Shown here: piece by piece, positions 1 to 46,189 of the stretch
Layout of the letters: each line of letters opens with the position of its first letter
Numbering within the stretch: the stretch's first letter is position 1
Sequence record: NZ_CP048628.1
From: a plasmid
Reading direction: 5' to 3' (one strand)
Length of the DNA: 46,189 nt
The notes under the pieces: model-generated
What the model saw: the letters and a program-made list of their open reading frames with translations, nothing else
Database searches by the model: none
What the model was told of the DNA's origin: nothing
Translations under genes and position numbers: made by a program

Positions 1-373
1 TGTTAATTCTTTAGTAGCTGCTAAAGAAGTTATTATTGTAATGATGCCAGAATTTTTATCCGCTCAAGGAGTATCTCAATTAACAAAAACGATTGATATT
101 GTTCAACGTAGAATAAATCATGGTTTAAAAATTAGTGGTGTAATCTTAAATATGTATAATGGTCGTCGCAAATTGCATAAAGAGGCATCTGAAGAAGTCG
201 CTAAAATGTTCAAAGATAGATTATATAAAACATATATTCGTAACAGTGTAACCATTGCAGAAAGTCCAGGATTTGGTCAAGATATTTTTGCTTATAAATC
301 AGATTCTACAGGAGCAAAAGATTTCTCTGATTTAATTAATGAAATTGTAAAACAGGAGAATAGTAATGAGTAA
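1..373 (+). CDS. parA: ParA/Soj-family partition ATPase, C-terminal part. It continues in frame from 45790..46189 across the window ends (circular molecule).
   Basis: Joining the last two bases of the window (..atgatgac) to the first base gives codon ACT, and the frame continues into ORF 41..373 (..VNSLVAAKEVIIVMMPEFLSAQG..). The 45790..46189 ORF has the deviant Walker A motif KGGVGKT; this part resembles the ParA C-terminal region. Confidence 0.8.
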   Translation, partial: VNSLVAAKEVIIVMMPEFLSAQGVSQLTKTIDIVQRRINHGLKISGVILNMYNGRRKLHKEASEEVAKMFKDRLYKTYIRNSVTIAESPGFGQDIFAYKSDSTGAKDFSDLINEIVKQENSNE

Positions 374-671
374 AGTAACACCGAATTTTTTAGAGGGAAT
401 GGTTGATTCCACATTAAAAAATAATACATTAGAAAGAAAAAACAAAAGGAAAAAAAAAGAACGTATTCAAGAAGTTAAAAATGGGAAAAAACGCGTTACT
501 TTTGTAGCAGATGCTGAACTATGGGATAAATTTTTATCTTATGCTTATACATCACGACAAACAATAACAAGTGCTATGTCTGAGATGATGAGTGAATTTA
601 TAGAAAAAAAAGAACAAGAAATTACATTTGTACGAAAACCAAAAACACGTAGAAAAAGACCTGTTTATTAA
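366..671 (+). CDS. small partition partner, ribbon-helix-helix type (ParG/CopG-like), downstream of the wrap-around parA
   Basis: 101 aa, with a basic N-terminus (KRKKKERIQEVKNGKKR) followed by an RHH-like segment (VTFVADAELWDKFLSYAYTSRQTI). It overlaps the parA stop and holds the usual position of a centromere-binding protein in type Ib par loci. Confidence 0.5.
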   Translation: MSKVTPNFLEGMVDSTLKNNTLERKNKRKKKERIQEVKNGKKRVTFVADAELWDKFLSYAYTSRQTITSAMSEMMSEFIEKKEQEITFVRKPKTRRKRPVY

Positions 672-717
672 AAAATAAAGCTATAATTAAGTTATATGGG
701 GAGATGAACCATTTAAA

Positions 718-1149
718 ATGCACATAATTTATGATTTAATAAATTATCTTGATGATATCCTACTTCAAATCTTAATGATGATTCTACCAGAACAGATATC
801 CTTTCTTTTTGATGTACTAAACACTAGCACAGATGTTTTTTCTATAATAAGCGGCATGACGCCTCAACAAAGATCTTATTTTATAAAATTTTTAATAGAT
901 AATAATATAAGTTTAAATAGCTTATTTCTTTATTTTGAAATTTCATTAATGTTCACAACTGCACTTATATGTATGTATTTATATTTAACTCATCGTATGA
1001 GGAATTGTCATTCACTCATTGTATATCATATTAAACAAATATTATCTAATTATATATTATATGTTGCCGTTAGAACTACCACTGCATTAGCAGCTTATTA
1101 TATTTATATGATTCCAGATATCTTTGCTCTTTATACAGTACCATATTAA
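718..1149 (+). CDS. hypothetical hydrophobic protein (doubtful gene)
   Basis: 143-aa ORF in a very AT-rich stretch. Weak RBS and odd composition; it may be spurious. Confidence 0.2.
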   Translation: MHIIYDLINYLDDILLQILMMILPEQISFLFDVLNTSTDVFSIISGMTPQQRSYFIKFLIDNNISLNSLFLYFEISLMFTTALICMYLYLTHRMRNCHSLIVYHIKQILSNYILYVAVRTTTALAAYYIYMIPDIFALYTVPY

Positions 1150-1246
1150 AAAAATCTAAAAAAAACATTATGAACGTATATAATATACGTTCATAATGCA
1201 ACCATAAAACAATTATTTCTAATATTCTAATAATTTTTCACATCAA

Positions 1247-1330
1247 CTATTATTATATAACTATTATTATATAACTATTATTATATAACTATTATTATAT
1301 AACTATTATTATATAACTATTATTATATTT
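1247..1330. repeat. six tandem 14-bp repeats (ctattattatataa), the last degenerate; iteron-like
   Basis: Perfect tandem units read directly at 1247..1316 plus a variant unit at 1317..1330, immediately followed by the palindrome GTTTCACGTGAAAC. Confidence 0.8.
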
Positions 1331-1333
1331 ATT

Positions 1334-1347
1334 GTTTCACGTGAAAC
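1334..1347. promoter_or_regulatory. 14-bp perfect palindrome GTTTCACGTGAAAC (copy 1 of 3); putative operator
   Basis: The same palindrome recurs at 8676..8689 (with one mismatch) and at 35407..35420, each time in an intergenic or promoter-proximal position. Confidence 0.5.
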
Positions 1348-1547
1348 ATTTTAACCTTGCTAAGCAAGAGATTGACTGGACATATATTTTATGAAATAAT
1401 ATTATTAAACTAAGAAATATATAAAGCACTTATTCTTACAACAAAAATTATATTGAATAAAAAAACCTCATTTTTGAACATAAAAAAATAATAAAAATAC
1501 ATAACATATAATTATTAAATATATCAATACAATCTGGAGTAAATATA

Positions 1548-2117
1548 ATGTATTTAACGAAAAATATATTATATCATGGGACAATAAAACCACATGATAT
1601 AATAGACTTATCAAAATGTAAAAAATTTGGTGATTTTGGAGCTGGATATTATTTAACAACCTTATATAAACAAGCTTTTAATTGGGGAAAAAATAAAAGT
1701 CATGGAAAATGTGATTATTATATATATCAATACAAGTTCCAATTACCTTTAACAGATAATATAAAAGAATTATCTTTATTAACTTATAATAAAGAATGGT
1801 TAGATATTATAGCTTATTGTAGAACATATGGTACTATTCCAGAAGATATAAAAAAAATAAACAATATAAGAAATCCAGATGATTATGATATCGTTTATGA
1901 TCGTATGGCTGATAATATTGGTAGTGAAATATCTAATTGCGTATCTCAATATATAAAAAAAGAAATCTCTGTTAATAAAATTCTTCCTATAATTTCTAAA
2001 GAATGGGCTCAACCGAGAGACCAATATTGTTTTAAAACTTCAAAAGCCATAAGTTTATTAAAACGTGAGCAAACCCTTGCCTTTGATAAAAATAATAAAT
2101 TAAAATATAGGGATTAA
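1548..2117 (+). CDS. hypothetical protein (N-terminal LYHGT..FGxGYYLT motif)
   Basis: 189-aa ORF with an AT-rich RBS and an ATG start. It is the first of three co-oriented ORFs ending at the terminator at 2818..2852. Confidence 0.4.
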   Translation: MYLTKNILYHGTIKPHDIIDLSKCKKFGDFGAGYYLTTLYKQAFNWGKNKSHGKCDYYIYQYKFQLPLTDNIKELSLLTYNKEWLDIIAYCRTYGTIPEDIKKINNIRNPDDYDIVYDRMADNIGSEISNCVSQYIKKEISVNKILPIISKEWAQPRDQYCFKTSKAISLLKREQTLAFDKNNKLKYRD

Positions 2118-2121
2118 AATA

Positions 2122-2562
2122 ATGAATACAACTAGATTACAACAATTAATAGATATGTATGTATATATAACAAAATCTTCTACTAATGAAGCAAAAAAAA
2201 ATATTCTTTCTACATTTACAGGTCAAGCGATTGCTAATAATAATCCTGCATATCTTTATGAGCAACAAACAAATAATTTAATAGATATTATTTCTGAATT
2301 ACCACTAGATATTCAAAATAAATTTTCAATAGAAAAAATTATTAATGCAATGGAACATTTAAAATGTCCTAGTATGATAAAAAAAAATTTCGTTGCTTTG
2401 CCAAATTATAAGCAGAAAAATAAGAAAGAATTATTATTTCTTCAACAAAAAAATTTAATTGAAATTTCTCAAAATATGATTTTAATTAATAAAATAAAAA
2501 AAGTTCCTAAAAAAATTTCTAAATATCAATTACAATTAAAATTACAAAAAAAACAATCTTAA
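2122..2562 (+). CDS. hypothetical protein
   Basis: 146-aa ORF tightly spaced after the previous gene. Confidence 0.4.
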   Translation: MNTTRLQQLIDMYVYITKSSTNEAKKNILSTFTGQAIANNNPAYLYEQQTNNLIDIISELPLDIQNKFSIEKIINAMEHLKCPSMIKKNFVALPNYKQKNKKELLFLQQKNLIEISQNMILINKIKKVPKKISKYQLQLKLQKKQS

Positions 2563-2584
2563 AATATTATTAAGGAGAATTTTT

Positions 2585-2809
2585 ATGCTTATACATGTTA
2601 GAAATGCGGCTCATGAACTACAAATAAAAGATATTCTAGATATAAATTTTGATATGAAAGTAGAGCTAAAAGATAATAAATATATTGTTTGTCTAAATAA
2701 ACAATACACTTTAGATGCAGAATTTAATACTAAAGAAGAAGCTGAAGCTGCAATGATACGAATTGCTGATTCTAGAAATAATTTAGAAATTGAATTAAAA
2801 AATTGGTAA
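2585..2809 (+). CDS. hypothetical small protein
   Basis: 74 aa; RBS aaggagaatttttATG; followed by a hairpin terminator. Confidence 0.4.
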   Translation: MLIHVRNAAHELQIKDILDINFDMKVELKDNKYIVCLNKQYTLDAEFNTKEEAEAAMIRIADSRNNLEIELKNW

Positions 2810-2817
2810 GATAAAAT

Positions 2818-2852
2818 TAAGAGCCTATCATTTAGCTAAATGATAGGCTCTT
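2818..2852 (+). terminator. rho-independent terminator hairpin (aagagcctatcatt..aatgataggctctt)
   Basis: Perfect 14-bp inverted repeat followed by a T-rich stretch. Confidence 0.6.
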
Positions 2853-3146
2853 AATTATTTTAGTCTATTTTTTAGTATTAGATTATTAATATAGTTATTA
2901 AAGCTATTGCCTTCAACGAATACTTTAGCTTTGCTATATACTGTAGAGTGATGTTGCCACATTATAATACCTCGTTTTTTTATAAGAAATGCCGTGAAGC
3001 TGCAACTTCACGGCATTTCTTGTCTTCTATGGACTAATCTAATATTATCTTTGGTATCTATATCATATATTATATTGTAGAGGTTTTCAAGTTTTTCATT
3101 CTCACGAAAATGTTTAAGACCTTTTTTCATATTGTCTATTATACTC

Positions 3147-3758
3147 TTATTTATTTGAATTTTGTATTGCCGCATTAATAGATGATGCTGTTTCTGAAGG
3201 GTCTACTTTCTGTAAAACTTTTTCCATTGCTACAGATGCAATAGCTCTGCCAACTGCATCTGTAGCGTTAGTTTTATTATTTACAATACCTGTACCTTGT
3301 CCTAGAGAAGTTGCCATATCTCCTAGACCACCTGCTAATGCTACATTTCCTTCAACATTCGCATTTTTAATCATATCTGCTTTTTGTCTAATTATCATGA
3401 AAAAATCTCCCACACCACTACTGGTTGAATATCTTTCATCATAATCAACAACAAAGGCAGTATCTAAAGTAATTCGACGGAAGCACTGTCCACCATGATT
3501 AAATTCTACGGTTACTGTTCTATATACGTCTTCTTCTTCTGGTGGTATCATTGACCATTCAAATAATTTTACTGTTTGGCTGTTGATGCTGCCATTATCA
3601 TCTGCTTGCAATTTTCCTGCAATTTGAAGCGTTAAACACATTTGCGTTGATTTTGCCCGTACATTATTCGGCGTATCAAGTGAAGCCGTTACCATCTGTA
3701 CAATATTTTCGCCATAAAAAAGCGATTCATTTCCTTCGATTTTTAAAGTGAAGCCCAT
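3147..3758 (-). CDS. hypothetical protein with a Gly/Ala-rich C-terminal tail; weak Hcp/tube-like resemblance (tentative)
   Basis: 203 aa. N-terminus MGFTLKIEGNES..; motifs KLFEWS and ITLDTAFVVDYDERY; co-oriented with the vWA gene immediately upstream. Confidence 0.3.
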   Translation of the reverse strand: MGFTLKIEGNESLFYGENIVQMVTASLDTPNNVRAKSTQMCLTLQIAGKLQADDNGSINSQTVKLFEWSMIPPEEEDVYRTVTVEFNHGGQCFRRITLDTAFVVDYDERYSTSSGVGDFFMIIRQKADMIKNANVEGNVALAGGLGDMATSLGQGTGIVNNKTNATDAVGRAIASVAMEKVLQKVDPSETASSINAAIQNSNK

Positions 3759-3772
3759 GATAAATCATCCTT

Positions 3773-4387
3773 TTATTTTTTTATATACCTTAAAGAAGCT
3801 AACATAAACTCTTTTAATAAAAATAGTACTATTTGCAAAGCTATTGTTAATAAACATATAAATAACGTACTAAATATAAATATTATTATATCTATTATTA
3901 TTCGTTTCAAAGATAATAGAGGATATATAAATAAATCATTAAAATAATATTTATAATAAAGCTCAAATATAAATGAAAACATATTTTGAATAGGAACATC
4001 TCTAACTTCATATAAAGTAACAATATCTTTACTCATAAAGATTATAACATTTGAAAATAAAGATATAGCTTTTTCTAAACCTGCTCCTGCGTTAGTATAT
4101 CCTTCATATGTAACATTATTTATTGAATTTAATATTTTACTTCTATCACTTTCTAGTGGTTCTACACATTGAACAATATCGTTGTATGATACAAAACCTA
4201 CCTTATCTTCATTTGATGCTGCATCTAAAATTAAATTTATACTATCTGGTGCTAATTTATTAAAATCATTGTCATTCATTGACACACTTGTATCTAATAA
4301 ACATATAATTTCTCTTGATGAAGCAAATACTATATTTAAACTGAATAAAAAACTAATAAATATAATTATTGCTATTTTTCGCAACAT
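3773..4387 (-). CDS. secreted von Willebrand factor A (vWA) domain protein
   Basis: Signal peptide MLRKIAIIIFISFLFSLNIVFASS; MIDAS-like motif LLDTSVSM (DxSxS). Confidence 0.5.
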   Translation of the reverse strand: MLRKIAIIIFISFLFSLNIVFASSREIICLLDTSVSMNDNDFNKLAPDSINLILDAASNEDKVGFVSYNDIVQCVEPLESDRSKILNSINNVTYEGYTNAGAGLEKAISLFSNVIIFMSKDIVTLYEVRDVPIQNMFSFIFELYYKYYFNDLFIYPLLSLKRIIIDIIIFIFSTLFICLLTIALQIVLFLLKEFMLASLRYIKK

Positions 4388-4647
4388 TTTAACACCTTCT
4401 TACTATAAAGTATCTCACATCAATTTCTATATTAAGTTAAAATTTTTTATTTTTAGATATATATAAATATTATACAAATTTTTCATAATTTATACATTCT
4501 AAAAATAATAATCAATAATACTAAAGTATATATATTATACTTCTATAATACTATAAAACTTTCCTGCATTCATTAAAAAAATAAAATTATACAAAATACA
4601 AAAAATATTTTAACTGCCTACGAAAATCTAAAAATGAGTATAAAAAA

Positions 4648-4685
4648 ACTTCGAGTAAAGTTTAGCCACTTCTCGAAGTTTTTAC
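4648..4685. terminator. bidirectional hairpin terminator (aacttcgag..ctcgaagtt)
   Basis: 9-bp perfect inverted repeat flanked by an A-tract and a T-tract, downstream of the 4792..5169 minus-strand gene. Confidence 0.55.
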
Positions 4686-4791
4686 TTTTGTTCAATATCA
4701 ATGTTTATTTGTCTTGTACAAATTTTAATATATTATTCTTATTTTTTTAAATTTTCTCACAATAAAAATAAATTTTTAATGCTGTTAAGAA

Positions 4792-5169
4792 TTAATATAT
4801 TTCTTTGTTCATTAAGGACTCTATACTTCCATCATAAAGTTTATCCCATCTCCTAAGTGTATTCATTGTAAATCCATACATACTGGACAATGACCTTAAC
4901 GAGAATTTTTTATTTCTATATAAATTAACTGCTTCTAATCTAACTTCTATACTATAAACACCTTTTCGCTTTTGTCGTGATTTATTAAGTAAAGATTCTA
5001 CAGTTCCATTAAATCTTTGATTCCATCTTAGAAGTGATGCTCTTGAAATATTATATTGTTGACAAATAGTTTTTATATCTTTAGTTAATCTATATAATTC
5101 TACTGCTTTTATCCTTATATTTACATCATGGGGTAAATAATTCCTTGAAACTTCATCTTTCATAAACAA
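4792..5169 (-). CDS. helix-turn-helix protein resembling a transposase N-terminal (OrfA-like) domain; orphan
   Basis: 125 aa with two tandem HTH-like repeats (..KAVELYRLTKDIKTICQQYNISRASLLRWNQRF.. and ..LEAVNLYRNKKFSLRSLSSMYGFTMNTLRRWDKLY..). Confidence 0.45.
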   Translation of the reverse strand: MFMKDEVSRNYLPHDVNIRIKAVELYRLTKDIKTICQQYNISRASLLRWNQRFNGTVESLLNKSRQKRKGVYSIEVRLEAVNLYRNKKFSLRSLSSMYGFTMNTLRRWDKLYDGSIESLMNKEIY

Positions 5170-5551
5170 ACTCCTTAAATATATATCTAATCTATTTTAG
5201 TTATTTATTATGTAATATCTTAGATATATATTAAATCTCTACTTCTTATATTCTTTTTTTGAACACTCAGATAATATCCCCTTTTCAAAAGCTCTAGTAA
5301 CTTCTTTTTTTAATTTAACATCTTTATTGCTACCTTTTCTAATCTTTAATATTAATGCTCTACACATTTTTTCTCTTTCGTCCATAAAAACGCCCTCCTT
5401 TTTTTGTAATTTCATTTGTGATTTTTATAAATTTATATAATTTCATATTTGATACCTTAAATCTATATTATCAAATTTAAAATAAAAGTCAATATAAAAA
5501 TTAAAATAATATTGATTTTTATTTCATTTTTGATAATATATTAGTAGGAGG

Positions 5552-5953
5552 ATGATAATAGTGATAGAAGAAAAAGATTCAGCATTAATGGGAAAAAGAA
5601 TAAAAGAAATACGCGAAAAAAAAAATATGATTCAAGCAGACTTTGCTAAATTACTAGGAATTGGACAATCAACTTTAGCAATGCTTGAAGTAAGTAAAAG
5701 AAAAATTTCTGAACGACATATAAAAACTATATGTTCTATTTGCTCTGTAAATGAAGATTGGTTTAGAACAGGTAACGGTGAAATGTTTGTTGATAAACGA
5801 AAACCTATATTAAATAAACTAATAGATGAATTAAATCTTGATAAACAAGAAATTGAAATTTTAAATATATATTTATCGTTATCAAAGGAACAACGAAAAT
5901 CTATATTGAATTTTATTTTTGAATTTTCTAAAAAAATAAATGAAATATCGTAA
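5552..5953 (+). CDS. XRE-family HTH transcriptional regulator
   Basis: MGKRIKEIREKKNMIQADFAKLLGIGQSTLAMLE is a classic Cro/C1-type HTH. The real start may be GTG 5561 or ATG 5588, because the GGAGG lies too close to ATG 5552. Confidence 0.7.
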   Translation: MIIVIEEKDSALMGKRIKEIREKKNMIQADFAKLLGIGQSTLAMLEVSKRKISERHIKTICSICSVNEDWFRTGNGEMFVDKRKPILNKLIDELNLDKQEIEILNIYLSLSKEQRKSILNFIFEFSKKINEIS

Positions 5954-5980
5954 ATGTATAAAGGCTTGATATTTTTAATA

Positions 5981-6190
5981 TCAAGCCTTTACATTTTTAT
6001 TTTTCAAATAATGTTTTTGACAATCTGCTATCCACAAACATTTTGCATTTTCACATGAATATTTACCATAACAAGGATTATTACCTTCTTCAGTTTGTAT
6101 AAGATGTATCATGTCAGCTTTCTTCAAATTCTTAGCAAAAACAAGATTTCTACTTTTTCCTATTTTTTTTATTTCTTTGATTGTTGGCAT
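5981..6190 (-). CDS. small Cys-rich hypothetical protein
   Basis: 69 aa; contains CYGKYSCENAKCLWIADC; overlaps the start region of the recombinase gene. Confidence 0.3.
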   Translation of the reverse strand: MPTIKEIKKIGKSRNLVFAKNLKKADMIHLIQTEEGNNPCYGKYSCENAKCLWIADCQKHYLKNKNVKA

Positions 6191-6191
6191 A

Positions 6192-6860
6192 TTAATTATC
6201 TCCTTTTTTTATATCAAAATGCTTTTCATAGTTTTTTACCATTCTATAAAAAGTATTTTTTGACATACCAAAATACTTAAACACACTAACAGCAGTTCTC
6301 TCTCCTGCTTTCCATTCACTATAAAATTTGTACCAATCTTTGGGGTAATCCATTTTAGGTCTACCTAAATGTTTACCTCTTAATCTAGCAGCTTCAATAC
6401 CCTCTTTTTGACGTTTTTTTATTTTTTCTCTTTCTTGTTGAGCTTGAGTGCTTAATACTTCTATTAAAATACTATTCACCATATCCATTATGGTTTTTTG
6501 CATATTACCAAACCCTTTAAAATCCATTAAAGTTGTCGGAATATCTAATATACGAATAATTACACCTTTTTTCTTAAAATAAGTTAATGCTTCTTTTATA
6601 TCATTTTTATTTCTACCTAAACGGTCTAATTCTGTTATATATAAAATATCATCTTTTCTTAATCGCAAACATAAAGTTTTATATCCTGGTCGTTCTAAAT
6701 CTTTTCCACTTTGTTCGTCAAACAATATGTTTTCTTCATTTTTAACATATTTTTTTAATTCATCTATTTGTCTATTCAAATTTTGATCTTTACTACTTAC
6801 TCGCGCGTAACCAAAAATTTCTATGTTACTCATACAATCACCATATATATTATATACCAA
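6192..6860 (-). CDS. serine recombinase (resolvase/invertase family)
   Basis: N-terminal IFGYARVSSKDQNLNRQ (catalytic-Ser motif YARVSSxDQ) and a C-terminal HTH. Confidence 0.85.
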   Translation of the reverse strand: MVYNIYGDCMSNIEIFGYARVSSKDQNLNRQIDELKKYVKNEENILFDEQSGKDLERPGYKTLCLRLRKDDILYITELDRLGRNKNDIKEALTYFKKKGVIIRILDIPTTLMDFKGFGNMQKTIMDMVNSILIEVLSTQAQQEREKIKKRQKEGIEAARLRGKHLGRPKMDYPKDWYKFYSEWKAGERTAVSVFKYFGMSKNTFYRMVKNYEKHFDIKKGDN

Positions 6861-6879
6861 AAGGTTGAAAAATAAAATG

Positions 6880-6960
6880 ACGTGTCAAAAGGTTTAACAA
6901 AATATTTTTTGATACATAAATTAAGCATAAAGTCTTACAGTGTCAAAAGGTAAACCTTTT
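6880..6960. promoter_or_regulatory. candidate res/crossover site for the adjacent resolvase (repeated GTGTCAAAAGGT motifs)
   Basis: The motif occurs twice about 55 bp apart (cgtgtcaaaaggtttaac and gtgtcaaaaggtaaacc) with small internal palindromes, immediately upstream of the recombinase gene. Confidence 0.3.
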
Positions 6961-7306
6961 TATACCATATATAACTATATTATAACAAAAAAATCTATTA
7001 TTAAACATTTTTTATATAATGTATATTATATAATTATATATATATTATAATATGTATATAATTATATATGTAGTATAATATATATATAATTTAACATGAA
7101 ACATAAAAAAATCGAATAAAAAGGTAATTCAAAAAAAGATGTCTAAACAAAAAATTACATTTAATACCGAAAAAGCAAAATTAAAAAAAAGGGTTCTTTT
7201 TCGGTAGTGATAAAAAAACAGCACCTTCAAAAGTTATTTTTATATGTAACTTTCTTCGGTGCAGTTCAATTTATATACATTATCATATGTTTAATTATTT
7301 ATATTA

Positions 7307-7606
7307 TTAAATTTTAGTTCTTAATTTATTTATCTCTTCAATACTTAATTCTGTTATATCTGCTATATCTTCTATATTATCTCCACGATTTAACATTTTA
7401 ATTGCAATTTTTATCGCCTTAATATTTTCACCTTGTTGCAATCCTCGTTGTAATCCCTGTTCTATCCCTTCTTCTTTAAATGCACTTATATACGAATAAT
7501 AATCTCTTATTGCTTTTTCTCTTTGTTCATAAGCTCTACGTTCTATTTTATCCTGTAAAAAAGTATCTTCAAATTCTACAGCTTCCTTAATTGCTGGAGT
7601 TGTCAT
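7307..7606 (-). CDS. stand-alone copy of the Rpn C-terminal domain (product of a 309-bp tandem duplication)
   Basis: The first 47 aa (MTTPAIKEAVEFEDTFLQDKIERRAYEQREKAIRDYYSYISAFKEEG) are identical to residues 196-242 of the 7631..8500 protein. DNA 7480..7618 is a perfect copy of 7789..7927; the C-terminus is divergent. Confidence 0.5.
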   Translation of the reverse strand: MTTPAIKEAVEFEDTFLQDKIERRAYEQREKAIRDYYSYISAFKEEGIEQGLQRGLQQGENIKAIKIAIKMLNRGDNIEDIADITELSIEEINKLRTKI

Positions 7607-7630
7607 TGCTATTTCCTCAAAAATTAAAAC

Positions 7631-8500
7631 TTATTCTACTTTTATTTTACTTATTTCTTCTATACTTAAATTAGTATATTTAGAAATAAGCTCTATATCT
7701 ACTTTATCTTTTAACATATTTTTTGCAGTTTGTATAGCTTGTTGATATGAACCTTGTTGCAATCCTTGTTGCAATCCTTCTTCTTTAAATGCACTTATAT
7801 ACGAATAATAATCTCTTATTGCTTTTTCTCTTTGTTCATAAGCTCTACGTTCTATTTTATCCTGTAAAAAAGTATCTTCAAATTCTACAGCTTCCTTAAT
7901 TGCTGGAGTTGTCATTGCTATTTCCTCCAATTCTTTTTTAGTGTATCTTCCTGAAAAATAAGCAAGCCATGCTTCAGATGTTCTTATTTTTCTCATATCC
8001 TTTAAAGTAAATTTTGGTAATTCTAAGAAATGTATTTCTATATGGTCTGTAAGTTTATTATGCGATTTCACATTTAAAAGGTTATAGATATTATGCCAGT
8101 CTTGCTCATCTTTTAAATAGTTAAATGCCAATAAATTTATAGTGATAGCTTTTTGTAATTTTGCATATTCAGCACCCTTTTCTAGTTGTTCTGAATACAT
8201 TTTCGACCAATAATATAGAGAACGCTGTGCCATTAAAGTAAATGGACAAACTTGAACTTCTATATCTACTTGTGTACCGTCGTTTAAGTCTGCTCTAATA
8301 TCTAATTTAGATAATTTACCGTCTAATGTTAATGGTTCATTATCTTTATCTAAAAAAGTTATATCTGTAAAATACTCTTGTTCATCTTTATTTAAAATGG
8401 CATTTAAGAAACTAAGTGTTAAATTTTTTCTATTTTTATCGCCTAATAATTTTTTAAAGTATAAGTCATTCAATCTATTGAAATTTTCCATGATATTCAC
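7631..8500 (-). CDS. Rpn/YhgA-like PD-(D/E)XK recombination-promoting nuclease (transposase_31 family)
   Basis: N-terminus ..FKKLLGDKNRKNLTLSFLNAILN.. and DIEVQVCPF (D-x-E-x-Q core), typical of the YhgA-like family. Confidence 0.65.
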   Translation of the reverse strand: MNIMENFNRLNDLYFKKLLGDKNRKNLTLSFLNAILNKDEQEYFTDITFLDKDNEPLTLDGKLSKLDIRADLNDGTQVDIEVQVCPFTLMAQRSLYYWSKMYSEQLEKGAEYAKLQKAITINLLAFNYLKDEQDWHNIYNLLNVKSHNKLTDHIEIHFLELPKFTLKDMRKIRTSEAWLAYFSGRYTKKELEEIAMTTPAIKEAVEFEDTFLQDKIERRAYEQREKAIRDYYSYISAFKEEGLQQGLQQGSYQQAIQTAKNMLKDKVDIELISKYTNLSIEEISKIKVE

Positions 8501-8675
8501 TCCTTTATCCTATATTATACCAAAACTTTAAATTAAAACCTAATACTATAAAAAGCAAGATTCCTTACAATGATATCATGTTTTTCTATTTCACATTGTA
8601 TTATATTACAATAATAATATAATTATATATATATAATACTATTTATATAATTATATATATAACATAATATATATT

Positions 8676-8689
8676 GTTCCACGTGAAAC
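8676..8689. promoter_or_regulatory. palindrome GTTCCACGTGAAAC (copy 2, one mismatch)
   Basis: Sits about 45 bp upstream of an extended -10 promoter (tatgTTATAAT). Confidence 0.45.
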
Positions 8690-8748
8690 ATTTTAAATGA
8701 TATACATTAGTTACTATATTTTGCTTAAAATATGTTATAATTGAAGTA

Positions 8749-8808
8749 CAAACACAACAGTTAAATAAAAGCAAAAAACCTTGAGATATGGTCTTACTTA
8801 AGGTTTTT
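8749..8808 (+). ncRNA. candidate small RNA (copy A), from extended -10 promoter TGtTATAAT at 8733..8741 to the hairpin terminator ccttgag..cttaagg plus T6
   Basis: About 55 bp homologous to 35088..35172; the hairpin stem differs by a compensatory change (t:a here, c:g in copy B), which argues for a conserved RNA structure. Confidence 0.45.
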
Positions 8809-8837
8809 TGCTTTTAAAACTTACAAGGAAGAAAATT

Positions 8838-9128
8838 ATGGAAAAAGTATTTACAAAAAATGAATTTGATAAAAAAATAAAAAGTATTTTGTTATCAAAA
8901 GATTATGTAGATTACAATTACTATGCAGTTTATATAGCAAAACATATAGAATTATATTTTGAAAATCCTTTTGATAAAAATTATTATAATATAAAAGATA
9001 TAAAAACTGTTTTAGGAGAAAAAATAAATCCTAATCATGATATTTATATGGATTTAGTCTATGAAGAATTTAAAGAATTAAAGTCATCAAAAACTGAAAA
9101 AGAAACATATAATGAAATGTTTTTATGA
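8838..9128 (+). CDS. hypothetical protein
   Basis: RBS aaggaagaaaattATG; 97 aa (MEKVFTKNEFDKK..). The track ORF begins further upstream at 8808. Confidence 0.4.
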   Translation: MEKVFTKNEFDKKIKSILLSKDYVDYNYYAVYIAKHIELYFENPFDKNYYNIKDIKTVLGEKINPNHDIYMDLVYEEFKELKSSKTEKETYNEMFL

Positions 9129-9147
9129 AGGAGAAAAGAATTTGATA

Positions 9148-9291
9148 ATGAAAAAAAATCTCAGAAAAATGATTGAAAAAAATCCAGATTATAAAAAATA
9201 CGGTGGTATGGATGCTGATGAAGACGTTTTAACTGCTGAAGAAATCGAAGAGTTAGAAAATGAAACTGAAGAAGATAATGCTAAGAGGTAA
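9148..9291 (+). CDS. small acidic hypothetical protein (47 aa)
   Basis: RBS gaaggagaaaagaatttgataATG; MKKNLRKMIEKNPDYKKYGGMDADEDVLTAEEIEELENETEEDNAKR. Shorter than the ORF-track cutoff. Confidence 0.25.
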   Translation: MKKNLRKMIEKNPDYKKYGGMDADEDVLTAEEIEELENETEEDNAKR

Positions 9292-9296
9292 AAATA

Positions 9297-10389
9297 ATGG
9301 CACTTCCAAAGAAAATACAAAATCAAAGAAAAGAATTAGTTGACAAAGTAGTAAAAGACATTGAAAGTGGAAAACCATTCTTTTGGGATAGTGGACACTA
9401 TGGTAAACAGCCTAGAAATCTTTTAAAAGCAATAAAAGGTGAGGATAACTATTATAAAGGTATAAATGCCATGCAACTTACAATAGCAGCTAGAGTTAAT
9501 GGATTTAAAGATAGTAGATGGGCTACATTTAAGCAGGCAGAAATGGCAGGAGGACATGTTAAAAAGGGTGCTAAAGGTACACATATAGAATATTGGCAAT
9601 ATACACAAGATGTAATGGAATTAAATCCAAAAACAGGTAAAAAAGAACCTGTTTTTGAGATAAATCCAGATACTGGAGAAAGAAAGAAAAAACAAATTAT
9701 GTTAGAGCATCCAATCGTTAAATCTTACGTCGTTTTTAATGGCGACCAGATAGAAGGCATTGAAAAAGAACAGTTACCTGTTATTAAACAAGAAGATAAA
9801 AATAAAAACATGGAAAACATGATTAAAAACAGTGAAGCTAAAATCTTTTTTTGATGAACTAAGTCAAAATTATTATTCACCTAATAAAGATGAAATACAT
9901 GTTGTCCCTAAAGAAAAGTTTAAGACTTTAGATAATTTTTACGCAACGGTAGCCCACGAGATAGCACATTCTACAGGTGCTAAAGGACGTCTTAATCGTG
10001 AAACTTTAAAAAATAATGATGGTTTTGGAAATGAAATTTATGCAAAGGAAGAACTTCGAGCAGAACTTACATCAATGTTTCTTCAACAACGTTATAATGT
10101 TAATTTTGATGAAAAGCATTATGAAAATCATGCAGCCTATCTGCAAAATTGGGCACAGGTGATAAAAAACGACCCGAACGAGATTTACAGGGCGGCCGCT
10201 GACGCCGAAAAAGCAATGAGTTATATAGAAACACGTATGATAAAGAAAAACCTTACAAAAGAGAAATCTGTGCAAAAAGAAACGGCACTTGAAAATAAGC
10301 CAGTTCAAAAGAAAATTATCAAGCAGAAAATCACAATGAAATTTGATACTCAAAAATCTAAATCAAAGGAAAGAACGCTTACAAGATAA
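9297..10389 (+). pseudogene. ardC: ArdC-like antirestriction protein (ssDNA-binding N-domain plus HExxH metalloprotease domain), split by a +1 frameshift in a T7 tract at 9846..9852
   Basis: ORF 9297..9854 (N-domain) and ORF 9832..10389 (VAHEIAHSTG = HExxH) are in adjacent frames. Deleting one T of the seven restores a single frame (..AKIFFDELSQN..). The C-terminus is KKIIKQKITMKFDTQKSKSKERTLTR. Confidence 0.6.
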
Positions 10390-10392
10390 AGA

Positions 10393-10421
10393 AAAAGGCA
10401 GTGAATAATCACTGCCTTTTT
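10393..10421. terminator. bidirectional terminator between convergent genes (aaaaaggcagtg..cactgccttttt)
   Basis: 12-bp inverted repeat with A- and T-tracts on the two sides. Confidence 0.6.
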
Positions 10422-10423
10422 CT

Positions 10424-11014
10424 TTATCTGCTCATTTCCTGGTTATTATTATCTCTGTTAGGAAACTTCATAATAATTTTCTGTTTACGTGGTTTGGATT
10501 TTTGTATATTTTGCATAGCAATTTCTTTTTCCTGTTCTAGTTGTCGTATAAGCTCCTGTTTAATTTTCTTTACATTAGGAAATAATATATTGATACGATT
10601 ATTTAAGGAATAAATTTTGTTTACTTTTCTTAATAAATCTCTTTCTAATTTATTATCTATTATAACTTTTTTACCAGAAACAACATACTGTTCTTCTATG
10701 TATTTTTCTGTAATAGGACACATATTTTGTATGAGAAACACTCTTTTTTCTCCTAAAACTTTTCCAAAATGTAAGGTATCGCAAGATTTAAATTTTTTAA
10801 TTTTATGATTATAGATATCAGTATATTTTTTTACTTTAGAAGAAATAGGTATTAACCAGTAAATATTAGGATTAACTCTATCTTTTAAAGCATAAAAACA
10901 CGGTCTACCATGTTTTTCTCCGTTTATTGTTTCATGGTTTTGCATAAGACCTTTATCTGGAAAATCTTGAAAGTATTTATTTTTTATAAAATAAAAAGTT
11001 TTTTCTTGAAGCAT
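10424..11014 (-). CDS. ToxN/AbiQ-family endoribonuclease-like toxin with an extra C-terminal tail ..KQKIIMKFPNRDNNNQEMSR
   Basis: Likely start is ATG 11014 with RBS aagga (the track extends to 11050 using a GTG). FYFIKNKYFQDF and ..IYWLIPISSKVKK.. parallel ToxN FYTISSKYIEYLKEF and ..KYLAPLTSPKK.. as I recall them. It is preceded on its strand by a promoter, tandem repeats and a terminator hairpin. Confidence 0.5.
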   Translation of the reverse strand: MLQEKTFYFIKNKYFQDFPDKGLMQNHETINGEKHGRPCFYALKDRVNPNIYWLIPISSKVKKYTDIYNHKIKKFKSCDTLHFGKVLGEKRVFLIQNMCPITEKYIEEQYVVSGKKVIIDNKLERDLLRKVNKIYSLNNRINILFPNVKKIKQELIRQLEQEKEIAMQNIQKSKPRKQKIIMKFPNRDNNNQEMSR

Positions 11015-11036
11015 AATTTTTTCCTTTATACAAATA

Positions 11037-11064
11037 AAAGCCTTATCCACAGGATAAGGCTTTT
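11037..11064 (-). terminator. hairpin (aaagccttatcc..ggataaggcttt) between the repeat array and the ToxN-like start
   Basis: Perfect 12-bp inverted repeat; on the minus strand it is followed by uauuugu. Confidence 0.5.
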
Positions 11065-11070
11065 ATAACA

Positions 11071-11171
11071 ATGTGAACCCCGACGTTTTATATCCCGCAT
11101 ATCGGGTAGCGGTAGACATGTGAACCCCGACGTTTTATATCCCGCGTATCGGGTAGCGGTAGACATGTGAA
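11071..11171 (-). repeat. tandem 47-bp repeats, 2.15 copies (array A), transcribed toward the ToxN-like gene; ToxI/AntiQ-like antitoxin RNA candidate
   Basis: Units 11071..11117 and 11118..11164 differ at one base; a partial unit follows at 11165..11171. A promoter TTTACA-16-TATAGT lies on the minus strand at about 11178..11206. Confidence 0.5.
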
Positions 11172-11196
11172 TTACTATATCTAGAATACAACATTT

Positions 11197-11343
11197 GTAA
11201 AGAAAGGTAAAGCTTTTTCTATAAACTCCACTCATTATACATCTTCTTTTCAGCAAGTTTTGTTTTATTTGTGGTCTGTTCGTTTTCTTGCCATTTTGCC
11301 CTAGATTGTTGCATGTTATCATTAACAAGATTGTCGGCAATCT
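11197..11343 (-). repeat. about 147-bp duplicated copy of the relaxase 3' end (roughly 90% identical to 11583..11729), encoding a 51-aa remnant peptide
   Basis: Remnant ORF MNTSKIADNLVNDNMQQSRAKWQENEQTTNKTKLAEKKMYNEWSL, compared with the relaxase C-terminus ..KISKIADNLVNDNMQQFRAKWQENEQTTDKTKLAEKKMYNEWSL. Confidence 0.6.
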
Positions 11344-11410
11344 TTGAAGTATTCATTTTTAAGAAAATAGAATGTACAATCTTTCATAATATACCTTTAA
11401 ATAAACTAAA

Positions 11411-11434
11411 AGCTCTATCTAAAAAGATAGAGCT
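11411..11434 (-). terminator. hairpin agctctatc..gatagagct downstream (minus sense) of repeat array B
   Basis: 9-bp perfect inverted repeat with a 6-nt loop. Confidence 0.4.
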
Positions 11435-11444
11435 ATATTTGTAT

Positions 11445-11537
11445 CCTGACCATTTAATACCCCGTCTATCAGGAAAACGGAAATATGTCGTGCCCTGACC
11501 ATTTATACTCCGTCTATCAGGAAAACGGAAATATTTG
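11445..11537 (-). repeat. tandem 48-49-bp repeats, 1.9 copies (array B), immediately downstream of the relaxase stop; orphan ToxI-like array candidate
   Basis: cctgaccatttaataccccgtctatcaggaaaacggaaatatgtcgtgc (11445..11493), repeated with three changes at 11494 onward. Confidence 0.45.
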
Positions 11538-11585
11538 TTTGTTTATTGCTATAATATAACACTTATAAAGAAAAGTAAAGTGTTT

Positions 11586-13568
11586 TTATAAACTCCACTC
11601 ATTATACATCTTCTTTTCAGCAAGTTTTGTTTTATCTGTAGTCTGCTCGTTTTCTTGCCATTTTGCCCTAAATTGTTGCATATTGTCATTAACAAGATTG
11701 TCGGCAATTTTAGAAATTTTGTCTGTAACAGACTGGTTACGTTTTTTATAAGCTTCCTGTATAATTGGGTGTTCATTTAATTTCTTTTGTAATATATTAG
11801 AATGTTCTTTGTGTGCATATAAAAAAGCAAATTCATTGCTTTTTTGAATAGAAATTTTAATGTCATTTGTTTTTAAATAATATACTGGTACTTTTCCTTG
11901 TATAATATCATCACCTATTTTTACTGCTTTATTGTTATTTTTATCAATTATAAAGTAGGTATTATTGTTATTTATAATAAATGGTAAATCTTTTAATGAA
12001 GTTATTCCATTTATTTTGTTTTTATGCTCTAATTTTGGGGAAATTTTATCGCTAAAGATTATAGTGTCTTTATCTTCTTTAGATAGTTTATCTAAAGCTG
12101 TTTTATATTTTTGTACTTGAAGCATATTGTATTTGTAACGTGCATATAAAATCTTATTTTCAGATATAGCATCTTCGTTTTCTTTTTTTAGTTGATTTAA
12201 AATAGAAGTGTATTTTTCATGGTTAGTGGTTAATTCAATTTTATAGGCACTTATACGTTTACCTATTTTTGTGCGACTTGAACTAAGCTCTTGGCTTTTT
12301 CTGCTTAAAGAGCTTAGTTCTTTTATTTTATCTGCTTTTCCATATAAAGTAGGCAAAATACTATTTATTTGTTTTAATTCTTTGGAGATTTTATCATATT
12401 GTTTTATATCTTTACTGTAATTATCATTAAACATCTTGTCTTTAGCTAATAATTCAAGGCGTTGTTCATTTAAAATATTTTTTTTGGCAGCTTTAAAAAC
12501 AGCTAAGTTTTCAGCTGCTTTTTTTTCAAATTCATTTATTTTTGTGTCTAAATGTTTGCATATATCACCAGTAGTTATTATCATAGCTTCTTGTTTAATT
12601 TCTTCGGCTTCAGCTATGGCTTTTTTAGTTTGCTGTTCTTTTTTAAGACGTAAACGTTCTTGTTGTATTTGTTTAGCTACTTGTCTTATTACTACATCAT
12701 TAGCGAATAGTTGTATTTTTTGTTCTTGAATAGATAAATTTTCTTCTTTTTCTTGTTCTATAAATCCATCTGCGGCTTCATCAGCTTTTGCATCTGTTTC
12801 ATCAATTTTTTCCATGATATGTTCTAAGATTGCAGGATTTTTATAAGCATTTCCTAGATGTGGTGCAGGTGTACGATTTAAAAGTTCGGCTTCTTCTATT
12901 TTTCCTTGTTCTATAAGTTCTTGTCTTTGAGCTTTTAAACTCTTTTCTGATATAGAAACATTAAAGCCTTTTTCCTGGAATTTATCATTTACTATGTCGG
13001 CGAAAAGCTTTCTAATATCAATAGTAGCTGTTTTTGTTGAGAAATCTCTTGATGAACGGTAACCTTTTGTAGGCTCACCAAGTTTATTTTCAGCATAATT
13101 TTTAAAATACATATCAGGTTCAAGTGGTCTATTTTTTTCAATTATTTTTTCATTAAACATCAAATGACAATGTATATTTCTATGTTCCTTTGAAAAAGTG
13201 GCTGTTTTATCATGAATAGCATAGGAATATACATGATTATCTTTTATTCCAGTTTCTTTTAAGAATTTTTCAACACATTTAATATTTTCTTCAAGGGATA
13301 ACTCTTCTTGAAGGGCAAATTTAAATTCTCTATAAGCTCTACCATTAGGTTTATTTCTGTGTTCTTCCGCTTTTTGCCAGAAATCACGTGGATTATCAGC
13401 CCATTCAGGTAAATTCCCAAAAGAAGTTATTTTTAAATCTTCTTGTCTATTTTTCATATTGGTATAATCGCCTTCACGGGAGATATAGTCATAATGGATA
13501 GCTGTATTAAGTTTCGTACCATCTTTTCTTTTGCCATGTGGTGTGTTTTCAAAATAGTAATGTGCCAT
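11586..13568 (-). CDS. mobA: MobA/MobL-family (MOBQ-type) conjugative relaxase with a long coiled-coil C-terminal region
   Basis: N-terminal Tyr motif (..LNTAIHYDYISREGDY..) and histidine triad (HDKTATFSKEHRNIHCHLMF). Confidence 0.75.
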   Translation of the reverse strand: MAHYYFENTPHGKRKDGTKLNTAIHYDYISREGDYTNMKNRQEDLKITSFGNLPEWADNPRDFWQKAEEHRNKPNGRAYREFKFALQEELSLEENIKCVEKFLKETGIKDNHVYSYAIHDKTATFSKEHRNIHCHLMFNEKIIEKNRPLEPDMYFKNYAENKLGEPTKGYRSSRDFSTKTATIDIRKLFADIVNDKFQEKGFNVSISEKSLKAQRQELIEQGKIEEAELLNRTPAPHLGNAYKNPAILEHIMEKIDETDAKADEAADGFIEQEKEENLSIQEQKIQLFANDVVIRQVAKQIQQERLRLKKEQQTKKAIAEAEEIKQEAMIITTGDICKHLDTKINEFEKKAAENLAVFKAAKKNILNEQRLELLAKDKMFNDNYSKDIKQYDKISKELKQINSILPTLYGKADKIKELSSLSRKSQELSSSRTKIGKRISAYKIELTTNHEKYTSILNQLKKENEDAISENKILYARYKYNMLQVQKYKTALDKLSKEDKDTIIFSDKISPKLEHKNKINGITSLKDLPFIINNNNTYFIIDKNNNKAVKIGDDIIQGKVPVYYLKTNDIKISIQKSNEFAFLYAHKEHSNILQKKLNEHPIIQEAYKKRNQSVTDKISKIADNLVNDNMQQFRAKWQENEQTTDKTKLAEKKMYNEWSL

Positions 13569-13614
13569 GACTATATCTCCTTTCCTCGAATATTAAAAAT
13601 CTGAAAGATTTTTT

Positions 13615-13705
13615 TACAGCGAAGCTGTCCGCGAAGCGGTTCCGGTCCAGCTGGAAGGTGGCGCATACAAAACTCAATATTTGAGTTTTGTGTAAATGCG
13701 CATTA
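13615..13705. promoter_or_regulatory. GC-rich cluster of short palindromes immediately upstream of mobA; oriT/nic candidate
   Basis: ccgcgaagcgg, ccagctgg, acaaaactcaa-tat-ttgagttttgt (11-bp arms) and aatgcgcatt, in an otherwise about 27% GC plasmid. GGAAGGTGGCGCATAC loosely resembles the MOBQ nic core as I recall it. Confidence 0.35.
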
Positions 13706-13810
13706 TCTTGTTTTATTGCATATCTCTTATTTATATTATAAAAAATTATATCTATTATGTAAATATATATTTATCATAAAAACAATATAAATTATACTTC
13801 AAAACTCAAT

Positions 13811-13860
13811 AAGTATCACATCAATTTGAATAAATAAGTATCACATCAATTTGAATAAAT
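13811..13860. repeat. 2 x 25-bp perfect tandem repeat (aagtatcacatcaatttgaataaat) between mobA and the T4SS operon; operator candidate
   Basis: Read directly; lies about 85 bp upstream of the T4SS operon start. Confidence 0.6.
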
Positions 13861-13945
13861 TTTTAAAAATATCTGATATTTTTAAAATTTAATCTTTATA
13901 TATTATCGAAAATATGATATATTCATTATAAGGAGGTGCATAATC

Positions 13946-14668
13946 TTGAACGGGGAACAGAAATTTATTCCTAGTGGAGAACCTACAGATGTTTTTGATA
14001 AAAAAAAAGGAGGTCGTTTTAAAAGCTATAGTACCTTTCAATCGGATTTATATAATTTAGCTTTAGATAAAGATGTGGCTAAAAAAAGGAATTTAATCTA
14101 TTTAATATTAATAATTATTTGTGTTATAGCTACGATTTTTGTTACAACTACAGCCAGCTATAAAACATACGTTGTTAGGGTTAATGAGGCTACTGGAGAA
14201 GTTCAAACAGGTGGCGAGTTAAAAGTAACCAATTATACACCACAAGAATCGGAAATAAGGCATTTTTTGGCAGAATTTATTTTAGATACTAGAACTATTC
14301 CACTTGACCCTATTCAATATAAAAACGGGTTAGAAAAGTCAAAATATTTCATGACTTCTGAAGCATCGCAAAAATTTAATGCTTTACTAATAAAAGATGA
14401 CCCAGTTAAGAAATTAGGACGTTCAACTATACAGCCAGAAATTCGCTCAGTACAGCTTCAACCAGGTTCTAAGAGTACTTATCAGGTGCGTTGGAGCGAA
14501 GAAGAATATTCTTTAGCTGGTGGAGCTACAGGTAAAAAGACATATTATGTAGGACTTTTTAATGTTGGTGTAGATAATAGAGGACAAAAAGAAGCGGATT
14601 TTTTAATTAATCCTTTGGGAATAAAGATTAAGGATATGAATATAAGCCGTGAAGAAGGGCAGGGATAA
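13946..14668 (+). CDS. VirB8-like T4SS inner-membrane component (bitopic, NTF2-like periplasmic part)
   Basis: TTG start with RBS taaggaggtg; single transmembrane segment LIYLILIIICVIATIFVTTTASY; first gene of the T4SS operon, immediately before the VirB9 and VirB10 homologues. Confidence 0.5.
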   Translation: MNGEQKFIPSGEPTDVFDKKKGGRFKSYSTFQSDLYNLALDKDVAKKRNLIYLILIIICVIATIFVTTTASYKTYVVRVNEATGEVQTGGELKVTNYTPQESEIRHFLAEFILDTRTIPLDPIQYKNGLEKSKYFMTSEASQKFNALLIKDDPVKKLGRSTIQPEIRSVQLQPGSKSTYQVRWSEEEYSLAGGATGKKTYYVGLFNVGVDNRGQKEADFLINPLGIKIKDMNISREEGQG

Positions 14669-14671
14669 TAC

Positions 14672-15490
14672 ATGAATACGAAAAACAAGATATTAGCGAT
14701 GACACTTGCCTTGAATTTTTGTATATTTCCGGCTTCAGCACAGCAAGCTGTTTATAACGTCAACGACGGTAAGCAAATAGCGACCGAGCTTCAGTACGAT
14801 TACTACGCAAATAGTCTATACTGTATAAACGTTAAAGTTGGTCATGTAACGGATATTATTCTGCATGAAGGGGAAAATTTTATTGGTGCTATAGGTGGAG
14901 ATACTAAACAATGGATGATTGATAAAGCTAGAGTAGGTAATGTTACACATATTTATATAAAGCCATTAGTAAATAGTGCTAGAACAGACATAATAATAAA
15001 TACAGATAAACGTTCATATCACTTTTTGATTACGGCTACAGATTATTATAATCCTATAGTCAGTTTTAATTTTCCAGAAGAAATAGTTGCACAAAAGAAA
15101 ACAGAAATAAAAAAACTTAATAAACCAACAAAAGAAGAAAAAGAATTTATGACAATTTTCACTGAAAGTAAAAACGGCGAAGTTGTTTTAAAAGATATGA
15201 ATTATAAATATAAAATTAAAGCAAATAATAAAAGATTAGCTGAAGATATATGTCCTAAGAAAGTTTTTGATGATGGAGTGCGTACTTATATTGAGATGCC
15301 AAAGAATAGATATGACCTGCCAGTTCTTTATAATGTGGACGATATGGACGATGAAAAATTGACACTTGTAAATTATAGAATTAAAGGCAAATACTATATT
15401 GCAGATAGAGTATTTAATCACGCAAGACTTCAATATACATCAAAGTTATATGTGGATATATACCCAGTAGAAGAAGGTGATAAGAAATGA
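14672..15490 (+). CDS. virB9: VirB9/TrbG-like T4SS outer-membrane core protein
   Basis: Signal peptide ..FPASAQQ; C-terminal VFDDGVRTYIEMP (the fDDG.rTy motif). Confidence 0.7.
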   Translation: MNTKNKILAMTLALNFCIFPASAQQAVYNVNDGKQIATELQYDYYANSLYCINVKVGHVTDIILHEGENFIGAIGGDTKQWMIDKARVGNVTHIYIKPLVNSARTDIIINTDKRSYHFLITATDYYNPIVSFNFPEEIVAQKKTEIKKLNKPTKEEKEFMTIFTESKNGEVVLKDMNYKYKIKANNKRLAEDICPKKVFDDGVRTYIEMPKNRYDLPVLYNVDDMDDEKLTLVNYRIKGKYYIADRVFNHARLQYTSKLYVDIYPVEEGDKK

Positions 15491-16797
15491 GTTTTAAAGA
15501 GAAAATAGAGAACCTTTTTCATAGAAATAAAAAGAAATCTGATGATGAGCTTATAAATGAGGAACTTTCTGAAGGTGATATGGGGGAAATAAATTTTGAA
15601 GATGTTTCGACTGAAGATGAGGTTAAAACATTACAAAAAAAGAAAATAATGATTGTTGGTGGTGTTATTGCTGTTGTTGCTATAGCGGCAGTTGTAAGTA
15701 ATGCAATGACAAATAAAAAAGTACAACAACAAAATAGACCTCTTAGTTCTGCTGGTATAGCAGTTAGTCCTGCACAAGCATTGCCAGATAAATATTCAGA
15801 TATAGCAAAATATAATAAGGATAGTGAAGAAGAAAAAAAATTAAGAAAAGATGAAATAAGAGGAAAATCTGATACTAAAACTGCAACTAATGGTGTGGTT
15901 ACAAAACAACAGGTAAATTCTAGTGGTAATAGTGGAACAGGGGCAACAACAAAAAATGATGCGAAGGTTGTTTATGTTAAACCTAGTAATAATTCTGTAA
16001 GTAACATTAACTCTTTTGATAAAGAACAACAAAAAGTTGAAGCTGAAGCTGAAGCAAAAAGAGAAGCCATGATTAGTAGTTCATTAGCATTTGCAATAGC
16101 AAGTGATATAGCAAATGGAAAACCTATTAAGGAAGTAGTAAGCGATAACATAAATGCTTCTACTGTTTCTACTGAATATGATAATTATAATGATGATAAT
16201 TTTGTAAATTATGGTATAAGTTATACATTAAATGCAGGAACTGTTATTCCAGCAACGCTTTTAACTGGAATAACATCTGATGTTCCATGTGGTGATGTTG
16301 TAGCACAAATAAGACAAGATGTTTATGATAGTTTAACTGGTACACATCTTTTAATACCGCAAGGAAGCCGTTTAATTGGTACTTCTGGTCAGGCTGGAAG
16401 TCGTGGTAATAAAAGAATAGGTGTTATATTTACTAGAATAATTTTACCAAGTGGAGTATCTATTATTTTGCCAGACCAGAAAGCCATAGATGGTGTGGGA
16501 TATCCTGGTCTTGAAGATGAATATACAGAACATAAAGGAGCAGCCTATGGTAGTGCTTTTATGGCTGCACTTTTAGGAGCTGCGGCACAATCAGCAACAG
16601 GAAATACATCAGGTGATGATGAAAGAAGTCCTGGACAAGAGGCAGTGAGTGGAGCTGTTGCAGAAATTCTCCGCACGGGAGAAAAATTTGTTGACCGTGA
16701 ACTTGAAAAACAGCCAACAATAACTATTAATCCTGGTTTTCAGTTTAGTGTGTTTATAAATCAGGATTTGAATTTAGGTGAGTACAATGATTTTTAA
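15487..16797 (+). CDS. virB10: VirB10/TrbI-like T4SS core protein
   Basis: N-terminal transmembrane segment IMIVGGVIAVVAIAAVV and a C-terminal barrel domain (GTVIPATLLTGITSD..LLIPQGSRLIGTSGQ..VIFTRIILPSGVSIIL). Confidence 0.8.
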   Translation: MSFKEKIENLFHRNKKKSDDELINEELSEGDMGEINFEDVSTEDEVKTLQKKKIMIVGGVIAVVAIAAVVSNAMTNKKVQQQNRPLSSAGIAVSPAQALPDKYSDIAKYNKDSEEEKKLRKDEIRGKSDTKTATNGVVTKQQVNSSGNSGTGATTKNDAKVVYVKPSNNSVSNINSFDKEQQKVEAEAEAKREAMISSSLAFAIASDIANGKPIKEVVSDNINASTVSTEYDNYNDDNFVNYGISYTLNAGTVIPATLLTGITSDVPCGDVVAQIRQDVYDSLTGTHLLIPQGSRLIGTSGQAGSRGNKRIGVIFTRIILPSGVSIILPDQKAIDGVGYPGLEDEYTEHKGAAYGSAFMAALLGAAAQSATGNTSGDDERSPGQEAVSGAVAEILRTGEKFVDRELEKQPTITINPGFQFSVFINQDLNLGEYNDF

Positions 16798-19120
16798 ATT
16801 GTTTATTGCCTTTATTCCGTTATTTGCTGGTTTCTGGATAGCAACACAAAAATTGGCTGAACTTGTAGAGTATAGTTTTCTGCTAGGGGAGCCGTTCATG
16901 GTATCTAAAGGAATACCGTATTACTTGCCACACAATTATTTCATCTGGTTTATGAATTTCCACGAGTACATTCCACAGCTTTTTGCTAAAACATACCCAT
17001 ATATTTTTGTGAGTTTTGTTATATCTTTTGTGTTGTTGTTTTTACTTAGGAAAAAACCGGAACTTACCTCTCACGGCAGTGCAAAATTCGGCAGCTACAA
17101 CGACCTTTTGAAAATGGATTTAATATCCGCAAACGGCGTTGTAATTGGACAATATGATGGCAAATTACTTAGACTGTTTACTGCTTTTTTACGTGCTTTT
17201 GAAACTATAAAAAAGGAAAAAGAAGCTTATGCTGAAATGGCATTTGATGATAAGGTAACTCGAAAAAAAGAAGTATATTCGCATAAGTTAGAAAGATTAT
17301 ATGAGAAGTTAAATGATAGTAATGATGAAAAAGAAATAGAAAAGCTGAAGTATTTAGAAAAAGTTTTAAAAGAAAAGATTGATGCTCCAGTTAAATATGA
17401 TGCTAAAAAAGAAGATAAATTTACCGTTTATCCATATATTTTTTTATATAAAAAGCTTTCTAAATTTTATGCTGGTTGTAAACACTTTTATCTTAGAGAT
17501 AATTCTAATAAGCATTTAGCAGTTATAGCACCCACTAGAAGTGGTAAAGGTGTCGGGCTTATAATTCCGACGCTTCTTGGTAGCTGGACAAGTTCAGTAA
17601 TTGTAAATGACATAAAAAGTGAAAACTGGGGAATAACAGCAGGATATAGAAAACGTATGGGGCAAACTGTTATAAAGTTTGAACCAACAGCTGAAGATGG
17701 TTCATCAGCTCGTTGGAATCCGCTCGATGAAATCAAAATTGGTACAGCAAGCGAAGTTTCCATGAGCCAAAATCTAGGCATGATAATTGCCGACTACGAA
17801 GGGAAAGGCAAGATGGACCACTGGGGACAAAATGCCGCAAACGTTATCTCGCTTGTTATACTGCATATGAAATACGCTCACTTTTCTGACCCGGAAAATT
17901 ATCCTAATGAGCCTAATTTATATACAGTTGCAGCATTTTTGAAAGCTAATATGTTGCCTATATTTGATGATGATGGTAAACCTGTAATGATATATGTTGA
18001 TGATGATGGTAATGTTTATGATGAACCGACAAGTGGAACTATTCAACAGCAAAAAGTAGATGTTAAAGGGTTTTTAGATACCCTTAAAAATTTACAAAAC
18101 TTTGAGCATGTGCCTGATAATGGCATAGATATAGTAGAGTGGGATACAAAAGAACTTAAATATGTAAAAAAACATTTTACGCCAGAAGATTTAAAAAATC
18201 TTTATCCAGACGCTACTTCTTTAAATTATATGCCTAATACGCATCCAATTATTTATCAAGGATTTTTAGAGATATTATCTAAAGCAGAACAGGAATGTGC
18301 AAGTATAATATCTACTGCTAATACTGCTTTAAAAGAGTATTTAGACCCTGTACTTGCTCAAAATACGGCTGTAAGCGATTTTTGCATTGACGATATGATG
18401 AATTATAAAAAACCTGTATCGCTTTATTTAGTTACGCCACCATCGGATATTTTAAGACTTGCTCCTATTTTTAGATTATTTTTTGAAATGATGGTTCGTC
18501 ATCATGCAAAACGTATAGGTGTTTATAAAAAAGGGAGAGCAAAAAATGTATATAAGCACAAATGTCTATTCTTAATGGATGAATTTTCTTCTCTTGGGAA
18601 TTTGCAGTCTTTCGCAGCTACATTATCGTATATTGCAGGATATGGAATGAAAGTTTTCCTTATAAATCAGGGGCTTCCGCAAATTAACGGGATATATGGA
18701 AAAGACAATCAAATATTAATGAATTGTCATTTGCAGATATTTTATGCTCCGAATGACAATGATACTGGAAAATATGCTGAATCATTGTTAGGTAATAAAA
18801 CAATAATGGTTCAGTCGACGTCTGACTGTGGACTTTTAACAAAAAAGACTTATTCAAAATCGGCGACAGGTAGAGCTTTAATGACTGCTGATGAAATAAA
18901 GCGTTTAGAAGATAAAGAGATAATTGTTGCAAGTGGTAATCCACCAGTAATGACTGAAAAAGTTAAATATTATGAAAGTAATTATTTTTTAAATAAGCTA
19001 TTAGATGCTCCAATAGTAAGTGATGTAATAAGAAATAATCCTTATCCAAAGAGAGATAAATTAATTAGGGTGAGTAAAATTAATACAAATATAGAGTTTG
19101 ATTTTACTTATAAGGAGTGA
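16778..19120 (+). CDS. virD4: VirD4/TraG-type coupling protein (T4CP)
   Basis: N-terminal transmembrane helices, Walker A APTRSGKGVGLIIPTLL and Walker B LFLMDEFSSLG. Confidence 0.8.
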   Translation: MSTMIFKLFIAFIPLFAGFWIATQKLAELVEYSFLLGEPFMVSKGIPYYLPHNYFIWFMNFHEYIPQLFAKTYPYIFVSFVISFVLLFLLRKKPELTSHGSAKFGSYNDLLKMDLISANGVVIGQYDGKLLRLFTAFLRAFETIKKEKEAYAEMAFDDKVTRKKEVYSHKLERLYEKLNDSNDEKEIEKLKYLEKVLKEKIDAPVKYDAKKEDKFTVYPYIFLYKKLSKFYAGCKHFYLRDNSNKHLAVIAPTRSGKGVGLIIPTLLGSWTSSVIVNDIKSENWGITAGYRKRMGQTVIKFEPTAEDGSSARWNPLDEIKIGTASEVSMSQNLGMIIADYEGKGKMDHWGQNAANVISLVILHMKYAHFSDPENYPNEPNLYTVAAFLKANMLPIFDDDGKPVMIYVDDDGNVYDEPTSGTIQQQKVDVKGFLDTLKNLQNFEHVPDNGIDIVEWDTKELKYVKKHFTPEDLKNLYPDATSLNYMPNTHPIIYQGFLEILSKAEQECASIISTANTALKEYLDPVLAQNTAVSDFCIDDMMNYKKPVSLYLVTPPSDILRLAPIFRLFFEMMVRHHAKRIGVYKKGRAKNVYKHKCLFLMDEFSSLGNLQSFAATLSYIAGYGMKVFLINQGLPQINGIYGKDNQILMNCHLQIFYAPNDNDTGKYAESLLGNKTIMVQSTSDCGLLTKKTYSKSATGRALMTADEIKRLEDKEIIVASGNPPVMTEKVKYYESNYFLNKLLDAPIVSDVIRNNPYPKRDKLIRVSKINTNIEFDFTYKE

Positions 19121-19129
19121 ATAAACTAT

Positions 19130-19537
19130 ATGAGTATACAGAAATTGACGAAGATGGAACGCAAATATCGCATTTTGCAAGAAGAACAAAATGCAATTTT
19201 AAAAAGAATGCAAGAAGAAAAAAGAAATGCAAAAAAAAGGTTAGAAAGTGAGAGGTATAACTATATTATACAAGTGGTTAAAAGACTTAAATTGCCTATA
19301 GATAATCCAACAATTATTATAGGAGCTTTAGTTGAAGCTAAAAAGATTATAACTGAAAATAATACTGCCAAAATAAATGAATATATTGAAAAATATAGTT
19401 TATTTATTAAGGAAACAGAACAAATAGACATTGGGGATATTGAAAAGAATAGTAAAAATGAGAAGAATGATATATCTTCATCATCTTTAGAAGCTGAAGA
19501 TAAAGAAGAATATATAAAGGCTCTTGAAGGTGCTTAA
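19130..19537 (+). CDS. coiled-coil hypothetical protein inside the T4SS operon
   Basis: 135 aa, rich in charged residues with heptad-like repeats. Confidence 0.4.
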   Translation: MSIQKLTKMERKYRILQEEQNAILKRMQEEKRNAKKRLESERYNYIIQVVKRLKLPIDNPTIIIGALVEAKKIITENNTAKINEYIEKYSLFIKETEQIDIGDIEKNSKNEKNDISSSSLEAEDKEEYIKALEGA

Positions 19538-20525
19538 TATGAGTAAGAATGAAACATTAGATGTAATGTTTGGCAGACAAATAGTAGATTTTATGAATAG
19601 AGATGATATAACAGAAATTTATGTAAATGATGATGGTTATATAAGATATATGTCTCATAAAGAAGGTAAAGTAAAGACAAATATTATTTTAAAACCTGAA
19701 AAGATATTAGCTATTATTGAGCTTATTGCAGGGCAGGTTGGAAAAGTAATTAATGAAGAAATACCGTCTATTTCAGCTGAAATAAGTGGTTATGGGGCAC
19801 GTTTTCAAGGTGAGATTTCTCCTATTGTAAGAAATCCTCAATTTAATATTAGAAAAAAAGCTATAAAGATTTTCACGCTTGATGAGTATGTAAAAAATGG
19901 TACATTAACAAATTATTATAAAAAATACCTTGAAGAAGCTATTCGTAAAAGGAAAAATATTTTGGTTGTTGGTGGTACAGGAACAGGTAAAACAACATTT
20001 TTAAATGCTCTTTTAGATGCTATAGCTAAAATTTCACCATACCATCGAATAATATCGCTAGAGGACTTGCCGGAATTGCAATGTCCAACGGATGATTATT
20101 CACCTATGTATACAAAGCAAGAAACCGGTAAGGATAAAGTCGTTTATAACATGACAAGGTTACTTGCGGATTGTATGCGTCGTAGTCCCGATAGAATTAT
20201 TGTTGGGGAAGTTAGAGATGGTGCAGCTTATACTATGCTTAAAGCTTGGAATACAGGACATCCAGGCGGAGCATGTACCGTACATGCTAATGACGCAGTA
20301 AGTGGTTTAACACGTATTAAATCTTTGGCTCAAGAAGATAAAAATGCTACTGGAGATTTAAAGGAGCTTATAGGAGAAGCTATAGATGTTGTTGTTTCTA
20401 TTGTACATATAGATTTAGGAGGCGGTAAAAAATCTAGGAAAGTAAATGAAATGATTGAGGTTAAAACTTATAACAGTCATGATGATACTTATGTTTTAAA
20501 ACGTATTGAGGAGGATTTAACATGA
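19524..20525 (+). CDS. virB11: VirB11-family secretion ATPase
   Basis: Walker A VVGGTGTGKTTFLNALL; His box GEVRDGAAYTMLKAWNTGHPGGACTVHAN. Confidence 0.85.
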   Translation: MKVLNMSKNETLDVMFGRQIVDFMNRDDITEIYVNDDGYIRYMSHKEGKVKTNIILKPEKILAIIELIAGQVGKVINEEIPSISAEISGYGARFQGEISPIVRNPQFNIRKKAIKIFTLDEYVKNGTLTNYYKKYLEEAIRKRKNILVVGGTGTGKTTFLNALLDAIAKISPYHRIISLEDLPELQCPTDDYSPMYTKQETGKDKVVYNMTRLLADCMRRSPDRIIVGEVRDGAAYTMLKAWNTGHPGGACTVHANDAVSGLTRIKSLAQEDKNATGDLKELIGEAIDVVVSIVHIDLGGGKKSRKVNEMIEVKTYNSHDDTYVLKRIEEDLT

Positions 20526-20941
20526 AAAGATGGACAGTAAAAAAAAATGAAACCATTTTAGCTATATTAAAAAGAAATAAGCAAGAATTGCTGATGTTAA
20601 GTGCTATTTTCTTTGTTATGGCAGTTGTAATTGCTACTAATCATGGAACAGCACTTGCTCAAAGTGTTGGTTTTAACGGTGATACTGTAGGAGACATTGA
20701 ATGGCCATGGATGAAGTTTTTTAATTCTTTAGCAGAACAATTTACAGGACCACTCCCTATGGTACTTGGTATTTTAGGACTTGCTGGTTGTGCTATTGCC
20801 ATGTTTACTGGTAATGCTGGTGGTGGAACAACAAAATTTATTGTTTTGATTTTTGTTGTTTCTACTTGCCTTTTTGCTCCAAGTTTTATTTCTTACGTTT
20901 CTGAATCAGCCGGAGGTCTTACTATATTGGGGGCTATGTAA
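20522..20941 (+). CDS. VirB2/TrbC-like pilin precursor
   Basis: Long leader followed by two hydrophobic segments; located directly before the VirB3 and VirB4 homologues. Confidence 0.5.
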   Translation: MKRWTVKKNETILAILKRNKQELLMLSAIFFVMAVVIATNHGTALAQSVGFNGDTVGDIEWPWMKFFNSLAEQFTGPLPMVLGILGLAGCAIAMFTGNAGGGTTKFIVLIFVVSTCLFAPSFISYVSESAGGLTILGAM

Positions 20942-21204
20942 TGAAAGAGAAGTTACCTGAAGGATACGAAGTCCCTATTCATAGGTCGCTTGTAAAACCT
21001 CTATTTTGGATGGGTGTTCCAAGAGATTTATTTTTAGCTAATATCTTTTTAGCTGTTTTGGGTGGTGTATTTTTTAAAACATGGACTGTTATTTTTGTAG
21101 CAGTTGGTGTGCATTATTTGTTTAAATATTTAGGTCAAAAAGATCCCCAGTTTCATTCGGTCTTTTGGAAGGCAAGAACACATAAGAATTATTATTATAG
21201 GTAG
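20941..21204 (+). CDS. virB3: VirB3-like protein
   Basis: ..HRSLVKPLFWMGVPRDLFLANIFLAVLGG.. matches the VirB3 signature (..LtrP..fGVPr..). Confidence 0.65.
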   Translation: MKEKLPEGYEVPIHRSLVKPLFWMGVPRDLFLANIFLAVLGGVFFKTWTVIFVAVGVHYLFKYLGQKDPQFHSVFWKARTHKNYYYR

Positions 21205-21212
21205 GTGATAAA

Positions 21213-23690
21213 ATGTTTTCTTTTAGAAAAAAAGAAAATGTACAATTTTCGCAAAAGGTAGGTGTGTTTAAAGAAAAGCCACGTTTACAGTATCTTCTTC
21301 CATGGGCGTTCATTGACGAAGATACAGGAATTGTACATGGAAAAGACCATTCGTTATTATCTATCTATAAATTTCGTGGTCCAGATATGGATAGTTCAAC
21401 GCCAGCGGAGCTTTTACAATACAATGCTGCGTTAAATAACGTTATGAAGAAGCTCACCACTGGGTATGTGCTTTATTTTGAAGCACAAAGAAAAATTGAT
21501 ACAAACTATGAACAGGCGGCAATTTCTGTGCCGCTTGTTCAAAAAATGGAAGATGAACGTAAGGATTATTATACAAAGCAAAGACATTATGAAACTTTGT
21601 TTTATTTTATAATTTATTGCGAGCCTCCACAGTTATTAAAATCTAAAATAACAAATGCGTTTATTACAGACGCCAAAAATAAGGGAAGTAATACAAAATA
21701 CGATATGAAAGTTTACTTTGATATCGTGGAGAAGTTTATAAGCAATGTAAATTTAGTAGGGGATATGCTTTCTAAGTGGTTTAAAGATATAGAACCGCTT
21801 AGTGCTAAAGAAACATTAGCATATTTACACACTACTATATCTACAAAAAGTTTTGATATAAATATTAATCCACTTAGATATATCACAGATTATATATGTG
21901 ATTGTGATGTTCTAGGTGGTAGGGAAATGAAACTTGGAAATAAGTATATGAAAATTATTACAGTATTAGATTTTCCGCCTGTATCTACTCCAGGGATTTT
22001 TAATACTTTTAATAGTTTAAATATGGAATATAGATGGGTGTCGAGATTTATCTGCATGAGTAAATTAGACGCTCAAGAGGAATTACAAAAATATAGGAAA
22101 AGATGGAATCAGCAGGTAAAGGGTTTTTGGTCGCAAATAAGAAGTGCCATTACAAAGGAGCAGTTGGAGCAAGATGTCGATGAAACAGCTGCTTCTAATC
22201 GCGATGATACTATAGTTGCACAGCAAGAATTAGGACAGGATGCGGTAAGCTATGGTTACTATACCATGACTATGATTGTAATGGATGAAAATAAGGAAAA
22301 ATGTCAAGAAAAAGCTAATAAAGTATTAGAAAAGATAAATTCTTTAGGGTTTGTAGGTTTCATTGAAACTGATAATTCGATGGAAGCATGGTGGGGCAGT
22401 ATACCTGGTTGTTATCGAGCAAATATTCGTCGACCAATTATAAATAGCTTAAATTTTTGTCATCTTGCCCCAATCACAGCAATGTGGTCTGGAGACAAAA
22501 AGAATAAGCACCTGAAGGGGCCTGTGTTGCTTTACACGGATACTGAAGGTTATACACCGTTTAGATTAAGCCTTCACGTAGGCGATGTAGGGCACACGAT
22601 GATTTGTGGACCGAGTGGTAGTGGTAAATCTGTACTTTTAAATACGTTAGAGGCACATTTTTTAAAATATCCTAATAGTAATGTTTTTATCTTTGATAAA
22701 GCTGGTTCTAGTCGTGCATTGACGCTTGCTGTTGGGGGAAACTTTTATAACTTAGCAGCTGAAGGAGAAACAGAACTTTCTTTTCAGCCACTAGCAAGAG
22801 TTGATAATGAACAGGAAAGAAAATGGGCTAAAGAATGGATTTTAATGTATTTAAAACAAAAGAATATGACTATTGACCCAGAAAAAGAAGATTATGTATG
22901 GAAAGCATTAAATTCTTTGGCCACTTTTCCAATAGAACAACGAACTGTAACTGTTTTTACACAAATGGTGCAGGATGTTGAAATAAGAAGGGCATTAAAA
23001 CCGCTTACTATGGAAGGAAGTTATGGAAAGCTTTTTGATAATACAAAAGATGTATCCGGTCGTGGAAATTGGCAGGTTTACGAGATGGAAACCATTATGG
23101 CAACACCTGCTATAGTCCCAAGTACACTAGAATATTTATTTCACAGAATAGAAACAAAATTAAAGTTTGCTACTGGTCCATCTATTATAGTTTTAGATGA
23201 ATGTTGGCTTTTCTTTGATAATCCAGCATTTAAAGATAAATTACGTGAATATTTTAAGGATATGCGTAAAAAGAATACTTCTATCATATTTGCTACACAA
23301 AATTTATCTGATGTGGCAAATAAACCAGATTTATTAACGACAGTTATGGAAAATTGTCCTAATAGAATATATCTTCCTAATGTAAATGCACAAAATGAGG
23401 CTAATAAAAAACTCTATGAACTTTTTGGTTGCAATGAAAAACAAATAAAGATAATATCTGCGATGACACCTAAGCAGGATTATTATTATAGTTCACAGAA
23501 GGGAAATCGAGTTTTTTCTTTAGCACTTCAGCCGATAGAGTTTCCATTTGTTACAGCAACAAGTAAAACAGATCAGCAGGCTATAGATAATATTCTAAGT
23601 AAATATAATAGATGTGATTTTATAGAACAGTGGCTTAAATATAAAAATGCTACTGAAGAATGGGAGGACTTTAAGAGGTATGTAACGTAA
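21213..23690 (+). CDS. virB4: VirB4-family T4SS ATPase
   Basis: 825 aa; Walker A GPSGSGKS and Walker B IIVLDECW. Confidence 0.85.
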   Translation: MFSFRKKENVQFSQKVGVFKEKPRLQYLLPWAFIDEDTGIVHGKDHSLLSIYKFRGPDMDSSTPAELLQYNAALNNVMKKLTTGYVLYFEAQRKIDTNYEQAAISVPLVQKMEDERKDYYTKQRHYETLFYFIIYCEPPQLLKSKITNAFITDAKNKGSNTKYDMKVYFDIVEKFISNVNLVGDMLSKWFKDIEPLSAKETLAYLHTTISTKSFDININPLRYITDYICDCDVLGGREMKLGNKYMKIITVLDFPPVSTPGIFNTFNSLNMEYRWVSRFICMSKLDAQEELQKYRKRWNQQVKGFWSQIRSAITKEQLEQDVDETAASNRDDTIVAQQELGQDAVSYGYYTMTMIVMDENKEKCQEKANKVLEKINSLGFVGFIETDNSMEAWWGSIPGCYRANIRRPIINSLNFCHLAPITAMWSGDKKNKHLKGPVLLYTDTEGYTPFRLSLHVGDVGHTMICGPSGSGKSVLLNTLEAHFLKYPNSNVFIFDKAGSSRALTLAVGGNFYNLAAEGETELSFQPLARVDNEQERKWAKEWILMYLKQKNMTIDPEKEDYVWKALNSLATFPIEQRTVTVFTQMVQDVEIRRALKPLTMEGSYGKLFDNTKDVSGRGNWQVYEMETIMATPAIVPSTLEYLFHRIETKLKFATGPSIIVLDECWLFFDNPAFKDKLREYFKDMRKKNTSIIFATQNLSDVANKPDLLTTVMENCPNRIYLPNVNAQNEANKKLYELFGCNEKQIKIISAMTPKQDYYYSSQKGNRVFSLALQPIEFPFVTATSKTDQQAIDNILSKYNRCDFIEQWLKYKNATEEWEDFKRYVT

Positions 23691-23703
23691 GGAGTGAAAT
23701 ACC

Positions 23704-24483
23704 ATGAAAAAAAAGTTTAGGCAGATTGGATTAGCCATAATTTTTAGTATATCTTTAACTGTACCAGCTGAAGCTGCTATTCCTGTAATTGATGACCAGA
23801 ATATAGCACAACAGTTAAAAACCTACACTGAAACCTTGAATGTTGTTAAAAATACAGCTGAACAAATATCCTTGCAACTTAAGGAGTTAATGGCCATGCC
23901 AGAAAATATTCTAAATGAATATAAACAAGCATTTAATGATAGTATAGCAGCTGTTAAAAATACACTTTCAAACTCGGATTTATTAGTAGATAAAGATGAG
24001 TGGGATGAATACTGGAAAGAAACTTATCCTAGAATTAATAGCGGTGATTATAAACAAACTGTGTGGAGCGAGCGAAGTATAAATGATACTTTACAAGAAA
24101 TAATGTCCATGAGAAATGAAGAAGATGTAAATTCTTATCATGAACTTATGGCAGAACTTGAAAAATCTAAGGTTAGATTACAGGATTTATTAGAGCAAAA
24201 TAAGACTGTAGAAGGTAATAAACAAGCACAGCAAATTGCAAATATGATAGCTACAGAAAAAGCTAACATAGATAGTATAAATACAGCAATCCAGGCTATA
24301 ACAGATAAAAACCAATTAATGCATCAGCAGGCAGAAGTTTTAAAAGCTCAAAATAGAAAAGCTGTTATAAATGCTGCTAAACAAGCAGAAGAAGAAACAT
24401 TATCACAAATGGAAAATGAAGTAATAGAAAAAGTACCTATTATTGATGATCCATTTGCTACTTATGGTAATGTAAGGTGGTAA
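23704..24483 (+). CDS. VirB5/TrbJ-like secreted T4SS protein
   Basis: Signal peptide; N-terminal AAIPVIDDQNIAQQL; alpha-helical; position between the VirB4 and VirB6 homologues; C-terminus VPIIDDPFATYGNVRW. Confidence 0.5.
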   Translation: MKKKFRQIGLAIIFSISLTVPAEAAIPVIDDQNIAQQLKTYTETLNVVKNTAEQISLQLKELMAMPENILNEYKQAFNDSIAAVKNTLSNSDLLVDKDEWDEYWKETYPRINSGDYKQTVWSERSINDTLQEIMSMRNEEDVNSYHELMAELEKSKVRLQDLLEQNKTVEGNKQAQQIANMIATEKANIDSINTAIQAITDKNQLMHQQAEVLKAQNRKAVINAAKQAEEETLSQMENEVIEKVPIIDDPFATYGNVRW

Positions 24484-24487
24484 TATT

Positions 24488-25633
24488 ATGGATTTTACAG
24501 ATACTAATTTTTTAGATAGTTTGCTTAATTTTTTTTATGAGCATAGTGTAACAGGTATGATACAATTACAACCTCATGCTTTTGAACTTGTATGTGTATT
24601 AGCTATCATAGATATTTGCTCTACATGGGCTTTATATGATGGTCAAATGCGAATGTCTTTCGTTATTAATAAAACAATGAAAGTTGGTTTTTTTTTACTT
24701 CTGATTGTAAATTGGGATACAATTAATTCTGCAATTTTGCGGTCGTTTGAGATTGCTGGTGCTACAGCTTCAGGTTTATCTAATATTGGTGCTGGAGATT
24801 GGATAAGTCCTAGCAAAATATTGGAAAGAGGATTTAATATATGTGGTACTTTGTTTAAAGATTTTCAGGATACGGGTATAACGGATAATGGTGGTATTGC
24901 TAGACTTTTTATGGATTTAATAGCTATAGCAATAACGATTGCTTCTTTCTTTTTTATATCGCTTCAAGTTTTGATAACTAAAATAGAATTTTGTATATTT
25001 TCTAGTCTAGGTGTAATTTTATTACCTTTTGGAGCTATTAGATTTACTTCTTTTTTATTTCAAAGAGTTGTTTCGGGTGTTTTTTCATTCGGTATAAAAT
25101 TGATGATTATGTATTTTCTTTTGGGTTTATTTGATACTTTATCTGGAGCATTAACCAGTTTTGAAGAAAATGTATCGTTTTCATCAATGTTGAAGATGGC
25201 ATTATCTTATGCGACACTTGCTTTTCTTGTTTGGAAATTACCTAATCTTGCGGCAAGTATGATGAATGGACAGCCTTCTATGGAAGCTGGAGATGTTGTT
25301 CGAGGTGCTACAACAGCTAAAAGTACAGTTGCTGGTGCTGTTGGTGGTGCAGTAGGAGCAGCTGGAGCAGTAAGTAGAGTAGCAGGAAAAACTGCTGCGG
25401 GATATGGCTTTGCTAATGCTACTATAAAGGCAGCACAAGCAAATATAGGTGTTCAGGGTGGAAGTGTTGCAGGAGAAGTTGCTAAAAATGTTGCTAGAAC
25501 AAGTTTTGCTAATTCTGCTATCGGTAAAGGGCTAATTAGAGGTGCAAATAGGGCAATGAACCAAATGGAAGATTATAAAAATCTTAAATCTGGTGAGTAT
25601 GCTACTAAACCGCAATCAAACCGTAATAGGTGA
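24488..25633 (+). CDS. VirB6/TrbL-like polytopic membrane protein with a Gly/Ala-rich C-terminal tail
   Basis: Multiple transmembrane helices; C-terminal low-complexity AGAVGGAVGAAGAV. Contains a T9 tract at 24688..24696. Confidence 0.6.
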   Translation: MDFTDTNFLDSLLNFFYEHSVTGMIQLQPHAFELVCVLAIIDICSTWALYDGQMRMSFVINKTMKVGFFLLLIVNWDTINSAILRSFEIAGATASGLSNIGAGDWISPSKILERGFNICGTLFKDFQDTGITDNGGIARLFMDLIAIAITIASFFFISLQVLITKIEFCIFSSLGVILLPFGAIRFTSFLFQRVVSGVFSFGIKLMIMYFLLGLFDTLSGALTSFEENVSFSSMLKMALSYATLAFLVWKLPNLAASMMNGQPSMEAGDVVRGATTAKSTVAGAVGGAVGAAGAVSRVAGKTAAGYGFANATIKAAQANIGVQGGSVAGEVAKNVARTSFANSAIGKGLIRGANRAMNQMEDYKNLKSGEYATKPQSNRNR

Positions 25634-25634
25634 T

Positions 25635-27449
25635 ATGCCTATGAAGAAAATAATTTTTATATGTTTAATAATTATTTTAATACCATTTAAGGTATTAGCT
25701 TCACCACCTATTATTGGTGGTGAAGTAACTTCTCCATATGGCCCTCGTGATGCAGGAGGAAGAGCTAGTACATTTCATAAGGGTATAGATGTGTATGTTC
25801 CTTCTGGCACTCCTATAGTTGCTCCAGCAAATGGTACAGTAAATCACGGAGCGGGCGGCGGTTATATTTATTGGACGGATATAACGCTGGAAGACGGCAG
25901 TTACTGGATGTTTGGCGACTGCTCATCAGACACGCTTTTATGCCAGACAGGATATGTTACGGAAGGAACAATAATAGGGTATACCGGCGGCGATGCCTAC
26001 GATGGGCCGCTTGGATATTCCACCGGGCCGCATGTGCATATAGAATACGGGCCGCTTGGTGAGTTCGGCAGCCGTGTTGACCCCGTACCGTATCTTGAAG
26101 CGCTTGGAATGGATTTAAGCGGAAATACCATGCCTTCAGGCGGCGGTGGTCCTGCTGTAATGGGACATGATAATGTAACGCTTCCATGGGGCGTTGAAAG
26201 TATGTATGAACTTGGAGAAAATATACAAGATATAATGCAACAGGTTGTTGAAGCTGCTGGTCGTGGCTTTGATTTTTTACAAGATGCTTGCTTTGCATTA
26301 TTACTTGTTCTATGTATTTTAGATTTAACGCTTCCAATGATGACAAGTGGTATGACTATTTCAATGCAGTTTGCCATAACTAAGGTAATGAAATATGGCT
26401 TTTTGATGTTTGTAATGCTAAACTGGCAAACAATTATAAATGACTTTTTTTTGTCGTTTGTAACGTCTGTTTCTACTACATTTGCTAATAACCCGGATAT
26501 AGGAAATGATGTATCTCAACCGCAAATGATATTACAAAAAGCAATTTTTATGGTAACACCAGCATTAAATAAAATAGCTAGTTTTGGCAGTTGGGATTTC
26601 TATACTAATTTATCAACGATTATTCCAATTTATCTTGCGACATTTATAACAATAGGCGTATTTTTTGTTCTTGCCTGTTATATAATGCTCGTTTACATTG
26701 AATTTTATGTAGTAGCAGCTCTTAGTATTTGTACGTTTCCTTTTTCAGCTTTTGGTTTTACAAAATTTATTGCTGAAGGAAGTTTAGGACATATTGTAAG
26801 TAACACGATAAAGTTAACTATTATTTCAATTATGGTTGGATTTTGTGTTGTATGTATTCGTGATGCCGAGCCTGGTGATATATTTACAGTGCAGACGCCA
26901 TCGGAGCAAGTAACAGGTACAGGAACGATAACAGGACCACCTGATTTAGTAGCATTGGCTACAGAAAAAGCTCAAAAGTATGGTATTCCAGTATCACTGT
27001 TTTTGGCACAAATACAACTTGAAAGTAGCTGGAACCCTAATGCGGTATCTGGGGCTGGTGCACAAGGATTAGGACAATTAATGCCTGGAACAGCAGCAGG
27101 ACTTGGCTGTTCCGATCCATTTAATCCAGAACAGAATTTAGAAGCCGCTGCTAAATACATGAAACAATTACATGATATGTATGGTGATTGGAATTATGCA
27201 TTAGCAGCTTATAATGGAGGACCTGGAAATGTAACAGCTGGTGAACCACTTCCAGGTTGGGCACAAGAATATATAGACCTTGTAAATGGTAATTTATCTG
27301 GTTCTTATACCGTAAATAATGGTATAAATTCAGAAGCCATGATTAAATTTATATTGATGTGCCTTTCTTTGATTGGACTTGCTTTTTTAACAGCAAGAAT
27401 ACCAACATCTTTGTTAAAAATGTTAGGTGGTAAATATGAATTGTCTTAA
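25635..27449 (+). CDS. tripartite T4SS protein: M23 metallopeptidase domain, VirB6-like polytopic domain and VirB1-like lytic transglycosylase (SLT) domain
   Basis: Signal peptide MPMKKIIFICLIIILIPFKVLAS. M23 motifs HKGIDVYVPSGTPIVAPANGTV and GPHVHIEY. Central transmembrane helices. SLT motifs QIQLESSWNPNAVSGAGAQGLGQLMP and AAYNGGPGNV. Track ORF 25593..27449. Confidence 0.7.
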   Translation: MPMKKIIFICLIIILIPFKVLASPPIIGGEVTSPYGPRDAGGRASTFHKGIDVYVPSGTPIVAPANGTVNHGAGGGYIYWTDITLEDGSYWMFGDCSSDTLLCQTGYVTEGTIIGYTGGDAYDGPLGYSTGPHVHIEYGPLGEFGSRVDPVPYLEALGMDLSGNTMPSGGGGPAVMGHDNVTLPWGVESMYELGENIQDIMQQVVEAAGRGFDFLQDACFALLLVLCILDLTLPMMTSGMTISMQFAITKVMKYGFLMFVMLNWQTIINDFFLSFVTSVSTTFANNPDIGNDVSQPQMILQKAIFMVTPALNKIASFGSWDFYTNLSTIIPIYLATFITIGVFFVLACYIMLVYIEFYVVAALSICTFPFSAFGFTKFIAEGSLGHIVSNTIKLTIISIMVGFCVVCIRDAEPGDIFTVQTPSEQVTGTGTITGPPDLVALATEKAQKYGIPVSLFLAQIQLESSWNPNAVSGAGAQGLGQLMPGTAAGLGCSDPFNPEQNLEAAAKYMKQLHDMYGDWNYALAAYNGGPGNVTAGEPLPGWAQEYIDLVNGNLSGSYTVNNGINSEAMIKFILMCLSLIGLAFLTARIPTSLLKMLGGKYELS

Positions 27450-27966
27450 AAAATACAATGGTATAGTCGTGCATGCACGACTATACTCATTGAAATTTTG
27501 TAAAATTATTCTATTTTTTATTATTTTTATAACAATATTGTATCTATGTATGGGAACAATATTTTATAAAAATATATCACCATCTGCACCTCGTGGAATA
27601 TATATGATAGCACCCAATCAGAATTTAGATTATGGAGATTTTGTTGTTGTTAAACTTCCTGTAGATGTTCCTATATTAAATGTACAAAAAGGATATCCCA
27701 TGATAAAAAAAGTACAGGGTTTGCCAGGAGATGTTTATAGAGTAGGTGAGGATGCTGTAGAAATTCATGGTCGAAAATATAAGATATACCATATTGACGG
27801 TCTGCCGCAGAAAAATACTATCGGAGAATACACAGTACCAAAAGGACAGATTTTATTTTTGAATGACCCTGATATATCTTTTGATTCGCGGTATCTTGGA
27901 ACAATTTCCACTAAAAACATTGAAAAGAAAGTGATACTTGTTTGTTCATTTGATGAAAAGGATTGA
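27427..27966 (+). CDS. traF: TraF-like conjugative signal peptidase (S26 family; pilin maturation)
   Basis: N-terminal transmembrane segment and NISPSAPRGIYMI (S.S.P.G.Y catalytic-Ser motif); the end of a T4SS operon is the expected position for a pilin-maturation peptidase. Confidence 0.6.
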   Translation: MVNMNCLKKYNGIVVHARLYSLKFCKIILFFIIFITILYLCMGTIFYKNISPSAPRGIYMIAPNQNLDYGDFVVVKLPVDVPILNVQKGYPMIKKVQGLPGDVYRVGEDAVEIHGRKYKIYHIDGLPQKNTIGEYTVPKGQILFLNDPDISFDSRYLGTISTKNIEKKVILVCSFDEKD

Positions 27967-27972
27967 TGAACA

Positions 27973-28722
27973 ATGAAAAAAATTGTTGTTATATGTATAG
28001 TTATTATTGTATTAGTTAGCATGACTGTATCTGTTGGAGCATGGGGGCGTGTTTTAAAGCCAGGAGACCATGTCATAGACTATAAACGGCTGGCGGATAG
28101 TATAAGAGAAACAGCACAAATGCTTCAGACTGTGCAAAATAGCTTAGAAAATCTTAAAAATAGGATTTTAGCTAATACGAAAATAAATATTGATGAAAAT
28201 AAAATAAGTACAGAAATTGAGAAGGTTATAAAACCTGATGGCGAAAGTTTAATTAATCCTAATAAAGTTTTTAAAGATAAAGACTTTTATAAGTCTTGGG
28301 AAATTGAAGAAGCATTAAATGACCAAGAGTATAATCTTAAACTTGCTGAAGAACAAACCTATACAAAAAAAGAAGCAACAGATGTTATACAAGAAACAAT
28401 TAATAATCAAACCGATAGAATAAACCTGCAATCTGAAATATTAAGTACACAAACAGACGGCATTTTGGGCGAAAAACAACGTGCAAATACTATGAATATA
28501 GTAAATACATTAAATACTATTGATAAAACAAAAACAAACGGAGCACGTTTTATAAATAGTATAGTTGACCAAGAAACAAAAGCTGCTGCTGATAGATTAG
28601 ATAAAGAAAAAATAAAAGCTGGTCAGTTTTATGGATATGATCCATATAATTCTAGTACTTTTGATGAAGAAAATAGACCTCCTCAAGAGCCAGCGTTAGG
28701 CTTTATGAGATTTGGAAATTAA
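27973..28722 (+). CDS. secreted coiled-coil protein, possibly a second VirB5-like paralogue
   Basis: Signal peptide; N-terminal ..GDHVIDYKRLADSIRETAQMLQTVQN.. resembles the N-terminus of the 23704 protein. Confidence 0.35.
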   Translation: MKKIVVICIVIIVLVSMTVSVGAWGRVLKPGDHVIDYKRLADSIRETAQMLQTVQNSLENLKNRILANTKINIDENKISTEIEKVIKPDGESLINPNKVFKDKDFYKSWEIEEALNDQEYNLKLAEEQTYTKKEATDVIQETINNQTDRINLQSEILSTQTDGILGEKQRANTMNIVNTLNTIDKTKTNGARFINSIVDQETKAAADRLDKEKIKAGQFYGYDPYNSSTFDEENRPPQEPALGFMRFGN

Positions 28723-28752
28723 AAAAAGCAGGGTTTAAAAGCCCTGCTTTTC
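28722..28752. terminator. bidirectional terminator (aaaaaaagcaggg..ccctgcttttc)
   Basis: Inverted repeat flanked by an A-tract and a T-tract, between convergent genes. Confidence 0.6.
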
Positions 28753-28760
28753 ATTAGTTT

Positions 28761-29285
28761 TTATTGTTTTGCTTTGCCATATTTTATAAAAGGGTCATCA
28801 ATAATAGGTGTTTTATTAATTATAGGATGTTCTTCCCAATATTTAGTTAAAGCATCTGCTGCTTGTTTTTTTAAATTTTCAAATATTGCATTGTCATCAT
28901 CTTTTTGTAAATAAATTCCTTTTGCAGAATAAAGGAGAGTATTATCTTTTTCTATATAAGTATAAGATACTGAAGCAATATCATTTCCACTTACTAATTT
29001 TCCATCTTTTAAAGTAGCACTTTCAGTTTTTTCTTTGCCTTCTTGCCATTCTAATTGTCTGTCTGGATTAAATTCGTTGTAGTTACTAACCTTTCTTTTA
29101 ATAATATAATTATCGCCGTTTTGTTCTATCGTCATTTGATAAATATAAGAACGTGGATTATCAGGATTTTCTAAGCCAGTCCATTTTCCTATGTATTTAT
29201 CTCCCTCATTACTACATCCAGCCAAAACCATTGTTAATAATAACAAAGACATTATACATAGAGTTTTCCAGGCTTTCATTTTCAT
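28761..29285 (-). CDS. lipoprotein (VirB7-like or entry-exclusion candidate)
   Basis: Lipobox LAGC after MKMKAWKTLCIMSLLLLTMV; C-terminus TPIIDDPFIKYGKAKQ shares the PIIDDPF.xYG motif with the VirB5-like protein. Confidence 0.5.
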   Translation of the reverse strand: MKMKAWKTLCIMSLLLLTMVLAGCSNEGDKYIGKWTGLENPDNPRSYIYQMTIEQNGDNYIIKRKVSNYNEFNPDRQLEWQEGKEKTESATLKDGKLVSGNDIASVSYTYIEKDNTLLYSAKGIYLQKDDDNAIFENLKKQAADALTKYWEEHPIINKTPIIDDPFIKYGKAKQ

Positions 29286-29296
29286 TACCTCATTTC

Positions 29297-29671
29297 TTAT
29301 TGTTTATTCTTTTTTAAAGAATTTACATATAATTCTAACCATTCACGGCAGAATTTAAGTTCATTTGGATTTAGTTTAAGAAGTAAATTGTTTATACGGG
29401 TTTTATTCCATTCATCCGTTTTAATTATTTCTGTTTTCCCGTATAATAACCATTCTAAATTAGAACGACCTATCATATCCCCTAAAAGCTGTAAGGTTTT
29501 AAATTGTGGATTTACATTTCCACGTTCTATTTCAGACAATGTGGATTGCAAGATACCGAGTTCTTTTGCAAAGTCTTGTTGGTTCATTTTGTAATATTTC
29601 CTTATATTTTTTATTCTTTTAGATATTGTTTCAGAGTTTTCAAATATATTAATGTCAATATTTTTACTCAT
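29297..29671 (-). CDS. XRE-family HTH regulator
   Basis: MNQQDFAKELGILQSTLSEIERGN; divergent from topB. Confidence 0.75.
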   Translation of the reverse strand: MSKNIDINIFENSETISKRIKNIRKYYKMNQQDFAKELGILQSTLSEIERGNVNPQFKTLQLLGDMIGRSNLEWLLYGKTEIIKTDEWNKTRINNLLLKLNPNELKFCREWLELYVNSLKKNKQ

Positions 29672-29751
29672 TATATACCTCTATAATATTATTTTTGCAA
29701 TAATATTATATCATATTTATGATATAAAATAAAGAAAAGAGTTGATTTTAA

Positions 29752-31848
29752 ATGAAAGTTTTTATAGCAGAAAAACCTGATATTGGAAAAGCAATAGCTA
29801 ATTATTTATGGAAAAATGATTATAAAAAACAGCAAGGATATTTTGAAAAAGATGGTGATGTAATTGTAACTTGGGCTTATGGACATATTTTGAGACTTGC
29901 AACACCTCAAGAATATGATGAGAAATATAAATTTTGGAAAAATTATCCTATAATTCCTAAAAAATGGCAAATTAAACCTTCTGCTAACACTAAAAAGCAA
30001 TTAGATGTAATACTACAGCTATTAAAAAAGGCAGATATAGTTATAAATGCTGGCGATCCAGATAGAGAAGGACAACTTTTAATTGATGAAATTTTAGATT
30101 ATGCAGGTTATAAGGGAACAGTACAAAGGCTATTATTAAACGCCAAAGATGATGTAAGTCTTAAAAGGGCTTTTGAAAATATCCAGGATAATAATAATTT
30201 TAAAAACTTGTATATGGCAGGACTTGGAAGAGCTCATGCCGACTGGCTTGTCGGTATGAACTTAACAAGAGCCTACAGCGTAAGCGCCAGAAAATATGGT
30301 TATAATACAATTTTTCGTATTGGTCGTGTAAAAATACCTACACTTGCACTTGTTGTAAATCGTGAAAAAGAGATACAAAATTTTAAGTCTACTAAATATT
30401 ATGAGCTAATAGGCAGTTTTACAAAGGATAATTTGCCCTTTAAAGCACAGTTAAAGCCGTCAGACAAGTTCATAAACGCTGAAAATAGAATAAAAGATAA
30501 GGCGATATTACAAGCTATAAAATTAAAATTACACAACGCTGAAATAACAGTAAAAGACATACAGAAAAAGAAAATTATAGAATATCCACCTCTTCCATAT
30601 TCACTTGATACTTTACAAGTAGAAGCAAATAAAGTATATGATTTTTCGCCCAAAACTGTACTTGATACTGTACAGCAGTTGTATGAGAAGAAATTTGTAT
30701 CTTATCCACGTTCTGATTGTAATTATATACCTGAAGCACAATTTGAAGATGCTAAAAAAATCTTTGATATATTAGATATTCCAGGAAAAGACAAAGCAAA
30801 TTTAGCGTTAAAATCTAAAGCATGGAATGATAAAAAGATAACAGCTCACCATGCCATAATACCTACTATAGTTAAAGCTGAAGAACTTGATAATACCCAG
30901 CAGAAAATCTATGAAATGATAGCCAAACGCTATATATTACAGTTCTTTTTACCATGTATAGCCGAAAAAACAACATTCGTTTTATCTGTTGCCGATGAAA
31001 TCTTTACAGGAAGCGGGCAAATTATCATGGAAGCAGGTTTTAAAGCCTTCGAAGGAAAAGAAACAAGCGATATAAACATTTTGCCAGAACTTAAAGTAGG
31101 CGACAAAATCGACAAAGGCGATTATTTAATCCAGGAAAAGAAAACGACGCCGCCGAAACGTTTCACGGAAGGAACGCTTCTTGCAGCTATGGCAAATATT
31201 TATAAATATGTGGATGCTAAAAATCCTAATCGGGAAAAATTAAAAGAAGTAAAAGGTATTGGGACACCTGCAACGCGAGATACAATAATTGCCGAGCTTC
31301 AAGATACTGTTTCTAAAGGCAGGGATATAGAGCCTTGCTTGAAAAAAGTAAAAAGAGAACTTGTACCTACAGCTTTTGGTATAAATTTAATTGAAAATAT
31401 AGATAAATCTTTAACTTATCCTGATACTACCGCAGAAATGGAATATAAACTCTCTGAAATAGCTGAAGGAAAACAATCTTTGCAGGATTTTGTAGATAAT
31501 GTAATAAATATGGTCTATGACAATATAAAATTTGCGGAAAATAAAGAGTTTCCATTCTATAGAGATAATGATAGTATTACTTGTCCTATATGTAATAAAG
31601 GGCAAATTGTTAGAAAATATTCAGCAAAAATAGATAAATATTTTCATATGTGTAATAATCCAGATTGTGTTTCTCCTGTAACAGGGAAAAAACTTTTTTT
31701 TGAAGATAACAACGGTAAGCCGATTATAGCCAAATGTCCAAACTGCAAAAATCTATTAGTCAAGAAACTGGGAAAAAACGGCGAGTTCTGGCTTTGCCAG
31801 AAATGCAATAAAACATATAACGATAAAAACGGAAAACCGGAGATTTAG
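29752..31848 (+). CDS. topB: DNA topoisomerase III (type IA) with C-terminal zinc-ribbon repeats
   Basis: N-terminal Toprim region (MKVFIAEKP..GHIL), the conserved SYPRSDC region holding the catalytic Tyr, and C-terminal CxxC...CxxC pairs. Confidence 0.8.
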   Translation: MKVFIAEKPDIGKAIANYLWKNDYKKQQGYFEKDGDVIVTWAYGHILRLATPQEYDEKYKFWKNYPIIPKKWQIKPSANTKKQLDVILQLLKKADIVINAGDPDREGQLLIDEILDYAGYKGTVQRLLLNAKDDVSLKRAFENIQDNNNFKNLYMAGLGRAHADWLVGMNLTRAYSVSARKYGYNTIFRIGRVKIPTLALVVNREKEIQNFKSTKYYELIGSFTKDNLPFKAQLKPSDKFINAENRIKDKAILQAIKLKLHNAEITVKDIQKKKIIEYPPLPYSLDTLQVEANKVYDFSPKTVLDTVQQLYEKKFVSYPRSDCNYIPEAQFEDAKKIFDILDIPGKDKANLALKSKAWNDKKITAHHAIIPTIVKAEELDNTQQKIYEMIAKRYILQFFLPCIAEKTTFVLSVADEIFTGSGQIIMEAGFKAFEGKETSDINILPELKVGDKIDKGDYLIQEKKTTPPKRFTEGTLLAAMANIYKYVDAKNPNREKLKEVKGIGTPATRDTIIAELQDTVSKGRDIEPCLKKVKRELVPTAFGINLIENIDKSLTYPDTTAEMEYKLSEIAEGKQSLQDFVDNVINMVYDNIKFAENKEFPFYRDNDSITCPICNKGQIVRKYSAKIDKYFHMCNNPDCVSPVTGKKLFFEDNNGKPIIAKCPNCKNLLVKKLGKNGEFWLCQKCNKTYNDKNGKPEI

Positions 31849-31860
31849 GAGGAATGAAAC

Positions 31861-32346
31861 ATGAGTTATGAAGATGAATATACCGACCAATATGATGAAC
31901 AGATTAATGACGAAGAACAGGAAAACACCAATGAAGCCGATGAACCGGAAGAAGAAATTACTCCGAGCGAAAGCAGTAGTGATGATAAACAACAACAACT
32001 ATTAACCGATATAAGCGATACATTGCAACTTTTAACAATTCATCTTAACGAGTACCGACAGCTTACAGAAAAACTACAGCAACAAGTAGAAGAATACAAT
32101 GCTTCAGCCCAAATACTTGAACAGATAACGGAAAATATGCCGGAACTTATATATGAAAAATGTCTTGATGAATATAAAAAGATAATCAATAATGCAGCTA
32201 AAAATTATAATCAACTTCAAAAATCTATTGTTAGTTGGCACAAAAATTTGGAAAAAGACCACGATAGAATGTTTAAATGGATTAGCATATCATCTATATT
32301 AACGCCGATACTTTTGTTAATCTTAATTTTATTACAACTATTTTAA
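31861..32346 (+). CDS. hypothetical protein with a highly acidic N-terminus, a coiled coil and a C-terminal transmembrane helix
   Basis: MSYEDEYTDQYDEQINDEEQENTNEADEPEEE..; C-terminal SILTPILLLILILLQLF. Confidence 0.4.
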   Translation: MSYEDEYTDQYDEQINDEEQENTNEADEPEEEITPSESSSDDKQQQLLTDISDTLQLLTIHLNEYRQLTEKLQQQVEEYNASAQILEQITENMPELIYEKCLDEYKKIINNAAKNYNQLQKSIVSWHKNLEKDHDRMFKWISISSILTPILLLILILLQLF

Positions 32347-32472
32347 TTGGAAATCAGATAATTTCTTATTTAAAAAATTCATTAAAGTTCCTTATATATA
32401 AAGGTTTTTAATGACTTTTTAATGAAAATATGATATAATATTAATATATTAATAAATAAAGGAAGATAAAAA

Positions 32473-32634
32473 ATGACTAATAATAATCTTAAAAAAAATG
32501 TTATTTCTGCAATAAAAAGTTGTGAGTTAGAAGGCTTTGTTTATACAAAAGAGGAAAAACAAGTTTTTAATAGAATTGCTTCAGGAGAAATAACAGTAGA
32601 TGAAGCAAGAAAGATTTTTAAAAGGATGTCATAA
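32473..32634 (+). CDS. VbhA/FicA-like small antitoxin candidate (53 aa) carrying the inhibitory motif SxxxEG
   Basis: MTNNNLKKNVISAIKSCELEGFVYTKEEKQVFNRIASGEITVDEARKIFKRMS; its stop overlaps the Fic start (taATGg); not in the ORF track because it is under 60 aa. Confidence 0.55.
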   Translation: MTNNNLKKNVISAIKSCELEGFVYTKEEKQVFNRIASGEITVDEARKIFKRMS

Positions 32635-33272
32635 TGGATGAGTATGTATTAAAGAATAAATTAGGTTTAAAAGATACACAAACCTTAAATAAATATGAAC
32701 GACGATTAAGTGCATTAAGAATTATTTCTCTTAAAGAAAAATCTTTTAAGAAATTTGATTTTTCAACCTTAAAAAGAATGCACAAGGAAATTTTTCAAGA
32801 CATTTATCAATGGGCTGGAACAACAAGAAATGTTAATATTTCCAAGGGAAAAACACTTTTTTGTCCAGTTGAAAATATAAATGTTTATGCTGATACAATT
32901 TTTAAAAAGTTAGAAAAAGAAAATTATTTAAAAGGGCTTTCTCAAGATAAGTTTTGCAAAAAAGCAGCTGAATTATTTGGAGATATAAATGCTTTACATC
33001 CTTTTAGAGAAGGTAATGGTCGTACTCAAAGAGAGTTTATTTATCATTTAGCTAAAAATTCTGGTTATGAATTGGACTTAAATCAATTAGATAAAACTAA
33101 ATATATGACGGCCTCTATTGAATCAATACTGACAAGTAATGAGAAAATGGAAAAGTTGATGAAATCTATAATAAAGCCGTTAGCTAAAGAAAAAGTCAAA
33201 ATCCGAAAACAGAAGATAGTGATGAAGTTTCCGGACAAGGATAAAAGTAATAATCGCAATATGGAACGCTGA
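32634..33272 (+). CDS. Fic-domain protein (AMPylation-type toxin) with C-terminal tail ..KQKIVMKFPDKDKSNNRNMER
   Basis: Canonical Fic motif HPFREGNGRTQREF (HPFx[DE]GNGRxxR). Confidence 0.8.
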   Translation: MDEYVLKNKLGLKDTQTLNKYERRLSALRIISLKEKSFKKFDFSTLKRMHKEIFQDIYQWAGTTRNVNISKGKTLFCPVENINVYADTIFKKLEKENYLKGLSQDKFCKKAAELFGDINALHPFREGNGRTQREFIYHLAKNSGYELDLNQLDKTKYMTASIESILTSNEKMEKLMKSIIKPLAKEKVKIRKQKIVMKFPDKDKSNNRNMER

Positions 33273-33347
33273 ATATATACAATATATAGTATATTTTCTT
33301 TCGACCATAAGATATAAAAACTATATTTAGTATATGGAGAATACAAA

Positions 33348-33539
33348 ATGATTAGTAATGTAGAACAAAAGCGGAGACGTGAAATGGTTGAATATAGTAT
33401 AGCTACCTGTGAATTAGAAGGATGTATTATAAGTGATGAATACAGAAGATTATCAGAAAAATATATTAAAGGTGAAATGACACTAGAAGATTTAAGTAAG
33501 GAAGTTCGGAAAAATCTTCCCTCAAATAAAAGCAGGTGA
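33348..33539 (+). CDS. second VbhA/FicA-like small protein (TCELEG motif)
   Basis: MISNVEQKRRREMVEYSIATCELEGCIISDEYRRLSEKYIKGEMTLEDL.. contains [ST]xxxE[GN]. Confidence 0.45.
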   Translation: MISNVEQKRRREMVEYSIATCELEGCIISDEYRRLSEKYIKGEMTLEDLSKEVRKNLPSNKSR

Positions 33540-33543
33540 TATA

Positions 33544-33954
33544 TTGAAATACTTATCTGGTATATTTGCATTGAATTTAATGTGTGATTTAGATACATTC
33601 GGCGACTGGCATACATCAGCGATTGATTGGAAGAATAAGATAAATTTTTGGAATAGTAGTCATAGTATATGGGGAGATTACGGCATAGAAAAAAACAGGA
33701 CTATTCCGGAAAACAAAGGAAAATTTAATGTTGCTAATCATATTAGAGCACTACTTGACTTAATCAGCATAGGAGATTTTCCTACAGCACAAGGAATGCG
33801 AGATAATTTTATCTGCAATGATAAATATACGCCAGAAATTTTTTCTAAAGTCAGTATGTTGAAGAACAATAAAAACTGGCCGGAAATAGATAAATTTATG
33901 GGTAAAGAATATATGATGCAATGGGTGAAATATAAAAAAGAGGTTAGTTTATGA
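33544..33954 (+). CDS. hypothetical protein upstream of the HipA-like kinase; HipS-like role possible
   Basis: 136 aa; overlaps the kinase gene start (ATGA). Confidence 0.35.
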   Translation: MKYLSGIFALNLMCDLDTFGDWHTSAIDWKNKINFWNSSHSIWGDYGIEKNRTIPENKGKFNVANHIRALLDLISIGDFPTAQGMRDNFICNDKYTPEIFSKVSMLKNNKNWPEIDKFMGKEYMMQWVKYKKEVSL

Positions 33955-34928
33955 TAATAGATTTTACTGATATAGCAAAAAATAATCCTAGTTTCAGAGC
34001 TTACGGAGGAGCTAACGGCATAAAAAAAGGAATACTATTTCATGGAAAACCGTATATGCTGAAGATAGAACATCGTGGAAAGAAGAAAAATAAAGATTAT
34101 AAGCATAGCGTATTATCAGAATATATTTCTTCAAAAATATATTCCATGTTGGATATTCCCACTCAAGAAGTTGTTCTCGGCAAGATTTATGATAATGGAA
34201 AAGAAAAATTATGCGTAGCTTGTAAAGATTTCAAAGAAAAAGGCGAATATCTGTATGAATTTTTAAATATAAAAAACTCCGTCCTTACGGAAAATTCCTC
34301 CAACGGCTCAGGTACGGAACTAGCGGAAATTTTAGAAGCCATAGATAAGCAGAACTTTTGTCCTGCAAGTGAAGTAAAAGAAAGATTTTGGGAAATGTTT
34401 GTCGTCGATACTTACTTAGGAAACTTTGACAGACATAACGGGAATTGGGGCTTTTTAGTTAATGAAAATACAGGGATTAAACACCTGGCGCCTGTTTTTG
34501 ATTGCGGGTCTTGCTTATATCCTGCACCTACGGATGAACAGCTACAAGTATTTTTAAACGACCCCAAAGAAATGGAAAAAAGAGTATATGTTTTTCCAAA
34601 CTCAATAATAGAAGAAAACGGTAAAAAAATAAATTACCATGAGTTCTTACAATCCACTTTAAATGAAGATTGTTTGAAAGCCGTAAGAAAAATGATACTC
34701 AAAATAGAAGCAAAATCTAATGATATAAAAGACTTTATTAATCACATTGAAGTATTATCTCCGGTTAGAAAGAAATTTTATACACAGATTTTAAGAATGC
34801 GTAGAGAACGGATATTGCAACCGGCATTAGAGCGTGCAAATAAATTGATGAAGAAGTCGTATAAGCAAAAAATAGTGATGAAGTTTCCGGACAAAGATAA
34901 AAGTAATAATCGCGTTATGAACAGATAA
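33951..34928 (+). CDS. HipA/HipT-like Ser/Thr kinase toxin with C-terminal tail ..KQKIVMKFPDKDKSNNRVMNR
   Basis: Catalytic region ERFWEMFVVDTYLGNFDRHNGNWGFLVNENTGIKHLAPVFDCGS parallels the HipA pattern ..vFN.lignTDDHlKNfS...g.w.LsPaYD.. Confidence 0.6.
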   Translation: MIIDFTDIAKNNPSFRAYGGANGIKKGILFHGKPYMLKIEHRGKKKNKDYKHSVLSEYISSKIYSMLDIPTQEVVLGKIYDNGKEKLCVACKDFKEKGEYLYEFLNIKNSVLTENSSNGSGTELAEILEAIDKQNFCPASEVKERFWEMFVVDTYLGNFDRHNGNWGFLVNENTGIKHLAPVFDCGSCLYPAPTDEQLQVFLNDPKEMEKRVYVFPNSIIEENGKKINYHEFLQSTLNEDCLKAVRKMILKIEAKSNDIKDFINHIEVLSPVRKKFYTQILRMRRERILQPALERANKLMKKSYKQKIVMKFPDKDKSNNRVMNR

Positions 34929-35104
34929 AAATTTAGATTGAAGATTTTCTATTAAGAAAATCAACCTTTTCTTCCGCGTTTTTATAATGTTGCTCTTATG
35001 ATTACTCCTGCTCTTTGATAAAGAAAAAGGTTATTTAATAGATACTTGCAAATTTGCACAAGATAAATATAGATGTTATATAAAAACTATGTTATAATTA
35101 AAGT

Positions 35105-35172
35105 ACAAACACAGATGTTAAACAAAAAGTAAAAAAACCTCGAGAAGCGGTCAACTTCACTCGAGGTTTTTT
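35105..35172 (+). ncRNA. candidate antitoxin small RNA (copy B) with extended -10 promoter TGtTATAAT (35088..35098) and bidirectional terminator (35138..35172)
   Basis: Nucleotides 35113..35129 (agatgttaaacaaaaag) are identical to 35303..35319, which makes the RNA perfectly complementary over 17 nt to the translation-initiation region of the convergent toxin ORF. Confidence 0.5.
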
Positions 35173-35207
35173 GCATTTTAGAGCTTGCCAGCTATGGGCT
35201 AGTTGCT

Positions 35208-35315
35208 TTAATTTTTAGTCTTATTACTATCTAACCACTTGCAAAAATAATGTACGGCTAAACCTGATACAAAACCTGCCATAATAGAAATAAGAAAATC
35301 ATAGATGTTAAACAA
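35208..35315 (-). CDS. candidate type I toxin: 35-aa hydrophobic peptide (Fst/Ldr-like)
   Basis: Strong SD gggaggaggtg, then a TTG start 8 nt downstream (in-frame ATG at codon 12). Peptide LFNIYDFLISIMAGFVSGLAVHYFCKWLDSNKTKN, hydrophobic core with a charged C-terminus. Promoter TTAACA-16-TATAAT with a TG extension on the minus strand at about 35357..35384. Convergent with the small RNA and shares its terminator. Confidence 0.45.
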   Translation of the reverse strand: MFNIYDFLISIMAGFVSGLAVHYFCKWLDSNKTKN

Positions 35316-35406
35316 AAAGAGCACCTCCTCCCGTTGCCGAGATTTGGTAAAGCAACATGATGATTATAGCATAAAAAAAGATGATGTTAAAATGTGTTTA
35401 CACGTT

Positions 35407-35420
35407 GTTTCACGTGAAAC
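35407..35420. promoter_or_regulatory. palindrome GTTTCACGTGAAAC (copy 3), about 22 bp upstream of the -35 of the toxin promoter
   Basis: Read directly from the sequence. Confidence 0.5.
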
Positions 35421-35688
35421 AAAAATCATATTTTTATGTAAAAAAAGATATTAATGTCATTTTCAGATAAAAATGTAAGGTAAAAGAGCAGGCTTTATTC
35501 CTGCTCTTTCTTTCTCATTGAAGATTTTCTTTCAAGAAAATCAACCTTTTCTCCCGCGTTTTTTCAAAATCGGCGTTTTCTCGTTCATTTTAAGCCGTTT
35601 TTATGATGTAGTCTTTAGAATTATACCTAAAATAAAAATAAATGGCTAAAAACAAAAAGCTACATGAATTAATCATGTAGCTTTTTTG

Positions 35689-37338
35689 TTAGCTGGCTTT
35701 ATTTAACAGACTAAAATTATCTATGATTACATCTGATGTATTGATTTTAAGCCCTATTTCTTTTGCAAACGTTATTATAAGATTATTTATAAAACTATTT
35801 TTGTTAGCTGGTATATTATTATAAAGTTTAGCCTGTATAATACAATTATTTTGTATTTCTATTAATGCTTTTACTCCTTCATCATCAGCTATTGCTATTA
35901 ATTGCAGTTTGTCATTTATAAGGTTTTTATATCCTGCACTACAATTATTTAATAAATAGGCAATTTCTTTTAAATTGCTATATTTCTTTACACAAGAAAA
36001 GTGATATCTCTGAATGTTTACATCATATTTATTAATAATATCTGTAGCTATATCAAAGTTAAAGTCTTTTTCTGATTGTTTAACTATTTCTAAAGCCAAC
36101 CAATTATGCAGTTTACTAAAAGCAATATTTTCTTGTTCTAATTTATTTAAAGTAGTCAAATTTGCTTCTTTATATAAATTTAATATATCTTTTATATAAT
36201 TGTATTTATTAAAAATAACATTAACCTTTACATTTTTATAGTATTTTAAATATAAATTATTAATAAAATCTATATATACATATAATTTATTTATTCTTCT
36301 CTCTAAATTACTGCGATAACTTTCTTTGTATTCTTTATTTATAAAGCATTTTTCATTTTTTAAATAAAACTTTAATAAGTTATTACTTAAATTCTTATTT
36401 AGATTGTTATATATTGTATTTATTATAGACAAATTTTTTAAAGAAAAATGTTGTTTTAAAAATTTTATGTTTGGTAATTTTAGTAAATCAAAAATTGTAG
36501 ATATATAGTCTTTTTTTAATCTATCAGTGTATTTTTTTTCAAAGTCGTTTAAATATTTATCAACAATATAGGTTTTCACATCATGAAAATCCTCGTTATA
36601 GGCAATATTCGGGCTATTGAAAAAACGCACCCTATGAGCTAAATTCAATACATTTCCTAAGAATTTTTCATGTATAGATAAGTTATTTACATATACATTA
36701 TTTAATTTAATATTATGAACTTGATAAACTTTTTTTATTATGGCTATTCTTAATTTTTTTAATAAAACTGTTAAACTATCAAAGTAATAATTTTTAGTAT
36801 TTATCTTAAAAAAATAAAGTGCAGTATTTTCTGTTAGGTTTTCCAAGTCTGTTATATAACCTATATCTTGCTTATCATGTTGAACATTATTTATATACTT
36901 TTTAAAAGTTATATTTTGGTTCTTTATATCAAAAGTATATATTTCTCTTATATTGGAGAAATGCAAAACACTATATATACTCTGTGCATATGAAATTGAA
37001 ATACTATTGTAATATATTCTAAGCTCTATTTTTTCTTTTAATTCATATAGTTTTATTTTTGTTATATAAGGTAACTCAACATTATACTCTTTACTTATTA
37101 TTACTTCATCTTTTTTGTGGCTATAACCTCGACCACATTTAGAACAATAAATCTTTTGTGTAAATGGATTTACTTTACTAAATGTAAATTCGTTCCCACA
37201 CTCACTACAAAAAGCAGTATGTTTTGATACAAATAAAGAGGCTTGACTTGTTTGACAATATAAATAAGCGTGTGGTCGAGATAATTCTGTTTGGGCTAAA
37301 AGTTTCATGGTAAAAGTCCTTTCTATAAATAAACGCAA
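35689..37338 (-). CDS. large hypothetical protein with N-terminal double zinc ribbon (CSECG..CSKCG), Asn/Lys/Tyr-rich; last gene of the leading-region operon
   Basis: 549 aa; no recognisable catalytic motif; the start may be the internal Met MKLLAQ. Confidence 0.4.
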   Translation of the reverse strand: MRLFIERTFTMKLLAQTELSRPHAYLYCQTSQASLFVSKHTAFCSECGNEFTFSKVNPFTQKIYCSKCGRGYSHKKDEVIISKEYNVELPYITKIKLYELKEKIELRIYYNSISISYAQSIYSVLHFSNIREIYTFDIKNQNITFKKYINNVQHDKQDIGYITDLENLTENTALYFFKINTKNYYFDSLTVLLKKLRIAIIKKVYQVHNIKLNNVYVNNLSIHEKFLGNVLNLAHRVRFFNSPNIAYNEDFHDVKTYIVDKYLNDFEKKYTDRLKKDYISTIFDLLKLPNIKFLKQHFSLKNLSIINTIYNNLNKNLSNNLLKFYLKNEKCFINKEYKESYRSNLERRINKLYVYIDFINNLYLKYYKNVKVNVIFNKYNYIKDILNLYKEANLTTLNKLEQENIAFSKLHNWLALEIVKQSEKDFNFDIATDIINKYDVNIQRYHFSCVKKYSNLKEIAYLLNNCSAGYKNLINDKLQLIAIADDEGVKALIEIQNNCIIQAKLYNNIPANKNSFINNLIITFAKEIGLKINTSDVIIDNFSLLNKAS

Positions 37339-37532
37339 GCACCATTATAATTTCTATTATAAGTTATTTGTAATTTTAACTTATATGCTAACTGTTCTAC
37401 TTCCCAGCTAGTATCATTTAAGCCTAGATAAACTTTCTTTTTATTTAGAAGTTCTAGGATTTTATGGGCGGTAAAATATTTACCGCCTTTTAAAAACTCA
37501 TGATAAGCAAACATTAATTGTATTTTTTTCAT
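37323..37532 (-). CDS. small hypothetical protein
   Basis: 69 aa; overlaps its neighbours in the operon. Confidence 0.35.
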   Translation of the reverse strand: MKKIQLMFAYHEFLKGGKYFTAHKILELLNKKKVYLGLNDTSWEVEQLAYKLKLQITYNRNYNGACVYL

Positions 37533-37858
37533 TTTTTGTTACCTGCTTTCTTGCCACATAATTCAAAACTATTTAATATAATTTGTGTATATTTACTTTT
37601 ATTACCATGTTTATTTACATAAACTTTTACAGATAATCTACCTTCAATCTGCAATTTTTCGCCTTTTTCTATGTTTAAATTGCCTAATCTTTCGGCAAGT
37701 TTGCCAAAAGCTACACAATCATAAAATTCTGCTTCTGTTTCTTTCGTTTTATAATTATAAATATTTTCTGCAAGACTAAATTTTATAACACATATTCCAC
37801 TAGCACTATAATTTATATCCATATCTTTTGTTAATCTACCAACACCGTAAACTTTCAT
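37529..37858 (-). CDS. ssb: single-stranded DNA-binding protein (short OB-fold SSB without acidic tail)
   Basis: MKVYGVGRLTKDMDINYSASGICVIKFSLAEN..FYDCVAFGKLAERLGNLNIEKGEKLQIEGRLSVKVY matches the SSB OB-fold pattern. Confidence 0.65.
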   Translation of the reverse strand: MKVYGVGRLTKDMDINYSASGICVIKFSLAENIYNYKTKETEAEFYDCVAFGKLAERLGNLNIEKGEKLQIEGRLSVKVYVNKHGNKSKYTQIILNSFELCGKKAGNKK

Positions 37859-37873
37859 TTTCTTTCGCTCCTT

Positions 37874-38188
37874 TTAAAATAAACTTTCTTGTTCTATATC
37901 GTCATCATTATTATTATCATCATCATTAATATATTTATCTTCTTTTTTTACTTCTTTTTTAGAAAAATGTTGTTTATGTTTTTCTGTTATTTTTTGTATA
38001 TGTTCTAAAGCCTTTATTTGTGTTTCTAAAAAAGCTTTAGCCCATTTGTTATTATCTGGTTCAGCAGTTGTTTCATCAAAAAGTAATAACTTATACATTT
38101 CTAATAAACATTCATTTTGTTGTTTTATAATCATTTCAATTTTACTTATATTTACTGTATCAATATTTATGTTTTCTAAAAGTTTCAT
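37874..38188 (-). CDS. acidic hypothetical protein (possible DNA-mimic or anti-defence candidate)
   Basis: 104 aa; C-terminus DDDNNNDDDIEQESLF; sits between ardA and ssb. Confidence 0.35.
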   Translation of the reverse strand: MKLLENINIDTVNISKIEMIIKQQNECLLEMYKLLLFDETTAEPDNNKWAKAFLETQIKALEHIQKITEKHKQHFSKKEVKKEDKYINDDDNNNDDDIEQESLF

Positions 38189-38253
38189 ATTATCACTTTC
38201 TCTTTTTTTAGGTTAGGGGCTTGATAGCTAAAAACTATCAAGCCTTATTTTTA

Positions 38254-38784
38254 TTAATATAAAGCAATAAAACCATTATCGGAAAAACTACCATTTACAT
38301 TTATCATGTAATCCCTACCTATGCTTTCATAATCTAGGTACATTTTTATTTTTTCATCTATATTATTAAAGAAGCCTTCATCAACTAAAGCATGACCTAA
38401 ATCAGCTTCGTCATTAACATCACTATAATAAATATAATCGCCATTAATAGCCACGTTATAAGCTTCGTCAAAATCAGAAGCACAAGTTAAAATAGCCTTA
38501 AAAATATCACTATCAATAGTATTATTAAGTTCTTCAATTTTTTCTGCCATTTCTTCTAATTCACTAATAGATATATATTCATTTATTTTTATATTTGCAT
38601 TGCTTTCAAAATCTGTTATAAAAAATTCTTCGTAATCTGTACCGTCTTTAACGTCTATGCTTTCTAATTCTTCTTTCCAATTTATAGCTGTAGATAATGT
38701 AATCCATTTACCAATTAGATAACCTTCAACGTATTTACCCAAATTAGTTAAAAAAATACTTGCATAAATATTATTAGTAGTCAT
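38254..38784 (-). CDS. ardA: ArdA antirestriction protein
   Basis: LTNLGKYVEGYLIGKW and YLDYESIGRDYMINVNGSFSDNGFIALY parallel the Tn916 ArdA motifs IANLGKYNEGELVGAW and YIDYQAYGRDLDLSGTFISTNHGIFEIVY as I recall them; highly acidic. Confidence 0.8.
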   Translation of the reverse strand: MTTNNIYASIFLTNLGKYVEGYLIGKWITLSTAINWKEELESIDVKDGTDYEEFFITDFESNANIKINEYISISELEEMAEKIEELNNTIDSDIFKAILTCASDFDEAYNVAINGDYIYYSDVNDEADLGHALVDEGFFNNIDEKIKMYLDYESIGRDYMINVNGSFSDNGFIALY

Positions 38785-39003
38785 GATTGTACCTCTCTTT
38801 CAGCTAGTTGTTGTTCTCATAAGCGTCCATTTTTTTTACGCTTTTCGCATGACCTTGAAAACGATGGAAGCAAAAAAGACAAGGGCAGTTTTACTGTACA
38901 TTTTACCCTTGTCTTTTTTGGTGTAATCGTTATCATGCGAAGGAGAAAAGCATAAAAAAATTATTTATATTTTTTCTGAAAGAAAATACATTGTGGTCTA
39001 TTT

Positions 39004-39070
39004 AAAATAACTGTGACTATAAGGACGAGCGAGCGATGCTTCTGTTTATCCTTATAATCACAGTTATTTT
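39004..39070. repeat. 22-bp inverted repeat (one mismatch) around a 23-bp GC-rich spacer cgagcgagcgatgcttctgttta; ssDNA hairpin promoter, ssi or oriT candidate
   Basis: aaaataactgtgactataagga..tccttataatcacagttatttt. Nearby hairpins at 38876..38916 and 39091..39112. Lies in the divergent region upstream of the ardA operon. Confidence 0.45.
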
Positions 39071-39240
39071 AAATTAAATTCAATAAAAAAAAGATATTAT
39101 CCCCTGATAATATCTGCTTTTATCCTTTATATATAATATAATATATATAATTATATTGATATAATTATATATATATAATATAATATATATAGCTACATTG
39201 ATATAATTATATATATAACTATATATATGGAGGTCTTCAA

Positions 39241-39978
39241 ATGACGCGTATTATTAGTATCATAAATCAAAAAGGTGGCGTTGGTAAAACTACAACGGCA
39301 CAAAATTTAGCTGCTGGTTTAGAAAAAAAAGGTTTTAAAACTCTTTTAATTGATTTAGATGCACAATGCAACTTAACCTATTCAGTTAATGTTGATAGCA
39401 AATATACAATCTATGATGTATTTTCAGATAAAATTTCTATAAAAGAAGCAATATATAATAATTTTATTGCTGGTTCACCTTTATTATCTACTATAGATAC
39501 TATTTTAAATCAAACAGGAAAAGAATATAAATTAAAAGAAGCTTTATCTGACATTATTAATCATTTTGATTTTATCATTTTAGATACTCCGCCTGCATTG
39601 GGAACTATCACCATTAACGCCTTAACAGCAGCTACTGAAGCTTTAATAACAGCTCAACCAGATGCTTATAGTCTACAAGGTATTAGTCAATTATATCAAA
39701 CAATTTTTGCTGTAAAAAAATATTGTAATCCACAATTAAAAGTTTGTGGTATTTTATTAACACGATATAATAAACGCACAATAATTAGCAACAATGCAAC
39801 AACTTCAATTATAAATAAAGCCAAACAACTTAATACTAAAGTTTTCGATACAAAAATTAGAGAATGTACTGCTATTAAAGAATCTCAAGTAGTACAAAAA
39901 AATATATTTGATTATGCTAAATATAGTAATGCAAGTTTTGATTATCAAAAATTAGTAGAAGAAATATTAGGAGAATAA
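39241..39978 (+). CDS. parA: ParA-family partition ATPase (second par system)
   Basis: Deviant Walker A NQKGGVGKTT. Confidence 0.85.
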   Translation: MTRIISIINQKGGVGKTTTAQNLAAGLEKKGFKTLLIDLDAQCNLTYSVNVDSKYTIYDVFSDKISIKEAIYNNFIAGSPLLSTIDTILNQTGKEYKLKEALSDIINHFDFIILDTPPALGTITINALTAATEALITAQPDAYSLQGISQLYQTIFAVKKYCNPQLKVCGILLTRYNKRTIISNNATTSIINKAKQLNTKVFDTKIRECTAIKESQVVQKNIFDYAKYSNASFDYQKLVEEILGE

Positions 39979-39979
39979 T

Positions 39980-40324
39980 ATGGATAAGAAAAAAGACTTC
40001 ACATCTAAAATGGATGAAATGATTCCTGCTATGAATTTTATATCAAGTTCATCAATAGAACAAAAAGAAGAACAAAATACAGTAATTAACAACAATACTA
40101 CATCAAAAAAATATTTATCCTCAGAAGAAATTAAATCTATAAATGTTCCTGAAGGATTTCGTGTAAATCCTATTCTTATTGAGAAAAAAAGTAAAAAAAT
40201 AGCATTAGCAATTTACCCTAGTTTACATAAAAAACTAAAGGAAATTGCATCAAAAAAAAATATAAGCGTAAACGACTATATTTGTAAAGCTATTAGCATT
40301 GCACTAGAAGAAGAAAAAATATAG
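39980..40324 (+). CDS. small partition partner or centromere-binding protein candidate (RHH-like C-terminus)
   Basis: 114 aa, immediately after parA; C-terminal ..SVNDYICKAISIALEEE resembles an RHH/CopG-type fold; followed by the hairpin terminator at 40368..40402. Confidence 0.45.
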   Translation: MDKKKDFTSKMDEMIPAMNFISSSSIEQKEEQNTVINNNTTSKKYLSSEEIKSINVPEGFRVNPILIEKKSKKIALAIYPSLHKKLKEIASKKNISVNDYICKAISIALEEEKI

Positions 40325-40529
40325 AACAATAATATATATGTATGTGATGACATACAAAATTAAACTTTGTAAGCGTAGCAATTAAGGTTAAGTTGCTACG
40401 CTTATTTTAGCTTTTTCTTATGTATAATTAAAAACTACAAAAATATAAATTTTATAATAAATATCTTGCTATTTATAATAGTTTACATGATACATAAAAT
40501 ACCTACTACTCTTTTAAGTATAATCTATC

Positions 40530-41900
40530 ATTACCAATAACGCCGTAAAGCCTCTTGCTTTAGCTATGGGGATATAAGGCGTGTCCGCCGAATTTGCGTA
40601 AGCAATTGAAGGTGGACTTTTAATTTGTTATAAATATAATGATTTGTTATTATATAATTATGAATAAATAAAAGGCAGGTGATTGTAGTGAAAACATATT
40701 GTTTTAAACTTTATAAGGCAAAAAGAAATAGAAAACTTAATAAAGTTATTAATATATCTGGAATTATCTACAATCACTGCATTGCTCTGCATAAAAGATA
40801 TTATCGTTTATTTAAAAAATCTCTTAATATCTATAAGCTTCAAAAACATTTAACCAAACTTAAGAAAATAGACAGATTTAGCTATTTTAAAGAAGTAGGC
40901 TCGCAAGCTATTCAAGACATAACTCAGAGAATAGACCGTGCTTATAAATTGTTTTTTAGAAATTTAAAACATAAAATTCGTACAGCACCACCATCGTTTA
41001 AAAAGATACGAAAATATAAATCATTCACTTTAAAACAAGCTGGTTGGAAACTTTTAAAAGGTAATGTTATAGAGATTAATAAACAAAAATACAGATATTT
41101 TAAAAGCAGAGATATTGAAGGAACAGTTAAAACAATAACTATTAAACGAGATACTTTAGGTGATATATATCTTTATTTTGTCTGTAAAACTAATGAGAAT
41201 GAAGTTTTAGTAAGAACAGGTAACAGCGTCGGTTATGACTTTGGACTTAAACAGTTTTTAACAGCATCAGATAATGAAAATATACAAGCACCCTTATTTT
41301 TTAAGCAAAATACTAATACTATAAAAAAAGCTAATAGAATATTATCTCGAAAAAAGAAAGGTTCTAATCATCGCAGATTAGCTAAAATAGCTTTTGCTAG
41401 ACTGCACAAGAAAATAGCTAATCAAAGAAAAGATTTTCATTTTAAATTGGCTAGAAAAATTTGTGCAAAATATGCTTTAATTTGCATTGAAGATTTAAAT
41501 ATCAAAGGAATGCAAAAACGTTGGGGAAGAAAAATATCTGACTATGGATTTGCTGAATTTATAAAAATTCTTGAATATGAAGCAAGAAAATTTAGCTCAG
41601 TAGTGCAAAAGATAGATAGATACTATCCAAGCTCGCAAATTTGCCATGTCTGTGGTACCAAAAATCCCGAAACAAAAAATTTAGCAGTTCGTAAGTGGGT
41701 TTGCGCAAAGTGCAAAATCAGCCACGATAGAGATAGAAATGCAGCTATAAATATATGGAAGGTTGGGACATCAACCTTCTTTGGAGAGATACAGTAAGAC
41801 CTGCTATTTTAGTAGGCAAGTATCGTTTGTATCCAAGAATCCCCTGTCTTTAGGCATGAGGAGTATGTCAAAAAATTTTTAAACTTGCAATTTGAGAATT
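40530..41900 (+). mobile_element. IS200/IS605-family element carrying tnpB only (IS1341-like); ends approximate
   Basis: GC-richer, structured flanks on both sides of tnpB (40530..40680 and 41800..41900); the right end may encode the guide (omega/re) RNA scaffold. Confidence 0.4.
40679..41797 (+). CDS. tnpB: TnpB (OrfB) RNA-guided nuclease of the IS605 family
   Basis: 372 aa; C-terminal zinc finger CHVCGTKNPETKNLAVRKWVCAKCKISHDRDRNAAINI; RuvC-like segments. Confidence 0.75.
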   Translation: MIVVKTYCFKLYKAKRNRKLNKVINISGIIYNHCIALHKRYYRLFKKSLNIYKLQKHLTKLKKIDRFSYFKEVGSQAIQDITQRIDRAYKLFFRNLKHKIRTAPPSFKKIRKYKSFTLKQAGWKLLKGNVIEINKQKYRYFKSRDIEGTVKTITIKRDTLGDIYLYFVCKTNENEVLVRTGNSVGYDFGLKQFLTASDNENIQAPLFFKQNTNTIKKANRILSRKKKGSNHRRLAKIAFARLHKKIANQRKDFHFKLARKICAKYALICIEDLNIKGMQKRWGRKISDYGFAEFIKILEYEARKFSSVVQKIDRYYPSSQICHVCGTKNPETKNLAVRKWVCAKCKISHDRDRNAAINIWKVGTSTFFGEIQ

Positions 41901-41942
41901 TAAAATTCTTTTGCTATAATGTATATCTATAAATAAGGAGGT

Positions 41943-42791
41943 GTGGATATGGCAAAGAACAAACTGGTTGCCCCTGTTGTCAAATGGGTTGGAGGAAAAC
42001 GCCAGTTGTTAGATGAGATTACGCCTCTACTTCCTAAGCGGATCACTTCTTATTGCGAGCCTTTTTTGGGTGGTGGAGCCGTTTTATTTTCTATTCAGCC
42101 ATCCAAAGCAATCGTAAATGACTTGAATGAGGATTTGATTACGGTTTACGAAATTATTCGTGACGATGTTGAATCTCTTATTGCCGATCTCAAAAAACAC
42201 GAAAACACTTCAGAGTATTTTTATGCAATACGAGATTTAGATAGAGATAAAGCAACCTATCAAGCCATGTCAAAGGTTGAGCGTGCATCACGATTAATTT
42301 ATTTAAACAAAACTTGTTTTAATGGTTTATTTCGGGTTAATTCATCAGGGGAGTTTAATTCTCCTTTTGGTCATTATAAAAATCCTAACATTGTAAACGA
42401 ACCAGTTCTGCGGGCAGTAAGTAAGTATTTTTCGTCTGCTAATATCGCATTTTGCAATGAAGATTTTGCTGTGACTTTAAGTAGAGTTGGCAAGGGTGGA
42501 TTTGTGTATCTTGACCCACCGTATGATCCTGTTTCTGATACATCAAGTTTCACCGGCTATAATAAAGGAGGATTTGACAGAAACGAGCAAATCAGACTAA
42601 AGCAATATTGTGACGATCTGACGCAGCGAGGCATTAAATTTATGCTATCCAATTCTGCTACAGAGTTCATAAAAGAACTGTATAAGGACTACAACATATC
42701 CATTGTACAAGCTAAGAGGGTAATCAATTCAGATGCAAGCAAGCGTGGGGCAATAGAGGAGGTACTAATTAGAAACTATGGGACTAAATGA
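41943..42791 (+). CDS. Dam-family (D12 class) N6-adenine DNA methyltransferase
   Basis: VVKWVGGKRQLL (motif I region) and YLDPPYDP (DPPY catalytic motif). The region is visibly GC-richer than the plasmid backbone. Confidence 0.8.
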   Translation: MDMAKNKLVAPVVKWVGGKRQLLDEITPLLPKRITSYCEPFLGGGAVLFSIQPSKAIVNDLNEDLITVYEIIRDDVESLIADLKKHENTSEYFYAIRDLDRDKATYQAMSKVERASRLIYLNKTCFNGLFRVNSSGEFNSPFGHYKNPNIVNEPVLRAVSKYFSSANIAFCNEDFAVTLSRVGKGGFVYLDPPYDPVSDTSSFTGYNKGGFDRNEQIRLKQYCDDLTQRGIKFMLSNSATEFIKELYKDYNISIVQAKRVINSDASKRGAIEEVLIRNYGTK

Positions 42792-44049
42792 TACCGCATG
42801 GGAAAGTCTATTTGACAAGTATCATATTCTTGCTGAGATTGAGCAAAATGGACAGTTTATCATTTCAGCAAATCAGATAAAAGAGTTCAGAGAACCTCGG
42901 TTAATGACCAAGTTTGACCATAAAATAAATCTCCCCAATATTTTCACATCCAACAACTTATCAATTTTGCCAATAACTCGTGGAAATTATGTTATTTCTT
43001 CTTTTTCGGCGTATAAGGAGTTTGACGAGCCATCCCAAGATGTGCAGAAAATATCAATACCAGCACATATCCAAAGTTTAATGCCGCAGTTTCTTGTGAG
43101 CGAAGCTATTGCGTTAAATTGTGCTAATGCTTGTGGTATACTTAATGACTTTTTAGAGGATGATGAGCTTGTTTCAACAGTTAGCGGTCGCATGAGTTCC
43201 GGTAGTTTTGAATTTAGCATAAACACCGCTTTAGGAACGAAAAATATTACCGTAAGCAATTCTCAAATAGAAATTGATGCAGCATACGAAGGTATCCATT
43301 ATCTTTCTTTATTTGAGGCTAAGCGGGATTTGTCGGATGATTTTCTTATTCGTCAACTTTATTACCCATTCCGTGTTTGGAGTGAACGAGTGACAAAAAC
43401 AGTAAAGTCCATTTTCTTGATTTTTTCAAATGGTATGTTCAATTTATATCAATATCAGTTTGAAGATCCACAGAACTATAATTCTCTTAAATTGGTGAAG
43501 CAAAAAAATTATGTAATTGTAACAGAGATTTGCTTGGCTGATATTGAAAATCTTTTGAGAACTGTTCCTTTGGTGCAAGAACCTGACATATCATTCCCGC
43601 AAGCGGATCGTATGTCTCGAATAGTCAATCTTATTGAGCTATTAAATGAAAAACCGATGACGAAGCAAGACATTACATCAGAGTATGCTTTTGATGAACG
43701 CCAAACGAATTATTATACAGACGCAGGTCGGTATCTGGGGCTTATTGACAAAACCCATGATGAAGATGGTAATATTCTATTCCACCTTTCGACCTGCGGA
43801 CACCGTATAATGAGTTTGGAGTATAAGGAACGCCAGCTTGCACTTGTAACTCAAATATTGATGCACAAAGTATTCAACGAGACATTAAAACTCCATTTGC
43901 AATATGGAGAGATGCCGGATAAACAAACTATTATCCAGATTATGAAACGCTCTAATCTATATCATGTTGAATCCGACAGCACATATTTGCGACGTTCCTC
44001 TACAGTTGTTGGTTGGGTAAATTGGATTCTAGGAATTATCGAAGAATAA
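42778..44049 (+). CDS. candidate restriction endonuclease partner of the methyltransferase (unrecognised family)
   Basis: 423 aa; overlaps the methyltransferase stop; shares the GC-richer composition. Confidence 0.3.
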   Translation: MGLNDTAWESLFDKYHILAEIEQNGQFIISANQIKEFREPRLMTKFDHKINLPNIFTSNNLSILPITRGNYVISSFSAYKEFDEPSQDVQKISIPAHIQSLMPQFLVSEAIALNCANACGILNDFLEDDELVSTVSGRMSSGSFEFSINTALGTKNITVSNSQIEIDAAYEGIHYLSLFEAKRDLSDDFLIRQLYYPFRVWSERVTKTVKSIFLIFSNGMFNLYQYQFEDPQNYNSLKLVKQKNYVIVTEICLADIENLLRTVPLVQEPDISFPQADRMSRIVNLIELLNEKPMTKQDITSEYAFDERQTNYYTDAGRYLGLIDKTHDEDGNILFHLSTCGHRIMSLEYKERQLALVTQILMHKVFNETLKLHLQYGEMPDKQTIIQIMKRSNLYHVESDSTYLRRSSTVVGWVNWILGIIEE

Positions 44050-44261
44050 TTTGGTATTTCTCAAAAGAAAGGATAGTATCTATGACAACAAATAATGACA
44101 GACCTATTATTCAATCACACGGTTATAACGGCAGTGAACCAACTAGGATTTGTCCCCATTGTGGCAAAGAAAAACCACTAAGTGAGTTTGGTTTTAGAAA
44201 AATGAAAAAAAACAAGAAGGAGATAATAAGAAATCAATCTTGGTGTAAAGATTGTCGATAA
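44013..44261 (+). CDS. small zinc-ribbon protein
   Basis: CPHCGKEK..CKDCR. Confidence 0.3.
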   Translation: MGKLDSRNYRRIIWYFSKERIVSMTTNNDRPIIQSHGYNGSEPTRICPHCGKEKPLSEFGFRKMKKNKKEIIRNQSWCKDCR

Positions 44262-44559
44262 CCCATGTATGTCAAGCTCGCTTGCCGTTGAAGTAGGCGG
44301 GCTTTTATATATCCTCACACTTAAAATCAAGAAAGTTATCTATATATAAACATCGACTTTCCAATAATTAGATTTTCAAGTCTAACTTTTAAAGATCGGT
44401 TTATAGCATATAAATTATTTAATAATAATTAATCTTATAAACAAATAAATATATATCCTATTTTATAAGATACATAGAAATACACCTACAATATATACAA
44501 TTAAAGCTACTCAAATAAAAAATTTTTATAAGATTATCAACAAACTAGGCACAAAACTA

Positions 44560-45140
44560 ATTGACATCTCGAATAAAATATGCACACCCAGAGGGAGAAA
44601 GAAACAAGTTAATAGTATACCTGGTTACAAAATTTTGTAATTTTATACTGTATCACTATTAATTTGTTTCTTTTTTCACTGGATTTATTGCACACCCGTC
44701 GATCGTGAAGTTTCCATTATTAAACTTAACTAGCCGCTGCTTCTACACAGCAAAAGTTATCACAGTGGTCCTATCGCCCTCACTGCACTAGATTTCCCTA
44801 GTAACTTTCATACGGTACTTTCGCACCCGATACTTAGCCCCCGCTGACTTATTTAACCATGTGCTTATATACTTTTATATTAAAAATAAAAAAAGCCGTT
44901 TAAACGGCTTTTTAGTATACTTTACATTTAGGCATTTAATGGGAGTTTGTCAGCACTTTACCCACTTACGTCAATAGATAATGGTTAAGTACATTATCTA
45001 TACCGTGCGTATTTATCGCATCTGCTCGCAACACAGTTAGTATAGATTTCTTCTATACCATAGTTTATACACCAATGCCTAGTGTAGTCTCCTTTCTTTG
45101 AATAAGCATCAAAGCGTGCTGGTATGGTCTAATCCCACAC
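44560..45140. other. GC-richer ORF-free island of about 580 bp with an internal bidirectional terminator (44889..44915); structured RNA or decayed gene
   Basis: No ORF of 60 aa or more on either strand, despite coding-like GC content. Motif tgcacaccc occurs twice. Hairpin aagccgtttaaacggctt. Confidence 0.3.
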
Positions 45141-45303
45141 CTGATTTTAGATATAATAAAGCTATTAAAACTTTTAAAAATAAAAATTTTATTAAACTCT
45201 AAAACATTCTAAAACCTTGACACTACTAAAGATTATAGCTATAATAATCATATCAATCACAACCAGCCTATAAACTATAAACTATAAACTTCAATAATTA
45301 AAC

Positions 45304-45370
45304 TTTAGTAGTTTTCTTTAGTAGTTTTTAGTAGCTTTTAGTAGCTTTTAGTAGTTTTTGGTGGTTTTAG
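45304..45370. repeat. 10-bp-period iterons (agtagYtttt, 5-6 copies); centromere candidate for the wrap-around par system
   Basis: The agtag core recurs at 45307, 45320, 45330, 45340 and 45350, with ggtgg at 45360. Confidence 0.5.
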
Positions 45371-45561
45371 AATTTTTCAGAAAGCTAATCATGTTGGCGC
45401 ATGATTAGCTTTTTTTATTGCTTTTATATATTTTAAATTTTTATTAAATTTTTCATTTTTTTTAACTTGTTTTTTATAATATCAAAAAAATAAAAAAACG
45501 TCAAGACCTTATATTTTAAGGCTTTATAAGTTTACTCAGTAACATTATGTTACTTATATTA

Positions 45562-45593
45562 CTAAGTAAACTTATTTAATTAAGTTTACTTAG
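45562..45593. promoter_or_regulatory. perfect palindrome ctaagtaaactta-tttaat-taagtttacttag
   Basis: 13-bp arms; shares the core TAAGTAAACTTAT with the 45693 palindrome. Confidence 0.5.
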
Positions 45594-45692
45594 TAAACAT
45601 TAAATATTTCATTTTAAATTTTATAAACAATAATATAATTTATATTATATTTATCATCTAATTAAGTGCATATTAAGATATTACAACTAAAT

Positions 45693-45732
45693 ATTACTAG
45701 GTAAACTTATTAAAATAAGTTTACCTAGTAAT
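45693..45732. promoter_or_regulatory. palindrome with 18-bp arms (attactaggtaaacttat/ataagtttacctagtaat) abutting the parA promoter TTTACA-17-TATATT (45735..45763); operator candidate
   Basis: Read directly from the sequence. Confidence 0.5.
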
Positions 45733-45789
45733 ATTTTACATTCTGTGATAAAATTACTATATTATAAAAAGCATTGGAGGTTACCCTCA

Positions 45790-46189
45790 TGAATAATAGA
45801 GTCATTGCTATTGTAAATCAAAAAGGTGGTGTCGGCAAAACATCTTGTACTTTAAATATTGGGGCTGGATTAGCATTAAAAAATAAAAAAGTTTTATATA
45901 TAGATGCAGATGCCCAAGGAAATCTCACAGTAGGTCTAGGAATACGCAACACTGATGGAGAAAACACCATCTTTGAAGTATTAAAGGGAGAATGTTCTAT
46001 TAAAGATGCCATTATAAAAACCACAAACAATGCTTCTATTTTGCCAGCAGATATCGCTCTTGCTGCCGCTGATTTAGAGCTTGCCAATGAACCAGGTAAA
46101 GATTTTCTATTACATGAAGCCATTAATTTAGTAAAAAATGAATATGATTATATTTTAATTGATTGCCCTCCGTCTTTGGGTATGATGAC
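45790..46189 (+). CDS. parA: ParA-family ATPase, N-terminal part (continues at 1..373)
   Basis: RBS attggaggttaccctcATG; Walker A NQKGGVGKTS. Confidence 0.85.

What the first reader, a model, noticed from the sequence alone, without database searches (positions are those of the whole stretch)
7307..8500. Tandem 309-bp duplication creates a separate ORF for the Rpn C-terminal domain
Rpn/YhgA-like nucleases are toxic and, as I recall from recent work, are restrained by a small protein (RpnS) made from an internal in-frame start that corresponds to the C-terminal domain. Here the internal Met (MTTPAIKEAV.., residue 196) marks the exact start of a duplicated, now free-standing 99-aa ORF downstream. 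Its first 47 residues are identical and its last about 50 are divergent. This looks like an externalised intragenic antitoxin, or a diversifying specificity domain.
Basis: partly seen in the sequence, partly recalled or inferred. Interest (0 to 1): 0.55.

Follow-up and report, generated by a model that had tools for sequence, protein, structure and literature searches.

The report
Rpn toxin gene with spare antitoxin copy
A Megamonas plasmid carries an Rpn nuclease toxin-antitoxin defence gene followed by a separately encoded second copy of its small C-terminal (antitoxin) domain. This arrangement has already been described for E. coli rpnE-ypaA, so the finding is real but is a new example of a known kind.

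Summary
A 286-aa Rpn-family PD-(D/E)XK nuclease gene (7631-8491, minus strand) is followed after 24 nt by a 99-aa ORF (7307-7606). The ORF is a tandem copy, offset by 309 bp, of the gene's last 94 codons.

The copy begins 12 nt upstream of an internal ATG (7915), so it carries that start's Shine-Dalgarno sequence. A stretch of 152 nt is identical in both copies. Then come a 12-nt (four-residue repeat) difference and a tail that is only 41% identical.

It is not an assembly artefact. The same structure occurs in well over 20 independently assembled contigs in two plasmid lineages, including long-read assemblies.

The interpretation matches what Zhong et al. 2023 (PNAS) named rpnSs, a second RpnS gene downstream of rpn (for example ypaA after rpnE). 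E. coli rpnE-ypaA shows the same anatomy.

Three points are added here:
- The internal GGAGG-ATG is conserved across three genera.
- The shared 5' segment evolves in concert with the upstream gene.
- In eight Megamonas-type loci, the downstream copy always carries a different tail class, and in seven of them a different repeat number, from its upstream gene.

Whether the ORF neutralises its neighbouring toxin is untested. Novelty: new member of a known kind.

The parts
7631..8491 (-). rpn gene (RpnL), 286 aa: PD-(D/E)XK nuclease core plus a helical C-terminal domain. The mechanical ORF list extends it to a GTG at 8500 (289 aa).
   Evidence: Pfam PDDEXK_2 1.6e-56. NCBIfam TIGR01784 Rpn family 3.3e-56. 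D64, E78 and Q80 are invariant in 54 homologues. AF2 model pLDDT 88; the weak top PDB fold hits are PD-(D/E)XK nucleases. pN/pS 0.02 between plasmid lineages.
8500..8505 (-). Shine-Dalgarno AAGGAG of the full-length gene, 8 nt before the ATG at 8491
   Evidence: Read directly from the sequence. Gene callers on related contigs use this ATG, giving 286 aa.
7924..7928 (-). Internal Shine-Dalgarno GGAGG, 8 nt before the internal ATG
   Evidence: xxG-GAG-Gxx is kept at -13 to -9 in all 14 full-length homologue genes examined (Megamonas, Selenomonas, Paenibacillus), even where the encoded residues differ (L/M/W, E, E/A/V). GAG is only 18% of Glu codons in this window.
7631..7915 (-). Internal reading frame for RpnS (94 aa), from the in-frame ATG at 7915 (Met193 of the 286-aa protein, Met196 of the 289-aa reading)
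   Evidence: Met is conserved in 48 of 54 homologues, with Val in 5. It lies at a helix boundary in the full-length model. All free-standing copies in other loci start at this Met.
7754..7777 (-). Two perfect 12-nt tandem units GGATTGCAACAA (GLQQ GLQQ) in rpn: the four-residue hypervariable repeat
   Evidence: The sister plasmid lineage has one unit, giving a 282-aa Rpn. Homologues have 0 to more than 10 units.
7776..7927 (-). Upstream copy of the 152-nt perfectly identical segment (SD, ATG, codons 1-46, GG)
7467..7618 (-). Downstream copy of the 152-nt identical segment, including the SD core GAGG (7615-7618) of the 99-aa ORF
   Evidence: In the sister lineage the two copies differ at 6-7 sites, and two sites are lineage-specific but shared by both copies. 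This indicates gene conversion.
7307..7606 (-). 99-aa ORF: a separately encoded RpnS paralogue (rpnSs type). It has a conserved 46-aa N-terminal helix segment, three four-residue repeats, and a divergent three-helix tail.
   Evidence: TIGR01784 1.4e-14 over profile positions 190-273/273. Precomputed PF27070 HTH_Rpn_C. AF2 pLDDT 84 with helices 3-73, 78-85 and 89-98. The top PDB fold hit is E. coli RpnA-S 7TH0: TM 0.84 on the target, rmsd 0.8 A, 44% identity. pN/pS 0.17-0.20 between lineages.
7433..7468 (-). Three imperfect 12-nt units (GIEQ GLQR GLQQ) in the 99-aa ORF
7211..7262 (-). Hairpin (7221-7262) followed by a U run (7211-7219): the likely intrinsic terminator of the rpn-ORF99 transcript
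   Evidence: RNA fold -19.8 kcal/mol, z = -4.1 against shuffles. The consensus terminator scan missed it. Only 24 nt, with no hairpin, separate the two ORFs.
7013..7091 (.). AT-rich 14-nt-period block downstream of the module. Context only: homology with the chromosomal copy ends here.
8602..8674 (.). AT-rich block upstream of rpn, an imperfect inverted repeat of 7013-7091. Context only: it probably holds the rpn promoter, and it received an IS insertion in related contigs.

Best explanation
This is an Rpn toxin-antitoxin (antiphage-defence type) module on a Megamonas funiformis conjugative plasmid. It has three products.

1. RpnL (286 aa) is a PD-(D/E)XK DNA endonuclease and the toxin.
2. RpnS (94 aa) is translated in frame from the internal GGAGG-ATG at 7915. 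By homology with E. coli it binds RpnL through the long helix and blocks it.
3. The 99-aa ORF is an 'rpnSs' gene, a free-standing paralogue of RpnS.

The ORF arose by tandem duplication of the last 309 bp of rpn. The duplication started just upstream of the internal SD, so the copy kept its own ribosome-binding site. It is probably co-transcribed with rpn and ends at the hairpin at 7221-7262.

Selection keeps the ORF intact. Its first 46 codons are kept identical to rpn by gene conversion. Its repeat number (3 against 2) and its helix-turn-helix-like tail differ.

The most likely function is a second, heterotypic RpnS-type regulator. It would pair with RpnL or RpnS through the shared N-terminal helix and so tune or broaden control of the nuclease.

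Shown: the anatomy, homology, fold, conservation, selection and gene conversion. Inferred: translation from both starts, toxicity, binding and neutralisation.
For: **Family membership.**
- Pfam and NCBIfam hits.
- The catalytic D-ExQ residues are invariant.
- The tail matches the RpnA-S crystal structure 7TH0 as the top hit.
- Four-residue repeats vary, with 1 against 2 between plasmids that are about 97% identical.

**Internal start.** GGAGG is conserved at nucleotide level across three genera despite amino-acid changes. Met is conserved in 48 of 54 homologues.

**The ORF is a real gene.**
- It is intact in all related contigs read (9 + 24 + 24).
- pN/pS is 0.17-0.20, from 7 synonymous and 5-6 non-synonymous changes.
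- The SD is retained.
- The same rpn-plus-small-ORF layout occurs at six or more other Megamonas loci and in Paenibacillus, with different 5' duplication boundaries.

**Gene conversion.** Identity is 0 differences in 152 nt here against 6-7 in the sister lineage, although the junction is the same. Two sites are lineage-specific but shared by both copies. In L011 the first 135 nt of the two copies are also 100% alike, yet they are 89% identical to this window's.

**Published precedent.**
- RpnS neutralises RpnL (PMC10400941 and PMC10400984).
- rpnSs genes exist downstream of rpnE and rpnC, and YpaA protein was detected (same papers).
- E. coli rpnE-ypaA has the same anatomy: the duplication starts at the SD and the downstream copy has one extra 12-nt repeat.
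Against: No expression or interaction data exist for this locus.

Zhong et al. found that a one-repeat mismatch abolished neutralisation of RpnC-L by RpnC-S. Here the ORF differs from RpnL by one repeat (two in the sister lineage), and its tail is 41% identical. It may therefore not neutralise the adjacent RpnL at all.

The published RpnS proteins start 8-20 residues before the repeats. Here the start is 46 residues before them, so the E. coli binding model may not transfer directly.

Consensus promoter scans are uninformative in this AT-rich DNA. The pN/pS values rest on few substitutions.
Confidence: 0.7

Rival explanations
1. Spare-tail cassette. The downstream copy mainly serves as a reservoir of an alternative C-terminal tail and repeat number. 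Recombination in the 152-nt identical segment would either convert the rpn tail or delete 309 bp. A deletion would fuse the nuclease domain to the ORF99 tail and switch specificity.
For: Perfect 152-nt direct repeats are present, and recombination between the copies is documented. Across eight loci the small ORF always carries a different tail class from its long gene. Classes A and B occur in either position: B on the long gene in L048, L049 and L011 but on the small ORF in L051, and A the reverse. Zhong et al. report that rpnSs can be lost by fusion of the N-terminal domain to the rpnSs region.
Against: The ORF99 tail class was found only on free-standing 99-aa proteins. The best match on any full-length Rpn among 239 homologues is 58%. 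No fusion junction was found in the metagenome scan, but the control pattern found only one contig, so power is low. A deletion is one-way. The retained SD and the pN/pS below 1 argue that the ORF is itself expressed.
Confidence: 0.15
2. Non-cognate or anti-defence antitoxin. The plasmid-borne small protein neutralises other Rpn toxins, such as chromosomal ones in recipient Megamonas, which carry many rpn loci. It would act like the neighbouring ArdC anti-restriction gene, rather than on the adjacent RpnL.
For: Repeat number and tail are mismatched with the adjacent RpnL. Neutralisation by RpnS is repeat-number specific. The gene sits on a conjugative plasmid about 1.7 kb from ardC. Megamonas carries many rpn loci.
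Against: No full-length Rpn with a matching tail was found. The same heterotypic pairing occurs at chromosomal loci, so it is not specific to plasmids. The idea is purely speculative.
Confidence: 0.08
3. Decaying remnant. The ORF is a non-functional leftover of a duplication, or of a second tandem rpn gene whose nuclease domain was deleted.
For: RefSeq annotates the E. coli analogue ypaA as a pseudogene. Tandem rpn arrays exist (L017, L037, L051). Truncated rpn genes occur (L014, L038).
Against: The ORF is intact in every contig of two lineages. pN/pS is about 0.2. The SD and ATG are preserved in all independent instances. The layout recurs in two phyla-level groups.
Confidence: 0.05
4. Assembly artefact. 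Two alleles of the rpn 3' end were concatenated by the assembler.
For: Some short-read contigs break inside the repeat: L005 starts at window 7830 and L007 at 7723.
Against: The unique junction sequence and the full arrangement recur in contigs from many samples and assemblers, including long-read polished contigs.
Confidence: 0.01

Closest known systems
E. coli K-12 rpnE-ypaA (rpnE-Ss) and rpnC-Ss (Zhong et al. 2023, PNAS, PMC10400941)
   Same: A small ORF lies immediately downstream of rpn on the same strand: 12 nt in E. coli, 24 nt here. The duplicated segment starts at the SD of the internal start. The downstream copy has one more 12-nt (four-residue) repeat. The 5' part is nearly identical and divergence rises toward the 3' end.
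   Different: Here the small protein is about 95-99 aa rather than 61 aa, with a conserved 46-residue N-terminal extension. The tail is far more diverged (41% identity, a different tail class), whereas YpaA stays close to the RpnE tail and E. coli rpnSs cluster with their own upstream RpnS. The host is a Negativicutes plasmid, and the nuclease falls in Pfam PDDEXK_2.
E. coli RpnA-L/RpnA-S intragenic toxin-antitoxin; RpnA-S crystal structure 7TH0
   Same: A PD-(D/E)XK nuclease with an in-frame internal start that produces the C-terminal domain. The fold is a three-helix bundle with a long first helix carrying four-residue repeats. ORF99 residues about 54-92 superpose on 7TH0 with rmsd 0.8 A and 44% identity.
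   Different: [quoted passage not shown] Sequence similarity to RpnA is marginal (E about 0.1). Toxicity, binding and phage defence are untested here.
Pfam DUF4351 (PF14261) and PF27070 HTH_Rpn_C free-standing Rpn C-terminal proteins
   Same: Free-standing small proteins that correspond to the Rpn C-terminal domain. Zhong et al. say some separately encoded RpnS are annotated as DUF4351.
   Different: ORF99 gives no DUF4351 hit at E up to 0.1 in the local Pfam copy. It carries only a precomputed weak PF27070 hit.
EcoR124I/EcoR124II HsdS 'TAEL' repeat variation (analogy drawn by Zhong et al.)
   Same: The copy number of a four-residue (12-nt) repeat inside a long helix changes specificity.
   Different: It is a different protein family. 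That case concerns DNA-target spacing, not toxin-antitoxin pairing.

Membership tests
Rpn (RpnL/RpnS) toxin-antitoxin family | N-terminal PD-(D/E)XK nuclease domain of the Rpn / TIGR01784 / COG5464 type with intact catalytic residues | tested here: met
   PDDEXK_2 1.6e-56 and TIGR01784 3.3e-56, both above curated cut-offs. K59, D64, E78 and Q80 are invariant in 54 homologues. pN/pS is 0.00 over the N-domain between lineages.
Rpn (RpnL/RpnS) toxin-antitoxin family | In-frame internal translation start with its own ribosome-binding site, giving a small C-terminal protein | tested here: met
   Met at sequence level only. GGAGG lies 8 nt before the ATG at 7915 and is conserved as nucleotides in all 14 full-length homologue genes checked, across three genera. 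Met is in 48 of 54 homologues. Actual translation cannot be tested here.
Rpn (RpnL/RpnS) toxin-antitoxin family | The C-terminal domain folds as the RpnA-S three-helix bundle with a long first helix | tested here: met
   AF2 pLDDT 84 with helices 3-73, 78-85 and 89-98. The top Foldseek PDB hit is 7TH0: probability 1.00, TM(target) 0.84, rmsd 0.8 A, 41 columns. The E-value is only 0.2 because the match is short. phmmer against 7TH0 gives E = 0.1.
Rpn (RpnL/RpnS) toxin-antitoxin family | Hypervariable number of four-residue repeats in the long helix among close relatives | tested here: met
   There are 2 units here against 1 in the plasmid lineage that is about 97% identical. The units are perfect 12-nt tandems. 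Homologues have 0 to more than 10 units.
Rpn (RpnL/RpnS) toxin-antitoxin family | [quoted passage not shown] | tested here: not met
   The repeats begin at residue 47. No ATG, GTG or TTG lies closer to them in this gene; position 40 is ATA here but ATG in many homologues. This points to a subfamily variant with a longer RpnS.
Rpn (RpnL/RpnS) toxin-antitoxin family | RpnL is toxic (DNA damage); cognate RpnS binds and neutralises it; the system protects against phage | not testable with these tools
   This needs expression, SOS, nuclease, SEC and plaque assays. The PADLOC 2023 library has no Rpn model; it gave only a weak 'putative invertase' hit.
rpnSs (separately encoded downstream RpnS copy, e.g. 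ypaA) | A small ORF immediately downstream of rpn, on the same strand, homologous to the rpn C-terminal region and starting at the internal start site | tested here: met
   The spacer is 24 nt. The homologous unit is offset by 309 bp and begins 12 nt before the ATG. E. coli rpnE-ypaA shows the same boundary at the SD.
rpnSs (separately encoded downstream RpnS copy, e.g. ypaA) | The downstream copy clusters with the RpnS of its own upstream gene (origin from that gene) | tested here: inconclusive
   The 5' 135 nt are 100% identical to the upstream gene, and the within-locus mean of 95% exceeds the between-locus mean of 91%. The tail, however, is only 41% identical and belongs to another class. 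Tails of other loci's long genes can be 66-87% identical to small-ORF tails.
rpnSs (separately encoded downstream RpnS copy, e.g. ypaA) | The protein is synthesised | not testable with these tools
   Only indirect support: the SD core GAGG at the correct spacing, intactness in all related contigs, and pN/pS of about 0.2.
Pfam DUF4351 (PF14261) | Significant match to the family profile | tested here: not met
   No hit at E up to 0.1 in Pfam-A. The collection's precomputed hit is PF27070 HTH_Rpn_C, marked weak.
Insertion sequence / transposon (old 'putative transposase' annotation) | Defined terminal inverted repeats and target-site duplication bounding the gene | tested here: inconclusive
   AT-rich imperfect inverted repeats flank the module at 7013-7091 and 8602-8674 (54 nt, 89%). 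They are low-complexity 14-nt-period tandem arrays with variable unit number. The chromosomal copy was moved by flanking IS elements inserted into them, not by its own ends. No target-site duplication was identified.

The most novel reading that the evidence does not exclude
In Megamonas-type rpn loci the downstream small gene would be an obligatory heterotypic partner, not a redundant antitoxin copy. In all eight loci examined it shares a gene-conversion-homogenised 46-residue N-terminal helix with its RpnL. It always carries a different tail class, and in seven of the eight a different repeat number. Tail classes exchange between the long-gene and small-ORF positions. This would be a two-cassette system that generates and stores specificity variants of an antiphage toxin-antitoxin. 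Alternatively, the small protein would form mixed RpnL/RpnS/RpnSs complexes with a distinct trigger. Neither possibility has been described for E. coli rpnSs.
Probability: 0.3. Interest if true: 0.55.

Novelty: new member of a known kind. Interest (0 to 1): 0.3.

Why it matters
The finding extends the Rpn gene-within-a-gene toxin-antitoxin, and its externalised second antitoxin copy, from E. coli to a conjugative plasmid of a common human-gut Negativicute.

The nucleotide-level conservation of the internal GGAGG-ATG across Megamonas, Selenomonas and Paenibacillus is comparative evidence that intragenic RpnS production is ancestral in the PDDEXK_2-type subfamily. There the small protein is about 95 aa, roughly twice the E. 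coli size.

The consistent mismatch of tail and repeat number between each RpnL and its downstream small gene bears on two open questions raised by Zhong et al. and by Koonin. The first is what the second RpnS copy is for. The second is how repeat and tail diversity is generated.

If the small gene is a heterotypic regulator or a recombination reservoir, these loci would be a convenient natural system for testing it. As it stands, the locus itself is an ordinary example of a published architecture.

Tried and rejected
- **Assembly artefact:** rejected. The arrangement is in independent assemblies, including long-read ones.
- **PLSDB megablast of 6000-9500:** no match, so no annotated plasmid relative was available.
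- **Consensus promoter and terminator scan:** 17 promoter-like sites against 19.9 expected and no terminator. It is uninformative in this AT-rich DNA. The terminator hairpin was found by folding instead.
- **PADLOC:** only a weak 'C3a178 putative invertase' hit to the helical region, because the 2023 library has no Rpn model.
- **Tail-only protein search (53 aa):** it returned two 29-aa fragments and did not recover the 99-aa proteins that contain the query exactly. It therefore says nothing about fusions.
- **Metagenome pattern scan for the predicted 309-bp-deletion fusion:** 0 hits, but the matched wild-type control pattern found only 1 contig, so power is negligible.
- **Supplementary files of Zhong et al.:** not held, so the C. 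difficile RpnS start could not be compared.
- **Transposon reading of the flanking AT-rich inverted repeats, and an invertible-segment reading involving the adjacent serine recombinase (6192-6833):** not supported. The repeats are low-complexity arrays, and the module's movement to a chromosome is explained by IS insertions.
- **An alternative internal start nearer the repeats:** none is available in this gene. Position 40 is ATA here, although it is Met in many homologues.
- **Foldseek of the full-length model:** only weak PD-(D/E)XK hits. No solved full-length Rpn exists.
Full report
**1. The observation**

Two ORFs lie head to tail on the minus strand.
- The first runs 7631-8500 (289 aa from a GTG). 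The likelier start is the ATG at 8491, which follows AAGGAG by 8 nt and gives the 286 aa that gene callers use on related contigs.
- The second runs 7307-7606 (99 aa).

The repeat finder reports 7443-7621 against 7752-7930, 179 nt at 96% identity with spacing 309. The pairwise alignment gives the detail.
- Identity is perfect over 152 nt (7467-7618 = 7776-7927). It begins at GAGGAAATAGCAATG, 12 nt before the ATG, and ends after codon 46 plus GG.
- A 12-nt indel follows: GIEQ-GLQR-GLQQ in the small ORF against GLQQ-GLQQ in the long gene.
- The rest is in frame and homologous but diverged. The last 38 residues are 41% identical.

**2. It is not an artefact**

The exact 99-aa protein is encoded on 9 contigs from different metagenome studies. 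Those contigs match the window at 99.6-100% identity over up to 10.4 kb and contain both genes and the unique junction.

A second plasmid lineage, about 97% identical, has the same junction. For each of its two ORF variants, 24 contigs were read, and they include long-read polished assemblies. Some short-read contigs break inside the repeat (L005, L007), as expected for a 152-nt exact repeat.

**3. What the genes are**

*The long protein.* It matches Pfam PDDEXK_2 (1.6e-56) and NCBIfam TIGR01784, 'Rpn family recombination-promoting nuclease/putative transposase' (3.3e-56). In an alignment of 54 homologues, K59, D64, E78 and Q80 are invariant. The AF2 model (pLDDT 88) has an alpha/beta core followed by helices 185-194, 196-210, a long helix 212-261, and two short helices.

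*The 99-aa ORF.* It hits TIGR01784 over profile positions 190-273 of 273 (1.4e-14). Its model is a long helix (3-73) plus two short helices. Its best PDB fold match is the E. coli RpnA-S crystal structure 7TH0, with TM 0.84 normalised to the target, rmsd 0.8 A and 44% identity over 41 columns. The E-value is weak because the match is short.

*The replicon.* NCBI holds this 46,189-bp contig as Megamonas funiformis and names the small protein as Rpn family. The window is a conjugative plasmid. It encodes a MobA/MobL relaxase, VirB8, TrbI, a coupling protein, VirB4, TrbL-SLT, topoisomerase III and ArdC.

**4. What is already known**

Zhong et al. 2023 (PMC10400941) established the following.
- All E. 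coli rpn genes, and a C. difficile one, produce a small RpnS protein from an internal start.
- RpnS binds and neutralises the toxic nuclease RpnL.
- The shared long helix carries four-residue repeats whose number is hypervariable, and a one-repeat mismatch abolishes neutralisation.
- A plasmid Rpn protects against phage.

They also describe separately encoded second copies downstream of rpn ('rpnSs': ypaA after rpnE, and rpnC-Ss). These arose independently from the upstream gene, also vary in repeats, and can be lost by deletion or fusion. Koonin's commentary notes the same. No later paper on these copies was found in the library.

I read E. coli K-12 rpnE-ypaA directly.
- ypaA starts 12 nt after the rpnE stop.
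- The duplicated DNA begins at the SD of the internal start (AAAAGGAGAGATTAATG).
- YpaA has one extra 12-nt unit (EGKL).
- Divergence increases toward the 3' end.

That is the same anatomy as here.

**5. The internal start**

In the window, GGAGG lies 8 nt before the ATG at 7915. In every one, positions -13 to -9 read GGAGG even though the encoded residues differ: L/M/W, then E, then E/A/V (TTG GAG GAA, ATG GAG GCG, TGG GAG GTT and so on). GAG makes up only 18% of Glu codons in this window.

The Met is present in 48 of 54 homologues, with Val in 5. All free-standing copies begin at this Met and keep a GAGG, GGAG or AAGG core at the same spacing.

This is good comparative evidence that the internal start is functional. 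It also indicates that RpnS in this subfamily is about 94 aa. [quoted passage not shown] Here they begin after 46, so that published feature is not met. No alternative start lies closer in this gene.

**6. Evolution of the copy**

The two plasmid lineages share the junction, so there was one duplication before they split.
- In the sister lineage the two copies differ at 6-7 positions in the 152-nt segment. In the window they differ at none.
- Two positions (AAG/AAA and GCT/GCA) differ between lineages but are the same in both copies within each lineage.
- In another locus (L011) the first 135 nt of the two copies are also 100% identical, yet they are only 89% identical to the window's.

Together these observations indicate gene conversion. 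The sharp switch from identity to divergence reflects conversion of a conserved 5' part, bounded by the repeat array, and not simply the age of the duplication.

Between lineages, rpn has 19 synonymous and 2 non-synonymous changes (pN/pS 0.02). The small ORF has 7 and 5-6 (0.17-0.20). The numbers are small, but both genes look constrained.

The rpn repeat array is two perfect GGATTGCAACAA units here and one in the sister lineage. This is the strain-level repeat variation reported for E. coli.

**7. The wider pattern**

Free-standing homologues of 87-135 aa are abundant in Megamonas. Three further families that I looked up each lie 18-68 nt downstream of a full-length rpn, at chromosomal and phage-like loci. 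The same layout occurs in a Megamonas MAG (L010, L011) and in Paenibacillus (L016, L018). The 5' duplication boundaries differ among these, so the events were independent.

In the eight Megamonas-type loci compared, the tail of the small ORF is 11-45% identical to the tail of its own long gene. Small-ORF tails can nevertheless be 66-87% identical to long-gene tails at other loci. Class B sits on the long gene in L048, L049 and L011 and on the small ORF in L051, and class A does the reverse. Repeat numbers differ within seven of the eight loci.

This differs from E. coli, where rpnSs cluster with their own upstream RpnS. The ORF99 tail class itself was seen only on 99-aa proteins.

**8. Mechanism**

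*Best supported reading.* This is a three-product Rpn module made of RpnL toxin, intragenic RpnS antitoxin and a co-transcribed rpnSs paralogue. Only 24 nt separate the two ORFs, and a hairpin plus U run follows at 7211-7262 (z = -4.1).

*What the paralogue does is inferred.* It shares the N-terminal 46 residues and the long helix with RpnL and RpnS, so it probably enters the same helical oligomer. Its different repeat number and tail suggest an altered role, not a redundant one.

*Rivals.* They are a recombination reservoir for tail switching, a trans-acting antitoxin against other Rpn toxins, and a decaying remnant. The evidence for and against each is set out in the rival-explanations section. 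None of them can be settled without experiments.

**9. Things that led nowhere**

- PLSDB had no relative.
- The consensus promoter scan was uninformative.
- PADLOC gave only a weak hit.
- The tail-only protein search failed even to recover the source protein.
- The scan for the predicted deletion fusion gave 0 hits, against 1 hit for the control pattern, so power was low.
- The paper's supplements are not held.
- The flanking AT-rich inverted repeats and the adjacent serine recombinase do not define a mobile or invertible unit on present evidence. In the chromosomal copy, IS elements inserted into those AT-rich blocks account for the movement.

**10. Verdict**

Three modest additions come from this work: the nucleotide-conserved internal SD in a subfamily with a longer RpnS, concerted evolution of the shared segment, and systematic heterotypic pairing of tails.

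Interest is 0.3.

Noticed in passing
window 7013-7091 and 8602-8674: AT-rich blocks with a 14-nt period (TATATAATTATATA) flank the rpn/ORF99 module as imperfect inverted repeats (54 nt, 89% complementary). Unit number differs between plasmid lineages. In contigs L038-L040, IS elements (DDE_Tnp_1) sit inside both blocks, and the segment 7067 to about 8645 is found on a 316-kb chromosomal contig.
   Followed up: partly
window 11216-11353 and 11583-11720; also 11071-11164: The same plasmid has a second 3'-end duplication. A 138-nt direct repeat (92%) has one copy overlapping the 3' end of the MobA/MobL relaxase gene (11586-13568, minus strand) and the other lying within ORF 11026-11340. Next to it is a near-perfect 47-nt tandem pair, relatively GC-rich, which could be an oriT or iteron-like site.
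   Followed up: no
window 3147-3758 and 3773-4387: The von Willebrand-A gene is split into two ORFs of about 203 aa here, whereas related plasmids (L001-L003) have a single 558-560 aa gene. The 99.6% identity to those plasmids stops abruptly at window 4048, inside this gene.
   Followed up: no
L038 4576-4654 (chromosomal copy of the module): A 79-bp, 65% GC insert splits rpn just upstream of the internal start. It leaves a 210-aa nuclease-domain ORF, a 90-aa RpnS-size ORF and the 99-aa ORF, so the toxin is broken and both small genes are kept. The contig is a hybrid (OPERA) assembly, so the insert could be an assembly error.
   Followed up: partly
L051-L053 (2103-4690) and L017, L037: There are tandem arrays of rpn units. 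In L051-L053, a 290-aa rpn plus a 97-aa small ORF is followed by a 295-aa ORF plus another 97-aa ORF, next to an ERF recombinase and a serine recombinase. Paenibacillus L017 and Cytophagales L037 have two full-length rpn genes in tandem that differ in repeat number or tail.
   Followed up: no
window 6192-6833 (minus strand): A serine recombinase (Pfam Resolvase, 1.4e-30) lies directly downstream of the module, with weak NCBIfam similarity to the Mpi master DNA invertase and XisF. It stays adjacent to the module in both plasmid lineages. No evidence was found that it inverts or excises the rpn segment.
   Followed up: partly
window 40679-41797 and 42778-44049: The plasmid also carries a TnpB/IS605 OrfB-type gene (Cas12f1-like TNB domain) and a 423-aa protein made of DUF6996, DUF6997 and DUF7226.
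   Followed up: no

Follow-up and report, generated by a model that had tools for sequence, protein, structure and literature searches.

Why should unrelated proteins encoded by one plasmid end in the same short peptide? The question is raised by a 46,189-nucleotide stretch of sequence record NZ_CP048628.1 (the whole stretch analysed; hereafter, the window). The plasmid is conjugative and its host is the gut bacterium Megamonas, a Negativicute commensal.

One tail on four plasmid-encoded proteins

Six-frame translation of the window revealed exactly four tails. In each case, the motif KQKIxMKF was found 20–22 residues ahead of the stop codon. The ORFs concerned encode ArdC, CptN, a VbhT-like Fic protein, and a HipA-like kinase. 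The back-translated pattern, AARCARAARATHNNNATGAARTTY, had four matches in the window and none in any of 100 dinucleotide-preserving shuffles. Hence, the claim of the initial annotation, that four unrelated proteins share one tail, is confirmed. No further tail-like ends were found among the remaining ORFs of the plasmid. The region encoding ArdC, CptN, and the relaxase is laid out as follows.

9297..10389, + strand: ArdC anti-restriction protein (Pfam ArdcN, 7e-23; MPTase-PolyVal, 7.5e-32)
9297–9854, + strand: ArdcN domain of ArdC (Pfam ArdcN)
9832–10389, + strand: zincin metallopeptidase domain, the C-terminal half of ArdC, ending in the tail (Pfam MPTase-PolyVal)
10309–10386, + strand: ArdC tail, KKIIKQKITMKFDTQKSKSKERTLTR (translation)
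11014–10424, - strand: CptN, toxin of a type III (CptIN) toxin-antitoxin system (NCBIfam CptIN equivalog; PDB 4RMO)
10427–10501, - strand: CptN tail, KSKPRKQKIIMKFPNRDNNNQEMSR (translation)
11071..11171, - strand: CptI-like antitoxin RNA array, 47 nt x 2.1 tandem repeats (TRF score 195, 98% matches)
11216..11534, - strand: decayed second CptIN cassette (direct repeats and translation)
11586..13568, - strand: MobA/MobL-family relaxase (Pfam MobA_MobL, 1.9e-24)

Note that a frameshift, in a T7 run at 9846–9852, splits ArdC into two ORFs. CptN, previously labelled ToxN-like, is instead a CptIN-family toxin. The protein scores 184.8 bits against the NCBIfam CptIN equivalog (NF047359, cut-off 90, residues 6–155) and matches CptN in PDB entry 4RMO (E 1.5e-21). 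Its layout is a toxin domain (residues 6–155), a helix (148–173), and then the predicted disordered tail. The CptI-like array, which matched no Rfam family, has a promoter-like stretch upstream, and a hairpin (AAGCCTTATCC...GGATAAGGCTT) lies ahead of cptN. In the decayed cassette, there are two 48-nt repeats (11454–11534) and a truncated cptN start (MKDCTFYFLKNEYFKD, 11387–11340). The latter is fused to a duplicated 138 nt from the 3' end of the relaxase gene (11216–11353, a copy of 11583–11720). The relaxase C-terminus, ...MYNEWSL, is without the tail and is kept in three lineages.

The other two tailed proteins are encoded in a cargo region.

32473–32634, + strand: VbhA antitoxin (Pfam VbhA, 5e-07)
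32634–33272, + strand: VbhT-like FicT toxin (Pfam Fic, 6e-18; FIC motif HPFREGNGRTQR)
33198–33269, + strand: Fic tail, KIRKQKIVMKFPDKDKSNNRNMER (translation)
33348–33539, + strand: second VbhA-like gene (Pfam VbhA, 4e-08)
33544–33954, + strand: AbiEi-like 135-aa protein (PADLOC AbiEi, 7e-59)
33951–34928, + strand: HipA-like kinase (Pfam HipA_C, 1.2e-09; PADLOC PDC-M03A, 4e-31, residues 48–290)
34854–34925, + strand: HipA-like kinase tail, KSYKQKIVMKFPDKDKSNNRVMNR (translation)
35689..38784, - strand: conserved flank of the cargo slot, encoding a PcfJ-like 549-aa protein, orf69, SSB, orf104, and ArdA (Pfam SSB, ArdA; synteny in 20 loci)

The best PDB match for the Fic protein was VbhT (3ZCB/3SHG, E 2.7e-39, residues 5–177). 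The HipA-like kinase has the catalytic loop FDRHNGNWG. It had been credited with its own antitoxin-like partner, but the AbiEi-like protein, encoded directly upstream, is the partner of AbiEii where the slot occurs elsewhere. In loci L001 and L060, an AbiEii body has this AbiEi gene on one side and this tail on the other. AbiEii and the kinase occupy the same slot position; the gene upstream and the tail stay constant, and the bodies between them are swapped. This swapping is terminal reassortment. The flanking gene set resembles a leading region and, in an inverted-repeat search, large hairpins were found upstream of it (38831–38960 and 39000–39074). The transfer genes lie elsewhere in the window.

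13946..27966, + strand: type IV secretion and mating-pair-formation genes (Pfam matches)
16778–19120, + strand: TraG/VirD4 coupling protein (Pfam)
19130–19537, + strand: small acidic ORF after TraG/VirD4 (gene order)

The order is VirB8, VirB9, VirB10, TraG/VirD4, the small acidic ORF, VirB11/TrbB, VirB2, VirB3, VirB4, VirB5, VirB6, a VirB6-M23-SLT fusion, and a TraF-like S26 peptidase. It is identical in loci L078, L084, L085, and L088.

Structure of the tail and selection on its peptide

The tail is a modular, swappable C-terminal addition to unrelated catalytic folds. It is added precisely at the point where the family profile stops, in Fic (183 of 212 residues), the HipA-like kinase (290 of 325), AbiEii (219 of 249), and CptN (155 of 196). 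In AlphaFold models, pLDDT is below 50 for Fic residues 187–212. For CptN, values are 94–98 in the domain and 73, 59, and 48 across the final 30 residues. Hence, the models predict a disordered tail, sitting after each catalytic domain. The earlier view that it is not a BID domain is supported. Net charge, over the last 25 residues of the tailed proteins, is +5 to +8; these are among the most basic C-termini of the plasmid. On balance, we favour a C-terminal recruitment peptide of about 22–25 residues, in three parts. One is a run of basic residues; the second is a short, strand-like motif in which hydrophobic residues alternate (K-Q-K-I-x-M-K-F); the third is a polar, basic, disordered stretch with a final Arg (terminal pattern R-x-[MI]-x-R).

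Purifying selection on the tail acts at the peptide level. Across 12 distinct 21-codon copies, pS was 0.63 and pN was 0.11, falling to about 0.05 in the tail core. The tail DNAs of Fic and HipA are 82% identical over 73 nt, and other pairs are 73–78% identical. It was therefore correct to state that tail DNA had diverged more than the peptide. For the Fic and HipA copies, DNA homology ends at the stop codon.

Distribution of the tail and its lineage-specific alleles

Absence of the tail from homologues on related plasmids would have spoken against a function in transfer, but the tail is present there. In related gut plasmids, it is also found on an AbiEii toxin, a second Fic protein, and a 310-aa protein of no known function, all encoded in the swappable cargo slot adjoining TopA. 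In lineage A, seven families are carriers: Fic1, Fic2 (P0005), the HipA-like kinase, AbiEii, CptN, ArdC, and the uncharacterised protein P0013. All 20 lineage-A loci with visible flanks have the same plasmid backbone. The motif starts 21 residues ahead of the stop in 24 of 25 copies from metagenome loci. None was found in IMG/VR, and only one species-representative genome has the tail. A chromosomal VbhA-Fic module, 74% identical and amid housekeeping genes, ends exactly ahead of the tail. We conclude that the tail occurs solely in one family of conjugative plasmids, of the VirB/TraG type, and in fragments derived from them.

A sister lineage, B, shares this gene order, has a GC content of about 42%, and is 50–77% identical in its backbone. 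Here, KRKLxL replaces KQKIxM on orthologues from five families.

Fic1 tail, lineage B: KVKRKLTLDIKP...GRSR
Fic2 tail, lineage B: KKRKLTLDVKP...DRSR
AbiEii tail, lineage B: QKRKLKLDIKP...FTR
CptN tail, lineage B: TKRKLVLEPKP...RGR
ArdC tail, lineage B: VKRKLTLKVDNKNSKSK...

The R, L, and L codons vary between these tails, with four different Leu codons used, yet the KRKLxL peptide is kept. Locus L078 encodes an intact 365-aa ArdC orthologue with the allele-B tail. Furthermore, both lineages retain the segment D-x-x-x-SKSK, which is specific to ArdC. Hence, the ArdC tail was inherited vertically, and its core motif changed in parallel with those of the other cargo proteins. The parallel switch, on five orthologues, points to one co-evolving partner. 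This covariation is the strongest indirect evidence for a shared, element-specific receptor. It could, in part, reflect recombinational spread of one tail per lineage instead of receptor co-evolution.

The tail as a candidate secretion signal

Since the tail is on unrelated toxins and an anti-restriction protein, and is matched by an allele in the sister lineage, it is most likely an address label for the transfer machine of the plasmid. Specifically, we think it somewhat probable that accessory proteins in this family of Megamonas conjugative plasmids are tagged by the tail as cargo for the plasmid's own VirB/TraG type IV secretion system (T4SS). The co-evolving partner would most likely be the TraG/VirD4 coupling protein. 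If so, the tail would be a portable type IV secretion signal, and recruitment would result in translocation. The initial annotation had proposed delivery of toxin-antitoxin-derived effectors in this way. Our data support it in part; the modular tail under peptide-level selection, the conjugative plasmid family, and covariation in lineage B are in its favour, but details concerning ArdC, ToxN, and HipA did not stand.

Some observations count against a T4SS signal. Known short T4SS signals are degenerate; a motif as sharply conserved as this is unusual, and might just as well serve to bind a protease, a chaperone, or a regulator. Only the relaxase is certain to be a T4SS substrate, and it has no tail. 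Chromosomal islands (L006, L068, L080, and L089) keep tailed genes with no T4SS nearby, although these look like recent plasmid fragments and, in L006, a piece of a relaxase gene adjoins the tailed gene. The AbiEii and HipA-like proteins of lineage C, and the HipA-like kinase of lineage B (L080), are without the tail. It was also overstated that ArdC is known to be transferred, since this is only a proposal in the literature. For R388, what counted was ArdC expressed in the recipient rather than in the donor; export was not demonstrated there, nor was it ruled out (PMC7213743). Because donor expression did not complement, export is not required in that case.

Alternatively, the tail might dock to something other than the secretion system, encoded by the plasmid or by the host, with the proteins acting only inside the carrying cell, as ordinary toxin-antitoxin or abortive-infection modules, plus ArdC. 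The partner could be a proteolysis adaptor, a sequestering or chaperone protein that keeps donor cargo inactive, or a regulator. Sharp conservation, disorder, and purifying selection are as for any short linear binding motif, and covariation needs a co-evolving partner, not specifically the coupling protein. Also, each of Fic, the HipA-like kinase, AbiEii, and CptN has a match among anti-phage defence models or families, and tailed genes survive in T4SS-free islands. We nevertheless consider this unlikely. There is no known candidate partner, ArdC is not a toxin that needs sequestering, and every toxin already has its own antitoxin. Known bacterial C-terminal degrons are non-polar and not Arg-ended, unlike the tail. 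Moreover, the stable chromosomal Fic module lost, or never had, a tail, which is unexpected for intracellular toxin regulation, and a conjugative backbone surrounds all lineage-A loci with visible flanks.

More doubtful still is targeting to a place rather than a machine (inner membrane, nucleoid, or ssDNA) via basic amphipathic character, perhaps riding the transferred strand. The charge and short hydrophobic core would fit, and ArdC is an ssDNA-binding protein (Pfam ArdcN; PMC7213743). However, electrostatics need no fixed sequence, yet KQKIxMKF is kept (pN about 0.05) and was swapped en bloc for KRKLxL in another lineage. To insert into a membrane, the hydrophobic stretch would need to be longer. 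Nor do known targets of these toxin families share a location, being topoisomerases (FicT), tRNA synthetases or tRNA (HipA, AbiEii), and RNA (CptN). It is very improbable that the tail is a functionless recombination scar, a 3' homology arm for toxin-cassette swapping translated by accident. While bodies do swap between constant flanks (the AbiEi gene upstream; the tail and 60–120 nt downstream), and the HipA tail DNA is 93–96% identical to those of AbiEii/Fic2 over 51–121 nt, codon analysis largely refutes this. Thus, the peptide is kept with synonymous sites near saturation, Fic/HipA homology stops at the stop codon, and CptN and ArdC, at another locus, have the same peptide in other codons. 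Similarly, lineage B retains KRKLxL through varied Leu codons, and the distance from motif to C-terminus is fixed.

C-terminal T4SS signals on toxins are already known, and the Megamonas tail would be a variant form. For conjugative T4SSs, the signals for translocation have been characterised as motifs at the C-terminus, rich in hydrophobic or positively charged residues (PMC11288057). The FicT toxin VbhT, from Bartonella schoenbuchensis pVbh, is secreted by a conjugative T4SS via a C-terminal BID signal, and further toxins of toxin-antitoxin systems are predicted to have short, positively charged signals (Harms et al. 2017, PMC5675462). VbhT, the best solved relative (E 2.7e-39), shares the FicT-type FIC domain, a VbhA-type antitoxin directly upstream, a VirB-type conjugative plasmid, and an extra module after the FIC domain. 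In VbhT, this is a folded BID domain of about 100 residues and a charged tail; in the Megamonas protein, from a Negativicute gut commensal, it is about 25 disordered residues, common to six other protein families of the plasmid family. Secretion is shown for VbhT, and export is predicted here. The Agrobacterium VirB/D4 C-terminal signal of VirF, VirE2, and VirE3 reportedly has a positively charged, Arg-rich consensus (Vergunst et al.). That signal is also cited in PMC11288057. Like the Megamonas tail, it is short, unstructured, net positive, and fusable to unrelated proteins, with Arg near the very end. It is, though, a loose charge pattern, whereas the tail adds a strict Lys/hydrophobic core about 20 residues from the end, and has discrete lineage-specific alleles.

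In Xanthomonas and Stenotrophomonas, bacteria-killing T4SS effectors likewise join one C-terminal module, XVIPCD, to many toxin domains, with an adjacent immunity gene per toxin, VirD4 recognition, and use against other bacteria (PMC6536674, PMC6759196). XVIPCD is a domain of about 120 residues, serving a chromosomal, dedicated killing T4SS; the tail is some 25 residues long and is encoded by a conjugative plasmid. The Megamonas set comprises classic toxin-antitoxin and abortive-infection toxins plus an anti-restriction protein. Campylobacter fetus also encodes Fic toxin-antitoxin proteins beside T4SS genes, and their charged C-terminal KEKE motif is a proposed translocation signal (Sprenger et al. 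2017, PMC5651007). KEKE differs in sequence, is limited to Fic paralogues, and is without cross-family distribution or covariation evidence. Finally, CptIN (PDB 4RMO; NCBIfam NF047359) is alike across the full-length toxin domain, and its toxin gene is likewise preceded by a hairpin and short tandem repeats. Canonical CptN, of 155–165 aa, is without the tail; the Megamonas protein adds a 40-residue extension, comprising helix and tail. Many plasmid-borne CptN homologues have other basic extensions with a terminal Arg.

If the tail is a secretion signal, each toxin would be kept inactive in the donor by its own antitoxin (VbhA, CptI RNA, or the AbiEi-like protein). During mating, the exposed tail would dock on the coupling protein, either directly or through a bound adaptor, and the tailed protein would pass through the channel into the recipient, with or independently of DNA. 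Delivered ArdC would then protect incoming DNA, and delivered toxins would poison any recipient in which the plasmid did not become established and the antitoxins were not made. Toxin delivery could thus act as immediate addiction, as a counter-strike against restriction, or simply as antagonism.

The C-terminal tail and its carriers

Exactly four open reading frames (ORFs) in the window, encoding ArdC, CptN, a Fic protein (Fic1) and a HipA-like kinase, end with a basic peptide of about 22 to 25 residues with the core KQKIxMKF. The initial annotation had proposed such a shared tail, and the proposal holds: the back-translated core has four matches in the window compared with none in 100 shuffles. 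The relaxase has no such tail. Sequences are listed below, together with those of further carriers and of the sister plasmids discussed later.

C-terminal tails of the carrier proteins. Lineage A is the family of the present plasmid and lineage B comprises sister plasmids.
ArdC: lineage A, KKIIKQKITMKFDTQKSKSKERTLTR; lineage B, VKRKLTLKVDNKNSKSKAKSKSMSLHL
CptN: lineage A, KSKPRKQKIIMKFPNRDNNNQEMSR; lineage B, TKRKLVLEPKPNTDDRYRGR
Fic1: lineage A, KIRKQKIVMKFPDKDKSNNRNMER; lineage B, KVKRKLTLDIKPASGRSQGRSR
HipA-like kinase: window, KSYKQKIVMKFPDKDKSNNRVMNR
Fic2 (a second, distant Fic protein): lineage A, KVRKQKIVMKFPDKDKSNNRNIGR; lineage B, KKRKLTLDVKPTTDRSRDRSR
AbiEii: lineage A, KPRKQKIVMEFPDKDKSNNRGMSR; lineage B, QKRKLKLDIKPKDNSKGFTR
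P0013 (310 aa; locus L003, 10001-10933): …PRKQKIVMKFSYKDKSNNRNMSR

In all window copies, the motif starts 20-22 residues upstream of the stop codon. Family profiles end just before the tail, at residue 183 of Fic, 290 of the HipA-like protein and 155 of CptN. AlphaFold models are confident for the catalytic domains, unlike the tails; the Fic tail has pLDDT values below 50 and no secondary structure, and the CptN tail falls to 48. The last 25 residues have a net charge of +5 to +8, placing them among the most basic C-termini of the plasmid, with hydrophobic residues arranged I-x-M-x-F. Hence, the peptide is extreme C-terminal, predicted to be unstructured, and positively charged and hydrophobic within the last 20-30 residues. 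Translocation signals of conjugative T4SSs generally have positive charge and/or hydrophobic residues near the C-terminus (PMC11288057).

Among 12 distinct 21-codon copies of the tail, pS is 0.63 and pN 0.11, with pN close to 0.05 in the core. At the DNA level, the Fic and HipA copies are homologous only up to the stop codon. At another locus, CptN and ArdC encode the same core peptide using other codons. We conclude that selection acts on the peptide, with the DNA diverging more, as first suggested.

The carriers are unrelated. In the Fic toxin, the FIC motif is HPFREGNGRTQR (consensus HxFx(D/E)GNGRxxR) and the 53-aa VbhA encoded upstream has the inhibitory motif SCELEG (consensus (S/T)xxxE(G/N)). 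Both proteins match their Pfam families, as expected for a FicTA (VbhTA) module, and the closest solved relative of the toxin is VbhT (E 2.7e-39). The HipA-like kinase matches Pfam HipA_C (1.2e-09; 38.5 bits, cut-off 30.5) and has the D-x-H-x-x-N catalytic loop of HipA-family kinases, as FDRHNGNWG. The third toxin, initially labelled ToxN-like, matched nothing in Pfam or PADLOC. It is instead a type III toxin of the CptIN family, identified by NCBIfam equivalog NF047359 (184.8 bits, cut-off 90) and PDB 4RMO (E 1.5e-21). By sequence, the locus has the expected CptIN architecture: a promoter-like stretch, 2.1 copies of a 47-nt repeat (11071-11171; candidate CptI-like antitoxin RNA, with no matching Rfam model), a terminator-like hairpin and then cptN. 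Downstream of the relaxase gene is a decayed second cassette (11216-11534), with two 48-nt repeats and the first 16 cptN codons. The codons are joined to a 138-nt duplicate, 92% identical, of the relaxase 3' end (original at 11583-11720). CptIN cassettes thus seem to be inserted and deleted by recombination, with the relaxase end as homology arm.

Each toxin was initially thought to have its own antitoxin-like partner. This is so for Fic, with VbhA; the HipA-like kinase has no HipB-like partner. Upstream of the kinase are a second VbhA-like gene and a gene for an AbiEi-like 135-aa protein (33544-33954; PADLOC AbiEi 7e-59). The latter precedes AbiEii in some loci and the HipA-like kinase in others (L001, L080, L085, L088 and L089; in L088 it is upstream of both), and could serve two unrelated toxin folds as a common antitoxin or regulator.

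Both ArdC domains were found (ArdcN, ssDNA-binding, and a metallopeptidase with HEIAH), but on two overlapping ORFs, as the T7 run at 9846-9852 shifts the reading frame. Deleting one T gives a single ORF (...EAKIFFDELSQ...), and the orthologue in related locus L078 is intact (365 aa). Possible explanations for the frameshift are a sequencing error, a phase-variable site or a pseudogene.

The plasmid backbone and cargo slot

The window (46,189 bases, 29.4% GC) encodes a complete VirB-type transfer system: VirB8, VirB9, VirB10, the TraG/VirD4 coupling protein, VirB11 and VirB2-B6, together with a VirB6-M23-SLT fusion and a TraF-like peptidase. Further genes encode a MobA/MobL relaxase, a topoisomerase, SSB, ArdA, ArdC and ParA. 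The plasmid, from Megamonas funiformis JCM 14723T (CP048628), was described by its authors as one that "may represent a conjugative plasmid" (PMC7163012). In related locus L070, the end region of the window continues into the start region, which fits a circular plasmid. The family was not found in PLSDB. Briefly, megablast of 25 kb gave no match, matches from a distant DNA search were limited to short stretches, 60-80% identical to trbB and trbE of Campylobacter, Fusobacterium and Ilyobacter plasmids, and the best identity for the coupling protein was at most 38%.

Further features of the backbone.
11586-11610: extreme C-terminus of the relaxase, MYNEWSL (MYSGWSL and MYNNWSL in the lineages of L078 and L084)
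16778-19120: TraG/VirD4 coupling-protein gene
19130-19537: small ORF separating the coupling-protein gene from virB11; its product is very acidic at the C-terminus
38831-38960 and 39000-39074: pair of large hairpins preceding the ardA-orf104-ssb-orf69-pcfJ operon (arms of 55 nt at 78% and 26 nt at 96% complementarity)
40679-41797: TnpB (IS605 OrfB / Cas12f-like) gene, inserted between a ParA/HicB-like pair and a Dam methylase gene
41943-44049: D12-class adenine methyltransferase gene, overlapping that of a 423-aa protein (DUF6996 + DUF6997 + DUF7226)

Three plasmid lineages keep this relaxase C-terminus, despite an overall relaxase identity of only about 47%. It may serve as a recognition element of the relaxase itself, separate from the cargo tail. 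The hairpins recall single-strand promoters of plasmid leading regions. TnpB is absent from the near-identical L070 fragment. The methyltransferase and its overlapping partner may act together in restriction or defence.

Searches for the tail listed few proteins: only 3 from a profile search over 5.8 billion proteins and 13 from one over 1.84 billion representatives. Note that the profile for the exhaustive search took in the HipA C-terminal helix, since extra columns of P0003 became profile positions; 5 of the 13 matches are HipA helices without the tail. A degenerate DNA pattern matched at 21 true loci among gut metagenomes and at one in species-representative genomes; viral contigs had no match. 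With a 40-bit pattern, 46 of 47 matches in species-representative genomes were due to chance, including a 'Fusobacterium' contig that at first looked promising. Searching PLSDB by tblastn with the 27-aa tail found nothing, to which the low-complexity filter may have contributed. Three additional carriers emerged: the AbiEii nucleotidyltransferase toxin, Fic2 (P0005) and P0013. Family searches gave no match for P0013 (Pfam, NCBIfam), orf161 or orf135.

All 20 lineage-A loci with visible flanks have the same T4SS plasmid backbone. Tailed genes occupy a variable slot between TopA-orf161 and PcfJ-orf69-SSB-orf104-ArdA, the latter being the block with hairpins upstream. P0013 fills the first position in some plasmids.

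Contents of the cargo slot.
VbhA-Fic2 alone
Fic1 and HipA-like kinase
P0013, Fic1 and HipA-like kinase
Fic2 remnant and AbiEii

Comparing loci L001 and L060 with the window, the AbiEii body is swapped for the HipA-like body, and the upstream AbiEi gene, the tail and downstream DNA are constant. HipA-like homologues of other lineages have a C-terminus without the tail; therefore, the kinase gained it by fusion. Similarly, a 74%-identical VbhA-Fic module, found among housekeeping genes, stops exactly where the tail would start. Four tail-bearing chromosomal copies with no T4SS nearby (L006, L068, L080 and L089) look like fragments of these plasmid elements, and a relaxase fragment still adjoins the tailed gene of L006.

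Between the HipA-like and PcfJ-like genes is a stretch of about 580 bp, flanked by a 47-nt direct repeat (34937-34983 and 35517-35563; 94% identical). Related plasmids have a single repeat copy and a shorter spacer at this site, suggesting an insertion or cassette boundary.

One set of Fic homologues has about 290-300 aa (P0166, P0192, P0163 and P0230). Instead of the short tail, P0166 has a C-terminal region matching RepB_primase_C (Pfam PF22448; 26.1 bits, right at the 26.1-bit cut-off); the others tested had no such match. T4SS signals are known to reside on parts of primases and relaxases, so this region may be a further signal module, fused to FicT toxins.

Alleles of the tail in sister lineages

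Elsewhere, CptN and Fic homologues have other basic C-terminal extensions, nearly always ending in Arg. Contigs encoding such homologues led to lineage B, in which gene order is unchanged, GC is about 42% and backbone proteins show 50-77% identity. Five families change in parallel, from KQKIxMKF in lineage A to KRKLxL(D/E/K)(I/V/P) in lineage B. An ArdC-specific segment, D-x-x-x-SKSK, is retained in both. Hence, the ArdC tail was inherited vertically while its core changed. Arg and Leu codons vary between lineage B tails, which disfavours recent gene conversion. In a third lineage (L084/L088, from one sample), CptN has YKQKLNLDV...GMIR and Fic has SKWKLSLNT...ELSR; no clear tail is seen on its AbiEii and HipA-like proteins. 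The tail is not universal in the second and third lineages.

Candidate roles of the tail

We compared the tail with known signals. The BID domain of Bartonella proteins and VbhT is a folded, helical domain of about 100 residues, then a charged tail. Here, only some 30 residues follow FIC; they are predicted to be disordered, with no Pfam domain beyond Fic, and the NCBIfam VbhT model matches only positions 17-201 of 419, far below cut-off. As the initial annotation held, this is not a BID domain. Nor is it an XVIPCD, a C-terminal domain of about 120 residues, since the tail is about 25 residues and no domain matches beyond the catalytic domains. Position, disorder, charge and terminal Arg residues are like the charged signals of the Agrobacterium type; the strict core and discrete alleles are unlike them. 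Literature searches found no description of the tail. By sequence, it would be a variant of an arrangement already described, in which conjugative plasmids encode TA-derived cargo bearing a C-terminal T4SS signal.

A disordered basic end, on unrelated cargo, under selection, confined to one conjugative plasmid family and its apparent fragments, and switching allele in step across five protein families, points to a single binding partner specific to the element. The T4SS substrate receptor, either the TraG/VirD4 coupling protein or an adaptor, is the candidate that needs the fewest assumptions. On balance, we lean towards the tail being a recruitment signal read by such a receptor. This reading fits the one case shown by experiment (VbhT, a FicT toxin exported by a conjugative T4SS), the prediction from that work of further TA toxins with short, positively charged signals (PMC5675462), and the general description of such signals (PMC11288057). 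The acidic ORF after the coupling-protein gene could be an adaptor for basic tails. Its position is kept in three lineages, with only 37-44% identity, and family searches gave no match.

In the main rival reading, the tail likewise docks on a partner, here one other than the T4SS receptor, such as a regulator, a sequestering factor or an adaptor for a protease. We regard this as unlikely. A localisation signal fits the data less well and is more doubtful still. Least credible is a recombination scar, largely excluded by the excess of pS over pN, the end of homology at the stop codon and the differing codons of CptN and ArdC. Two other ideas were rejected. A beta-clamp or PIP-box reading of QKIVMKF has spacing unlike the bacterial QL[SD]LF pentapeptide, lineage B has no Gln, and the carriers have no common replication link. 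Processing by the TraF-like S26 peptidase is unsupported; the tailed proteins are cytoplasmic.

If the tail is a recruitment signal, it would be a sequence-defined, transplantable address of about 22 residues that the coupling protein, or an adaptor, reads. Its alleles (KQKIxMKF, KRKLxL and others) would be specific to plasmid lineages. Terminal reassortment would fuse this address to a swappable set of classic TA and abortive-infection toxins (FicT, HipA-like kinase, AbiEii and type III CptN) and also to ArdC. In this way, mating would deliver toxins and an anti-restriction protein before gene expression. We propose, tentatively, that a family of conjugative plasmids in human-gut Negativicutes runs a 'polymorphic effector' system through the mating channel. 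Note that ArdC, initially described as known to enter recipients, has only been proposed to do so, and export is not needed for function of R388 ArdC (PMC7213743).

Protein-export signals of conjugative T4SSs are poorly defined and usually degenerate. If our reading is correct, such export would gain its first discrete consensus signal, and the single case of VbhT would be generalised to many TA families. A portable peptide, with natural alleles that track lineage, would provide a direct handle on substrate recognition by coupling proteins. The tail would also be a ready-made tag for protein delivery between gut bacteria. Plasmid TA and abortive-infection toxins would be injected weapons or instant-addiction factors, a role predicted by Harms et al. 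2017 and shown for one protein only (PMC5675462).

Megamonas, the genus that carries these plasmids, is common in the human gut, and members of the plasmid family turn up in many gut metagenomes with differing toxin loads. The family may therefore shape both competition between gut strains and plasmid spread.

Follow-up and report, generated by a model that had tools for sequence, protein, structure and literature searches.

An intact CptIN toxin-antitoxin cassette preceded by a toxin-less relic array on a conjugative plasmid of Megamonas funiformis

The window analysed here is a conjugative plasmid of 46,189 bp from the gut bacterium Megamonas funiformis JCM 14723 and carries two allelic relaxase-tail/cptI/cptN cassettes, which, as judged by sequence comparison, lie in tandem (B, then A) and are joined by one illegitimate junction. 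An intact CptIN_A cassette that follows a B-type relic left by recombination is very probably the correct overall explanation of the locus. The intact system is an ordinary member of an already known family, and it is the relic array that precedes it. The features of the locus are far beyond chance, and the same junction was seen in seven independent metagenome contigs. All genes, arrays and signals of the two cassettes are encoded on the minus strand.

The toxin gene of the intact cassette, cptN_A, extends from the ATG at 11014 to the stop codon at 10424 (196 aa) and is preceded by the RBS AAGGA (11026..11022), which was read directly from the sequence 7 nt before the ATG. The gene was taken from the list of open reading frames, and its identity is indicated by NCBIfam as well as by similarity to the crystal structure of CptN from Eubacterium rectale (4RMO; phmmer E=1.5e-21). 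The CptIN equivalog NF047359 matched with 184.8 bits at a cut-off of 90 bits, and the alignment of residues 6-155 with profile positions 2-150 of 150 covers the whole model. When the PDB was searched with a profile of CptN_A and its relatives, 4RMO was the sole chain found (E=2.4e-40), and neither a ToxN nor an AbiQ chain was recovered. An AF2 model (pLDDT 84.6) likewise had 4RMO as its best Foldseek match (TM 0.85, rmsd 2.2 A, 32% identity in the structural alignment), followed by MazF/CcdB; PADLOC returned no match for CptN_A. R37, S58, S59 and Y110 are invariant across the family alignment and align with R30, S51, S52 and Tyr104 of CptN_Er. The 196-aa protein is a CptN of the CptIN family, and a CptN endoribonuclease toxin is predicted from its sequence.

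It should be noted that Asp81 and Ser85 of CptN_Er, which specify the scissile adenine (PMC4627078), align with G88 and R91 of CptN_A and are thus not conserved. Because, in addition, the linker between the units of array A is UUCAC|AUG and not UUCAA|AUG, as is usual in the family, the cut site of CptN_A may differ. Beyond the toxin core (aa 6-155), the protein continues in a C-terminal helix and a disordered tail, and this extension of ~40 aa is absent from canonical CptN proteins.

The earlier note had taken the locus for a ToxIN/AbiQ system (PF13958) with unrelated modules A and B. Such an assignment would agree with the order of promoter, tandem repeats, terminator and toxin, with the repeat length of 47 nt, which is within the toxIN range of 31-62 nt (PMC3401426), and with the Kid/MazF-like fold and catalytic logic common to ToxN and CptN (PMC4627078). 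However, the repeat-terminator-toxin layout does not discriminate between families because it is common to all three type III families. A Pfam search at E <= 10 yielded nothing beyond noise, so that the comparison of the 10424..11014 protein with PF13958, which the note had proposed as a check on its own reading, gave no match. Furthermore, the repeats match the CptI model and the crystallised CptI, and arrays A and B resemble one another in sequence and stems, as described below. The ToxIN/AbiQ assignment is thus refuted by the Pfam, NCBIfam and PDB profile results and is very improbable. The mechanism class proposed in the note nevertheless stands, as repeats, terminator and toxin gene form a type III toxin-antitoxin layout, of the CptIN family instead.

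The elements that had been listed for this cassette (promoter, an array of 2.15 x 47, terminator, RBS and ORF) were all recovered. The promoter-like site TTTACA-16-TATAGT (11201..11174, from sequence reading) is also present in the sister plasmids L001, L094 and L005, and about 7 nt separate the end of its -10 hexamer from unit A1. The cptI_A array (11071..11171; 47 nt x 2.1, TRF score 195, 98% matches) consists of the 47-nt units A1 (11166..11120) and A2 (11119..11073) with partial units on either side, and it ends 57 nt before the ATG of cptN_A. Repeat search and folding placed the terminator hairpin between array and gene (11066..11034), with a 15-bp perfect stem, a 3-nt loop and a T-rich tail (dG -19.6, z -5.6); 0/200 shuffles were equally stable. 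A covariance model from unrelated CptIN loci, built without the Megamonas clade, scored the two units with 32.0 and 29.5 bits (E 1.2e-5 and 4.6e-5), and these were its only significant matches in the whole window. Each unit is identical to the crystallised CptI_Er at 35/45 positions, including the loop AUAUAAA as well as A29 and U30, which are required for the antitoxicity of CptI_Er (PMC4627078). The layout is that of an H-type pseudoknot with S1 (CCGC/GCGG), S2 (CCCGA/UCGGG) and the A-rich loop AUAUAAA. By its sequence, array A is a canonical CptI array, and its copy number, unit length and position upstream of the toxin gene on the same strand are within the ranges of the family, which has 1.9-3.4 tandem repeats of 40-48 nt (PMC3401426 Table 2).

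The association of these repeats with CptN was followed in 80 reference CptN loci, which are mostly chromosomal and come from many phyla. Repeats of ~46 nt were found directly upstream of CptN in 77/80 of these unrelated loci (two repeats in 74), and no such repeats were present elsewhere within 3 kb. The CptI pseudoknot was 99.8% paired in the reference loci, compared with 19-35% for slid controls, and compensatory changes were found in 8/10 pairs; in the Megamonas clade, S2 was 100% paired, with compensatory changes in 4/5 pairs. The pseudoknot folding that had been suggested earlier yielded a common two-stem layout for A and B. As the repeats adjoin a relaxase gene on a plasmid, they might alternatively be iterons, oriT/oriV elements or other protein-binding DNA repeats, a possibility that the earlier note had raised itself. 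Yet the same repeat family travels with chromosomal CptN genes across phyla, directly before CptN and nowhere else at those loci, the base-pair covariation favours an RNA pseudoknot, and a promoter and a terminator bracket each array. A function as DNA repeats is therefore extremely improbable, and plasmid iterons were rejected.

The relic B cassette begins with a promoter-like site, TTTACT-17-TATTAT (11579..11551, from sequence reading), at the place after the relaxase stop where such a sequence had been seen before; both hexamers are identical to those before the intact cptIN_B loci L006 and L103-L107. The cptI_B array (11534..11435), found by direct reading and repeat search and not listed by TRF, comprises units B1 (11534..11487) and B2 (11486..11439) and the first 4 nt of a third. 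The two repeats and the hairpin behind them had been noticed correctly, but the unit length is 48 nt and not 49 bp. This hairpin (11434..11411, from folding), the intrinsic terminator of the B cassette, has a 10-bp stem, a 4-nt loop and a T-run (dG -14.3 kcal/mol, z -3.9) and is identical in intact B loci. It is followed by the RBS AAAGG (11398..11394) and the ATG (11387) of a cptN_B remnant, of which the first 16 codons, MKDCTFYFLKNEYFKD, were read directly within 11340..11398. The encoded N-terminus is identical to that of P0006/P0155/P0156, the DNA has 3 differences in 48 nt from intact B loci, and the frame continues through 5 codons of the relaxase copy up to a stop at 11322. The intact B cassettes L006, L007 and L103-L107 share promoter, array and hairpin, and their CptN begins MKDCTFYFLKNEYFKDFP.

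This comparison identifies the remnant codons as the beginning of a second CptN gene, of which sister plasmids have an intact copy, and array B is therefore the relic of a B-type cptIN cassette. The earlier description of array B as an orphan is correct insofar as no complete toxin gene follows it; the 5' end of the second toxin gene had been overlooked. As cptN_B is cut after codon 16, the antitoxin array is present without a functional cognate toxin on this plasmid. A covariance-model search of the whole plasmid found arrays A and B only, and cptN_A is the sole CptN gene.

Array B matches the arrays before the intact CptN-family genes in L006, L007 and L103-L107 at 94/97 positions. Unit B2 is identical to the units at these loci, and unit B1 differs from them at 3 positions, all of which are outside the stems. 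With the canonical CptI covariance model, array B scored 8 bits (E about 4), which is below significance, and it is identical to CptI_Er at 28-29/45 positions; it is tentatively assigned to CptI because such arrays directly precede intact CptN_B genes and because its fold layout is the same (CCGU/ACGG and CCUGA/UCAGG). Arrays A and B have 64% identity by repeat search and 30/47 identical positions by alignment, and the same two-stem layout is maintained with compensatory stem changes. On this evidence, they are diverged homologues, and the earlier view that they are unrelated was abandoned.

The slot occupied by the cassettes is directly downstream of the stop codon of a MobA/MobL relaxase gene (13568..11586, 660 aa, from the open reading frames; Pfam PF03389 E=1.9e-24), and the exact protein is named MobA/MobL, plasmid, Megamonas funiformis. 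The repeat search revealed a copy of the 3' end of this gene, 138 nt at 92% identity (11216-11353 versus 11583-11720), in which, according to the alignment, the last 40 codons and the stop (IADNLVNDNMQQSRAKWQ...YNEWSL*) occupy 11341..11219. This relaxase-tail copy is non-functional. While the existence of the copy had been recognized, the remnant ORF of 51 aa ascribed to it was not confirmed; the ATG-started ORF at 11356..11219 has 45 aa and is an artefact, as the in-frame ATG belongs to the toxin remnant. Alignments and the comparison with L006 placed the recombination junction at a shared ATT (11341..11339), which is common to cptN_B (..AAAGATT|TTCC..) and the relaxase gene (..AAAATT|GCCGAC..) and falls inside codon 16/17 of cptN_B. 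The junction is identical in the seven metagenome contigs (L092, L093, L095, L097, L099, L100 and L101), and by its sequence it has a single origin. One of these contigs, L099, recombined upstream later and retained the relic, and the exact CptN_A toxin was found both with and without the relic.

In the earlier note, this layout had been attributed to a duplication of the relaxase 3' end. If a 367-bp segment had simply been duplicated in tandem on one plasmid and the copies had then diverged, this would explain why the two units are colinear throughout at a spacing of 367 nt. However, such an origin is contradicted by the uneven identity of the two units, whose relaxase tails agree at 92%, whose arrays agree at about 64% and whose terminators are unrelated in sequence, and by the separate existence of both alleles, as the halves are nearly identical to sister alleles (A in L094/L001, B in L006/L103), the B cassette being intact in the sister plasmids. 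This origin was rejected as highly unlikely. The suggestion of module swapping, made in the same note, is borne out by the comparison of L094 (A) with L103 (B), which have flanks that are 98-100% identical around a cassette of ~850 nt with only 50-80% identity. The B allele is the commonest at the slot in Megamonas plasmids, and the B toxin P0155 occurs in 2297 blocks of the collection versus 79 for the A toxin. The simplest history would be one recombination between a B-type plasmid and an A-type sister plasmid, homologous at the relaxase side and illegitimate at the other, by which toxin B would have been lost and antitoxin B kept, and the last 40 relaxase codons at the junction would have arrived with the A cassette.

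The intact system (11201..10424) would operate as follows. A constitutive promoter would transcribe the two 47-nt cptI_A repeats, and the strong hairpin would halt most transcripts, so that read-through yields little CptN_A. By analogy with the E. rectale CptIN complex, CptN_A would be an endoribonuclease with a MazF/Kid fold that cleaves the repeat transcript so that single units result; these would fold individually as H-type pseudoknots and would lock CptN_A in an inactive ring. The stable toxin would be freed when the plasmid is lost or transcription is shut off. In known CptIN systems, CptN processes its own repeats and one repeat is fully antitoxic, CptI is highly selective for the cognate toxin, and cptIN stabilises plasmids (PMC4627078). 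Growth inhibition, rescue by cognate repeats and repeat cleavage have been established for three other CptIN systems (PMC4627078), and by analogy we infer transcription, processing and toxicity at this locus and a role of CptIN_A in plasmid addiction. CptIN_A possibly also mediates phage abortion, although CptIN is not known to stop any phage (PMC3401426, PMC4627078).

It is about as likely as not that array B is still expressed and able to neutralise the CptN_B of co-resident or incoming B-type plasmids; such an activity would agree with the identity of B2 to the cognate unit and with the sufficiency of a single CptI repeat in E. rectale. The array may also have been kept as a useful orphan antitoxin that confers immunity to the CptN_B of the commoner B-type plasmids. 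If so, an A-type plasmid could enter, coexist with or displace B-type plasmids without post-segregational killing, and array B would serve against addiction or in competition between plasmids, much like the pseudo-ToxI encoded by phages. Promoter hexamers and terminator have remained intact, as have the two stems in each unit, the six variable sites of the array are all outside the stems, the relic outlasted the later upstream recombination in L099, and the B toxin is far commoner than the A toxin. CptI is highly selective, and therefore a second toxin would need a separate array, and roles in anti-addiction and plasmid competition are established among type II toxin-antitoxin systems (PMC12548467). 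Against a useful array, six contigs differ by 0-1 SNP per 706 nt, which marks a young lineage, and therefore neutral persistence of a 367-nt scar is the null expectation. The divergence of the array from intact loci (3/97) resembles that of the toxin remnant (3/48) and the relaxase tail, so that there is no selection signal either way and the array diverges no less than adjacent dead sequence. Finally, a second array was present in 0/80 other CptIN loci, and therefore it is not a recurrent strategy. Retention for its usefulness is thus regarded as unlikely.

Array B could also be an inert scar, silent or transcribed without consequence, that awaits deletion, which is plausible but less likely than not. 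The single recent origin of the recombinant, a substitution density similar to that of the dead toxin remnant, and the location of the only two SNPs among six near-identical contigs, both in repeat 1 of array B, point in this direction. Decaying cptIN loci are, moreover, common, since Blower et al. list full-repeat loci with truncated toxins of 45-101 aa (PMC3401426). On the other hand, promoter, stems and terminator have all remained intact, silence is unlikely for a sigma-70-like promoter that functional loci have in identical form, and the RNA, if made, would by its sequence inhibit a cognate toxin that is in circulation within this species.

The truncated-toxin loci catalogued by Blower et al., for example, in Bryantella formatexigens and Lachnospiraceae 9_1_43BFAA, resemble the relic in that a complete array with its terminator precedes no more than a short 5' fragment of CptN. 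For the Megamonas relic, by contrast, one can identify where the gene was truncated, which sequence (a relaxase tail) it was joined to and which alleles were the donors, and an intact cassette with an allele of another specificity lies in tandem with it. A mobile element with type III antitoxin repeats and no toxin has a counterpart in phage PhiTE, the pseudo-ToxI or captured ToxI repeats of which are reported to have been shown experimentally by Blower et al. (2012 PLoS Genet; cited as ref. 48 in PMC12548467) to allow phage escape from abortive infection. Both could neutralise a toxin encoded elsewhere, but the relic is on a plasmid and is a by-product of cassette replacement, and its activity is putative. 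The concept is also that of anti-addiction modules, in which an antitoxin that matches the toxin of a rival plasmid cancels post-segregational killing, and of plasmid competition mediated by toxin-antitoxin systems (Saavedra De Bast 2008; Cooper & Heinemann 2000; reviewed in PMC12548467). The known anti-addiction cases are type II, with protein antitoxins, and mostly chromosomal, whereas the relic would be a type III RNA on a plasmid; a full-text literature search did not find a type III plasmid example of anti-addiction or plasmid competition.

The intact cassette is closest to CptIN of E. rectale (4RMO; Blower et al. 2012, Rao et al. 2015), with which it shares the toxin family, the plan of promoter, about two 45-47-nt repeats, terminator and toxin, and the H-type pseudoknot layout of array A. 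It differs in its location on a conjugative plasmid of a Negativicute, while each of the 33 cptIN loci surveyed in 2012 was on a chromosome (PMC3401426). Further differences are the A unit of 47 nt, compared with 45 nt in E. rectale CptI, with its divergent linker, the lack of equivalents of Asp81/Ser85, the C-terminal extension of CptN_A and the additional toxin-less array ahead of the intact one. ToxIN of Pectobacterium atrosepticum and AbiQ of Lactococcus belong to the same class, in which an RNase toxin is inhibited by the processed pseudoknot RNA of its own tandem repeats, and they also share the terminator-controlled toxin:antitoxin ratio and the plasmid location. Their toxins have no detectable sequence relationship to CptN_A, and ToxI units have 36 nt and form a heterohexamer, whereas CptIN is a heterotetramer (PMC4627078).

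The C-terminal tail of CptN_A (...KQKI(I/V/T)MKF(P/D)x(K/R)D...R*) is common to ArdC, a Fic/DOC protein and a HipA-like kinase. It is improbable, yet conceivable, that the type III system acts between cells and that the shared tail is a translocation signal for the VirB-type type IV secretion system of the plasmid. In that case, the toxins would enter recipients by injection along with the DNA; cells that destroy the plasmid or do not establish it would be poisoned, and new transcription of cptI would rescue those that keep it. The cptI_B array would then be the matching shield against CptN_B resident in, or injected by, dominant B-type rivals. At the distal end of the cassette, the repeat search revealed a 21-bp perfect inverted repeat (10384..10429) between the convergent genes cptN_A and ardC, which overlaps both stop codons and, by its sequence and position, is likely to be a bidirectional terminator for the two genes.

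On the minus strand of the window, a 660-aa MobA/MobL relaxase ORF (13568..11586; PF03389, E=1.9e-24) is followed by a promoter-like TTTACT-17-TATTAT (11579..11551) and by array B, two 48-nt direct repeats (B1, 11534..11487; B2, 11486..11439) plus 4 nt of a third, which is absent from the TRF output. This is followed by a hairpin of 10 bp and its T-run (11434..11411; dG -14.3, z -3.9), then by AAAGG, an ATG at 11387 with 16 codons (MKDCTFYFLKNEYFKD), and a copy of the relaxase 3' end, comprising the last 40 codons and the stop, from an ATT at 11341..11339 to 11219 (138 nt at 92% in the repeat search). Beyond a second promoter-like sequence, TTTACA-16-TATAGT (11201..11174), lie array A, a 47-nt repeat present 2.1 times at 98% identity (11071..11171; TRF score 195), a perfect 15-bp hairpin (11066..11034; dG -19.6, z -5.6, 0/200 shuffles as stable) and, after AAGGA, a 196-aa ORF from the ATG at 11014 to 10424, which shares a 21-bp perfect inverted repeat (10384..10429) with the convergent ardC. 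The list of these features in an earlier note holds in the main, apart from three points. The relaxase copy described there is present, at 123-138 nt and with an ATG-ORF of 45 aa instead of the 147 bp and 51 aa given for it; the 16-codon toxin stub between hairpin B and this copy had been overlooked; and the third point, the relation of the two arrays, is taken up below.

The 196-aa protein, CptN_A, matches the NCBIfam equivalog NF047359, "type III toxin-antitoxin system CptIN family toxin", at 184.8 bits (cut-off 90), and the match spans the entire profile (residues 6-155). Searched with phmmer against all PDB chains, it retrieved a single protein, CptN of Eubacterium rectale (CptN_Er, 4RMO; E=1.5e-21), and a profile of the toxin and 17 relatives improved this to 2.4e-40, with no ToxN, AbiQ or TenpN chain at E <= 10. 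The AlphaFold model (pLDDT 84.6) superimposes on 4RMO with a TM of 0.85 and 2.2 A rmsd, followed by MazF, YdcE and CcdB, a result that fits the Kid-like fold published for CptN (PMC4627078). R37, S58, S59 and Y110 are invariant across the relatives and align to R30, S51, S52 and Tyr104 of CptN_Er, in which a Ser-Ser/Thr-Arg triad and Tyr104 are named as parts of the active site (PMC4627078). The scissile adenine is specified by Asp81 and Ser85 in CptN_Er (PMC4627078), and since G88 and R91 are aligned to these residues in the window toxin, the cut site may be different.

The assignment to the ToxN/AbiQ family in the earlier note therefore fails: the PDB profile retrieved CptN alone, the PF13958 HMM gave no match even at E <= 10, and neither Pfam as a whole at this threshold nor PADLOC had a match for the toxin. 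The type III toxin-antitoxin architecture was borne out; the system is not a member of ToxIN/AbiQ, yet it belongs to the same mechanistic class. In the searches for relatives, tblastn with the toxin found relatives of <=47% identity only (Clostridium and others), the representative-genome contig scan <=51%, tblastn with the relaxase only distant MobA matches, and PLSDB megablast with 3.3 kb zero matches.

For the RNA, 80 CptN loci from the representative-genome scan served as a reference set independent of the window. Repeats of about 46 nt start 90-195 nt upstream of the toxin start in 77 of the 80 (two units in 74, one detected unit in three), and in 438 kb of these loci a covariance-model search picked up 156 units, all at the position upstream of the toxin and none elsewhere within 3 kb; a second array is absent from all 80. 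Over 107 distinct units, an H-type two-stem pseudoknot (S1, columns 7-11/22-26; S2, columns 14-18/40-44) is 99.8% paired, with compensatory changes at 8/10 pairs, and slid controls reach 19-35% pairing only. The canonical CptI model, built from reference units with the Megamonas clade left out, has exactly two matches at E < 0.01 in the 46-kb window, both of them array A units (32.0 and 29.5 bits; E 1.2e-5 and 4.6e-5). That the repeats might form pseudoknots, as the earlier note had considered, is thus upheld by the covariation of the family and by the fit of array A. Single-sequence MFE folding, which cannot predict pseudoknots, gave z of +0.4 to +0.5 for the units, and Rfam at a permissive threshold gave noise on terminator hairpins only, the repeats matching no family. 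Unit A is identical to the crystallised CptI_Er (sequence taken from the primer printed in PMC4627078) at 35/45 positions without any shift, including L2 AUAUAAA with A29 and U30, the mutation of which abolishes antitoxicity in CptI_Er (PMC4627078). By protein model, structure, RNA model and architecture, the locus is a bona fide CptIN member.

It should be noted that the two repeats of a reference locus (L009-L088) are not interchangeable. The S1 pair 9-24 is U-A in repeat 1 and C-G in repeat 2 in 48/74 two-repeat loci, with the opposite order once, and the L2 loop of repeat 2 often has one extra nucleotide. These differences point to two CptI paralogues per CptIN locus that are distinct and conserved.

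Arrays A and B had been regarded as unrelated, which is wrong. Their units are identical at 30/47 positions (64% over 33 nt in the repeat search) and share one segmentation, namely 5' tail, S1, short loop, S2, 3 nt, S1', A-rich loop, S2' and 3' tail: AUGUCUA CCGC UA CCCGA UAU GCGG GAUAUAAAACG UCGGG GUUCAC in unit A and AUAUUU CCGU UUU CCUGA UAG ACGG GGUAUUAAAUGG UCAGG AUACAA in unit B. The stem differences are compensatory, C-G being replaced by U-A in each stem. In the Megamonas clade (16 distinct units), pairing in S2 is 100%, with double changes at 4/5 pairs; the 81% pairing of S1 is an alignment shift, because MAFFT and a second covariance model keep array B ungapped and place S1 one column off, which explicit segmentation settles. 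The canonical CptI model scores array B at 8 bits, below significance, and it was assigned from its context in intact B loci (L006, L007, L103-L107). These have the same promoter hexamers, hairpin and RBS, an identical B2 and three differences in B1, none of which affects a stem, and they carry a full CptN gene (NF047359, about 182 bits) starting MKDCTFYFLKNEYFKDFPSKG. Thus, of a B-type cptIN cassette the window keeps the 5' part, up to codon 16 of cptN_B, which confirms that array B has no complete toxin of its own.

The toxin is annotated as "hypothetical protein" (WP_008540167.1); it, the relaxase, VirB9 and VirB10 exactly match proteins of a Megamonas funiformis plasmid (QIB61268-72). Sister plasmids from many gut metagenomes have the order relaxase, about 200 nt, cptN and then convergent ardC. 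In one with the A toxin (L094) and one with the B toxin (L103), the relaxase and ardC genes are 98-100% identical, whereas identity falls to 50-80% over the roughly 850 nt between the stop codons of relaxase and toxin. This stretch is a cassette exchanged within a near-isogenic backbone, and the module swapping proposed earlier is supported by this pattern. There are at least five toxin alleles (A, B, C=P0002, D=P0004 and E=P0007), with 55-64% identity to A and each with its own co-varying array. B is the commonest by far, its allele P0155 occurring in 2297 collection blocks vs 79 for the A toxin. The D-type allele (L089:137-1449) is not beside a relaxase, lying directly downstream of a PhdYeFM/ParE-YoeB type II pair, and its two repeats differ by compensatory changes in both stems. 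In one further contig (L102:3431-5001; GCA_046969565.1), an ISL3-family transposase has inserted precisely in the gap that separates the cptI_B terminator from the ribosome-binding site of cptN_B, so that an intact antitoxin array is physically uncoupled from an intact toxin gene.

The identical A toxin is found in single-cassette contigs (L094, L096, L098) and in double ones (L092, L093, L095, L097, L099, L100, L101). Six double contigs have 0-1 differences from the window per 706 positions, and L099 has the same junction and right half, with another relaxase 3' end and another B1 variant; the junction of these seven contigs therefore arose once, is no assembly artefact and has survived at least one later upstream exchange. 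At the junction, cptN_B, broken between TTCAAAGATT and TTCC, meets the relaxase gene, broken between TTCTAAAATT and GCCGAC, with ATT in common within an 8/10 match. The earlier note put forward a duplication of the relaxase 3' end as the origin, and the two 367-nt units are colinear, as a simple duplication with later drift would make them. However, identity is uneven (relaxase tail 92%, promoter about 80%, array about 64%, terminators different) and each half matches a separate, free-standing allele, which excludes simple duplication and drift. From the sequences, we infer instead that a B-type and an A-type plasmid recombined once, by homology in the relaxase gene on one side and illegitimately at the ATT on the other, an event that would have been viable because toxin B was removed and antitoxin B kept. 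The window ardC (ArdC-N and MPTase-PolyVal; 9297..10389, plus strand) consists of two overlapping 185-aa ORFs. It is split in all contigs with the relic arrangement and a single 364-aa gene in the single-cassette sister plasmids; the frameshift is specific to this lineage and accompanies the double-array junction.

By analogy with E. rectale CptIN (PMC4627078), the -10 hexamer, which ends about 7 nt before unit A1, would drive an abundant repeat RNA that is mostly terminated at the hairpin, and CptN_A would be made from read-through. The toxin would cut the transcript at the conserved inter-unit motif, here between CA(C/A) and AU(G/A)U, and each 47-nt pseudoknot would hold CptN_A in a 2:2 ring, so that plasmid loss would free the toxin and the plasmid would be maintained. 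A role in phage defence, unproven for any CptIN (PMC3401426, PMC4627078), is possible.

Array B appears to be a by-product of cassette replacement that is probably still transcribed. If so, it should be able to inhibit CptN_B, since B2 is the cognate sequence and one CptI repeat is sufficient in E. rectale (PMC4627078); the chances are about even that array B is both expressed and has retained this capacity. Selection of array B as an anti-addiction or plasmid-competition device is doubtful. Substitution densities are 3/97 in array B vs 3/48 in the dead toxin stub, which are small counts; all six variable sites of the array are outside the stems, and the two SNPs among double-arrangement clones are both in B1. 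Array B is unlikely to cross-inhibit CptN_A, as CptIN pairs are strictly selective, although the pairs of those selectivity tests were more divergent (35-44% toxin identity; PMC4627078).

The CptIN system described here is no new kind of biology. Nevertheless, the "hypothetical protein" and the Rfam-less arrays of the type-strain plasmid of a common gut bacterium become a defined CptIN addiction module, and CptIN is seen to fill a hot-swappable cassette slot, between relaxase and ardC, in a very widespread Megamonas plasmid family. The 33 cptIN loci of a 2012 survey were all chromosomal (PMC3401426); relative to that survey a CptIN on a conjugative plasmid is new, and some plasmid proteins are now labelled CptIN by NCBI. 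New relative to the literature consulted are a polymorphic slot with co-varying toxin and RNA alleles in one plasmid backbone and a toxin-less array with an origin that can be retraced at the level of single bases; cptIN loci with truncated toxins and, as here, full arrays had been recorded in the 2012 survey (PMC3401426), and what distinguishes the present case is the reconstructable origin. Intact and relic states of one toxin allele, together with abundant intact B plasmids, form a natural test bed for the divergence of cognate RNA-protein specificity (58% toxin, 64% RNA identity) and for cross-plasmid immunity from a left-behind RNA antitoxin.

The C-terminal tail of the toxin, mentioned in the earlier note as shared, indeed closes four otherwise unrelated window proteins: CptN_A (10424..10489, minus strand), the C-terminal half of ArdC (10321..10389, plus), a Fic/DOC protein (32634..33272, tail 33207..33272, plus) and a HipA_C-like kinase (33951..34928, tail 34863..34928, plus). 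The motif, KQKI(I/V/T)MKF(P/D)x(K/R)D...R*, lies 21-22 residues before the terminal R. DNA identity between the tails is low, the Fic/HipA pair excepted, so that conservation is at the protein level. The tail was not found in 80 canonical CptIN loci, has been lost through a frameshift in P0155, the commonest B allele, and falls in the last ~20 residues of the toxin model, which have low confidence (block means 48 and 41; pLDDT <50 at residues 185-196). As ArdC is cited as transferred with DNA in conjugation (PMC5512222), a type IV secretion (T4SS) translocation signal is a reasonable candidate; the tail could also be a degron. Between the Fic/DOC and HipA-like genes (32634..34928, plus) lies a 136-aa ORF with no Pfam match (33544..33954); these genes may represent additional toxin-antitoxin or effector modules of the plasmid. 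Tandem repeats just upstream of the relaxase start (13734..13860; 19 nt x 2.9, and 25 nt x 2.1 at 100% identity) are a candidate oriT/nic region, and a gene for a PD-(D/E)XK_2 (Rpn-like) nuclease/transposase, some 2 kb away from the cassette (7631..8500, minus), includes a CCTTGTTGCAAT tandem repeat.

Follow-up and report, generated by a model that had tools for sequence, protein, structure and literature searches.

A predicted peptidoglycan-remodeling VirB6-like protein of a Megamonas funiformis conjugative plasmid and a GC-rich recombination tract within its M23 domain

VirB1-type lytic transglycosylases are described in PMC12857230 as soluble periplasmic proteins that are presumed to open the peptidoglycan locally for channel assembly in type IV secretion systems (T4SS). 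The same review describes membrane-anchored VirB1 homologues in Gram-positive systems, namely PrgK of pCF10, consisting of LytM, muramidase, and CHAP domains, and TraG of pIP501, consisting of SLT and CHAP domains; the LytM and CHAP domains of PrgK are apparently regulatory (PMC12857230). In Rickettsia and Anaplasma, VirB6 proteins occur in extended and duplicated forms (PMC2653234, PMC7648143).

The window, meaning the whole stretch of DNA that was analyzed, is CP048628, the complete 46,189-bp conjugative plasmid of Megamonas funiformis JCM 14723T, with a GC content of 29.4%. The plasmid encodes a conjugation-type relaxase and coupling protein as well as the outer-membrane components VirB9 and VirB10, and its host is diderm. 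One of its genes joins an M23 peptidase domain, a VirB6-like membrane module, and an SLT domain. The reading in which we place considerable confidence is that the product is a peptidoglycan-remodeling VirB6-like T4SS protein with two enzyme domains, and that a GC-rich patch in the gene is a homologous tract swapped in from a GC-richer relative.

Domain architecture and genetic context of the fusion gene

A single uninterrupted open reading frame covers 25593..27449 on the plus strand, and the ATG at 25635 yields a protein of 604 aa (gene 25635..27449); the NCBI start at 25641 yields 602 aa, and public annotations start at either 25641 or 25599. The NCBI entries of the product (QIB61280.1/EHR31892.1/WP_008540184.1) are named 'transglycosylase SLT domain-containing protein'. 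The protein comprises a signal peptide, an M23 domain, a VirB6/TrbL-like module with an inserted SLT domain, and a C-terminal transmembrane (TM) helix. Pfam matches, all above the gathering scores, place Peptidase_M23 at residues 47-138 (2.8e-11), TrbL/VirB6 at residues 233-406 (1.9e-14), and SLT at residues 442-534 (4e-27). An earlier sequence-only reading had proposed that the three domains reside in one polypeptide, which is borne out by the intact frame, the detection of every Pfam domain, and the recurrence of the architecture across the family. Separate reading frames of the kind left by a sequencing frameshift were not found, and protein clusters with the same architecture number more than 35 at 90% identity and ∼15 at 50% identity.

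The leader (25635..25700, plus strand) is a predicted Sec signal peptide with a hydropathy peak at residues 1-31 and is conserved in the family; cleavage probably occurs between MPMKKIIFICLIIILIPFKVLA and SP. The LytM-type M23 metallopeptidase domain (25707..26114, plus strand) was detected by Pfam, PDB profile search, and Foldseek. It scores 43.9 bits against PF01551 (cut-off 28.7), and its zinc-binding and catalytic motifs, of the HxxxD and HxH type, are H48-KGI-D52 (25776-25790) and H133-V-H135 (26031-26039). PDB profile matches include 9gy1, 3slu, 6muk, and LytM with E-values down to 7e-20, and Foldseek with the AlphaFold model retrieves 9gy1 (E=1e-6, TM(target) 0.76) and lysostaphin 4qpb (0.69). 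The SLT domain (26904..27314, plus strand, residues 424-560) lies in the last loop of the VirB6-like module and scores 94.6 bits against PF01464 (cut-off 21.3). Its catalytic E463-S464 pair is encoded at 27021-27026, the GLGQLMP and AYNGG motifs are intact, and its structural relatives are MltC, Slt70, and MltF by PDB profile and MltD, Slt, and MltE by Foldseek. H48, D52, H133, and H135 are invariant in 34 family members, as are the SLT residues E463, S464, Q481, Y526, N527, and G529. The M23 domain, placed behind the signal peptide, is a predicted endopeptidase that would cut peptide cross-links, and the SLT domain is a predicted lytic transglycosylase that would cut glycan strands.

A Gly/Pro-rich linker of low model confidence (26124..26186, plus strand, residues 164-184, pLDDT <50) connects the M23 domain to the VirB6/TrbL-like helical membrane module (26193..26861, plus strand, residues 187-409), which was delimited by Pfam TrbL, BLASTP, and the helices of the model. 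The module scores 54.4 bits against PF04610 (cut-off 25.9) over profile positions 10-178 of 215, the remaining helix being located after the SLT domain. The module and the upstream TrbL share 28% identity (E=1e-16, BLASTP), which marks them as paralogues. The upstream protein passes NCBIfam TIGR02783, the P-type TrbL equivalog, with 137 bits against a cut-off of 128.85, whereas the module reaches 57.5 bits; the fusion is hence a divergent paralogue and not the second TrbL of the system. No solved VirB6 chain was present in the top 50 Foldseek PDB matches of the whole model, a list dominated by the two soluble domains.

In alignments of the fusion protein with SLT-less family members and TrbL, the SLT domain faces a clean gap of ∼150 aa with matching sequence on either side. 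The C-terminal TM helix (27330..27425, plus strand, residues 566-597), recognized by hydropathy, the AlphaFold model, and alignment and followed by a K/R-rich tail of seven residues, has homologues in the final TM helices of TrbL and the SLT-less members. These alignments indicate that an M23-VirB6-like fusion came first and that the SLT domain was inserted into its last loop afterwards. The earlier description of an SLT domain fused behind the VirB6-like segment therefore needs amending, since the domain is inserted before the last TM helix of the module rather than simply appended. The number of TM helices is ambiguous from hydropathy alone; hydropathy taken together with the positive-inside rule (charge bias) and the helices of the AlphaFold model (pLDDT 75) suggests four membrane passes between the enzyme domains and a cytoplasmic tail.

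The T4SS genes of the window are arranged in the order VirB8-VirB9-VirB10-VirD4-VirB11-VirB2-VirB3-VirB4-TrbJ-TrbL-fusion-TraF, and the shared part of this order is also found in the loci of relatives. Directly 5' of the fusion gene lies a canonical P-type TrbL/VirB6 of 381 aa (24488..25633, plus strand), identified by profile match. The 3' end of the fusion gene overlaps a gene for a TraF-like S26 signal peptidase of pilin maturation (27427..27966, plus strand), an order kept in relatives; in each of the ten loci of relatives for which a gene table was inspected, the fusion gene lies between TrbL and TraF. Domain and gene-order analysis confirms the proposed T4SS placement, which is within a mating-pair-formation operon. 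The fusion protein carries the sole SLT and the sole M23 domain on the plasmid.

In the proposed model, the fusion protein would be the plasmid's only peptidoglycan-remodeling T4SS component, a TrbL/VirB6 paralogue with two enzyme domains. Both catalytic domains would be periplasmic and tethered to the inner-membrane T4SS platform, where they could create local openings in the cell wall of a diderm Firmicute so that the Trb-type channel and pilus can be assembled. Membrane topology, enzymatic activity, and the role in T4SS assembly are here what we infer.

The M23-VirB6-like fusion, counted without regard to SLT, is present in ∼25-30 clusters at 50% identity, including one from a Veillonella plasmid; it is the broadest architecture and presumably ancestral to this family of Negativicutes T4SS proteins. 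The SLT-less proteins of Veillonella rogosae pVr3468 (WP_265139151.1) and of metagenomes (P0300, P0266, and P0294) share the N-terminal M23 domain, the TrbL-like core, and the C-terminal helix with the window protein but are without the SLT insertion of ∼150 aa. Their identity to the window protein is 27-29% for the Veillonella protein, P0300, and P0294, and 52% for P0266. The pVr3468 gene lies inside its T4SS cluster, downstream of a VirB6-like gene, as in the window. The fusion had been called unusual, which holds against textbook T4SS but not within the Selenomonadaceae plasmid/ICE family, where the architecture is the conserved state. The comparisons support the fusion gene as encoding a real and conserved conjugation protein of Selenomonadaceae plasmids.

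The three-domain architecture appears to be undescribed, with generic annotation only. Full-text literature searching found no description of an M23-VirB6-like-SLT architecture, the gene had no blastn match among annotated plasmids and phages, and tblastn against annotated plasmids gave no record that spanned 80% or more of the protein, the sole useful match being the M23-VirB6-like relative of Veillonella. A family-alignment scan of genome contigs also returned 80 Rhodobacterales and other SLT loci (L005-L084), which were set aside as sharing generic SLT motifs irrelevant to the fusion.

Base composition and ancestry of the M23 segment

Windowed counts (200 nt) over 25800-26199 give a GC content of 0.49-0.545 compared with 0.294 for the plasmid. 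The sequence-only reading had noted a GC-rich patch over the M23-coding part, which stands by windowed GC and by GC at third codon positions (GC3), although the peak is 52-55% rather than 'approaching 50%'. GC is not uniform along the gene: the segment 25806-26145 has 52.4% GC compared with 34.8% in the rest of the gene, and a GC3 of 0.46 compared with ∼0.18 expected. Windows of 30 codons in the patch have a GC3 of 0.37-0.60 against 0.18-0.26 expected, and the best 40-codon window (z=6.2) ranks first of 2075 plasmid-wide, making this the strongest synonymous-site anomaly on the plasmid. A smaller GC-rich patch had been noted in the VirD4 gene as well; it corresponds to divergent tracts at 16826-17176 and 17776-17926 that are specific to the window and biased to G/C. 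The GC-rich patch in the topoisomerase gene is likewise a window-specific divergent tract biased to G/C.

Composition, divergence, and breakpoint tests delimit a tract at 25806..26145 (plus strand), in which dense synonymous differences run from 25847 to 26145. Against the common low-GC allele the tract has 74 differences, 62 of them at third positions, with G/C in the window at 47 and the opposite at 10. Identity to near-identical plasmids is 95-100% in the flanks and 73-82% inside the tract. In comparison with one of these relatives (L088), the 3' 434 codons have a dS of 0.036 and the 5' part has one of 0.26, and pS in the tract is 0.74, at saturation. Informative sites that group the window with L092 rather than with L088 number 41:13 inside the tract and 15:175 outside it, and the maximum chi-square of 110, reached by none of 300 permutations, sets the breakpoints at 25805/26145. 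The nearest relative switches to GC-richer backbones inside the tract, and identity matrices agree. Across the family, tract GC3 follows the GC3 of the remainder of the gene (r=0.94, n=43), with the alleles of L097, L107, and the window type as outliers, and from this fit the donor backbone is predicted to have ∼48% GC.

These comparisons identify the patch as a homologous-recombination (gene-conversion-like) tract of ∼0.3 kb inside a pre-existing M23 domain. Recombination with a GC-richer source, as had been suggested, is upheld by the agreement of synonymous divergence, nearest-relative switch, and breakpoint statistics. An orthologous segment of ∼340 bp from a related plasmid or ICE adapted to a GC-richer host (predicted ∼45-50% GC) replaced the resident low-GC M23 core, rewriting nearly all synonymous sites and leaving the protein almost unchanged; neutrality of the swap is assumed. 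With both junctions, the tract allele is present at 339/339 identity in three independent metagenome contigs, one of them at 342x coverage, whose flanks differ by 0.1-2.5%. The event had also been called recent. The tract is indeed unameliorated and 100% identical across the three contigs, but the allele is already widespread, the exact fusion product being encoded on ∼139 contigs.

Other alleles of the gene carry comparable replacements. L097 carries the segment 25806-26450 at 100% identity to the GC-richer backbones L098 (37% GC) and L092 (45% GC contig), and L107 carries 25635-26144 at 99-100% identity to L108/L093, with the same right breakpoint as that of the window. For these two sister alleles, backbones of the source type have thus been sampled. 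For the donor of the window's own tract, no sequence above 86% over the whole tract was found by tract-peptide protein search, in the hit contigs, or by metagenome scan; the best whole-tract matches (86%) are L092/L097/L098. L093/L108 match at 90-95%, and as this match is confined to the right-hand 150 bp, the tract may itself be mosaic. The source and age of the window's tract are what we infer from sequence comparison. Around 15 further short divergent tracts are present in the 16 kb shared with L088; short-patch exchange is pervasive in the plasmid family, and the M23 segment was struck at least three times independently.

Alternative readings of the patch and of the protein

The strongest competitor to a neutral swap, itself unlikely, is an adaptive one, in which the M23 core is a selected, exchangeable cassette that serves host peptidoglycan match, inhibitor evasion, or repair of inactivated alleles. 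Such selection would explain the three or more independent replacements and the shared breakpoint near 26145 in the linker, which is the right breakpoint of both the window's tract and the sister allele L107. Four tract alleles are present on near-identical Megamonas backbones, the tract is 100% identical across backbones differing by up to 2.5%, and it covers codon 104, the position of the stop in L089-91. However, with ∼15 short divergent tracts in 16 kb of the T4SS region, nothing singular about the M23 segment has to be assumed. No more than ∼8/113 residues differ among the alleles, with the catalytic ones unaffected, the conserved coding core offers good recombination homology, and the shared breakpoint adjoins a stretch of 33 nt over which the window and the common low-GC allele do not differ. 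Some relatives (L088, L089-91, and L140) have alleles with a nonsense or frameshift mutation, which show that the M23 part or the whole fusion can be lost, at least transiently, but most low-GC alleles are intact, and recurrent M23 pseudogenization as a driver of recombinational repair is not established. Recoding of TGA/TAG is unnecessary for the in-frame stops in L088 and L089, each of which is a single transition in a standard-code locus.

Equally doubtful is the broader proposition that the protein represents a new T4SS cell-wall subunit class of diderm Firmicutes, with M23 and SLT on a VirB6-type platform, and that its M23 core is at the same time a selected exchangeable cassette. In that joint proposition, at least four alleles would be shuffled among plasmids of hosts differing in GC, and the nonsense alleles and the replacements would represent loss and repair. 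If true, the M23 cassette could adjust the conjugation apparatus to the cell wall of the recipient or of the donor.

The acquisition of the entire M23 domain, as put forward in the sequence-only reading, is very improbable. A recent capture from a higher-GC organism, with fusion onto a VirB6-SLT protein, would fit the position of the GC-rich stretch within M23 and the existence of database proteins without M23 (P0039, P0040, and P0049). Against it, M23 is present in every family member, the closest low-GC relatives have it colinear, and M23-VirB6-like is the broadest architecture of all. Codons 1-57, with those for H48/D52 among them, fall outside the tract, and their identity to the low-GC allele is 93%. 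Only an internal segment of 300-340 bp was replaced, and the GC patch is unrelated to the origin of the fusion.

A similarly slim chance is given to the protein being an antibacterial T4SS effector like the X-Tfe of Xanthomonas/Stenotrophomonas instead of an assembly factor. Bacteria-killing T4SSs do deliver M23- and lysozyme/SLT-type effectors (PMC6536674, PMC8262851). The window protein, in contrast, combines a Sec signal peptide with a polytopic VirB6-like core, and ends in a TrbL-homologous TM helix and a seven-residue tail that leave no room for an XVIPCD; its gene lies within a mating-pair-formation operon between TrbL and TraF, on a plasmid with a relaxase and a coupling protein.

That the patch reflects only the Gly/Pro/Ala-rich composition of M23, with no foreign DNA, is more improbable still. 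Amino-acid sequence alone predicts a GC content of 0.35-0.48 (30-codon windows), and two other GC-rich stretches of the plasmid are purely compositional: the Ala/Gly-rich TrbL tail (25199-25500, GC3 0.11) and the SLT patch (26850-27100, GC3 0.21). This account is refuted for the M23 segment because of its third-position excess and because near-identical plasmids encode a 93% identical peptide at a GC3 of 0.19. Hardly any weight attaches, to the same degree, to a synonymous recoding on behalf of some feature embedded in the gene, be it an internal promoter, a structured RNA, or an antisense gene. Two overlapping antisense frames of 126-129 aa, 25957..26346 and 25997..26377 (joint span 25957..26377, minus strand), do overlap the patch, but their products are not conserved between alleles, with stops inside the tract in L088/L089, and the nearest relatives of the patch are orthologous segments of GC-richer plasmids. 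Three frames in this region had been called spurious and antisense: all are spurious and arise from the composition of the coding strand, their products not being conserved in relatives, but 25871..26062 lies on the plus strand, in a frame other than that of the fusion gene.

Least credible of all is a chimera of co-occurring related plasmids, for although several alleles of the segment co-circulate in gut metagenomes and ∼340 bp is close to the read-pair scale, the tract allele is not an assembly artefact, given that CP048628 was assembled from a cultured type-strain isolate with hybrid ONT and Illumina reads, that an older independent draft of the same strain encodes the identical protein (EHR31892.1), and that the independent metagenome assemblies contain both junctions.

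Comparison with described systems

Mosaic pbp/penA alleles are mosaic genes that arise by short-patch homologous recombination between diverged relatives. The tract resembles them as a short divergent block with a changed nearest relative in a near-identical gene, and source-type sequences of the sister alleles are identifiable. It differs in that no selective agent is known for the window's tract, the amino-acid sequence has hardly changed, and what betrays the exchange is base composition; the tract is visible because of the contrast in composition. The locus offers a clear natural instance of short-patch recombination among human-gut plasmids of hosts differing in base composition. As such, it is well-documented but ordinary plasmid mosaicism, a useful worked case and not conceptually new. 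It also carries a caution, as a GC spike in an AT-rich replicon can mix amino-acid composition and ancestry, which GC3 and close relatives separate.

Regarding the protein, the SLT domain resembles VirB1/TrbN/P19 in its catalytic Glu-Ser, in being encoded within the T4SS operon, and in being the sole SLT on the plasmid. It may act as VirB1 does but, unlike canonical VirB1, it is flanked by the TM helices of a VirB6-like module and is combined with M23. With PrgK and TraG, which are likewise membrane-anchored T4SS proteins of Firmicute hosts, the fusion shares the pairing of a glycan-cleaving domain with a domain of the LytM/M23 or peptidase type in a single protein. PrgK and TraG have no VirB6 module and act outside a monoderm cell, whereas the anchor of the fusion is a VirB6/TrbL paralogue in a diderm host; the fusion is also without CHAP, and the metal-binding and catalytic residues of its M23 domain are intact. 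The VirB6 families of Rickettsiales are similar in the TrbL/VirB6 Pfam domain and in a second VirB6-like gene beside the canonical one. The fusion differs from their extended VirB6 proteins in that it is extended by two peptidoglycan hydrolase domains, the first at the N terminus and the second within a loop, and its module falls below the TrbL equivalog threshold. Beside the soluble VirB1 and the membrane-anchored multidomain hydrolases of Gram-positive systems, the fusion may represent a third solution to the peptidoglycan problem of T4SS, one that sits in bacteria that are phylogenetically Firmicutes yet have an outer membrane.

Architecture of the M23-TrbL-SLT fusion protein

The gene at window 25635..27449 (+) lies in a single open reading frame without interruption (25593..27449), and its product contains Peptidase_M23 (aa 47-138), TrbL/VirB6 (aa 233-406) and SLT (aa 442-534) domains, all above the Pfam gathering thresholds. 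The single polypeptide proposed in a sequence-only reading is thus borne out. A search of 5.8 billion proteins, clustered at 90% identity, revealed more than 35 clusters with the three domains, similar length and 47-86% identity to the window protein. Named members occur in Selenomonas noxia, Propionispira raffinosivorans, Schwartzia succinivorans and Selenomonadaceae MAGs, all annotated as 'transglycosylase SLT domain-containing protein'. The fusion architecture is a conserved family trait. An alignment of 34 family members shows no variation at H48, D52, H133 and H135 of M23 or at E463, S464, Q481, Y526, N527 and G529 of SLT. PDB profile searches and Foldseek searches with the AlphaFold model (pLDDT 75) match the M23 part to the M23 enzymes StM23, LytM and lysostaphin, and the SLT part to the lytic transglycosylases MltC/D/E/F and Slt70. 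The plasmid encodes no other SLT or M23 domain, which makes the fusion VirB1-equivalent by default.

The middle module is paralogous to the canonical TrbL encoded directly upstream (28% identity over 189 aa, E=1e-16), and the helix C-terminal of the SLT domain aligns with the next helix of TrbL. Both TrbL and SLT-less family members align on either side of a clean ~150-residue gap precisely at the SLT position of the window protein, with the C-terminal helix and 'GGK' tail conserved. The SLT domain has thus been inserted into the final loop of an M23-TrbL-like protein rather than appended at its C-terminus. Under the NCBIfam TrbL equivalog model (cut-off 128.85 bits) the upstream gene passes with 137 bits and the fusion fails with 57.5 bits, so the fusion is an accessory paralogue rather than the system's own VirB6; no NCBIfam model covers the fusion protein. 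The helices of the AlphaFold model (aa 187-237, 244-284, 326-373, 377-409 and 566-597), together with a signal peptide at the N-terminus, acidic linkers flanking the SLT domain and a K/R-rich C-terminal tail, would provide four membrane passes between M23 and SLT, and both enzyme domains would be periplasmic.

Among 1.84 billion representatives at 50% identity, searched exhaustively, only 65 proteins reach E <=1e-30. About 15 of these align over the full length, while ~25-30 are proteins of 440-470 aa spanning the M23 and TrbL-like modules only, a gradation borne out by Pfam scans of a spread of the 65. One SLT-less example, a 464-aa 'M23 family metallopeptidase' with M23 and VirB6-like modules, is encoded on the oral Veillonella rogosae plasmid pVr3468 (NZ_CP110419.1, record 18570-19964), inside a T4SS cluster and downstream of a VirB6-like gene; PLSDB types this plasmid as non-mobilizable. 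The order TrbI, VirD4, VirB11, TrbC, VirB3, VirB4, TrbJ-like, TrbL, fusion, TraF is kept in each of the ten related loci for which a gene table was read.

A recombination tract in the M23 segment

The GC content rises to 0.49-0.545 over 25800-26199, in agreement with the high-GC patch noted from sequence over the M23 domain. Amino-acid composition alone, for this Gly/Pro/Ala-rich peptide and with codon usage taken from the rest of the plasmid's genes, predicts 0.35-0.48. The observed GC3 at codons ~61-165 is 0.37-0.60 against an expected 0.18-0.26, a larger excess than anywhere else on the plasmid (z=6.2; 40-codon windows, all genes, n=2075); several further genes show smaller excesses, at z=4-5. 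Two control stretches, the Ala/Gly-rich TrbL tail (25199-25500; GC ~0.45, GC3 0.11) and the SLT region (26850-27100; GC 0.45, GC3 0.21), are GC-rich for purely compositional reasons. The M23 tract, with GC 0.52 and GC3 0.46, lies far above expectation, unlike these adjacent controls. The GC peak is thus genuine and cannot be put down to amino-acid composition. The three spurious ORFs reported here as antisense exist and are spurious, but only two are antisense, the third being an alternative frame of the + strand. Their translations are not conserved between alleles, with stops inside the tract interrupting them in the related plasmids L088 and L089, and all three are by-products of the coding strand.

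In a codon-aligned comparison, no GC3 peak is seen in L001, initially the closest full-length relative (86% aa identity, 30% GC locus). Within the patch the two proteins are 83-97% identical while third positions are just 23-50% identical, as against 60-100% outside. A search with the patch alone, as the sequence-only reading had proposed, was run with the patch peptide and identified much closer plasmids (L088, L089-91) that are 95-100% identical to the window up to both patch edges and 73-82% identical within, where nearly all differences are third-position A/T in these plasmids and G/C in the window. The common low-GC allele resident on such plasmids differs from the window at 74 positions in 340 bp, 62 of them third positions, with a G/C bias of 47:10. 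Nei-Gojobori dS against L088 is 0.036 in the 3' 434 codons and 0.26 in the first 57, and codons 58-170 are saturated at synonymous sites (pS 0.74); dN rises from 0.007 in the 3' part to 0.06 in the tract. The short contigs L092 (45% GC) and L093 (40% GC) are 56-80% identical to the window outside the patch and 80-95% inside. For the triplet window/L088/L092, a maximum-chi-square test sets the breakpoints at 25805 and 26145, with informative sites 41:13 for L092 inside and 15:175 outside; the maximum of 110 was reached in 0 of 300 permutations. This classical signature identifies the patch as a homologous-recombination tract. Recombination from a GC-richer relative is thus upheld; acquisition of the M23 domain itself is wrong, as only an internal segment differs between otherwise near-identical genes. 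The original observation is confirmed and its interpretation partly supported.

A metagenome scan with the tract peptide yielded 52 loci. Three independent contigs, one at 342x coverage, match the window tract at 339/339 positions (flanks 97.5-99.9%, tract GC 0.52), and the exact window protein is present on ~139 contigs and in two independent type-strain assemblies, which excludes an assembly chimera. Eleven loci (L088, L089, L099-L106, L140) are 78% identical to the window in the tract and 98.5-98.8% in the downstream flank, with tract GC 0.41-0.42; L090/L091 carry the same low-GC allele. Two further alleles occur on this low-GC backbone, and both have sampled source-type backbones. L097, with a low-GC backbone 99% identical to the window downstream, is 100% identical over 25806-26450 to contigs L098 (37% GC) and L092. 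L107 is 100% identical to the window over 26150-26450 and 99-100% identical to L108/L093 (~40% GC) over 25635-26144, its right breakpoint coinciding with that of the window. Replacement of the M23 segment is a recurrent process, and all four alleles are found in named Megamonas proteins (M. funiformis, M. rupellensis). Family-wide, tract GC3 correlates with rest-of-gene GC3 (r=0.94, n=43), and only the three recombinant alleles (window-type, L097, L107) depart from the fit. The tract GC3 of 0.46 predicts, on this fit, a donor backbone of ~48% GC; the donor itself did not turn up, with 86% the best identity over the whole tract.

Some alleles of the fusion gene are disrupted, while most are intact. 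L088 carries TGG to TGA at the invariant W185 (codon 185; homologous to window 26187-26189), L089-L091 carry CAG to TAG at Q104 (codon 104; homologous to window 25944-25946, within the tract), and L140 has a frameshift. The in-frame stops fall in the M23/linker part and split the gene into separate M23 and TrbL-like+SLT ORFs.

Mosaicism and gene content of the plasmid

The M23 tract is not unique on the plasmid. The median identity of the window to L088 is 97%, with ~15 short divergent tracts in 16 kb. Those in the VirD4 gene (16826-17176 and 17776-17926; G/C bias in the window 41:16 and 11:2) and the topoisomerase III gene (30843-31187 and 31687-31837, also G/C-biased) coincide with secondary GC3 anomalies. 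Of the smaller GC-rich patches suggested elsewhere, the one in the VirD4 gene is thereby substantiated. Window 27266-27700 is 97-99% identical to L001 within an alignment averaging 83%, consistent with another recent exchange running from the 3' end of the fusion gene into the start of the TraF-like peptidase gene. Window 24331-25265 (TrbJ-like 3' end and most of the TrbL gene) is only 61-77% identical to L088, but contigs L100, L103-L106 and L089 are ~95% identical to the window over 24800-25800, so the canonical VirB6 gene is likely mosaic among these plasmids as well.

The window (46,189 bp, GC 29.4%) matches the circular element CP048628 of JCM 14723T (46,189 bp, 29.4% GC), which was assembled from ONT and Illumina reads and proposed to be conjugative in the M. 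funiformis genome announcement (PMC7163012). Ten proteins of the window match exactly NCBI entries from an M. funiformis plasmid (QIB61xxx) and proteins of strain YIT 11815 (EHR31xxx). Pfam annotation confirms the conjugative nature of the plasmid: the transfer genes encode MobA/MobL relaxase, ArdC, VirB8, VirB9/CagX, VirB10/TrbI, VirD4, VirB11, TrbC/VirB2, VirB4, a TrbJ-like protein, TrbL, the fusion and a TraF-like S26 peptidase, and other genes encode topoisomerase III, Fic, HipA, ArdA, ParA, resolvase, IS605-type TnpB and a Dam-type methyltransferase. A frameshift in a T7 homopolymer (near 9846-9852) divides the ArdC anti-restriction gene (9297-10389) into an ArdcN ORF (9297..9854) and an overlapping ORF for the metallopeptidase domain (9832..10389). 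The gene may be a pseudogene or prone to slippage, or the frameshift may be an error left in the sequence. Downstream of the topoisomerase gene (window 32634-34928; relatives L002, L086, L089) are toxin-antitoxin-like VbhA/Fic pairs, duplicated in some cases, and a gene for a HipA-like kinase, and their copy number differs among relatives. TnpB (40679..41797), the adjacent Dam-type methyltransferase (41943..42791) and a DUF6996/6997/7226 protein (42778..44049) form what looks like an inserted GC-richer module, the latter two genes having GC3 ~0.32 against ~0.17 for the plasmid. This module may be a source of the 46 kb here versus ~38-40 kb in relatives. Contig ODBF01000064.1 (76.6 kb; L104/L105) contains two fusion-gene copies 38,267 bp apart, which suggests a concatemeric assembly of a ~38.3-kb circular plasmid, and several further family contigs measure 38.6-40.2 kb.

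Relation to known systems

In a 2025 review (PMC12857230), Gram-negative VirB1 proteins are described as soluble SLTs, and Gram-positive homologues as membrane-anchored multidomain enzymes, such as PrgK (LytM+muramidase+CHAP) and TraG (SLT+CHAP). Set against these descriptions, the fusion protein mixes features of both types in a diderm Firmicute, its anchor being a VirB6 paralogue. A full-text literature search found no description of an M23+SLT protein anchored in this way. The tract resembles the mosaic genes produced by short-patch recombination, an ordinary kind of event, and is unremarkable but unusually well resolved. The architecture adds a new variation to the T4SS peptidoglycan hydrolases and VirB6 paralogues already known.

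Follow-up and report, generated by a model that had tools for sequence, protein, structure and literature searches.

Introduction

Among the closest described counterparts of the locus reported here is par of Enterococcus faecalis pAD1, with its toxin Fst and the transcripts RNA I and RNA II. A 5′ upstream helix stabilises par RNA I, and not every par homologue has a U-turn (PMC7472228). A PXXXG(C) motif in the hydrophobic domain has been shown for Fst-pAD1, Fst-EF0409 and PepA1 (PMC7472228), and the signature of the Ldr/Fst superfamily is a tryptophan past the transmembrane helix, followed by charged residues (Fozo et al., PMC2887945). Chromosomal Fst-like loci are described in streptococci, namely Fst-Sm/srSm of S. 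mutans (PMC3543317) and Fst-A/B of S. pneumoniae, where an antisense RNA of 65–75 nt opposite the 3′ end has been detected (PMC2887945). Fst-like toxins have been reported earlier in Clostridiales (PMC2887945) and in 'commensal species of Clostridia' (PMC7472228). A limited literature search on Fst together with Negativicutes, Veillonella or Megamonas found no report of Fst systems. To our knowledge, no Fst system has been tested in a diderm Firmicute host.

Here we analyse a conjugative plasmid of 46,189 bp from Megamonas funiformis, the genus belonging to the order Selenomonadales of the Negativicutes; this whole stretch of DNA is called the window below. The plasmid carries a locus that is very probably a par/Fst-type type I toxin–antitoxin module, in which a small convergent antisense RNA probably keeps the toxin silent.

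Results

Plasmid context and boundaries of the module

Among the plasmid's genes are those for a MobA/MobL relaxase and for a VirB-type T4SS (VirB8, TrbI/VirB10, VirD4, VirB11, VirB4 and VirB6). Further genes encode a topoisomerase, ArdA, SSB, ParA, a HipA_C-like kinase, a Fic protein and an IS605-type OrfB, and the GC content lies at ~22–37% in 2-kb windows. When the PLSDB plasmids were searched by BLAST, neither the locus (distant mode) nor a 25-kb portion of the plasmid (near mode) gave a match, nor did the locus when searched against a phage collection; the plasmid is absent from the searched plasmid and phage collections.

The extent of the module emerges from an alignment of four loci: that of the window, L001 and L002, whose contigs were binned as C. 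difficile, and the metagenomic L003. All four have in common a block of ~315 bp, which extends between the toxin –35 and the antitoxin –10 and is embedded in differing gene neighbourhoods; in L001 and L002 homology ends at these points and the neighbouring genes differ. The block homologous to L001 starts at ~35399, slightly upstream of the toxin promoter, and terminates exactly at the antitoxin –10. A 47-nt flanking repeat was absent from every related locus searched, and no tie between it and the module was found. The features of the locus are collected in Table 1.

Table 1. Coordinates of the predicted features of the toxin–antitoxin locus in the window
Feature	Position	Strand	Remarks
Toxin (RNA I-like) promoter	35363..35390	-	–35 TTAACA, 16-nt spacer, TG-extended –10 TATAAT; 11/12 matches
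Predicted toxin mRNA, ~226 nt	35131..35356	-	predicted ends, from promoter and terminator
Upstream helix, 5′ strand GUUGCUUUA	35348..35356	-	extreme 5′ end of the mRNA; MFE pairing with 35210-35202
Shine-Dalgarno GGGAGGAGG	35324..35332	-	8 nt ahead of the TTG start
Direct repeat, copy 1	35303..35319	.	over the toxin translation initiation region (putative target site)
Toxin CDS, 35 codons + stop, MFNIYDFLISIMAGFVSGLAVHYFCKWLDSNKTKN	35208..35315	-	TTG start 35315-35313
Upstream helix, 3′ strand UAAAGCAAC	35202..35210	-	includes the stop codon UAA
Bidirectional intrinsic terminator, A7-CCTCGAG...CTCGAGG-T6	35131..35172	both	hairpin folds on either strand
Predicted antitoxin RNA (RNA II-like), ~68 nt	35105..35172	+	predicted ends
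Direct repeat, copy 2	35113..35129	.	in the single-stranded 5′ arm of the antisense RNA; transcript complementary to copy 1
Antitoxin promoter, extended –10 TGtTATAAT, poor –35	35090..35098	+	read from the sequence; kept in L001–L003

Toxin gene and start codon

The preliminary description of this DNA had placed on the minus strand a strong Shine-Dalgarno sequence, a TTG start shortly after it, a 35-codon reading frame for a transmembrane-like peptide with a charged C-terminus, and an extended –10 promoter. All of these elements are present (Table 1), and the promoter is kept in L001–L003. We placed the transcription start at G 35356, 7 nt past the –10, and the 3′ end at the T-run of the terminator. 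The predicted leader from this start to the initiation codon measures ~41 nt in the window and 36–43 nt in the homologues shown, and most homologues listed and aligned display its pattern ...GCAAC-(A/G)G-purines-GG(A/G)GGUG.

Two further codons were considered as starts. An in-frame GTG at 35324 overlaps the Shine-Dalgarno sequence. In the homologue L003, a deletion of 1 nt between the Shine-Dalgarno sequence and the TTG throws this GTG out of frame, and the TTG is for that reason taken as the conserved start; it is in frame in all relatives compared. The other codon, an internal ATG, was rejected because it has no Shine-Dalgarno sequence and its use would remove half of the hydrophobic helix. 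It is nonetheless the start annotated in the deposited record, which holds only a 24-aa hypothetical protein, GXM21_12760 (P0003). NCBI annotates a protein with 94% identity to the toxin (P0001) as an Fst family toxin that starts at the same TTG (MFNICDF...). The toxin gene is mis-annotated in the public record as a truncated hypothetical protein.

A peptide of the Fst/Ldr superfamily

The NCBIfam model NF033608 (type_I_tox_Fst) matches the 35-aa peptide with 29.2 bits, above its curated cutoff of 26 (E = 6e-7). A Pfam scan of the peptide at E ≤ 10 matched no Fst family, the sole match being a chance one to a TNFR transmembrane segment; the sensitivity of Pfam is often too low for short divergent peptides. 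The peptide carries the superfamily signature, with W27 followed by D, K and K in FLISIMAGFVSGLAVHYFCKWLDSNKTKN. The motif CKWLD that includes this tryptophan is invariant in a 10-sequence alignment (A2) and occurs in 83 of 83 homologous peptides, a set that was selected by a search pattern containing CKWLD. We therefore regard the peptide as a predicted single-helix membrane toxin of the Fst/Ldr superfamily, an assignment supported by this family match and signature.

The test for PxxxG(C) was negative: at the equivalent position the peptide reads G-FVS-G (GxxxG), and nearly all listed peptides of the CKWLD clade have A/G-x-x-x-x there. Since the curated HMM still accepts a GxxxG peptide, PxxxG(C) appears to characterise the enterococcal and staphylococcal branch and not the superfamily. 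By its sequence, the GxxxG motif sets the peptide in a divergent CKWLD/GxxxG clade. Membership in the C. difficile type I toxin family NF047374 was also considered and rejected (15.3 bits against a cutoff of 60).

A HMMER scan of 1.8 billion representatives returned only 12 relatives, several of them read-through artefacts; genes this small are seldom called by gene finders. Scanning 185,579 species genomes with the pattern [HYN]Y[IF]CKWLD yielded at least 143 confirmed relatives among the 600 matches listed. Their hosts, among these matches, include Lachnospiraceae, Oscillospiraceae, Peptoniphilaceae, Veillonella, Anaerovibrio, Phascolarctobacterium and others. The homologous peptides measure ~31 aa, are preceded by strong Shine-Dalgarno sequences and start at GTG or TTG in 45 of 83 cases.

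Relatives and predicted fold of the toxin mRNA

The Rfam family SpF66 (RF02442) aligns end to end (1–239) with 35351–35128 of the minus strand at 37.1 bits (E = 4.4e-7), which lies below its gathering score of 42; by its sequence the toxin mRNA is thus related to SpF66 but outside the curated family. SpF66 is filed in Rfam as a Streptococcus sRNA. Translated, the SpF66 consensus yields MSLILELVLTIIADVIAGIILYFVCKWLDGKE, an Fst-like peptide with CKWLDGKE at its end, so that what is listed as an 'sRNA' is effectively the mRNA of an Fst-like toxin. A literature search on SpF66 found no paper on the RNA family, the matches concerning malaria vaccine only.

In the predicted minimum-energy fold, the extreme 5′ end of the mRNA pairs with the region of the stop codon (Table 1). 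Across an alignment of 57 homologous mRNAs, pairing in this upstream helix amounts to 92%, and both sides have changed in 5 of its 7 pairs; one position reads UA in 29 and CG in 20 sequences, another GC in 22, AU in 10, UA in 7 and CG in 4. Compensatory strands are seen in L004 (GUUGCUCU/AGAGUAAC) and in L013 (GUUGUCAUCA/UGAUGACAAC). A second helix, inside the coding sequence, is 93% paired with many double changes, and slid controls for both helices gave 36–52% pairing. RNAalifold on the same alignment recovered neither the terminator nor the Shine-Dalgarno stem-loop, because the 3′ UTRs align poorly; the named helices were tested individually.

Sequestration of the Shine-Dalgarno sequence is less distinct. 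Family-wide, pairing of the ACCC/GGGU stem reaches 78% and the stem co-varies little; only ~4 bp of it (UACC/GGUG) fit in the window, and the minimum-energy structure pairs the Shine-Dalgarno sequence with the U-rich start region instead. A candidate U-turn motif (YUNR) reads UUGA at the predicted terminator loop of the toxin RNA and is not kept in L004. Ahead of the Shine-Dalgarno sequence lies a conserved small hairpin, UCU-GGCAAC-AGA, whose pair 20–27 reads UA in 33 and CG in 12 sequences and whose GGCAAC loop is complementary to the 5′ end of the same mRNA. Speculatively, this loop could serve as a co-transcriptional metastable partner of the 5′ end, later displaced by the upstream helix.

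Predicted convergent antisense RNA and start-region repeat

On the plus strand, the preliminary description had proposed an RNA of ~68 nt that is transcribed towards the toxin gene from TGtTATAAT and ends at a common bidirectional terminator. The elements for such a transcript are in place (Table 1). The promoter scan missed the antitoxin promoter because it requires a –35. The terminator stem is formed by 35138–35144 and 35160–35166, flanked by T6 at 35167–35172 and by A7 at 35131–35137, the T-run of the other strand, and its predicted folding energy is –17.7 kcal/mol on one strand and –18.4 kcal/mol on the other. Over 35131–35172 the two predicted RNAs overlap with full complementarity. In the predicted fold of the 68-nt RNA, the 5′ arm is unstructured and leads into the terminator hairpin (z = –3.8; 0 of 200 shuffles as stable), and this RNA matched no curated family in Rfam.

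The toxin promoter is near consensus, and the antitoxin promoter is an extended –10 alone. The balance of the two RNAs is therefore not predictable from sequence. Weak antitoxin transcription, if this is the case, would make silencing depend also on the structure of the mRNA.

The unstructured arm holds the second copy of a 17-nt direct repeat whose first copy lies over the toxin start (Table 1). The identity between the two segments, noted before, is exact, and they are the sole exact copies of this sequence within the window. Matches to the repeat with up to 3 mismatches number 7 against ~1 expected, a count not attained by any of 100 shuffles. A decayed third copy, the sole one without a promoter, lies at 35060–35086. 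Regarding the reach of the predicted pairing, the start codon had been named correctly, and the further span of codons 2–5 needs correction: the repeat covers 4 nt upstream, the start codon, codons 2–4 and the first base of codon 5. A duplex prediction for the toxin start region and the small RNA's 5′ arm gave –21.8 kcal/mol, compared with –8.7 ± 2.4 kcal/mol for shuffled arms, and 0 of 1000 shuffles reached this value. Leaving aside the complementary strand of the small-RNA gene itself, the start region is the best predicted pairing site on the plasmid.

Co-variation of the repeat in close and distant relatives

Absence of the complementarity from homologous loci had been named as evidence against an antisense function; we found it maintained in close and distant relatives alike. 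Across the four aligned loci, the promoter, terminator and most of the toxin are the same, and the variable columns of the common block concentrate in the two repeat copies, which change in concert. A metagenome scan with the invariant 26-nt leader added 44 further loci. Both repeat copies were readable in 46 loci, and these fall into three alleles, ...TTTAACATCTGTG, ...TTCAATATCAATG and ...TTTAACTTTTGTG, which lie 3–4 substitutions apart. The same allele occupies both copies in 45 of the 46, the exception (L114) being a mismatched hybrid.

Distant relatives retain the arrangement with other sequences. We searched 75 homologues from Clostridia and Negativicutes with a Shine-Dalgarno-supported start for repeats by local alignment near the start codons. 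A direct repeat between start region and 3′ flank scored better than all 50 shuffles in 72 of 75 loci, compared with 0 for the reverse-complement control and 3 for the upstream control, and overlapped the start codon in 68. The downstream copy starts 30–110 nt past the stop codon in 75 of 75 loci, an opposite-strand –10 box with at least 5/6 matches lies within 45 nt in 68 of 75, and the hairpin between the stop codon and the second copy has a median of –27 kcal/mol. In L004 (59% peptide identity), one copy of the repeat CTATATGTTAGATTTA covers the ATG and a second lies past the terminator, with TGcTATACT after it on the opposite strand. The repeat of L005 falls into two parts, GGTTGCAG and ATGATTTATACGTTTTTA, spaced differently in the two copies, and the opposite strand carries a TTGACA-17-TATAAT promoter.

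The repeat sequences are unrelated from one distant locus to another. As the architecture is kept while the sequence varies, the architecture is a property of the clade. By these comparisons the repeat is free to change provided that its copies agree, as a requirement for antisense pairing predicts.

Discussion

The combined evidence gives us high confidence that this locus is a par/Fst-type type I module. The layout and logic of pAD1 par, claimed for it in the preliminary description, are supported by the peptide model, the predicted convergent promoters, the common terminator, the start-region repeat and the upstream helix. We propose that the strong promoter would produce an mRNA of ~226 nt that encodes a membrane peptide of 35 aa with a single helix. 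The extreme 5′ end of this mRNA would pair with the region of the stop codon in a helix that, in pAD1 par, stabilises the message. The convergent RNA of ~68 nt, overlapping the mRNA across the common terminator, would use the 17-nt repeat to pair with the toxin start codon and the first codons, and thereby block ribosome binding. By analogy with pAD1 par, the antisense RNA would be the less stable partner, and cells that have lost the plasmid would go on to translate the toxin and stop growing, which would stabilise the plasmid. The most likely function is an antisense block of toxin translation in plasmid-bearing cells and toxin synthesis upon plasmid loss. Within this model, the intermolecular pairing of the repeat and the intramolecular pairing of the helix are supported by co-variation, while the transcript ends, the toxicity, the relative RNA stabilities and the role in plasmid maintenance are what we infer from the known systems.

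A peptide that is genuinely under antisense control might nevertheless have a purpose other than plasmid addiction, such as stress or metabolic regulation or phage or plasmid exclusion, as in chromosomal par homologues. We judge this to be rather unlikely, though far from negligible, given that the present copy and its closest relatives lie on a plasmid or beside conjugation and IS genes, the very setting where par has been shown to stabilise plasmids. What speaks for such a role is that most of the 80 retrieved homologues, among the matches listed, lie on long chromosomal contigs, that loci outside mobile elements must serve functions beyond plasmid stabilisation (PMC7472228), and that the module sits among further toxin-like genes (HipA_C-like and Fic).

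Two other readings would dispense with the antisense RNA or with the toxin altogether. The downstream repeat could be the relic of a tandemly duplicated toxin 5′ end, control being exerted by mRNA structure alone. A relic would decay, yet the downstream copy and its opposite-strand –10 are kept in place across the divergent loci, and the copy co-varies with the start region in the close relatives, making this account very improbable to us even though tandem duplicates of such genes exist (P0006, P0013) and gene conversion could in principle homogenise short repeats. The decayed copy at 35060–35086 cuts both ways, as it resembles such a relic and is the only copy without a promoter. We give still less credence, close to none, to an untranslated reading frame on a minus-strand transcript that is itself a non-coding sRNA, the label that the related SpF66 bears in Rfam. 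It is true that the family matched best in Rfam is filed as sRNA, but this family encodes an Fst-like peptide in its consensus; moreover, conservation across families is at the amino-acid level with synonymous variation and an invariant CKWLD, the strong Shine-Dalgarno sequence has ideal spacing, and NCBIfam recognises the peptide.

The three repeat alleles might mirror selection for orthogonal antitoxin specificities. If so, co-resident or chromosomal copies would be unable to neutralise the toxin of an incoming plasmid, and type I toxin–antitoxin modules would have undergone an incompatibility-like diversification across gut Clostridia and Negativicutes. Taken jointly with a metastable partner role of the GGCAAC loop, this idea is tentative, and we would sooner bet against the pair than for it.

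The cassette type is known already, and close relatives are named as such by the NCBI pipeline; knowledge of how such systems work is left unchanged. The value of the locus is chiefly one of annotation, concerning a truncated 24-aa record and an antitoxin RNA that belongs to no curated Rfam family. In addition, a large CKWLD-type Fst-like clade keeps the full par architecture in gut Clostridia and diderm Negativicutes, its loci offer a clean natural co-variation data set for RNA–RNA pairing, and genetic tools for Megamonas and Veillonella gain a candidate stability cassette.

Comparison with known systems

The type I systems of Clostridioides difficile (NF047374; PMC5961336) resemble the present locus in that a small membrane toxin is combined with an antisense RNA antitoxin in a gut Firmicute, but the peptide described here matches their toxin family only weakly and is not a member. 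Ldr/Rdl of Escherichia coli has in common with it the superfamily signature of a tryptophan past the helix followed by charged residues, whereas the antisense RNA of Ldr/Rdl lies opposite the 5′ end of the toxin gene and does not converge at its 3′ end (PMC2887945).

SprA1/SprA1AS of Staphylococcus aureus also encodes an Fst-family peptide, PepA1 (PMC7472228). By eye, PepA1 aligns with our peptide without gaps from the small-residue motif to W-L and the charged tail, differing in its PxxxGC where the plasmid peptide has GxxxG. SprA1AS represses in trans via a non-overlapping 5′ domain, and the system has a pathogenicity-island context.

SpF66 of S. pyogenes (RF02442), whose consensus ends ...FVCKWLDGKE, has the C-terminal motif of our peptide. 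The streptococcal Fst-like loci differ in that they are chromosomal and have unrelated repeat sequences, and the window scores below the SpF66 gathering threshold.

When comparing the module with pAD1 par, several differences are apparent. The plasmid peptide has GxxxG for PxxxG, a tryptophan-containing CKWLD motif and a TTG start, its mRNA has a weak Shine-Dalgarno-sequestering 5′ stem-loop, and the host is a diderm Negativicute. The repeat forms one continuous 17-nt block here and is divided into DRa and DRb in pAD1 par, a division that the two-part repeat of L005 resembles. The overall architecture is nonetheless that of par: both systems have convergent promoters, a bidirectional terminator that yields complementary loops, a direct repeat in the start region, an upstream helix at the 5′ end of the toxin mRNA and a location on a conjugative plasmid (PMC7472228). 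The predicted RNAs of ~226 and 68 nt are close in size to the ~230 and 40–65 nt of pAD1 par (PMC7472228), and each toxin, a peptide of ~33–35 aa, combines a hydrophobic helix with a charged tail.

Genes and repeats flanking the toxin-antitoxin module

The Fic/DOC-domain gene, the 136-aa ORF and the HipA_C-like kinase gene together look like a second toxin-like cluster (see table). A Fic gene also adjoins the copy of the module in the metagenome locus L003. On the other side, the 549-aa ORF is very AT-rich, has no Pfam match and carries Cys-rich, zinc-ribbon-like motifs close to its N-terminus.

Features surrounding the toxin-antitoxin module
Feature	Coordinates	Strand	Remarks
Fic/DOC-domain gene	32634-33272		part of the three-gene region 32634-34928, which as a whole adjoins the module
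136-aa ORF	33544-33954		unassigned; between the Fic/DOC-domain and HipA_C-like kinase genes
HipA_C-like kinase gene	33951-34928		overlaps the 136-aa ORF
47-nt direct repeat	34937-34983 and 35517-35563		two copies, 94% identical, bracketing the module ~100 nt off either side
Terminator-like hairpins (two more)	35483-35509 and 35654-35686		in the gap that separates the module from the 549-aa ORF
549-aa ORF	35689-37338	minus	flanked by the module on one side and ssb/ardA on the other

Both copies of the 47-nt repeat contain the hairpin GATTTTCT-nnnn-AGAAAATC, and the module flanks show further, rearranged similarity (34977-35016 versus 35495-35509 and 35596-35628). The repeat was found in none of the 85 related loci examined; possible origins are reuse of a terminator and the footprint left by an insertion. 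Judging from a minus-strand promoter match (10 of 12 positions, 35648-35620), a short transcript could run across its second copy. In L004, a distant relative of the module, a second terminator-like hairpin (2787-2818), much like the module's terminator, lies ~100 nt past the first, possibly left over from a tandem module.

Repeat copies and RNA pairing

Among the loci that share the 26-nt leader segment (the metagenome loci L086-L129, L001-L003 and the window), the repeat occurs as three alleles that differ at 3-4 positions. Its two copies, one over the toxin start region and one in the predicted antitoxin RNA, agree with each other in 45 of the 46 loci with this segment where both can be read. 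L114 is a hybrid with mismatched copies, and could represent a recombinant or a dead module.

A third, decayed repeat copy occupies 35060-35086, shortly before the antitoxin -10 element. It is 81% identical to the start-region copy across 27 nt and, by its sequence, reads like a degenerate version of the toxin's first codons. The decayed copy is also found in the flank of L003, and none is present in that of L001.

For the 5' arm of the antitoxin RNA, a second duplex site of near-equal energy is predicted at 8720-8779 on the minus strand (-20.8 versus -21.8 kcal/mol), probably a chance A/U-rich match.

A small hairpin is conserved in the toxin mRNA leader; most homologues have it as UCU-GGCAAC-AGA, and its closing pair co-varies. 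Its loop, GGCAAC (35336-35340), is complementary to the 5' end of the toxin mRNA itself, GUUGC (35352-35356), and the upstream helix has the same GCAAC sequence as its 3' strand. Loop pairing and upstream helix may be alternative, mutually exclusive structures.

Toxin gene annotation and relation to Rfam SpF66

The deposited record lists only a 24-aa hypothetical protein, GXM21_12760, read from an internal ATG (35208-35282, minus strand); it has neither the assignment to the Fst family nor the TTG start, which lies 33 nt farther upstream and is supported by a Shine-Dalgarno sequence. The best Rfam match of the toxin mRNA, below the gathering score, is to RF02442 (SpF66) at 35128-35351 on the minus strand. 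This family is filed as 'sRNA'; its consensus encodes the peptide MSLILELVLTIIADVIAGIILYFVCKWLDGKE, which suggests that SpF66 is an Fst-like toxin mRNA and not a non-coding RNA.
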